Source of the DNA: an uncultured virus (IMG/VR IMGVR_UViG_3300026472_000008)
Lineage: Duplodnaviria > Heunggongvirae > Uroviricota > Caudoviricetes > Crassvirales
Strand: one strand, 5' to 3'
Virus record (IMG/VR): IMGVR_UViG_3300026472_000008
DNA: 30,978 bases
The notes beneath the pieces are model-generated. The model made no database searches. It saw nothing but the letters and a program-made list of their open reading frames with translations, and was not told where the DNA came from. Positions 1-30,978 of the stretch are shown here, piece by piece. A program made the position numbers and the translations under genes. Numbering within the stretch: the first letter of the stretch is position 1; the number at the start of each line of letters is the position of its first letter.

Positions 1-1
1 T

Positions 2-460
2 AATTGTGAAAAAAATGTTCATGCTGAGGTTAACAGGGGTGAGACTGTAAGTAACTTTAAAAAGTGGGGAGCGTTAAAGTATTTAGCTTTTGAACCATTG
101 TTTGTATGGGATGCTAATGTTAAGGAAAAATATAGTTCTAGTTATGGTTATGTTATAACTGATGGTGGTCGTAAGTTAGATGCTCTTCGATTACTAAAAG
201 AAATGCTTTATGAAATAATTGGCAAAGATGAGAACGGAAAACCTATTAGGATGTTTCATCGAATATTTGATTATCAATCTATTTCAGAACTAAAGAAATG
301 GCGTAATGAGGGTAACTTTGATAGAGTTTCTGAAATGCTACTTATAGGTATTGTTTGGAAAGCTGTCGATGTTGCTGCTAAAATGCTATTAGAAAATAGG
401 CCTGATTTAACGGCTAACAATATTGATGATAATGATATTCTAAATAGACCTTGGTTCTAA
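2..460 (+). CDS. terL: Terminase large subunit, C-terminal nuclease-domain fragment (5'-truncated by window)
   Basis: Frame is open from position 2 (NCEKNVHAEVNRGETVSNFKKWG...), so the TTG start at 98 is not real. ExNRG and GNFDRVS motifs resemble crAss-like TerL C-termini; lies directly upstream of the portal. Confidence 0.85.
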   Translation, partial: NCEKNVHAEVNRGETVSNFKKWGALKYLAFEPLFVWDANVKEKYSSSYGYVITDGGRKLDALRLLKEMLYEIIGKDENGKPIRMFHRIFDYQSISELKKWRNEGNFDRVSEMLLIGIVWKAVDVAAKMLLENRPDLTANNIDDNDILNRPWF

Positions 461-481
461 CAATTTAATAATAATTTTAAT

Positions 482-2911
482 ATGACTAATGATTTCCAAA
501 GTTATGATTTTCCTAAACAGAGAATTCCTAATTCCGAAAAGACTCTTACTTGGGCTGCTGAATGCTGTGATTGGATTATAGCTCAAGGTATTGGAATGAA
601 AGATGTTGCAGGACTTGAACTTAAATATGGTTTAATTCAAGGTATAGTTCCTGATGAAGCTTATAAGAAAATACTAAATCCTTATAATGCTACTAATGAA
701 CAATATACTAGATTCCCTGCAACTATGCGCCATTACGATATGCTTAATGGTATTCTTCGTAGATATATTGGTGAGTATATTAAGTCTAATCATGATTTTA
801 TTGTAGCTGCTAATAATCCAGAAGTTGTATTTGCTAAAAATGCTAAACTTAAACAAGAGATTGGTGTTATTATACAACAAAAGATTGCTGTTAAGATACA
901 AGAGAGTTATACTCAATGGCAACAAGGAGGTAATGATCCTAAAGAGTTTAATCCACAAACTGCTCTTGATATACCTAAATTCATTGAAGAATTTGAGGAA
1001 AAATATATTGATGATATGTCTGAACAAGGTCAGCATATTCTTAATGTAATTAGAGATATTACAGAAGATACTTTATTGTATGCTAGATGTTATTTTGATT
1101 TTATTAGTTTTGGAGAATGTTTCTCTTATGCAGATATAACAGGTAATGAACTAGTTAAGAAAGCTATTAGTGCTAAAGATGCATTTCCTATTTCTACTGA
1201 TAATATGTTTCATGAAGATGATGATGCTTTTGCATGTCGTCGTAAAGTTACCTTTCAGCAGATTATGGATAAGTATGGAGATACTATTGATGATAATCAA
1301 TTAAGTTTCCTTAATACTTATTATGCTAGAAATGGAGCACCAGTTACTGCTGAATATGCTTTTAGTACTTATGAATCTTTCTTTCCTGATGTTTGTAATA
1401 AATATTCTAAAACTGATAGAGATATATTTAAGAAAGAAGCTGTTTTTCAAAGAAGTAAGAATTCTGGTTTATATGATGAATGGCATGTTGTTTGGAGAGG
1501 GGAAGCTAGACAAGCTTTAGTTACTTATCAAAATCCTGCAGGATTTATTGATACTCGTGTTGAGGCAGATGATTATATTCTTAATCCAGCAATAGGAGAC
1601 ATATCAATTGAATATGTTTATCAACCACAAGTTTATGAATGTATTCGTATTGGAGGACGTAATGATGCTATATATCCTTTAACAGATAAAGGTTTTAGAG
1701 CTATTGCTTTCAATAGAAATGGTAAGCTTCCATATAACGGTGTTAGTGAATTACTTCAAGGTTTAGGTAAGTTTAGTATTGTAGAGATTGTAACTCCTTA
1801 TAGTATTTTCTATGATATTGTTGCTTATCATAGAGAAATGGCTCTTGCTAAGAATAAACTTTCTATTCTTATGATAGCTAAATCATTACTAGGTAAAGTA
1901 GCTGAAGAGACTTTATATAAAATGATTGCTGATGGTGTTCTTTATTATGATGATACTGATGATTCTGCAGGACTTAGGGCTCAACAAGTTCGTATGTTAC
2001 AAGCTAGTAATAATGATTATATTACTCAACTTGGACAGATGCTTATGGAGATTGAACAAGCTGCTAAGAATCAAGTAGATATGACTCCTCAACGTTATGG
2101 AGAAATTGGTAATAGTGCTGGTAAAGGTACTACTGATGAAGCTATCACTAGAGGGTCTATGGGTACTGTTCTTATTGAGTTTGTTATGGATTGTATGCGC
2201 GAGAGAGATTATGCTCGTGATATGGATTATAGTAAACTTGCTTGGATTGATGGATTAGATACTTCTTATTATGACGATGGTCATAATGTAAGATATATCA
2301 GTCTTGATGTTGATAAACATAACTATGCCTCTTATCTTATTAAAGCTAAAAATGCTGTTAAAGAAAAAGAAAAACTTGCTCAACTTAAACAAATTGCTTT
2401 TAGTGCTGCACAAAACGGTGATATGGAAATGGCAGTGTCTGCTATTGAAGGAGATAACGTTGCCACAATTAGTAATCTTATTAAGAAACATAAAGAAGCC
2501 CAACAAGCATATGAGACTAGTCTTAAACAGATCGAACAACAAACTGCCCAAATGGCACAAGAGTTTGAACTTAAAAAGATTGCCGCAAAAGGGGAGGAAG
2601 ATCGTAAGACAGAGCAACTTCGTGGGTATATCGAATCTGAAATACAACTAATTAAAGCTGATGCTAATATGGTATCTTTTGATAATGGAGTTAGTGAAGC
2701 CGATAAACAAGCTGGTATGCAAAGACTTGAAGCTAGTAGAAACGCTGTTGATCGTGAGAAACTTCAATTTGAAAAACAAAAGACTGCTCTTGATGGTTTT
2801 AATAAGTTCGAAGATCGTAAGGTTAAACGAGAAGATATTGCTGCTAAAGTTGAGATTGCTAAGACTAATAGAAATAAGTTTGATTTAAAGCGTCCTAAGA
2901 AGTCTAAATAA
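482..2911 (+). CDS. Portal protein (crAss-like)
   Basis: 809 aa; N-terminal FPKQRIP..EK, FPATMRHYD, GKLPYNG, TPQRYG motifs and long coiled-coil C-terminus; position after TerL. Confidence 0.88.
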   Translation: MTNDFQSYDFPKQRIPNSEKTLTWAAECCDWIIAQGIGMKDVAGLELKYGLIQGIVPDEAYKKILNPYNATNEQYTRFPATMRHYDMLNGILRRYIGEYIKSNHDFIVAANNPEVVFAKNAKLKQEIGVIIQQKIAVKIQESYTQWQQGGNDPKEFNPQTALDIPKFIEEFEEKYIDDMSEQGQHILNVIRDITEDTLLYARCYFDFISFGECFSYADITGNELVKKAISAKDAFPISTDNMFHEDDDAFACRRKVTFQQIMDKYGDTIDDNQLSFLNTYYARNGAPVTAEYAFSTYESFFPDVCNKYSKTDRDIFKKEAVFQRSKNSGLYDEWHVVWRGEARQALVTYQNPAGFIDTRVEADDYILNPAIGDISIEYVYQPQVYECIRIGGRNDAIYPLTDKGFRAIAFNRNGKLPYNGVSELLQGLGKFSIVEIVTPYSIFYDIVAYHREMALAKNKLSILMIAKSLLGKVAEETLYKMIADGVLYYDDTDDSAGLRAQQVRMLQASNNDYITQLGQMLMEIEQAAKNQVDMTPQRYGEIGNSAGKGTTDEAITRGSMGTVLIEFVMDCMRERDYARDMDYSKLAWIDGLDTSYYDDGHNVRYISLDVDKHNYASYLIKAKNAVKEKEKLAQLKQIAFSAAQNGDMEMAVSAIEGDNVATISNLIKKHKEAQQAYETSLKQIEQQTAQMAQEFELKKIAAKGEEDRKTEQLRGYIESEIQLIKADANMVSFDNGVSEADKQAGMQRLEASRNAVDREKLQFEKQKTALDGFNKFEDRKVKREDIAAKVEIAKTNRNKFDLKRPKKSK

Positions 2912-2935
2912 TATACTGATACTATTGTTAATTAT

Positions 2936-2978
2936 AATAGCCCTGTTCTATCTATGTGATAAGGACAGGGCTATTTTT
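2936..2978 (+). terminator. Rho-independent terminator after portal
   Basis: AATAGCCCTGTTC (2936-2948) pairs with GGACAGGGCTATT (2963-2975, one G-U), running into a T tract. Confidence 0.85.
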
Positions 2979-2989
2979 GTTTGTATTTA

Positions 2990-3083
2990 GCCGTTTATAG
3001 CTGATTGTAGGGATTAATATTCTGACGGTATATAATGTGATCGGATATGAGGCTTATATCCCTACAGGCAAGCTAATGCGGTC
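2990..3083. repeat. Long imperfect intergenic inverted repeat
   Basis: GCCG..TAGCT..TGTAGGGAT pairs with ATCCCTACA..AGCTA..CGGT; inner TCTGA/TCGGA stem. Confidence 0.6.
3059..3072 (+). repeat. Dispersed motif copy (short variant TCCCTACAGGCAAG)
   Basis: Read directly; lacks 2 nt relative to the 16-mer consensus. Confidence 0.65.
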
Positions 3084-3165
3084 AAAACCTACAATCTGGC
3101 ACAAACAGTATATATAATAATGATGCTCTAAATGTTAGGTAAACATGTTATTGCTGATTTTGCTA

Positions 3166-3196
3166 TTGCTATTAATCGTGCTAAATGTTATAATTG
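3166..3196 (+). promoter_or_regulatory. Candidate Bacteroidota sigma70-type promoter for the scaffold/capsid unit
   Basis: TTG (3166-3168), 20 nt spacer, TATAATTG (3189-3196; one mismatch to TAnnTTTG), downstream of a terminator and about 30 nt before the ATG. Confidence 0.45.
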
Positions 3197-3227
3197 TGTT
3201 CATATTCGATAACTTAATAAAGATAAA

Positions 3228-4559
3228 ATGGATTTTGGATTTGGTGGTAATGGAGGCGATAAAGGTGGTAATCAACCTGCTCCTAACACGAACAACACCA
3301 GTGTAGAAACTACTGACCTAAGTGGTGGTACTTCTACTACTGACGCAAATGGTAATCCTATTACTAACATTAATGACCCAAATGCTAACGGAGATAATCC
3401 CGGTGGGAAAACTAATGATGGTGACGGAAATGTAACTACAGGTAAAGAGGGAGAACAAGGAGCAGATTCTAATAAAGAACAAGGTAAAACTACCGAAGTT
3501 CTTTTTAATGATTTAGCTGTTGGTTCTATTCTTGAAGTAGGTGAAGAGAAATACACAGTTGGTGCTAATGGAGATATTCTTAAAGCTGACGGTTCTGTAT
3601 TTAAACCAGTAGGGGAAGTTAAAGCTTGGATGGATTCTATGGATGTTATTCCTGATGAAGAAAATCAAGTGTCTATCGCTACTATCCAAAAAACAGTAGG
3701 TATTGAGCTTACTGATGAAAATAATCAACCTATTGTATTTGATAACACTCCTGAAGGTGTTAGTGCATATGTTGAAGCTGTTCTTGAAGCTGGACGTGAT
3801 GAACATTACGAACAAGCTGTTAATAATCTTTTTACTGAATATCCCTTTATGAGTGACATGATTAATTATTATGTTGCTAATGGTAAAAATCTTGATGGTT
3901 ATAACGAAGTTAAAGATCGTTCTTCTGTCATTATTGATGATGCTAACGAGTCACAACATGAATCTATTATTCGAATGGCTTGGTCAGAACAAGGTAGGAA
4001 AGGTGATGTAGAATCATATATTGCTTATCTTAAATCTTCTGGTATTCTATTAGCTACTGCTAAAGATGAACTTAGTGGATTACAAGAGTCTGACAAAGAA
4101 GCTCAAGAAGAAAGAGCTACTAAAGCTCAAGAAGCTGAAAATGCTCGTATAGCTAACAATAAACAATACTGGGATGGAGTTAAGAAAACTATTGATAGCA
4201 AATCCATTGCTGGTTATACTATTCCTGATAATATCATTGTTAGTAGAAACGGTCAAAAGATTAGTACTACTCCTAATGAATTTTTTAAATATCTTTCTGA
4301 AAAGGATCAAAATGGTCAAACAGCTTATCAGAGAGAACGTGCTGCACAAGATGTTAAAGCTAAAACGGAAGATGATATTCTTCGTGCATATCTTCAATTT
4401 ACTGGAGGTTCTTATTCTAATTTAGTAGATATGGCTATTAATAAAACTAACGTTACCAAACTTAGACAGACTAGCCAACAAAGATCTAATAACTCTATTA
4501 AAATAACTAAGCCTGCAGCTACCCCTGCCAAAGGTGGAAATATAGACCTTGGTTATTAA
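3228..4559 (+). CDS. Putative capsid scaffolding protein
   Basis: 443 aa; disordered G/N/T/D-rich N-terminus, acidic helical body; lies between portal and MCP as in crAss-like capsid modules. Confidence 0.65.
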   Translation: MDFGFGGNGGDKGGNQPAPNTNNTSVETTDLSGGTSTTDANGNPITNINDPNANGDNPGGKTNDGDGNVTTGKEGEQGADSNKEQGKTTEVLFNDLAVGSILEVGEEKYTVGANGDILKADGSVFKPVGEVKAWMDSMDVIPDEENQVSIATIQKTVGIELTDENNQPIVFDNTPEGVSAYVEAVLEAGRDEHYEQAVNNLFTEYPFMSDMINYYVANGKNLDGYNEVKDRSSVIIDDANESQHESIIRMAWSEQGRKGDVESYIAYLKSSGILLATAKDELSGLQESDKEAQEERATKAQEAENARIANNKQYWDGVKKTIDSKSIAGYTIPDNIIVSRNGQKISTTPNEFFKYLSEKDQNGQTAYQRERAAQDVKAKTEDDILRAYLQFTGGSYSNLVDMAINKTNVTKLRQTSQQRSNNSIKITKPAATPAKGGNIDLGY

Positions 4560-4589
4560 CAATTAATTACTAATTTAACTATTCGTGTT

Positions 4590-6062
4590 ATGTATAAAAT
4601 GCGTACACTTTCTACAGGAAAGTATGAAGATCGTGGCTATTCCAATGAAGAGTCTATTGCTTATCTTCAATTACAGAAACCTGTAGAAATCAATGCTTTC
4701 CTTACCTATAATTATGGTATGGATGATGATCGTTTTCCTTTGTCTTTCATGACTGAGGGTCAAGGTGCTGGCGGTGTTGTTGAAGTTAAAACTGTTCAAT
4801 GGACTTGGTCTACTATGGGTCGTATGAAGTTCACTGATAAGGTTACTTATTTCAATACTGCTAATACTACTCCAGGTAAAGGCGGTGCTGAAATCGAGGT
4901 TCACTTTGAAACTCACTGGTTTATTGAACAATATGGTTTGATTGCTCCTGATGGTGTAACCAAAGTACGTGTTCAAAAAGACCTTGGTGAAAGTGCTTAC
5001 GGTTATGGCTACATTCTGAAATTTAACAGTGCTAACCCTGATGCATTTATTGATCCTGAAATGCTTGCTAAAGGTAAGTATTGGAGTTTATCTGCTCCTA
5101 CAGTTTCTGAGTCGTATTCAAAAGGTAACCGTAGTAACTCTATGGGTCCTGGTAAAATGACTTCTCAACTTGAGTTCCAACGTTATTCTAAAGAAATTGC
5201 TGGTAATCTTGCCAATGTAATTACTGAATATGAGTTCAAGAACAAAGAGGGAGGTAGTTCGAAACTATGGATCAATGAAGAGATGCGCCAGTTCCACTTG
5301 CATATGCGCGTTATGAATGAGGAACGTCTATGGAATGCTGAGTACAATCGTCTTTCTAATGGTGAGATTATGACTCGTGACCATGACAATGGTAAACCTG
5401 TTCCTCATACTTCTGGTATGTTAGAGATTGCTCGTGAGTCTAACTATGATACCTACGGTGAGTATTTAACTCTTAACAAAATCAAACGTACTGTTGGTGA
5501 TGTTGTAGATAAAGATACTGATACCGGTAAAATGGATATTGTATTCATGGGTGGTAAAGGTTTCCTTGAAGATTTTGACGAAGCTATGAAGCTTGATTCA
5601 AAAGAGAACGGTTTCCTTACTCCTCTTGGTGAAAAAGAGATTCAAGGTTCTGGTGATAATTTAGAGTATGGTGCTTATTTCCGTACTTATAAAACAGTAG
5701 ATGGTCACCGTATTACTGCTAAACACTGTTCTTATTTCGATAAAGGTACAGTTGCTGAAGCTGCTAAACAAAACGGTATGATTCACCCTCGTAGTGGTCA
5801 CCCAATTACTTCTCACCAAGGTATCTTTATCGACTTCTCTTCTTATAGCGGAAATCGTAACGTTCGTATGGCTCGCCAAACTGGACAAATCTACAAAGCT
5901 AAAGTACTTAAAGGTATGACCGATGTTCCGGCATCATGGGGTGTTCCAGACAGTAACTTTGTTTCTACTGAAATTGATATGAGTGCATATCACATTAAAT
6001 CTTCTTTAGGGTTACAAGTTGATAACTCTCAAAAGATGTTCTTATTAAGTTGTAAATTATAA
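4590..6062 (+). CDS. Major capsid protein (crAss-like, HK97 fold)
   Basis: 490 aa; N-terminal YEDRGYSNEESIAYL...GMDDDRFPL.F.TEGQG resembles the MCP of p-crAssphage-like phages as recalled; frequent AAC/TTC/CGT/CAC codons suggest high expression. Confidence 0.9.
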   Translation: MYKMRTLSTGKYEDRGYSNEESIAYLQLQKPVEINAFLTYNYGMDDDRFPLSFMTEGQGAGGVVEVKTVQWTWSTMGRMKFTDKVTYFNTANTTPGKGGAEIEVHFETHWFIEQYGLIAPDGVTKVRVQKDLGESAYGYGYILKFNSANPDAFIDPEMLAKGKYWSLSAPTVSESYSKGNRSNSMGPGKMTSQLEFQRYSKEIAGNLANVITEYEFKNKEGGSSKLWINEEMRQFHLHMRVMNEERLWNAEYNRLSNGEIMTRDHDNGKPVPHTSGMLEIARESNYDTYGEYLTLNKIKRTVGDVVDKDTDTGKMDIVFMGGKGFLEDFDEAMKLDSKENGFLTPLGEKEIQGSGDNLEYGAYFRTYKTVDGHRITAKHCSYFDKGTVAEAAKQNGMIHPRSGHPITSHQGIFIDFSSYSGNRNVRMARQTGQIYKAKVLKGMTDVPASWGVPDSNFVSTEIDMSAYHIKSSLGLQVDNSQKMFLLSCKL

Positions 6063-6081
6063 TATAATATAGATTAATTTT

Positions 6082-7269
6082 ATGGGTGAAAATAATACTG
6101 GCGGGAGTGGTACATTTGGTTTTGGTAAACCGAGTACTCCTGCACCTCAACAGACAGATAATTCAACCTCCCCTGTAGAGGGAACCAATAACGAACATGC
6201 AGCTATTACAGAAGCAGCTATGAAAGTTCTTGAAGCTAATGATACAACTCAAAATGAAGATACTTCTTTATCATATACTGACAATAGAAGTGTTACAATA
6301 TCATTAGTTACTAACTATTCGTTATATCGTAGAGCTAACGATAAAGTTATTCCTAAAAAGACTGATTATATTGGAAGTTCTATATCTGCTTCTCGTACTC
6401 TTTCTGCTAATAAAGAAGAGATTGAAACATATTTTCCTACTTTGCTTGGTATTGCTCATAATAATCCTGAGTTTGTTACTAGAATAAAACAGTATTTAAA
6501 TAATATCAGAGCATCTGTTGATGGTAACGGTTTAACTTTTAATACTACTTTTGTTTATAAACATAAGTCAGACTATTATAAAATTGTTGCTCAAGAACAA
6601 GAAATTGAGAATGAGTATAATAGAGTTCCACGTAAAGATACTGCTAGGCTTAGAATTGCTCTTAAAGAGAAGATTACTAAACTTAACAATCTTGAAAGTA
6701 CTAAATATGCTTTTGGTTATCCTTTAGTTCTTGAAGATTATCTTCTTTATCGTCATTGTTTATTATATAACGATGTGGCTAAAGATTTAGCATTTATTAA
6801 TATTGATGCTAATATTAGGTTCTACTTTAAAGATGATCAGAAAGAAGCTGAGAGAGATCGTAAACATCGTAATGATCTTAACAAAGCTAAGGTTAATTAT
6901 GTTTCGTTAATGGGTGATAATGATCTATTTGAAACTGTTTATATCCAATACTTAGTTGATACAGGAGCTCCTGTTATTGCAGGACTTGCTGAGAAACCTA
7001 TTGATAAAGAACGTAAACTCGATCTTTATAGTACTAGTTATCCTGTTAAGTTTAATGAAATGGTTTCTAACAAAGATTCAAGAATTATTGGTACTATTGA
7101 AAAACTTATAGCTCATGGAGAACTTGTTCGTAGTTTACATAATCAGAATATTAATTCTGAGCAAGGTCATTTCATTGGTTCTAATATGAAAGAAGCTGTT
7201 GCTTGGTTTAAATCTCCTGATAATGCTACTATGGTTAATACTTATATTAATCGTTTAAATAATACATAG
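6082..7269 (+). CDS. Conserved crAss-like capsid-module protein downstream of MCP (function unknown)
   Basis: 395 aa clean ORF in the conserved post-MCP position; disordered N-terminus. Confidence 0.6.
   Translation: MGENNTGGSGTFGFGKPSTPAPQQTDNSTSPVEGTNNEHAAITEAAMKVLEANDTTQNEDTSLSYTDNRSVTISLVTNYSLYRRANDKVIPKKTDYIGSSISASRTLSANKEEIETYFPTLLGIAHNNPEFVTRIKQYLNNIRASVDGNGLTFNTTFVYKHKSDYYKIVAQEQEIENEYNRVPRKDTARLRIALKEKITKLNNLESTKYAFGYPLVLEDYLLYRHCLLYNDVAKDLAFINIDANIRFYFKDDQKEAERDRKHRNDLNKAKVNYVSLMGDNDLFETVYIQYLVDTGAPVIAGLAEKPIDKERKLDLYSTSYPVKFNEMVSNKDSRIIGTIEKLIAHGELVRSLHNQNINSEQGHFIGSNMKEAVAWFKSPDNATMVNTYINRLNNT
6168..6183 (-). repeat. Dispersed 16-bp motif TCCCTCTACAGGGGAG (reverse orientation)
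   Basis: + strand CTCCCCTGTAGAGGGA is the exact reverse complement of 25101-25116. Confidence 0.85.
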
Positions 7270-7270
7270 T

Positions 7271-7957
7271 ATGAACATTTCGGAAATGCACACTGCATTT
7301 CGAACCATTGGTCAACAAATGGGTATGCAACTTATTCGAGGTATTCTTCCAGAGAGTATAGATACATATCTAAATAGTGCTATCAATGAAAAAGTTAGAA
7401 GTGTAGTTATTATGAACGCTTCGACTGTGTTTAGAGACAGAGTTGCAATTCAAGATAATTCTATTTCTCCTATTAATAGTATAAGAACTCTTGTAACAAA
7501 GGGTTCTTTACCTATTGGTAGTATTGTTACTGATGACGAATATTACTCGATCGATGTATCAGGTATTAATAATGTCATGTATTATACTTCATTTCGTGTT
7601 AAATATGTTAATGATAAAAAGAGAAGAGGAACTAGATTTATAGAGAATGATAAACTTGACGATACTCGTTCTGATTATTGTAATCGTGAATCTTGGGACT
7701 ATCCTGTCGTTACCATGAATGTGGATGTAAGTAATAAGGAAATAGTAGATCTTTATATTGGTGAAACTACAAAGACTCCTGAAAAACTAGAACTTGGTTA
7801 TATTAAAAATCCTAAGATTGTTAAGTATAGTGCAAATTCTGGTTCAGCTGTTAGTTGTGATCTTCCAGTTTATTTGCATGATGAGATTGTCCAAATGGCT
7901 GTAGAGAAGTTTTTTAAATCTATTGGTGCTACTACTAAACCTGTAACTCGTAATTAA
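7271..7957 (+). CDS. Putative tail ring / head-tail connector protein
   Basis: 228 aa; MNISEMH..F, ID.YLN.A, YIKNP and CDLP.YLHDEIV.MAV motifs typical of crAss ring proteins. Confidence 0.7.
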   Translation: MNISEMHTAFRTIGQQMGMQLIRGILPESIDTYLNSAINEKVRSVVIMNASTVFRDRVAIQDNSISPINSIRTLVTKGSLPIGSIVTDDEYYSIDVSGINNVMYYTSFRVKYVNDKKRRGTRFIENDKLDDTRSDYCNRESWDYPVVTMNVDVSNKEIVDLYIGETTKTPEKLELGYIKNPKIVKYSANSGSAVSCDLPVYLHDEIVQMAVEKFFKSIGATTKPVTRN

Positions 7958-7980
7958 AATAATAATTAAAATTTTACACT

Positions 7981-8868
7981 ATGCGTAATTTTCTTTTAGC
8001 TGGTACCGCAGCTTATACTGCGGCTGCTAGTATTCCCCTTGTTGCTGCTGGTGCTGTAGGTGTTTACTATAAAGTAGACGGTATAGATACTGTAACAGCT
8101 ACTGGTGTAGAAGTTAAAGATATGGCCGATTTGGTATTAGGTAGAACTTCCGCTTTAGGTGGACCTGTTATCCTTCCAATTCATAAACATAACTTCTCTT
8201 ATGTTAAGAGTGTTTATATAGCTTCTACTAAGTTTGTAGCTACTACTACCATTCCTACTCCTACTGAAATTGGTGATTATTCTGTAATCATTACCTTAAA
8301 AGGAGTTAAGTTTAATGAGCGTAGTAATTGGACACCAACTGTTCATGCCAGAACTGCTAGTCAGTACACTGCTAATACTTTAGCTGCTGCATTAGCTGTA
8401 CAAATTAACAATAATACTGTAAGTCATGGTATTATTGCTACAGTATCTGGTGCTACAATTACTTATACTGCTAGTAATTTCGGTGTAGATTATGCTCTTA
8501 CTGGAGCTGATAAATTAACAGGTCTTGCAGTTACTTATACTACTCGTGGTTTACCTGCATTGAATGATGCAGCTTATATCCGCGATCTAGCTAATAAAGC
8601 AGCTGCCGATAAAGGATTTAATTATACTTGGACTGATGACGTTGCGTTATTATATCCTAATTATGATCAAGATCCTTTAGCTCAACCTTCTGCTACTGAT
8701 GTTGGTTATACTGTATTTACTCTTCGTTTTGCTGTACCTCGTAAAGTTAAAACTGTAGATGAAGTTGTGAACCAAATTGTACAAGTTGCTTTCCCAACTG
8801 GGGCTGCAGGAATTGCTACCTTTGAAACTGTTATGACAGGATTAGATGGTACTTATGTAGAGCCTTAA
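7981..8868 (+). CDS. Putative auxiliary capsid protein
   Basis: 295 aa, A/T/V-rich beta-type composition; last gene of the capsid unit before a strong terminator; synteny. Confidence 0.6.
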   Translation: MRNFLLAGTAAYTAAASIPLVAAGAVGVYYKVDGIDTVTATGVEVKDMADLVLGRTSALGGPVILPIHKHNFSYVKSVYIASTKFVATTTIPTPTEIGDYSVIITLKGVKFNERSNWTPTVHARTASQYTANTLAAALAVQINNNTVSHGIIATVSGATITYTASNFGVDYALTGADKLTGLAVTYTTRGLPALNDAAYIRDLANKAAADKGFNYTWTDDVALLYPNYDQDPLAQPSATDVGYTVFTLRFAVPRKVKTVDEVVNQIVQVAFPTGAAGIATFETVMTGLDGTYVEP

Positions 8869-8892
8869 TAACAATTTATTTCATTAATTTTT

Positions 8893-8939
8893 AAGAGGGT
8901 TGTTGATATTAATATTATTAATATTAATAACCCTTTTTT
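8893..8939 (+). terminator. Rho-independent terminator ending the capsid unit
   Basis: AGGGTTGTTGATATTAAT (8896-8913) pairs with ATTAATATTAATAACCCT (8917-8934, two G-U), followed by TTTTT. Confidence 0.85.
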
Positions 8940-8943
8940 CGTT

Positions 8944-9519
8944 ATGAATCAGATAGAACTAATCAATGATGCCCTTAAACAGGGTATAGCGCCTGCCATT
9001 GTAGTAGCTATTTATTTAATTATTACTAAGATTGCTGATAATAAGAAAGAGACAAATCAAATAAAACTTAGCAATGATGTTATACAATCTATTAGCGTTA
9101 TAAGTGATTTTCTTAGAGATTTTACTAAGAATATTATTGATAAAGAAAAAGATAAATGTAAGAATGCAATAGAAGATTCTATGTTTTCTACAGGTATGCG
9201 TCTTGTAAGTTTTGTGTCTACTACTATTATTAATAATCATATTGATGCCAACAAAGATACTATATTAACTAATATAAGTAATATAGTTAATTCTGAATTC
9301 TATAGTGTTTATTCTACATTATCAATGTATAAGATTAATGGTGTAGTTGTATCTGACTATTTAGATAAACAATGGATGGCTACTATTGAAGAGGATATGA
9401 TTTCTGTTATTTATAGTAGTTTACTAGATAAAGATGAAAAGATATTATCTTTTTCTAATAAGATTACTATTAAGTTTCAAAACTATGTTACTTTTATTAC
9501 TAATCAAATAATTAAATAG
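8944..9519 (+). CDS. Single-pass membrane protein, possibly holin/antiholin-like
   Basis: 191 aa; N-terminal hydrophobic segment GIAPAIVVAIYLIIT followed by lysines and a helical soluble domain. Confidence 0.5.
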   Translation: MNQIELINDALKQGIAPAIVVAIYLIITKIADNKKETNQIKLSNDVIQSISVISDFLRDFTKNIIDKEKDKCKNAIEDSMFSTGMRLVSFVSTTIINNHIDANKDTILTNISNIVNSEFYSVYSTLSMYKINGVVVSDYLDKQWMATIEEDMISVIYSSLLDKDEKILSFSNKITIKFQNYVTFITNQIIK

Positions 9520-9523
9520 TCTC

Positions 9524-9754
9524 ATGAATATAGTTAAAAACGATAATTATTTTAAAATAGATAATACAGTTCTACCTTTAAATAGTTGTATAGTTAGTCA
9601 AGATGGAGATATTATTACTCTATATACTGTTGCTAATAGTTTTAGAATGAATATTGATCTTACTAATACTACATTAGATGGTATTGCTGCTACAGATATT
9701 AATGAGATAATGGACTATCTTATTGCTAATTGTTTTACTAATGGAGCAATTTAA
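9524..9754 (+). CDS. Small hypothetical protein
   Basis: 76 aa, tightly packed on the coding strand with normal codon usage. Confidence 0.6.
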   Translation: MNIVKNDNYFKIDNTVLPLNSCIVSQDGDIITLYTVANSFRMNIDLTNTTLDGIAATDINEIMDYLIANCFTNGAI

Positions 9755-9806
9755 AAAGTCTATTATACTAACTACAACTCGTACTAGTGGATCAGTCATT
9801 GTAATA

Positions 9807-9820
9807 TCCCTACAGGGGAG
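9807..9820 (+). repeat. Dispersed motif copy (short variant TCCCTACAGGGGAG)
   Basis: Read directly in the 9755-9874 gap. Confidence 0.7.
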
Positions 9821-9874
9821 GTTATACTAATAGTTATTTACTAGGTCAAGAAAGTACTTTATAATAAATATAAT

Positions 9875-10651
9875 ATGTCTATAATACAAAAGTTAAAACG
9901 TAACGAAGAACTTAGTAGTACTATTCAAGTTATTGTTACTGATGAAACTGGAGTATATAATTCTACAAACACTAATGGATATGGGGGAGCTAATGGCAAT
10001 CCCATATCTAAGTTTGAGAAGTATATATTTGAGTTAGTTAATCTTTATACTGGCAATAAATATCGTCAAACTCAAAGTGATAATTTAGCCAATACTACAG
10101 AATTCCATAATCCTACTGTTCCTAGAATAGCTAACAAAGAGAATGTAACTATTGATGCTGGAAACTTTAATTTGAATAACTTCGAAGATGGTTTATATAA
10201 ACTATATATGAATGTTCAATTAATTGATAGTTATACTTGTACTCCTAATGTTGGAACTGATGTTATATCAAATGTTACAAATGCTCAATATATCTATGAT
10301 AATTTCAAAACTTTAATAGGAGGTTCAGATATATATAAAATACAAGGTATTACAGGAAATAATTTAATAGTAGATAGACCTATTATTAATTATTTTCCTA
10401 GTTTAAAACCTTGCATGTCTACATCTATTAATTTTATCATTTCTGACCAACTTAATGATGATATAGATTGTGCAATTGCTAAAACATTAGACTCTTGTAA
10501 TTGTGATAATTCTAAACTTGTTAATTCTGTTTCTGAAATTCAATTATATTTTTGGGCTATGAATCGTAGTATTGATGAAAATGATATTTTTCAAGCTTAT
10601 GAATACTTTCAGATAGCTAAAGAATTATCAGCTTCACTTAACTGTTACTAA
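9875..10651 (+). CDS. Putative tail hub / fibre-attachment protein
   Basis: 258 aa; D.TG.Y....N..GYG and DGLY motifs, beta-rich body, helical C-terminus with C..CNC; precedes the fibres. Confidence 0.45.
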   Translation: MSIIQKLKRNEELSSTIQVIVTDETGVYNSTNTNGYGGANGNPISKFEKYIFELVNLYTGNKYRQTQSDNLANTTEFHNPTVPRIANKENVTIDAGNFNLNNFEDGLYKLYMNVQLIDSYTCTPNVGTDVISNVTNAQYIYDNFKTLIGGSDIYKIQGITGNNLIVDRPIINYFPSLKPCMSTSINFIISDQLNDDIDCAIAKTLDSCNCDNSKLVNSVSEIQLYFWAMNRSIDENDIFQAYEYFQIAKELSASLNCY

Positions 10652-10652
10652 T

Positions 10653-10889
10653 ATGATTGATAATAGCAATAATACTTTTGATAAAGTTTATGATAAATTA
10701 ATTGTTGTAGCTCAAAGTAAAATAAAGAACATAGTTAAACTTAGACAATTAGGTAAAAGTATTGACTATAAAACAATTAAATTGCTTAATCTTTATATTA
10801 GATATTTAGAGTCTACAAAGGCTTCTAAATATAGATATTTTACTATAGCAGGTTTAAATAATATATCTAATTTTTTAAATACTTTGTAA
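10653..10889 (+). CDS. Small helical protein, possibly second hub subunit
   Basis: 78 aa; 1 nt after the previous stop and TAATG-coupled to the fibre gene. Confidence 0.45.
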   Translation: MIDNSNNTFDKVYDKLIVVAQSKIKNIVKLRQLGKSIDYKTIKLLNLYIRYLESTKASKYRYFTIAGLNNISNFLNTL

Positions 10890-12973
10890 TGTGTAAAAGA
10901 TGTAATAACTCTTCTTGTCGAGGTGGTTGTGGAACTACTAGACAAATTGTTAATAATAATAATTCTATAGGTCGTGACGGAGAATCCGCTTACGACATTG
11001 CTGTTCGTAATGGTTTTGAAGGAACTGAAGAAGAGTGGTTAGAATCTCTTAAAGGAGTAGTAGGTGCTAAGAATGGAGTTAGTATAGATACTTCTGATGA
11101 TAAGCTTAAACTAGGTGGAGAATTAACTGAAGATACTTTTGTTGGTTCTTATCTTGGTAGTAAGATCATGTTAGGGTTATCTCCTAGTACTAAAACTGCA
11201 TCTATAACTTTAAATGGAGATACTTATACAGCTTCTTTAGGAATTGGTCTTACAGCTAATACTGAATTTCCTAATCAGAGAGTCCCTCAACTTCTTCGTA
11301 ATCAAGGTTTTAATGCTACTGGTATTGAAATTCTTCAACAAGGGGCTTTAGTTACTGATGGTATATTAGGAAAAGGACTTGGTGATGCTGCTGACTATTC
11401 TGCCAATAAGACTGAGTTTAGTTACGTAACTAAGCAGATGTTAGATGCTGCTACGGGAAGTGGTATAACTGCTAGTAGAGGATTATCTAAAATAGGTTCA
11501 GATATTAAACTTGGTGGTACTTATTTAGATGAGGAATATATTACTGTTAGACCTTTTACTAATATTGGAGGTAAACTTAATTTAGATAATCGTAACTCTG
11601 AATTATCTGTATTTGATACTCCTGAACAAAATAATTATTCTTCTATTGGTATTACTGATATGGGTCTTCGTATGAGATATAGACGTCCTGATTTTAAGGA
11701 ACAATCTATTCTTATTCAAGAAACAAGTCTTGGTGATGGTTCTAGAGAGATGGTTGTTGTTGACAGTATAAATGAGAAAGGTTTGGGAGATAAAGCTGAT
11801 TATTCTGCTAGTAAAACTCAATTTTCTTATGTAACTAAACAAATGTTAGATGACGCTACTAGCGGAGGAGGCGGAGGAGTTACTGCTATTAATGGTCTTA
11901 ACAAATCTGGTAGTGATATTAAACTAGGCGGACCTTTAACTGAAACTACTGAGATTGGAGGTGATGCTGTTACTATTAATTTAAATCCTATAGGTGCAGC
12001 AAGTATGTCTACTAAGACTGGAGCTGGTCCTACTATGAGTATTAATGGTATGATCTTAGATGGTGATAGTATAGCATTTGTTAGACTTAAACCAGTAGGA
12101 GCTATTAAAGAAGCCTTAGAGATTAATACAGATAATGGTATTACATTTGTAGATGATGCTAATAATAGAGGTGCTGGTGATAGAGCAGATTATTCTTTAA
12201 ACAAAACTGATTATAGTTATGTTACAAAGAAAATGCTTTATGATGCTATTGCTGGAGGAACTATTGGTAGTTGGACTACAATACCTGGTAAATCCAGTGT
12301 TCTTCAATATGAGGGAATTGATATTGAATATAAGTTAGATTTTGCTTTAGTATCTAGTAAAGCTATGGTTCATTTAGTTGGACAATTTATTATTCAAGAT
12401 ACTTATGCTGCTAATTCTATTTTAGTTGGCACATTACCTGCTAATGCTAGACCTAAATCAGTTTGGAAAAGCGCTGTATTTTGTGATAATGTTTTATGTT
12501 ATCTAACAATTGATACTACAGGTATAATTACTATTACTACTGTTAGTGGAAATCTTCCAGTTTATGCTGGAAATAATGATACTAATGTATTTAATATAGA
12601 TATATTCTTTAAACCAGTTATTGCTTCTGATTATCCTTTTGTAATAGCTAGTGTTACAGATGTTCCTGCTGATCCACAAGTTGGAGGTACTAATCAATAT
12701 AAGTTTAGAGTGAATATTGGATCTGCTATTAGTGAAGATTTAACTCTTAATTTTAGTTGTAATTATGATGCAGTAGGAGGAGGTAGCTCTACTTATAGTG
12801 GTTCAATTACTTTACCTGCCGGAGAAACATCATTTACTACTCCTGATTTTGAAATTACTGATGCTAGTCCTGCTAGTTCAATAGATGGTCTTACAATTAA
12901 TAGTGGATCTCCTGTTAGTGGTTCTACTGTTACTGATATGTCTACTGGAACTCCTCGAACTTTAATATATTAA
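10889..12973 (+). CDS. Tail fibre / receptor-binding protein A
   Basis: 694 aa; Cys-rich N-terminus, GESAYDIAVRNGFEGTEEEWLESLKG motif, three ADYS..KT.[FY]SYVTK.ML repeats, C-terminal GTLP..ARP head and Ig-like domain. Confidence 0.8.
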   Translation: MCKRCNNSSCRGGCGTTRQIVNNNNSIGRDGESAYDIAVRNGFEGTEEEWLESLKGVVGAKNGVSIDTSDDKLKLGGELTEDTFVGSYLGSKIMLGLSPSTKTASITLNGDTYTASLGIGLTANTEFPNQRVPQLLRNQGFNATGIEILQQGALVTDGILGKGLGDAADYSANKTEFSYVTKQMLDAATGSGITASRGLSKIGSDIKLGGTYLDEEYITVRPFTNIGGKLNLDNRNSELSVFDTPEQNNYSSIGITDMGLRMRYRRPDFKEQSILIQETSLGDGSREMVVVDSINEKGLGDKADYSASKTQFSYVTKQMLDDATSGGGGGVTAINGLNKSGSDIKLGGPLTETTEIGGDAVTINLNPIGAASMSTKTGAGPTMSINGMILDGDSIAFVRLKPVGAIKEALEINTDNGITFVDDANNRGAGDRADYSLNKTDYSYVTKKMLYDAIAGGTIGSWTTIPGKSSVLQYEGIDIEYKLDFALVSSKAMVHLVGQFIIQDTYAANSILVGTLPANARPKSVWKSAVFCDNVLCYLTIDTTGIITITTVSGNLPVYAGNNDTNVFNIDIFFKPVIASDYPFVIASVTDVPADPQVGGTNQYKFRVNIGSAISEDLTLNFSCNYDAVGGGSSTYSGSITLPAGETSFTTPDFEITDASPASSIDGLTINSGSPVSGSTVTDMSTGTPRTLIY

Positions 12974-15900
12974 TAAACTATGTGTAATAATTGTCATAAT
13001 CATAATTGTTCTTGTGTTCCTTGTCCTGTACAAGTTACTACTATTAACAATTATCCTCAAGGAAACGATGGAGAATCAGCTTATGAAATTGCCATTAGAA
13101 CTGGACAATTTGTAGGAACTGAACAAGAATGGATTGCTTCTCTTGAAGGTCCTCAAGGTCCTGCTGGTCAAGGTATTCCAACTGGCGGTACAGCAGGACA
13201 AGTACTAGCTAAGATAGATAGTACTAATTATAATACTCAATGGACTACTCCGTCAGGTGGAGGTACTGTTACTGCTGATAAAGGTCTAACTAAAACTGGT
13301 AATAATATTCAATTAGGTGGAGAAATACCTACAGGAGATTTTATTGTTATTGGCGGTAGTAATACCGCTAGAGTTTATTTAGCTCATAGCGGTGAAGCTA
13401 GTTTTGGAACAAATGTTGGAGGATTTAACTTTGTTGGGCTTCAAACAAGTGCTTCATTAGGTGCCATTATTGAAGATACTATTCTAAACAAAGGAGCTGG
13501 AGACGCTGCTGATTATAGTGCCAATAAAACAGAATTTAGCTATGTTACAAAACAGATGTTAGAAGCTGCTTTAGGAAGTGGTTTAATCTTTAATAATGGT
13601 TTATTAAAATCTGGAAATACTGTAGGTTTAGGAGGTAATGGAAACTGGGCTACAACTAATGCTAGTATACAATTGTATTCTACATTTGGCGGTCAAATAG
13701 TTTATACTAACCCAGCTACAGATAATACTTCTAGTGTTACTGCAGGTAAAGATTTTACTGATAATTCTAATATAGCGGCCATGGGAATTGGTACTCCTAG
13801 TGGTGGAATAAGTGTTAATACAAGTTCTGCTTTAGGAGCTTATGTTCAAGATCAAGTATTTGAAAGAGGATTGGGTGATGACGCAGATTATTCGGCTAAC
13901 AAAACTCAATTCTCTTATGTTACTAAACAGATGCTTGAAGATGCTACTGGAGGTGGAGCTTCTGGTTTTGTTGAATTAAGTCCTACTGCTCCTCAAACTG
14001 GTTTTATTAATATTGAAGAAACAGGAACTGGAGGAGCTATGCCTCCTGGTACTACTGGAGAATTACTAGTAGGTGCAGATGGTTTCTCTTATCAACAAAA
14101 GCAGCTTACTATAGGTGGATTTAAGAATAGAATTCTAAGTATTATTGCTAATCTTACAGGCTTTGCATTAAGTGATACTAATGACGATGCTAATGGTTCT
14201 GTTTCAGTTGGATTAAGTGGAGCTTCTATTAGTGGATTAAATAAGATTACTAATCTTCGTAAACGTATATCTGTTGATATTAATGCAGGTATGACTGTTA
14301 CAGATGAGATTGATCAAATTGGTCTTGGAGATATAGCAGATTATTCACCTAATAAAACTCAGTTTAGTTATGTGACTAAGAAGATGCTTGATGAATCAAT
14401 ATTACTTGGTGGGTATGGAACTCACATAAAAGATGGTAAAATCAATATTGGTTTAGATCCTACAACTATAGGAACTACTAACGATGGTTTACTAGTTGGT
14501 AATACTTTATTAGTTACTGGAGATATAACAGGAGGTGCTTATAGTAGTATAAATGTAGATAGCTATATCATAAGCGATAGTGTAAATAGTACTTCTACTG
14601 ATTACTCAGCTCATCAAACTTCTTATGATGTTTCAAGTGGTCATAAAAGTATTATTACTAGTGTTGTAAACAGTCCAACTTCTCAAAATTCATCTAAAGT
14701 TGAAACTTTAACAAAAAGTGATGGTATTAATACTTTATCTATAACTACTTCAAATCAAAATGGTAGTGAAGGTACAGGTGTTAATAGAGTAATGTCTATA
14801 AATATTAATAATAGTAATACTTTAGCTGATACTAGATTACACGTTATAGATGATAGGAGATTAAGAGGTTTAGGAGATTTTGCTGATTATAGCGCAAATA
14901 AACAGGCTTTTGATTATGTCACTAAACAGATGTTAGATCAATATGTTTTTAATGGAGACTATACTGGAAATATAAGCATTGGTAATGGAACTACTAATGG
15001 AACTTTATTTTTAGGCGCTTCTGTTGCTAACATGGCTAGAGCTAACAGTGGAGGAGGATTTAATGGCTTAACTGCACATAGTGATTATCTTAGTTTATCA
15101 GTTGATGTTAGTGGAGGATTGACTAAGAAAATTCAACTTGGTACTAACTTCATGACAATTACTGATAGTATAGATTCTAAAGGTATTAGATATGCAGCAG
15201 ATTATTCTCCTAATTGGACTTCTCCAGATGATGATCATATACTAGTTACTAAGAAGTATGTTGATGATAATGCTGGAGGTGGAGGAGGTGTAGCTTCAGG
15301 TCAAGGTATTACAGTAGCTAGTGGACTTGTAAATCTTGGTGGAGATACAGCAGATTCTAATACAGCAATAATTGGAGCTATAAATACTACTTATAAATCA
15401 TATTTAGTATTATTAAATACTACTGCTGCTACTGCAACTTTAGACACAACTAGTGCAATAGGTGTTGGAAAGTTAGTAGGTGCTGGTACAGTTGGTGCTG
15501 GGGCTGGTATTACTAATCAAGGTAATCCTGATACTAAACATTATATAAGTTCTATTATTAGTAAAAAAGATGGAGGTACTTCCAGAAGTATAGTTGTATC
15601 TAATACTGATAGTCCTATAGGTATTACTATAATTGATTCTATTGGTAATAAAGGAGCTTATTATGGAGCTGATTACGCTGGTAGTTGGACTTCTCCTGCA
15701 GATGATCTTGTATTAGTAAACAAAAAATATGTAGATGATAAAGTACTAGTCACAGCTAGTAATGGTTTAACTAAAAGTTCTGGAGATATAAAATTAGGAG
15801 GAGATTATTCTACTCCTATTATGGTAGGTGATTCTATAAAAGGATCTTTAACTTTAAGTCCTACTGCTGCTACATTAGGTGGCGTTATTAGCGCAGCTAC

Positions 15901-16135
15901 ACCTAATCCTTATTTCTTTCAATTAGGTGGAGGAACTGATGCTACAGATAGTACTAAATCAGTTAGTTATATGACTGTTGTAGATACTGCAACTACTAGT
16001 TCATTAACTATTAAAGTATCTGGTTTAAGCGGTGCTAAAGTTGAAGATAATATCTTTAATAGAGGTCTTGGTGACGCAGATGATTATTCTCCATACAAAC
16101 AGGATAATGATTATGCTACTGTTAAAATGCTTCAA
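11372..16135 (+). repeat. Ten protein-level connector repeats (about 25-30 aa) across both fibre genes
   Basis: Copies start at about 11372, 11777, 12167, 13490, 13865, 14318, 14864, 15179, 15650 and 16061. Confidence 0.85.
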
Positions 16136-16405
16136 TATCCTTTTACTTATGCTTTAACAGGAGACGATGCTTTAACTACTTACAATGTATCTTGGTTTGA
16201 TGTTCTTAATAGATTTGGTAGAACTTGGCCATCTGGACAAATACCTAAAGACTTTATTGCTACTAGTCAAAATACTAATGGTGGTTATACAGTATTTTCT
16301 GAAGATGGTGCTAATTTAGTTGTTAAAACTACTACACCAATCGGTTCTGCTAATACTATTAAAATAACTGGTACTGTATTTAGTTTTGCTGATCCTCTTC
16401 CTTAA
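12980..16405 (+). CDS. Tail fibre protein B
   Basis: 1141 aa; Cys/His-rich N-terminus, GESAYEIA..G.F.GTEQEW..SL motif, short collagen-like GPQGPAG, GGTAGQVLAK motif, seven connector repeats, G/S/T-rich. Confidence 0.82.
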   Translation: MCNNCHNHNCSCVPCPVQVTTINNYPQGNDGESAYEIAIRTGQFVGTEQEWIASLEGPQGPAGQGIPTGGTAGQVLAKIDSTNYNTQWTTPSGGGTVTADKGLTKTGNNIQLGGEIPTGDFIVIGGSNTARVYLAHSGEASFGTNVGGFNFVGLQTSASLGAIIEDTILNKGAGDAADYSANKTEFSYVTKQMLEAALGSGLIFNNGLLKSGNTVGLGGNGNWATTNASIQLYSTFGGQIVYTNPATDNTSSVTAGKDFTDNSNIAAMGIGTPSGGISVNTSSALGAYVQDQVFERGLGDDADYSANKTQFSYVTKQMLEDATGGGASGFVELSPTAPQTGFINIEETGTGGAMPPGTTGELLVGADGFSYQQKQLTIGGFKNRILSIIANLTGFALSDTNDDANGSVSVGLSGASISGLNKITNLRKRISVDINAGMTVTDEIDQIGLGDIADYSPNKTQFSYVTKKMLDESILLGGYGTHIKDGKINIGLDPTTIGTTNDGLLVGNTLLVTGDITGGAYSSINVDSYIISDSVNSTSTDYSAHQTSYDVSSGHKSIITSVVNSPTSQNSSKVETLTKSDGINTLSITTSNQNGSEGTGVNRVMSININNSNTLADTRLHVIDDRRLRGLGDFADYSANKQAFDYVTKQMLDQYVFNGDYTGNISIGNGTTNGTLFLGASVANMARANSGGGFNGLTAHSDYLSLSVDVSGGLTKKIQLGTNFMTITDSIDSKGIRYAADYSPNWTSPDDDHILVTKKYVDDNAGGGGGVASGQGITVASGLVNLGGDTADSNTAIIGAINTTYKSYLVLLNTTAATATLDTTSAIGVGKLVGAGTVGAGAGITNQGNPDTKHYISSIISKKDGGTSRSIVVSNTDSPIGITIIDSIGNKGAYYGADYAGSWTSPADDLVLVNKKYVDDKVLVTASNGLTKSSGDIKLGGDYSTPIMVGDSIKGSLTLSPTAATLGGVISAATPNPYFFQLGGGTDATDSTKSVSYMTVVDTATTSSLTIKVSGLSGAKVEDNIFNRGLGDADDYSPYKQDNDYATVKMLQYPFTYALTGDDALTTYNVSWFDVLNRFGRTWPSGQIPKDFIATSQNTNGGYTVFSEDGANLVVKTTTPIGSANTIKITGTVFSFADPLP

Positions 16406-16423
16406 TATTTAAATTAATCTCTA

Positions 16424-16810
16424 ATGGAATATATAGATGCTATTGTTAATAAGATTATTGACAATTTTGATTTCGCTTTTATGTTCATTATTAATGTACT
16501 TTCTTATATTATAGTTAGATTTATCTATTCTATTAAGAAAGGAAAGTATGTTAATACTTGGTCTAAAAGATTAGTACTAATGATTTGTACTGTTGCTGTA
16601 GGCATTATTTATTACTTTGCTGGATATGATAAGATTATTGTTCTTATTAATTCTGCTATTCTTGCACCTGTTTTTTGGGATTGGATACTTCGTCCTGTTC
16701 TTATTAAATTTGGTATTGATTATAAAAAGTTTGAAACTTATACTGATAGTGTTGATGAAGTTATTGAAACTAAAGATACTATAGTTAAAGTTAAATCGAA
16801 AGATCAATAA
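16424..16810 (+). CDS. Putative holin
   Basis: 128 aa with three hydrophobic segments and a charged C-terminal tail. Confidence 0.6.
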   Translation: MEYIDAIVNKIIDNFDFAFMFIINVLSYIIVRFIYSIKKGKYVNTWSKRLVLMICTVAVGIIYYFAGYDKIIVLINSAILAPVFWDWILRPVLIKFGIDYKKFETYTDSVDEVIETKDTIVKVKSKDQ

Positions 16811-16822
16811 TATAATAAAGCT

Positions 16823-16858
16823 GCGGCTATACTTCTTAACTGAGGTATAGCCGTTTGT
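16823..16858 (+). terminator. Rho-independent terminator after holin
   Basis: GCGGCTATACTTC pairs with GAGGTATAGCCGT (two G-U), followed by TTGT. Confidence 0.75.
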
Positions 16859-16898
16859 CGTAATAAAGCTATTAGTAAAATTAAAATATATAATATTC

Positions 16899-16928
16899 TT
16901 GCATCTTAATAGTAAAATATTATATTTG
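16899..16928 (+). promoter_or_regulatory. Bacteroidota sigma70-type promoter (-33 TTG / -7 TAnnTTTG)
   Basis: TTG 16899-16901, 19 nt spacer, TATATTTG 16921-16928; between a terminator and the ATG at 16964. Confidence 0.72.
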
Positions 16929-16963
16929 GTACTATTAATAAATATAATGCTAATACTTATGAT

Positions 16964-17638
16964 ATGGCTTCGTTAAATATGCTTATTTCAGAACTTGCTC
17001 ATAGTGTTCAGCAAGCTGATAGTGTTCCTGTACGTCGTGCTCTTAGACTTAGTATTATTCATTCTCGTAATGAAATGATACGTCGTAGTCATGATAGTAA
17101 TAAAGTTACTGACAAAGTTCTACAACAAAGATTTAGACTAAGTCTTACTGATGTTCCTGATGGAGACGTTGCTATTACTCAAGGTCTTGGTCTATGTAAA
17201 GTTAAAAGAACTACTGTTAAAGTTCCTCGTCCTGTAAGACTGACTAATAATCTTCCTTTTCATTCTGTTCGAACTATTGGTTCTGTACATAATAAAGAAA
17301 TACCTTTTGTTAAGGAAGCTAGTTCTCAGTTTTATAAAGATCTTCCCGGTATGTCTAATCTTCCTGATTATGATTATATCAATGAATACATTTATATTAA
17401 GATTAAGAACTCTAAACAAGTTGTTAGTCTTAAAGATATTATTGTGGAGTCTGTATTTGAACAACCTCAACTTATACAAACAGAGACTATTGAAGGTCTT
17501 GCTAGTGTTGATGATGATGACGAATTCTTACTTCCGGAAGATATGATTAATGGTATTAAAAAGATGGTTCTTGAAACTTTTAATCCTAATGTTGTTCGCC
17601 AGACCAATGAAATTCCTACTCCTAATTTAGTTAAATAA
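16964..17638 (+). CDS. Putative tail ring protein
   Basis: 224 aa; MASLN.LISE start, ..VFEQP and DDDEF.LPEDM...IK motifs like crAss ring proteins; synteny. Confidence 0.65.
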   Translation: MASLNMLISELAHSVQQADSVPVRRALRLSIIHSRNEMIRRSHDSNKVTDKVLQQRFRLSLTDVPDGDVAITQGLGLCKVKRTTVKVPRPVRLTNNLPFHSVRTIGSVHNKEIPFVKEASSQFYKDLPGMSNLPDYDYINEYIYIKIKNSKQVVSLKDIIVESVFEQPQLIQTETIEGLASVDDDDEFLLPEDMINGIKKMVLETFNPNVVRQTNEIPTPNLVK

Positions 17639-17647
17639 TCTCTACTT

Positions 17648-18595
17648 ATGCTCCCTGATGTCAATTTAAAAAGTTATTATCTTCAATATATTAGTAATGC
17701 TAATTCTGATATTGTAAAATATAAGAATAGTTTAGATTATACTATGAAGATGCTCGAAGAACTATATAATTATATTGAAGAAAATGTAGATGCTGTTAAA
17801 GTTGCTTATTCAATTAAACTCGATAGTTATGAACAAGAGTGGAATAAGAAAGTTTATAATCCATCTGAAATTTTATACACTAAAGTAGTTAAATTACATT
17901 CTAATGTAAAGGATGATAAAAATAAGATTATACTAATTCAAATTATTAAGTATTGTAATATGCTTCGTGATATTGAAAAGTATAATAAACTTATTAATTT
18001 AGCTAAGATTCGTAAGAACATGAAATTTACTGTTTATAGTTCTTATGTTATTAAGTATTATAATAAAGTGCATAAAGTTGTGCTAGAAGGCATGGGTTAT
18101 GAATTTAGCTATGGCATAGGTACTTATTGTATTAATCATTGGAAAATAGATAAAGATAAGCAGACTAAAACTAAAAGACTTGACTTTGCTGCTACTAATG
18201 CTAAAAAAAGAGAATTAGAAGCTAAAGGTACTAGACTTTATAATGACGCGGAAGCTATTTGGTATAAAGAAAGAAGTATACCTTATGATGCTGTTGATTA
18301 TAGAGTTTATAAACAAGAGAGTTCTTTTTATGATTTTACTTTTATTAAATCTCCTATATTTTATAGAACTCCTTTCAATTATAAAAGGACTGAATATGTT
18401 TCTACTAAATATAGAGGAATGTCTTATACTGAAATGGCAGATAAGTTATGTAAGACTTATGATGACATTTATAATTTACAAGTTGATATTAAGTATAAAC
18501 TTAATATACTTCTACATAAAGATCCAACTAAGTATTTAAATTTTATTCGTAATGCAGACCAATGTAAATACAAACGTGGAGCGCATAATAGCTAA
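17648..18595 (+). CDS. IHF/HU-like DNA-binding domain protein (crAss-like conserved)
   Basis: 315 aa; segment VHKVVLEGMGYEFSYGIGTYCI resembles the HU/IHF helix-beta start; lies before the tail tubular gene as in crAss-like phages. Confidence 0.55.
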   Translation: MLPDVNLKSYYLQYISNANSDIVKYKNSLDYTMKMLEELYNYIEENVDAVKVAYSIKLDSYEQEWNKKVYNPSEILYTKVVKLHSNVKDDKNKIILIQIIKYCNMLRDIEKYNKLINLAKIRKNMKFTVYSSYVIKYYNKVHKVVLEGMGYEFSYGIGTYCINHWKIDKDKQTKTKRLDFAATNAKKRELEAKGTRLYNDAEAIWYKERSIPYDAVDYRVYKQESSFYDFTFIKSPIFYRTPFNYKRTEYVSTKYRGMSYTEMADKLCKTYDDIYNLQVDIKYKLNILLHKDPTKYLNFIRNADQCKYKRGAHNS

Positions 18596-19394
18596 GATTG
18601 ATAATGATTATAATATTGATAATAGCGATTGGATACCACGTGTTGCTGCTTGGGTCATTGATGGACTTTCTCAGCTAGATGCTTTACGTACATCAAGGAA
18701 GAGATATAAACTTCCTGTTAATTGTAGGATTGCATATTCTAATCTTCCTATCAATAGTCCTAATCTTATTGTTGCTGATTGTAATGGTTGTAAGATTAAT
18801 CCAAAGAAAGGAGCGGATTCTTGTGGATGTGACCCCTCTACAGGCAAGGGGATAGATTTTACTTCTAATACTATTGATACTACCTATAATAGTCAAGCAT
18901 CTTGTGCTCCTGCTGAAGTTATTTCGGAAGAAATATATACTAAAGATAAAGCTGCTAGACATAGAGTTTATGAAGTTCCAAAAACTCCTATTCCTAGAGA
19001 CTATGTTCTTGTTGACAATAATAAACTTGAATTAAATTTTGATACTGATTATATATTTATAGAAACTGATTCTGTAGATACAGTATGGAGTGATGCTTAT
19101 GAAGAGTATTTACCTGTAATTCCAAATGTAGGTATTCTTATTGAAGCTATTGCTTATTATTGTTTATATAAAATACTATGTCGAGGAACTAAACATCCTG
19201 TATTTAATTTAGCTGCTAGTCAATATGGTACTAATCCATTTTATGAATGGAAGACTCTTAAAGATCAAGCTAAACGTGCTGTAATTATTGATGCACAAGG
19301 TAATATATTAGAGAAAGATGGTGGTATATTTAAATCTACTTTCTTTATTTATACTTTTAGACCTAGAGGAAATGAATATAGTTCCCAAGCTTAA
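18552..19394 (+). CDS. Tail tubular / ring protein (P22 gp4-like position)
   Basis: 280 aa; ERIIAKI.ND, W..D.L and P.IP....LIEAI.YY motifs; directly precedes muzzle gene. Confidence 0.7.
   Translation: MQTNVNTNVERIIAKIDNDYNIDNSDWIPRVAAWVIDGLSQLDALRTSRKRYKLPVNCRIAYSNLPINSPNLIVADCNGCKINPKKGADSCGCDPSTGKGIDFTSNTIDTTYNSQASCAPAEVISEEIYTKDKAARHRVYEVPKTPIPRDYVLVDNNKLELNFDTDYIFIETDSVDTVWSDAYEEYLPVIPNVGILIEAIAYYCLYKILCRGTKHPVFNLAASQYGTNPFYEWKTLKDQAKRAVIIDAQGNILEKDGGIFKSTFFIYTFRPRGNEYSSQA
18833..18848 (+). repeat. Dispersed 16-bp motif CCCCTCTACAGGCAAG
   Basis: 15/16 match to the reverse complement of 23484-23499. Confidence 0.85.
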
Positions 19395-22300
19395 TTTGAA
19401 CAAACATGCCAAAGATAGTGAAAATCTATCTCTTGTTAATGGGTTGAATATGAAGTTATCTCATGACCTTAGTTGTCTTACATCTGAGGAGAGTATTAAG
19501 GAGAATACTTTTATTCATAATTATCTTTTAAATTATTATGGTAATTTGATTACTTATAAGATTGTAGGTCTTATTGCTTGTAATAATGAAATTGTAATTA
19601 TAGTTAAACCTAGTGATACTGAATTAGATTCTGATATTTTTAGATATCAAGAACCTATTAATGATAATATTGAAGATATGTCTGTAGTTTATGGAGGTAT
19701 TTCAAGTATTAATAGGTTTAAATATCATGGAGGTTCTATTAAAGGAACTTTCACTTATAATGTTGAAAATAGTTTAATAGTTGCTATTAGTGAATATGGT
19801 GTTGTAGGTATTAAAATACCTTTACGTACTATTAATCTTGGTAACTATGCTGACCCAACTGTTTATAATGATAAAAATATTAGTGATGCAAAACTAGCTA
19901 CTTCACCAGAACTTAAAGTTCCTACTGTTAGTAACTTAGATTATGTTGAGGGTAGTGCTTATAAAGGATGGTATTATGTTTTCTTACGTTATAAGATAAA
20001 CAGTGTTGATTATACACAATGGCATTCTATTGGATTTCCTATTTATATAGATACTATAGAGCATTTCCAAATTATTAGATATTGTTATAATAGAGATACT
20101 CATTTTATTGGAGGACCTCTACCAGCTATTGTATATCCACCTCATCCAGATGATGGTTATGGCGCAGGATGTTCTGATTACTTTAGTAATACTAGTGAGA
20201 TTGCAAAAGAGACTTTTAAAGTTGATATGACATTTGATGCTAGTATTGATTATGATAAATATCAAGTTGGTGTTGTTTGTACTTCTAAGTCTTATAATAA
20301 AGCATTTAGAACATCTGATATTATCTTATCTGCTGCTGGAACTTCTCGTACTGTTGAATTTATTTTAGATAATAAATCTTTAGTTGAAGCTACTACTGGA
20401 GAATTTATTATTGATAATTTTAATTATTTTAATAGTAAAAATGTTATTAATTATCAGAACAAATTATATATAAGTAATTATACTGAAGATAATGCTAATA
20501 ATGATGATATTTTACAATCTAAAATAGATGATATTGATGTTTCATTATCTTATGATAATATTAGAGATTATGGATTAGTTTATGATACTGCTCTAATGAA
20601 TGGTAGACATGATAATTCTCCTAATCAATATGATACATATCGTATTATTGAGATACCTATGCCTACTTATCTTAATGTATCTGAAAGTCAATTGATTACT
20701 ATAGAAGCTACTGGTTCTCCTACTAAAACTGTACCTGCGGGTCAAGTTTATATTATGACGACTGGTTCTCTTCCTGATTTTATTTATATAGAAGTTAGAG
20801 AACCAGGACCATTGGGTAGTGTTACACTTACTAAATATAGTACTACTCCAACTTCTCCTCCTACATATCTTACTGTAGTTAATAATATTAACTATGTAGA
20901 TACCAGAATGTTGCTCAATCAAAATGATTTGGCTATGAATGGAGGGATGAGATATATTAATGCTAATAGAAATTATAAAGATCGTAAGGAAAATAGTACT
21001 TTAATACCAGGAGAAGTTTATAATTTCTTTATACATTTTGTTAATAAGTATAATCATGCTACTAATGGTTATAAACTCATTAATAAAACTAAATGGGCTA
21101 CTTATGATGATCTTCTTACTGAAATAATACCTGTACCTTTTAATGTTAAAATTAGTGGTACAAATGTTACATATTATGCTGCAGTTCCAGTTGATAATAA
21201 TGTTTCATACTTTGATTTATCAAGTAATGAATATGTAATTAATACTGAAAATGTAAGATATTACAGAAGTTATACTGAAAATTCTGGAGTTAATCCTCAA
21301 TTATTAGATAGAGTAGAACTTATTAATGAAGACGATATTAGGAAAGTATTTGTTGATAATTTTTCATCTTATACTAGTGATAAGTTTGACACTATTAAAT
21401 GGTATCAAGTATCGTACGGACCTGGCTATCAAAGCTTTCATTTATTTATTAATAATAATGGTGAGCGTTTATTTAAGATACCTACTGCTGAAACTTTCTT
21501 ATTTAATTATGATGGTTTTCCGGGTGAACTTACTCCATTTAAAACTTATAATACTCATGTCATTAACAGAATCATTGCAAGTAATGTAGAGATTCCTGAA
21601 GGTTATGATGGGTTTTATATTTCTTATGAGAAGTTTGAAGCTCAACAAAGAGTAACTGGACTTCTTACTAGAAATGATTTTCGTAATCAAGATTATATTA
21701 ATGGAGTTTATCATGAGACCGCAAATGATTTTAAATCAGATAAGATGTTCTTTTATAGTGGTCAATATGATATTGCTGATACTATTAAGTTAGATTATAA
21801 TGTAATGCGTATTGAAGCTGTTAATCCTTATAAGAGGGATGATATGCCTGAATGGGATTACATGCAAAGGAATGCTTATTTTAGTTTTTTACATGATATG
21901 AATAAGCCTCAAGTTGATAGACATTTTGATACTATTAATAGGGTTTATCCAATGCCACAATATAAGATTGCAGTTGCTGATAGCGCTGTAGATAATAGAA
22001 TGGCTTTAGGAACTGGTTTAGAAATTAAAGATTCTTATAACTTATTTCCTAATTATTATGTAAGTAATGATGCTGCTGCAAATAATAAGATTAAATTATA
22101 TAGAGTTACTTTACTTAATACTACTAGAGATATTTATATGTCTAATAGTAAAACTCTTATAAGAATGTCTGAAACTATATATCGTTCAGAAGGTTCTCCA
22201 ATAGATACTAAATATTCTACAGGAGTTATACTTAACGGATATAATGGCCATCATACTTATGATGGTTTTGGCATTTATAGTAATCGCGGTTTGATTTTCA

Positions 22301-23811
22301 ATACTGCAAACAATATTGCTAAGAAATTTAATAATAGTACTGATTATTATATGGGAGCTGTTCCTGCTAGTAGTCCTCATACTTGGCAAAATGATTATCC
22401 TTTTTATGCTTATGTTCAGATGCCTATTTGTACTGATATATTCTATGAGAGTAAATCGTATAAAAATGAACCTAAACCTATTGCTTTTTTGGTTAAGCTT
22501 TTAAATGAACAACAATTTTTTAGTAAAGGTCAGATGGTTACTCCTGCTAATACTATTGATTTGTTTGAAAATAAGCAAGGTAGCGCAGATCAATTTAATC
22601 CTAAAACTTATACTCAATTCAGAGATGATTTAGTATCTATTGAAGTGTTTGATAAAACTCTACGTAGAAGTGCTGTTATTCAAGATGAATCTCGTATTAA
22701 TGGATGGAGAACATTTCCTGTTGAAGCTTATAAAAATATTACTGAAAATAAAGGTAAGATAACTAATTTAGTTGGTATTGGATATATACTTCTAGTACAT
22801 ACTGAACATAGTTTATTCCAGTTTAATACTGATGCTACTTTAAAGACTAAAGATCAAGATATTCAATTATTACAACCTGATGCTTTTGATGTTCAATATA
22901 AAGAAGTATTTACATCGGACAAAGGTTTTGGAGGATTGCAAGATGATAAATCTTATCTTATCGATACTTTTGGTTATATGTTCTATAGTAATGATACTAA
23001 GCGTATTTATATATTTGATGATGGTAAGTTAGATTTTGCTGATGAAGATATTATTCATTGGTTAGATAAATATGCTCCATTTAATGTTAGAATGGCTAAT
23101 GATAAATTTAACTATAGAATATTATTTAAGTTTGATTATATTATTAATACTGAAACTAAACATACTGTAATTAGTTATAGTTATAAAACTAAGTCTTTTA
23201 TTAATCAACATAGTTATTACTTTGATGAAGCTTTTAATACTAAGACTGGTTTGTATTTACAATGTACCAATGAACATGTAGGTTGTTCTTTACATAGTTT
23301 TAATTATAATAAAGCTGACTATTGTAGATATGATAATATTCTAGGAAGTCTTGGAACTTCTGTTCGTAAAGAATCTAAACTTAGTATTATTTGTAATAAC
23401 AATTTTGATATAGTTAAGTTCCTTGAATTTATTAGTTATAAACTTACTAAGCATATATTTGATGCTAATATTGATTATACTCACTTGCCTGTAGAGGGAA
23501 CAGTCCAACCTTATGCCGGATCAGTTCTTTCTGTATATAATGATCAAGTCAATACTAATCCTCTTGATATTGCAGTAAATACTGAGTTAGACAAAAATCC
23601 TTTTGGTGCATTTGATAAACCTTATTGGGACTTAGGTGTTTGGAACTTTAGTTATTTACGTAATAATATAAGTAATCTTCCTAATGGTGTTTCAGCTAGT
23701 GAAATGTCTAGAATATTTGGTAATTATTTTATTATTGAATTTACTTTTGATAATATTGATAATCGTCGTATTGATTTTGAACAATTAAACTATAATTTAT
23801 CAGAGTTATAA
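19372..23811 (+). CDS. Tail stabilization / muzzle protein
   Basis: About 1479 aa; probable start ATG 19372 (MNIVPKLNLNK) rather than 19318; LIPGEVYNFFIHFV, KGKITNL and HTEHSLF motifs, beta-propeller-like C-terminal half; synteny. Confidence 0.78.
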   Translation: MNIVPKLNLNKHAKDSENLSLVNGLNMKLSHDLSCLTSEESIKENTFIHNYLLNYYGNLITYKIVGLIACNNEIVIIVKPSDTELDSDIFRYQEPINDNIEDMSVVYGGISSINRFKYHGGSIKGTFTYNVENSLIVAISEYGVVGIKIPLRTINLGNYADPTVYNDKNISDAKLATSPELKVPTVSNLDYVEGSAYKGWYYVFLRYKINSVDYTQWHSIGFPIYIDTIEHFQIIRYCYNRDTHFIGGPLPAIVYPPHPDDGYGAGCSDYFSNTSEIAKETFKVDMTFDASIDYDKYQVGVVCTSKSYNKAFRTSDIILSAAGTSRTVEFILDNKSLVEATTGEFIIDNFNYFNSKNVINYQNKLYISNYTEDNANNDDILQSKIDDIDVSLSYDNIRDYGLVYDTALMNGRHDNSPNQYDTYRIIEIPMPTYLNVSESQLITIEATGSPTKTVPAGQVYIMTTGSLPDFIYIEVREPGPLGSVTLTKYSTTPTSPPTYLTVVNNINYVDTRMLLNQNDLAMNGGMRYINANRNYKDRKENSTLIPGEVYNFFIHFVNKYNHATNGYKLINKTKWATYDDLLTEIIPVPFNVKISGTNVTYYAAVPVDNNVSYFDLSSNEYVINTENVRYYRSYTENSGVNPQLLDRVELINEDDIRKVFVDNFSSYTSDKFDTIKWYQVSYGPGYQSFHLFINNNGERLFKIPTAETFLFNYDGFPGELTPFKTYNTHVINRIIASNVEIPEGYDGFYISYEKFEAQQRVTGLLTRNDFRNQDYINGVYHETANDFKSDKMFFYSGQYDIADTIKLDYNVMRIEAVNPYKRDDMPEWDYMQRNAYFSFLHDMNKPQVDRHFDTINRVYPMPQYKIAVADSAVDNRMALGTGLEIKDSYNLFPNYYVSNDAAANNKIKLYRVTLLNTTRDIYMSNSKTLIRMSETIYRSEGSPIDTKYSTGVILNGYNGHHTYDGFGIYSNRGLIFNTANNIAKKFNNSTDYYMGAVPASSPHTWQNDYPFYAYVQMPICTDIFYESKSYKNEPKPIAFLVKLLNEQQFFSKGQMVTPANTIDLFENKQGSADQFNPKTYTQFRDDLVSIEVFDKTLRRSAVIQDESRINGWRTFPVEAYKNITENKGKITNLVGIGYILLVHTEHSLFQFNTDATLKTKDQDIQLLQPDAFDVQYKEVFTSDKGFGGLQDDKSYLIDTFGYMFYSNDTKRIYIFDDGKLDFADEDIIHWLDKYAPFNVRMANDKFNYRILFKFDYIINTETKHTVISYSYKTKSFINQHSYYFDEAFNTKTGLYLQCTNEHVGCSLHSFNYNKADYCRYDNILGSLGTSVRKESKLSIICNNNFDIVKFLEFISYKLTKHIFDANIDYTHLPVEGTVQPYAGSVLSVYNDQVNTNPLDIAVNTELDKNPFGAFDKPYWDLGVWNFSYLRNNISNLPNGVSASEMSRIFGNYFIIEFTFDNIDNRRIDFEQLNYNLSEL
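23484..23499 (-). repeat. Dispersed 16-bp motif TCCCTCTACAGGCAAG (reverse orientation)
   Basis: + strand reads CTTGCCTGTAGAGGGA. Confidence 0.85.
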
Positions 23812-23814
23812 ATA

Positions 23815-24483
23815 ATGGTACGTAAACAAGTTAAAAAGAATGGTCGCGATAAGAAATTTATTGGCGCCATTATAGGAACTGTTGCAGGTCTTGCAGGTAG
23901 TTTGATAGGAGCTAAGAAACAACGTAAAGCTGATGAAGAAGCCTTTCAAGCACAACAAGCTGAACAGAATAGAATTGATAGTGTTAAAGCAGCACAAAAT
24001 CTTACATCTAGTTATGCTGATCAAAGTTATGTAGATGACTATAAGAAAAAGATAGTTCTTAAAGCTGGTGGTAAAGTTTCTACTAAAGATAAAGTTAGGA
24101 ATTATACTGTTGGTAAAAAGAAGAGTGATATAGAAGCTTATAAAGCAGGTGGTCGTGCTAAGTATGTAGATGGTGGTACAACTGATGAGAGTAGTTCAGA
24201 TAGTATTGACTTTGGAGCAGAAGCTACAGATGCCATTGGAGGACTTACTAGTTTAGCTACTAATCTATTTACCAAACCTAAGGTTAATAAAATGATTAAA
24301 AAAGCTGATGGTTTTGCATTTACTCCATCTACTGCTACTGTTGCTCCTCAAAGTTATCAATTAGATATTAATGGTCAACCTATTACTACTGTTAATCCTG
24401 TTTCTCCAATGATTAAACCCGATGTTAATGCTCCGGCTATTGCTAAGATGGGGACAAAGAAAGTAAGTAAAAAACTTTGGTAG
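23815..24483 (+). CDS. Putative cargo/ejection protein with glycine-rich hydrophobic helix
   Basis: 222 aa; FIGAIIGTVAGLAGSLIG segment, Lys-rich; directly after muzzle. Confidence 0.6.
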   Translation: MVRKQVKKNGRDKKFIGAIIGTVAGLAGSLIGAKKQRKADEEAFQAQQAEQNRIDSVKAAQNLTSSYADQSYVDDYKKKIVLKAGGKVSTKDKVRNYTVGKKKSDIEAYKAGGRAKYVDGGTTDESSSDSIDFGAEATDAIGGLTSLATNLFTKPKVNKMIKKADGFAFTPSTATVAPQSYQLDINGQPITTVNPVSPMIKPDVNAPAIAKMGTKKVSKKLW

Positions 24484-24571
24484 ATAGCTGTTTTAGGCTA
24501 TCTATTAGCGTTTAGTATCGAAGTGGATTAATTATATCATTATATAATATACTATCGTTAGAAGCGCTAAT
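24481..24571. repeat. Intergenic stem-loop plus long imperfect inverted repeat
   Basis: TAGATAGC/GCTATCTA (24481-24504); ATTAGCGTTT/AAGCGCTAAT (24504-24571); TAGTAT/ATACTA; central TGGATTAATTATATCA. Confidence 0.55.
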
Positions 24572-24597
24572 TTGAAGTCATAATAATTAATAATAAT

Positions 24598-25875
24598 ATG
24601 AAATCAAATAAAGTTTTATATCCCAAAGTTGTTAGAGGTGGAGCTGCTATTCCACTAGGTAATAACTTTTATTATATGCAAGGTAAAAAACATTCTCAAG
24701 GAGGTATTGATATTGGTCAAAATGACAATACTGGAATTGAAGTTGAGGATGAAGAGATTATGCATGTTACTCCTAAAGAAGCTAAAATATATAGTGCTGT
24801 TCCTTTTCTTAATGGTAAATCACCTGCTCAACATATATTGGATGGTGCTAATCCAAATACAGTATTTAATGCTCAGCAAAAGTTTAAGAAAGACAATGAT
24901 ATTAATGATGATGGAACTAAAAAGAAAAATGGAGGCAAAGTAATGAATAGAAATAAATATGCTACAGGAGGTCCTAAAAAACCTAATAGAAATATTTTAG
25001 GTACTTTGCCTGCAAGTGCTAATATACGTATTGATAATAGTACTTCTTTATTAGATGATCCAGATGCTCGTATGTTAGCAGATGATACTATCGTAACGAA
25101 TCCCTCTACAGGGGAGCTACCAAATAGATTCAATCGTACTATGAATTATATTGGTAATACTATCGATGGTATATCTGGTGATGTTGAAGCTTATTTTGAT
25201 AATAATCCAGGAGTTGCTGGTGATTATTTAGGAGTTGCTTCTAATATTATTGGAGGAGTTGCTGCAAATAAGATTAACAGAAAGATGTTAGATAAGATGC
25301 AATATTCTCCTGCTCCTATTGGACGTACTGCTGCTAAACTTAAAACAACTATTAATATTAATCCTCAATTAGATAAGATGCGAGAATCTGCTGCAGCTTA
25401 TGAAAGAGATATTGATAATAATACTGCTAGTTCAAGAGTAGCTCTTTCTAGAAAACAAAGAGGTAGATTAGCTACTCAATTTCAGACTAATGAACTTTAT
25501 GGAAATAAAGAAAACATTGAGACTGATTTAATTAATAAAGATCGTCTTAATCAGCAAGAAGTTGGAAATGCTAATGCTGCCGACTATAATCGTTGGGCTG
25601 AAGGTAAAGCTTCATTTAATAATGCTATTAATGAAAAACGTTCTGAAAATAATATTGGTTTAATTGATACAATTAATTCTGGTGTTCAAGATTTAATAAC
25701 TCGAGGTGAAAAGCGTAATGCTAGTCGAGATAATATGTTAACTATTGCTGCTGCAAGTCCTAATGTTAATCCTCGTATTCTTAAAGATATGGGTGTTAGA
25801 TCAATTACTGATAAAATGATTCAAGATTGGGAAAAAGCTAATTCTAAAAAAGGCAAGAAGTCTAACGGTAAATAA
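24598..25875 (+). CDS. Putative cargo/ejection protein
   Basis: 425 aa; N-terminal GKKHSQGG...EVEDEE domain, glycine-rich helix YLGVASNIIGGVAA, N/Q/A-rich coiled-coil. Confidence 0.6.
   Translation: MKSNKVLYPKVVRGGAAIPLGNNFYYMQGKKHSQGGIDIGQNDNTGIEVEDEEIMHVTPKEAKIYSAVPFLNGKSPAQHILDGANPNTVFNAQQKFKKDNDINDDGTKKKNGGKVMNRNKYATGGPKKPNRNILGTLPASANIRIDNSTSLLDDPDARMLADDTIVTNPSTGELPNRFNRTMNYIGNTIDGISGDVEAYFDNNPGVAGDYLGVASNIIGGVAANKINRKMLDKMQYSPAPIGRTAAKLKTTININPQLDKMRESAAAYERDIDNNTASSRVALSRKQRGRLATQFQTNELYGNKENIETDLINKDRLNQQEVGNANAADYNRWAEGKASFNNAINEKRSENNIGLIDTINSGVQDLITRGEKRNASRDNMLTIAAASPNVNPRILKDMGVRSITDKMIQDWEKANSKKGKKSNGK
25101..25116 (+). repeat. Dispersed 16-bp motif TCCCTCTACAGGGGAG
   Basis: Exact reverse complement of 6168-6183. 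Confidence 0.85.
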
Positions 25876-25884
25876 ACTACTTAA

Positions 25885-28530
25885 ATGAAGAATTTTAATT
25901 ATATCAACAGAGAGTATGTTAATCCTATAGATTTAAATGTTGTAGGTAAAACTTACGATACTCTCGAACAAGGTCATCAAGAAGCAGTAAAGGCTGCTTC
26001 CGATCTTGAAGTTACAATGGCTAGTTTAGATCTTAATGAAGCTGAGTCTGCTTGGAGACAAGCTAAAATTGCTGATATTAAACAGACCATTGCTGATAAT
26101 TCTAATTACGGAAATGCTTATAGTGCATTAGATGATATTATTGCTAAAGCTGGTGACATTGCATCAGATCAAGGTATGATTGGTAGACTTCAAGCACAAA
26201 AGGATTATAAGCAATATAATGCTGAACTTGATAAACGTGCCGATCTTCCACAAGATTACAAAGATTATTATAAGGAGAAAAATCCTTATCATTATCAAGA
26301 TAGTGTTGATGAAAGAACTGGTAATATTATAGGAGGAACTAAATGGACTCCTATTACTTCTCCTACTAATGTTGTACCTTTAAATGAATTGATTAGTCAA
26401 GGATTGAAATGGGCAGCTAAAGAAAGTGGTGGAGGAGAAGCTACTCGTTGGATTGATGTTAATGGTAGAGTAACTAGTAATCCATCACAAGCTTTTGACG
26501 GAGAGGTTTATAATAGTACAACTAATAAATGGGAAAAACTTAGTAAAGAAAAGATTAGACAAGGTATAGAAGCTTCTATTAATTCTACTCCAGGTGCTAG
26601 AGAAAGTTTAACTCAAGACTATACTATTGCTGAATGGAGACATAATAAACAAGTAAAAGCTAATGGAGGTAAACCTGTAATTAGTGATGTTACTGATAGA
26701 AATGGAGTTTTACTTAACGAAAGACAGTATTTAAGTAAACGTATTGATCCAGCCATTGCAGCTGCTTCTTACTATAATTCTATTAGTAGCACTAATTATG
26801 GTCAAGGTTTATCTACTTATAAGACTGCACAGAAGAATCAAGCTATGCAAGCTGCTGCTAGTCAAAATACTATGTCTGATGCTATGATTGGAGGTAGAGA
26901 TACCCCAGTTGCTGTACCAATTGATGCTGCTTCTAATTTTGTTGCTGTTAAGAATTCTTCTGCTAGAGATTTAAAAACTCTTTATAAGAATGCTACAGGA
27001 GTAGAACTAGTAATAGATGAAACTGGTAATATTGCTAATATGGAAAAACTACTTGATAAACATCAAGTTCCTGTAGCTGCAAGACAACAATTTAGATCAT
27101 TAGTTAAGTCTTATAATGAAGGTGTTAAAAACCTTGAAGCTTATACTAATAAAATGTCTCCTACTGATAAAGCTGAATTTGAATTTGCTGCTCGTATGAA
27201 ATCAGGTGGCGAACTTAAATCTAGTAAAAATGGTGGTTCTAAGTATGATGATAATGCTATACAAGTTATTAATACATTATACGGTAAGAATACTCAAGCA
27301 GTTCAGATTAATCTTAGTGATGATAATATTAGAAAGGAGTTTGAAAACATTGTTAATGGTGGTCAACTTAATGGATATAAAAACCTTGGAATAACTATCA
27401 ATAATAATAAAGTTTCTATTCCTAAATCTAGTATGCATTCTGTTCCTTTAATATTTGATGCTTTAGAGAAAGCTAAAAAGAGTGCTGCTTCTTACAGAGA
27501 TAAATATAGCTTCTTTGAGAAACTTACTACTAAACAATCAGATTATAGTGTTGAAGCGTTAGATAGAAATAATAATGTTGAAAATGCTTGGACAGGTCCT
27601 AATGGAGATAGAATTAAAGCTGCTATTTCTGGAATATACAAACGTGCTGATGAAGTAGGTAAAGGAATGGCTAACAAATATAAAATTGCTAATGCTAGTA
27701 TTGAGCTTAGTAGTTTAAATCTTGATGGTCAACATTTTACTGATGGTACTTTATTAGATCAATATAATAAAGGTATTCTATCTAAAGAACAGTACGATAT
27801 TCAAAAGAAATATTATGATAATTCTTTTGAAAATATACTTTCTAATACTGATTTTAGTCAGATGGATATGTACGCTTTAAAAGATGGTGAGAATGTTAAA
27901 CGTAGAGTAGTTGATGGTGCTGAACGATATAACTATGGTTCTGAAATACTTAAGGCTGTTAAAGATAAACGTGTAACTGTTTCTCCATCTATAGTTCCCG
28001 GCATTAGTGATCCTCTATCTGGAGCACCTATTGCAGGTTATAATATTACTGTACTTCCTGAAAAGAAAGATGGTAAGAATTCAGATGCTTCTCCGCAGCA
28101 TTTTTATATACCTGGACTAGTTAATGAAACTGCATCTGCTCATATGATGCAAGATCCTACTGTTCAGGCATTTAATTCAATTGCTATTGCCGGAGCTACT
28201 AAATCTGTTAAATCATTAACTGATAATAATGTTAACCCTAAGTTAGGTAATATTAGTATTAAAGGAAATGGTGCTAATAGTTATGAAGTAGATTTTAATG
28301 GTATTAGAAAATCAGTTAATCAAGAGACTGCTGTTAGTTTAACAACTGCTCTTAATAATTATAATGCTGTTAAGAATAGATATCTTGCTGAAACTTATCA
28401 GAATCCTAAAGCTGGTTTAAATCCTGCTATGAGAAGTACTATAGTTAATGCTGCTAAAACAATTGGAAAGATAACTGGTACTAACCCTGAAGCTGTTTTA
28501 GAAAAACTTGTTGATGACATTAATAAATAA
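25885..28530 (+). CDS. Large putative cargo/ejection protein
   Basis: 881 aa, no cysteine, helical N-terminus starting Y..REYVNPIDL; position in the crAss cargo block. Confidence 0.6.
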   Translation: MKNFNYINREYVNPIDLNVVGKTYDTLEQGHQEAVKAASDLEVTMASLDLNEAESAWRQAKIADIKQTIADNSNYGNAYSALDDIIAKAGDIASDQGMIGRLQAQKDYKQYNAELDKRADLPQDYKDYYKEKNPYHYQDSVDERTGNIIGGTKWTPITSPTNVVPLNELISQGLKWAAKESGGGEATRWIDVNGRVTSNPSQAFDGEVYNSTTNKWEKLSKEKIRQGIEASINSTPGARESLTQDYTIAEWRHNKQVKANGGKPVISDVTDRNGVLLNERQYLSKRIDPAIAAASYYNSISSTNYGQGLSTYKTAQKNQAMQAAASQNTMSDAMIGGRDTPVAVPIDAASNFVAVKNSSARDLKTLYKNATGVELVIDETGNIANMEKLLDKHQVPVAARQQFRSLVKSYNEGVKNLEAYTNKMSPTDKAEFEFAARMKSGGELKSSKNGGSKYDDNAIQVINTLYGKNTQAVQINLSDDNIRKEFENIVNGGQLNGYKNLGITINNNKVSIPKSSMHSVPLIFDALEKAKKSAASYRDKYSFFEKLTTKQSDYSVEALDRNNNVENAWTGPNGDRIKAAISGIYKRADEVGKGMANKYKIANASIELSSLNLDGQHFTDGTLLDQYNKGILSKEQYDIQKKYYDNSFENILSNTDFSQMDMYALKDGENVKRRVVDGAERYNYGSEILKAVKDKRVTVSPSIVPGISDPLSGAPIAGYNITVLPEKKDGKNSDASPQHFYIPGLVNETASAHMMQDPTVQAFNSIAIAGATKSVKSLTDNNVNPKLGNISIKGNGANSYEVDFNGIRKSVNQETAVSLTTALNNYNAVKNRYLAETYQNPKAGLNPAMRSTIVNAAKTIGKITGTNPEAVLEKLVDDINK

Positions 28531-28538
28531 TATACTAT

Positions 28539-30978
28539 ATGGATATTGATGATTTTTTAAATAACGGAGTTACGGTTAAAAACCCTAATTATAAAAAGCC
28601 CACTAAGAGAAATCCTAGTGGGTCTCCTCGTTTAATACAAAGTGGAGATTACAATCAAGCTATTGATAGAAGTAGCCGTATTGGTAGTTATCTTTCTCAA
28701 AATAGTTATGATCTTACTGGTTTAAATAATGAAGAAAATCAATATGAAGATCATAATGTTAGAATTAATCCTGTTAATACCGAAGAGGAACTTAACCAAA
28801 GTAGAGCTAAGAATCAATCAGCTTGGGAACAAACTGGTAGATTTTTAACTCAAGCTGTTGGTAATGAGATTGTTCTTGGTACAGCTTTAGGGTTATCTAA
28901 TCTTGTTGACGCAGCAGTTAATGTTGGAAAAGAATCTGGACAGAATGATTATACTAATCCTTTTAGTACTTATCTTGAAGGTAAACAAGAAGATATTAGA
29001 AAAGCTTTTGAAGTATATAGACAAAATCCTAATGATACTTGGCAAGTTAATGACTTTGGATGGTGGGCAGATAATGCTGTAAGTGTAGCTTCTACATTAT
29101 CTATGCTTATTCCTTCATTAGCTGTTACTAAAGGATTAAGTTTGGCTGGTAAAGCTGCTAGATTAGAAAGAGTTAGTTTAGGTATTGCTAAAGCTGCTAA
29201 AGGATTAGGTTTAACAGAAGGAGCTTTTACTTTAGCTAAAGCTATTAATACTGGTGCTGAAATTGGAACTTCTGCTCTACTTAGTAGAACTATGGAAAAC
29301 TATCTTGAAGCTAGAGGTGTTTATAAGGAAACTTATGATAAATCTTTGGGTAAACTTGAAGGTATGACTATAGATGAGAAAGCTAAGCTTTTACAGAATA
29401 ATCCTAACTTTACTGGAAAGTCTAATGAAGAAATAGCTCAATATATGTCTAGTGTTTCTGCCGATGAAACCTTTAGAAATGATTATGCAATGTTACTTTT
29501 TGATGTTGCTCAATTCAAAGCTTTAGGTTCAATGTGGAAAGGTATTGCTAATAAAGAAGTTACAGGAGGATTAAGATTAGCTAATAAAGCTGCTATTGCT
29601 AATTTAGCAGAAGAAGGAGCTGATGTTGCTACAAAAGCTGGTTTCTTTGCTAAACGAGGTCAGTTAATTAAAGATGCTTTAAAAAATCCTCTTACTAGTC
29701 TTGGTGCAATAGAGTTTAGTGAAGGTCTTGAGGAAGGATATCAAGGTATTCAAACTGAGAAAGGTAAAGAAGTTGCTGAAAAACTTTTTGATCCTAATTA
29801 TAATGCTAGAACTTTAGAGAGTTATCTTAAAGATGGTGCTATTTGGGAACAAGCTTTTTGGGGTATTGTAGGTGGAGTTGCTTTTCAAGCTGCTGGTAGC
29901 GCTTTGGGTAATGTTTCTAATGCAGTTAAAGGTAAGATTAACAAAGCTAATATGTCTGAACAAGAATATGCTTTATCTCAAATGACTGATGAAAAGATAA
30001 GAGAAGAAGAGATTAATTCTCGTAAATCTCGTATGCAGGATTATGTATCCAGTATGCAACTTCTTAACGATGGTAAAAATCCTTTTGGGTATAAACTTGA
30101 CCCTGATACTAAACAACCTATTATAAATGAAGGTAGTCCTGTAAATGAAGATCTTAGTCAAGATGAAGTAGATGAACTTAAAACTAAATTAACTAATGAG
30201 TTTGTTACTAATATGGTTTTAGATGCTACTGATAAAGGTAACTATGATTTATTTAGAGAATATATTAAAGATAATAACTTTAATAGATTTTTTGAAGAAG
30301 CCGGATTAACTACTACAGCAGGAGATAAAAATTTTAGTAATATGATTACTACTAAAATGGATCAAGCGTATGAGCATTATAATAAAGCTTTATATGATAT
30401 AATGAATTCCGTTGATGTAGAGAATGAGAATGTGGCTAAGATTGTTGCTCGTAGTATCGCAAGACGAAAATTAACAATAGATGATCTTAATCAAACTTCT
30501 GATGAATTAAGTGGTAAGATATATTCTGATACAGATAATGCTTATTATGCTGCTTATGAAGAAAGAGAAACTATTAAATATGTAGAGAAAGCTCTTAATG
30601 AAATAGCTGATCAAGAAGTTGAATTACAAAAAGCTGTCGATAATAAACAACTTAGTCCTCAAGCTGCTGAACAAATTAGTAAAGATCATAATCTTCGCCG
30701 TAATCAATTATTAGCTTTTGGTTCTACTGGTAATATGTTTGGTAATCCGGAAGTTGTTACTCAGTTCCTTAGTCAGAATATAGAAGATACAGATGCTAAT
30801 GCTTTCATTGATGAATTTAATAAATATCTTGAAACTATTGATTTTAATAATGATGATAATATCAATGTTCCAAAGAAGTCTATACAAGATGTTATTAAAA
30901 AGAAGATTGAATTAGATGATAGTATTTCTTATTTAGAACATACATTGCCTACTACACAATATAATTATCAAAATGAAT
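28539..30978 (+). CDS. Giant virion cargo protein, N-terminal part (3'-truncated; absent from ORF track)
   Basis: ATG at 28539: MDIDDFLNNG...RAKNQSAWEQTGRFL...DFGWWADN...; frame consistent at both ends (ends ...YNYQNE), over 810 codons; G/A-rich hydrophobic helices. Giant proteins here precede or include the virion RNA polymerase in crAss-like phages. Confidence 0.75.
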   Translation, partial: MDIDDFLNNGVTVKNPNYKKPTKRNPSGSPRLIQSGDYNQAIDRSSRIGSYLSQNSYDLTGLNNEENQYEDHNVRINPVNTEEELNQSRAKNQSAWEQTGRFLTQAVGNEIVLGTALGLSNLVDAAVNVGKESGQNDYTNPFSTYLEGKQEDIRKAFEVYRQNPNDTWQVNDFGWWADNAVSVASTLSMLIPSLAVTKGLSLAGKAARLERVSLGIAKAAKGLGLTEGAFTLAKAINTGAEIGTSALLSRTMENYLEARGVYKETYDKSLGKLEGMTIDEKAKLLQNNPNFTGKSNEEIAQYMSSVSADETFRNDYAMLLFDVAQFKALGSMWKGIANKEVTGGLRLANKAAIANLAEEGADVATKAGFFAKRGQLIKDALKNPLTSLGAIEFSEGLEEGYQGIQTEKGKEVAEKLFDPNYNARTLESYLKDGAIWEQAFWGIVGGVAFQAAGSALGNVSNAVKGKINKANMSEQEYALSQMTDEKIREEEINSRKSRMQDYVSSMQLLNDGKNPFGYKLDPDTKQPIINEGSPVNEDLSQDEVDELKTKLTNEFVTNMVLDATDKGNYDLFREYIKDNNFNRFFEEAGLTTTAGDKNFSNMITTKMDQAYEHYNKALYDIMNSVDVENENVAKIVARSIARRKLTIDDLNQTSDELSGKIYSDTDNAYYAAYEERETIKYVEKALNEIADQEVELQKAVDNKQLSPQAAEQISKDHNLRRNQLLAFGSTGNMFGNPEVVTQFLSQNIEDTDANAFIDEFNKYLETIDFNNDDNINVPKKSIQDVIKKKIELDDSISYLEHTLPTTQYNYQNE

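Follow-up and report, generated by a model that had tools for sequence, protein, structure and literature searches.

The window, the whole 30,978-nucleotide stretch analysed here, carries a repeated word of some 16-27 bp, a DNA signal that is oriented and strand-specific, recurs genome-wide at intervals of about 6 kb on each strand and runs through genes. The word in the window is the local spelling of a clade-wide signal of gut crAssphage and its relatives. We found no description of this signal in the literature; its phyletic boundary, the strand flips at orthologous sites and the failed tests of DnaB, SNF2 and a hairpin are new here. The window, in which no tRNA genes were found, is the virion region of an Intestiviridae (Crassvirales) genome, and the genome-wide statements below are drawn from the genomes of relatives, not from the window's own.

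All six copies reported in the initial annotation were recovered at the same coordinates and on the same strands (Table 1). The motif given there is exact in three of the four full copies, and the remaining one, at 18833, begins with C instead of T. The peptides read through the coding copies are, as previously listed, SPVEG, PSTGK, LPVEG and PSTGE. The window's spelling is A-containing, with a GG/CA dimorphism, and no copy occurs between 9820 and 18833. One of the genes with a copy, the gp50 orthologue, corresponds to a gene annotated as tail tubular protein in p-crAssphage.

Table 1. Copies of the repeated word in the window
Copy	Position	Strand	Context
Short copy (CA form)	3059..3072	+	intergenic, portal gene / p-crAssphage gp75 orthologue
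Full copy (GG form)	6168..6183	-	antisense in ORF 6082-7269 (p-crAssphage gp73 orthologue)
Short copy (GG form)	9807..9820	+	intergenic, ORFs 9524-9754 / 9875-10651
Full copy (CA form, first base C)	18833..18848	+	sense in ORF 18552-19394 (p-crAssphage gp50 orthologue)
Full copy (CA form)	23484..23499	-	antisense, close to end of ORF 19318-23811 (p-crAssphage gp49 orthologue)
Full copy (GG form)	25101..25116	+	sense in ORF 24598-25875 (p-crAssphage gp47 orthologue)

The repetition is a real signal. Among the dispersed 11-mers of the window, the 11-mer core ranks first, with 4 occurrences where an order-4 Markov model predicts 0.01. For the coding copies, of which there are 4, a codon-aware null was built by synonymous resampling of the window's ORFs at the codon usage of the window itself; over 3000 rounds it averaged 0.109 copies and reached 2 at most. 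Clear enrichment is confined to the near-exact form, as a looser search (12-mer, up to 2 mismatches) returned 4 matches versus 1.17 expected, a number reached in 5 of 100 shuffles. Four-fold sites are about 7% GC, whereas the word requires rare G/C codons. The reversed word, used as a control, was found 0 times in 28 of 28 genomes.

The signal is present in all 28 relatives examined, whose genomes are not independent, several being near-identical. Each of 25 whole genomes, p-crAssphage included, carries 18-44 copies. There are 32 in p-crAssphage, 31 in the cultured crAss002 and 25 in the cultured Rudgehvirus (counted in 80 of 90.6 kb). Together with the codon-aware null, the 25 whole genomes bear out the earlier proposal of a cis-signal that extends over the genome and is under constraint as DNA. 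The window's own spelling is lineage-specific, occurring in 6 of 40 relatives, and its exact form has 21 matches in IMG/VR, each single-copy. A generic matrix applied to 40 primase-centred loci (11-21 kb) was not sensitive enough to tell whether the word is there, and differently spelled words are possible at these loci. No such word was found in 10 Steigviridae, Suoliviridae and FpV4 genomes. None was found in phi14:2 or crAss001, both of which have the virion polymerase. An enriched 8-mer of crAss001 (35 seen versus 9.8 expected) was not counted as the same signal, since its spacing is uneven.

The word consists of a pyrimidine tract, a TAC-like triplet, a G-run and a lineage-specific tail, and within a lineage all copies are respelled together. 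Its dyad symmetry, pointed out in the initial annotation, found no support as a required hairpin: the base facing A is C, a mismatch, in 21 of 104 sites, versus 75 of 599 where G would pair, so that the C.A mismatch is not avoided at the one position examined (the mean fold is -1.6 kcal/mol on one strand and -1.2 kcal/mol on the other). Of the genes compared, gp23, PolB, ligase, TerL and primase follow the spelling most closely, and MCP and several virion genes least, although this trend is weak; TerL (partial r 0.27) is on par with primase. The product of the gene at 17648-18595, suggested earlier as the reader of the word, gained no positive support, as it belongs to no Pfam or PHROG family and tracks the spelling weakly (partial r 0.09); it has a sub-threshold Atlas lead to Bac_DNA_binding (0.76).

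Copies are evenly spaced on single strands (p<0.05 in 45 of the 50 strands of the 25 whole genomes), with a median same-strand gap of 6.2 kb. The median coefficient of variation of the spacing is 0.47 per strand versus 0.71 with the strands pooled, indicating that the signal is read strand by strand and contradicting its initial description as orientation-independent. Among 650 gaps, 5.7% are below 2 kb (26.7% expected) and 2.8% above 15 kb (9.8% expected); in one genome (G046) the coefficients are 0.16 and 0.17. The strands are balanced, with 8-23 copies each in the whole genomes, and the members of an opposite-strand pair can be only 22-60 bp apart. The direction of transcription makes no difference to the sites: the 706 copies comprise 290 sense, 238 antisense and 178 intergenic, and the early arm has 119 sense versus 100 antisense. 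The intergenic copies lean sense (91 versus 56). Distances from the word to start codons are scattered, with none fixed. No switch of strand bias at the origin or terminus was seen, both strands carrying sites in both gene arms, and no base-composition (mutational) step was seen across sites at four-fold positions.

Orthologous sites sometimes switch strand and alter the peptide. The gap between the portal gene and the gp75 orthologue has a site in 15 of 26 genomes, window included, which is sense only in 10, antisense only in 4 and on both strands in 1. At 6168-6183 the column and strand are kept in 14 of 26 genomes, and in 4 the site is flipped to sense with a changed peptide. Column and strand are kept in 23 of 24 genomes at 18833-18848, the exception (G031) being flipped, and in 17 of 26 at 23484-23499. 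The short peptides that recur in unrelated crAss proteins are explained as DNA-level overprinting.

Genes for an SF1 helicase, PolB, RecT, an SSB-like protein and ligase are found in 24-25 of the 25 genomes, and a PD-(D/E)XK nuclease and the gp21 orthologue, a putative primase, in 25 of 25. The latter has a predicted DnaG-like fold (pLDDT 85; top PDB match 2au3, E 1.1e-6). It lacks the usual zinc-binding cysteines and carries T(K/S)SxKD at the presumed position of the catalytic glutamate of DnaG. Its profile had 0 matches against PDB sequences, so the comparison of catalytic residues is tentative, and the lysine in place of glutamate and the missing cysteines make its primase activity only putative. 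The family also occurs in 9 of 10 motif-negative genomes, and therefore does not explain the distribution of the motif. The gp23 protein (predicted fold pLDDT 80, best Z 6.3) has no clear family, and its BFVD matches are crAss orthologues only.

Many genomes have two closely spaced sites on opposite strands where the replication arm ends; cr127_1 has a pair at the same place, with a different word. In p-crAssphage two such pairs lie upstream of the two repL genes, and the available text of PMC10983915 places a predicted origin directly upstream of one repL. Likewise from available text, headful packaging and circular permutation are predicted for crAss002 (PMC8042965), and a review gives the exact replication mode of Crassvirales as unknown (PMC10136315).

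Two gene-content explanations were rejected. A role for the signal in place of a lost DnaB was dismissed because all five distant motif-positive genomes considered (G046, G059, G060, G062 and G073, chosen from 45 loci, four of them for showing motif-like words) encode a DnaB-like protein. No such gene was found in the 28 Intestiviridae genomes or in cr127_1, and 9 of 10 motif-negative genomes have one. An SNF2-like ATPase, present in 11 of 11 motif-positive genomes examined, marked these perfectly with a first profile; after iteration, 6 of 10 motif-negative genomes proved to have homologues.

We tentatively favour, at close to an even chance, a reading by analogy with plasmid ssi signals, in which the word is a fixed priming (single-strand initiation) site for the phage DnaG-fold primase. 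Wherever a strand becomes available as template, the primase would recognise the word and begin a new strand, perhaps with the help of SSB or of an accessory protein, gp23 for instance. If replication is begun by recombination from permuted ends, either strand could be exposed anywhere and each would need its own array, the regular gap being a measure of tolerable single-stranded template. The conserved opposite-strand pair at the replication-arm end may play the part that ssiA and ssiB play at an origin. The per-strand regularity, the indifference to transcription direction, the pairs near repL and the replication genes in 24-25 of 25 genomes argue for a priming site; the lack of a four-fold composition step, the primase in motif-negative genomes and the equal tracking of TerL weaken the case. 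Usual DnaG recognition involves triplets, far shorter than a word of 16-27 bp, and usual Okazaki fragments are shorter than 6 kb. The available text on the IncQ plasmid RSF1010 describes ssiA and ssiB as single-strand initiation signals read by the primase RepB' (PMC8567376). These too are long, oriented and on opposite strands, and in p-crAssphage an opposite-strand pair likewise lies close to an origin, itself only predicted, and to an initiator gene. According to the same text, ssiA and ssiB occur once each, whereas the crAss word is present in 18-44 copies per genome; they are 40 nt with a defined hairpin, a structure for which the crAss word showed no evident requirement, and RepB' is an archaeo-eukaryotic-type primase, in contrast to the predicted DnaG fold of the crAss candidate.

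It is unlikely that the word marks programmed nick sites in virion DNA, in the manner of T5, phiKMV-like and tf/LUZ24-like phages, here on both strands. The nick motifs of T5/BF23, phiKMV-like and tf/LUZ24-like phages are, in the available text of PMC3517423, dispersed oriented words in genes, at similar positions in relatives and with a function long unexplained, which resembles the situation here, and the PD-(D/E)XK nuclease is universal among the 25 genomes. However, the motifs described there have another sequence and lie on one strand only, whereas the crAss strands are balanced, cutting of both strands at pairs 22-60 bp apart would break the DNA, and the nuclease gene tracks the spelling poorly (partial r -0.09).

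Duplex sites at which a phage protein involved in moving, organising or recombining the genome (SNF2-like translocase, RecT pathway, terminase or IHF-like) would bind or load, comparable to KOPS, Chi or dispersed centromere sites, seem quite unlikely. A long, information-rich word with no evident need for a hairpin would suit such sites, as would the tracking of TerL and the SNF2-like ATPase in motif-positive genomes, but the homologues of this ATPase in motif-negative genomes and the poor tracking of the IHF-like gene speak against them. Polar replichore motifs such as KOPS and Chi switch strand bias at the origin and terminus, and the crAss word shows no such polarity. A plain binding site would also be expected to be even with the strands pooled, whereas the spacing is more even per strand.

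We consider it improbable that the words are promoters for the giant virion RNA polymerase, yielding mRNA, antisense RNA or replication primers; as a primer-making signal, a promoter would merge with the priming site. Phage-polymerase promoters resemble the word in length and asymmetry, and the intergenic copies lean sense. In the available part of the phi14:2 study, the enzyme is most active on single-stranded DNA, and no motif for early promoters was identified; the middle and late promoters of this phage, which like the crAss word are conserved DNA motifs in a Crassvirales genome, are host sigma-70-like, sense, upstream of genes and in beta-group phages (10.1101/2020.03.07.982082). The crAss word, in contrast, is mostly within genes and about half antisense (238 of 528 coding copies), has no fixed distance to start codons, flips strand at orthologous sites and went undetected in phi14:2 and crAss001 despite their virion polymerase. 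Finally, an origin of the word from peptide conservation, biased codon use or chance, suggested by the same short peptides recurring at orthologous sites, is already refuted by the codon-aware null, the rare G/C codons, the 178 intergenic copies, the strand flips with peptide change and the reversed-word control.

The signal is precise and countable in p-crAssphage and two cultured phages, so that assays of DNA ends, priming and binding can be aimed at exact positions, and every outcome would be new: long fixed DnaG-type priming sites, programmed nicks on both strands or a novel protein that handles the genome. For the Intestiviridae, including p-crAssphage and the cultured crAss002, and the wider clade, we regard as possible rather than probable that the genome hard-wires a two-strand map of replication starts. 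A long private word every ~6 kb per strand would be read by an atypical DnaG-fold primase (without canonical zinc ligands, and with lysine for glutamate) or a gp23 partner. Nascent fragments would then be fixed and several kilobases long, and replication could start from any exposed strand independently of an origin, with word and reader co-evolving in each lineage.

The window comes from the arm of a Crassvirales phage genome that carries the virion genes, and its capsid protein is 71-77% identical to those of p-crAssphage, cr3_1 and ctbg_1, whose records are classified as Intestiviridae, Crudevirinae. All six copies of the dispersed word that the initial annotation had listed were recovered where it placed them. 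The position of the copy at 18833 is likewise correct, but the first base of the motif sequence reported for it is not, and should be C. The 11-mer core occurs four times in coding sequence, whereas 3000 synonymous resamplings gave 0.109 copies on average and never more than 2. Successive plus-strand copies lie 6.7, 9.0 and 6.3 kb apart, and the two minus-strand copies are separated by 17.3 kb. An IMG/VR locus (L035:1-4032) that matches residues 1-244 of the window capsid protein at 100% identity carries the 3059 copy as well.

Features of the window and copies of the word
Feature	Position	Strand	Remark
Portal	482-2911		
Terminator-like stem-loop and T-run	2934-2980	+	3' of portal gene, ~80 bp upstream of 3059 copy; by eye
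Word copy	3059	+	2 nt shorter; intergenic
Major capsid	4590-6062		
Word copy	6168	-	Full; coding
Word copy	9807	+	2 nt shorter; intergenic
Word copy	18833	+	Full; coding
Word copy	23484	-	Full; coding
Word copy	25101	+	Full; coding
Open frame continuing past window end	28539-30978	+	p-crAssphage gp45 orthologue; RNAP-associated by p-crAssphage annotation

The window is a partial genome, and genome-wide counts rest on its relatives. The exact window spelling is patchy among them (10 copies in G001, 9 in G004 and one in each of three others; any match in 6/40 further records), and de novo counting gave every genome its own version of the word. A generalised 12-mer is present in 28/28 records at 2-36 copies apiece, versus none in any of the 28 for the reversed 12-mer. 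With per-genome matrices, 25 whole genomes (24 IMG/VR records and p-crAssphage) hold 18-44 copies each, which bears out the proposal of a genome-wide cis-signal. The p-crAssphage form is ~27 bp long, with 32 copies; crAss002 has 31 and cr8_1 27, and 25 were counted over the 80 kb analysed of Rudgehvirus. Related spellings occur 11-23 times in five distant IMG/VR relatives, and cr127_1 (Crevaviridae; L239-L243, L304) has 10 copies, five on each strand, of another word, ~32 bp long and very conserved. Contiguous or gapped searches, which could miss a very degenerate word, found nothing comparable in cr272_1, cr6_1, crAss001, phi14:2, cr50_1, Azobacteroides phage, cr85_1, cr116_1, IAS or FpV4. 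In crAss001 (L254-L259) an 8-mer is enriched (35 versus 9.8 expected) with uneven spacing, and 13 A-runs of at least 10 occur, many directly ahead of start codons. Primase, polymerase B, helicase and ligase queries were also without match in the Azobacteroides phage (AP017903; L284-L288).

The word is read one strand at a time. Spacing is more even than random (p<0.05) on 45 of the 50 strands of the 25 whole genomes, with a median CV of 0.47 per strand against 0.71 for pooled strands, so the earlier description as orientation-independent does not hold; several genomes are near-identical, and these spacing counts, like those of orientation and pairing below, therefore overstate the independent evidence. 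The median gap is 6.2 kb, with short and long gaps both depleted (n=650). Of the ten strands of the five distant relatives, six are evenly spaced at p<0.05, and the two strands of G046 have CVs of 0.16 and 0.17. The G046 array (G046:133-59273; L543-L545) is near-periodic, at ~7.4 kb per strand, and consists mostly of close opposite-strand pairs. Among 706 sites, 290 are sense within ORFs, 238 antisense and 178 intergenic; early-arm sites divide into 119 sense and 100 antisense.

The word is real and under selection, and the constraint acts on DNA rather than protein, as first proposed. Four-fold sites are ~7% GC, whereas the word requires rare G/C codons. Orthologous positions were compared at three coding sites and in the portal-gp75 gap. 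At 6168 the antisense orientation is retained in 14/26 genomes, and 4/26 have the site in sense, with a different peptide; the 18833 site keeps its strand in 23/24 and is flipped in the remaining genome; the 23484 site persists in 17/26; and the gap carries a site, in either orientation, in 15/26. A required hairpin at the dyad symmetry noted earlier is unsupported, and no base-composition step was seen across sites.

Opposite-strand pairs no more than 300 bp apart number 84 versus ~33 expected, although seven of the 84 are a single palindromic site in G004 counted twice. Both geometries are seen, and many genomes share an intergenic pair where the replication arm ends; cr127_1 has a pair of its own word at the corresponding position. 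The p-crAssphage pairs 28084/28176 and 95752/95868 lie upstream of its two repL genes.

Bounded intervals on each strand and indifference to transcription fit kilobase-scale use of one strand as template, and we tentatively favour priming as the best-fitting function, at somewhat short of even odds. Replication initiated by recombination would leave either strand exposed at any point, and PMC8042965 predicts circular permutation for crAss002. The word would work most like a multiplied single-strand initiation (ssi) signal, but on copy number it falls outside the ssi family. Nick sites would fit the anatomy of the word, but are unlikely: the known nick motifs described in PMC3517423 are confined to one strand, and close opposite-strand pairs, if cut, would sever the duplex. 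Duplex binding sites, a poorer fit than priming or nicks, seem rather improbable, and virion-polymerase promoters, also fitting less well than those two, are improbable.

Candidate readers of the word were considered. Genes for an SF1 helicase, UDG, PolB and ligase lie in the replication arm, with RecT, SSB and SNF2-like genes by p-crAssphage annotation. The gp21 orthologue has a DnaG-like predicted fold; its length of 397 residues suggests that it has no helicase-binding domain. In every complete Crassvirales primase aligned (for example L103:17919-19109 (+)), from families with the motif and from those without it, T(K/S)SxKD or a close variant is present and the usual zinc cysteines are absent; T(K/S)SxKD presumably stands in place of the DnaG catalytic glutamate motif. 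A PDB sequence search with the primase returned no alignment with which to compare catalytic residues. Across 39 families, spelling correlates best with gp23 (r 0.61), then with PolB, ligase, TerL and primase (r 0.54-0.57), and worst with MCP, gp71, gp46 and gp22; the pairs are non-independent, making this a hint only. In the same comparison, the IHF-like gene (17648-18595) put forward earlier as one candidate binding protein scores r 0.41. The gp23 family (L169:18620-19225 (+)) is basic, fast-evolving and ~200 aa long, lies between primase and ligase in 25/25 genomes, and showed no recognisable fold in structure comparison. Neither loss of DnaB nor presence of SNF2 is a rule for the word: a DnaB-like gene occurs in 5/5 distant motif-positive genomes and an SNF2-like gene in 6/10 motif-negative ones. 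G002 also encodes a Tad3 (Thoeris inhibitor) family match (L115:14464-15204 (-); E 7e-26).

No description of the word was found in the main-text portions searched of the crAss-phage and related literature (PMC10136315, PMC7886860, PMC8042965, PMC10172136, PMC10983915, PMC3517423, PMC8567376, 10.1101/2020.03.07.982082); neither motif word occurred in any crAss paper among the matches listed. The word is apparently undescribed in print, and it is open to testing in cultured phages.
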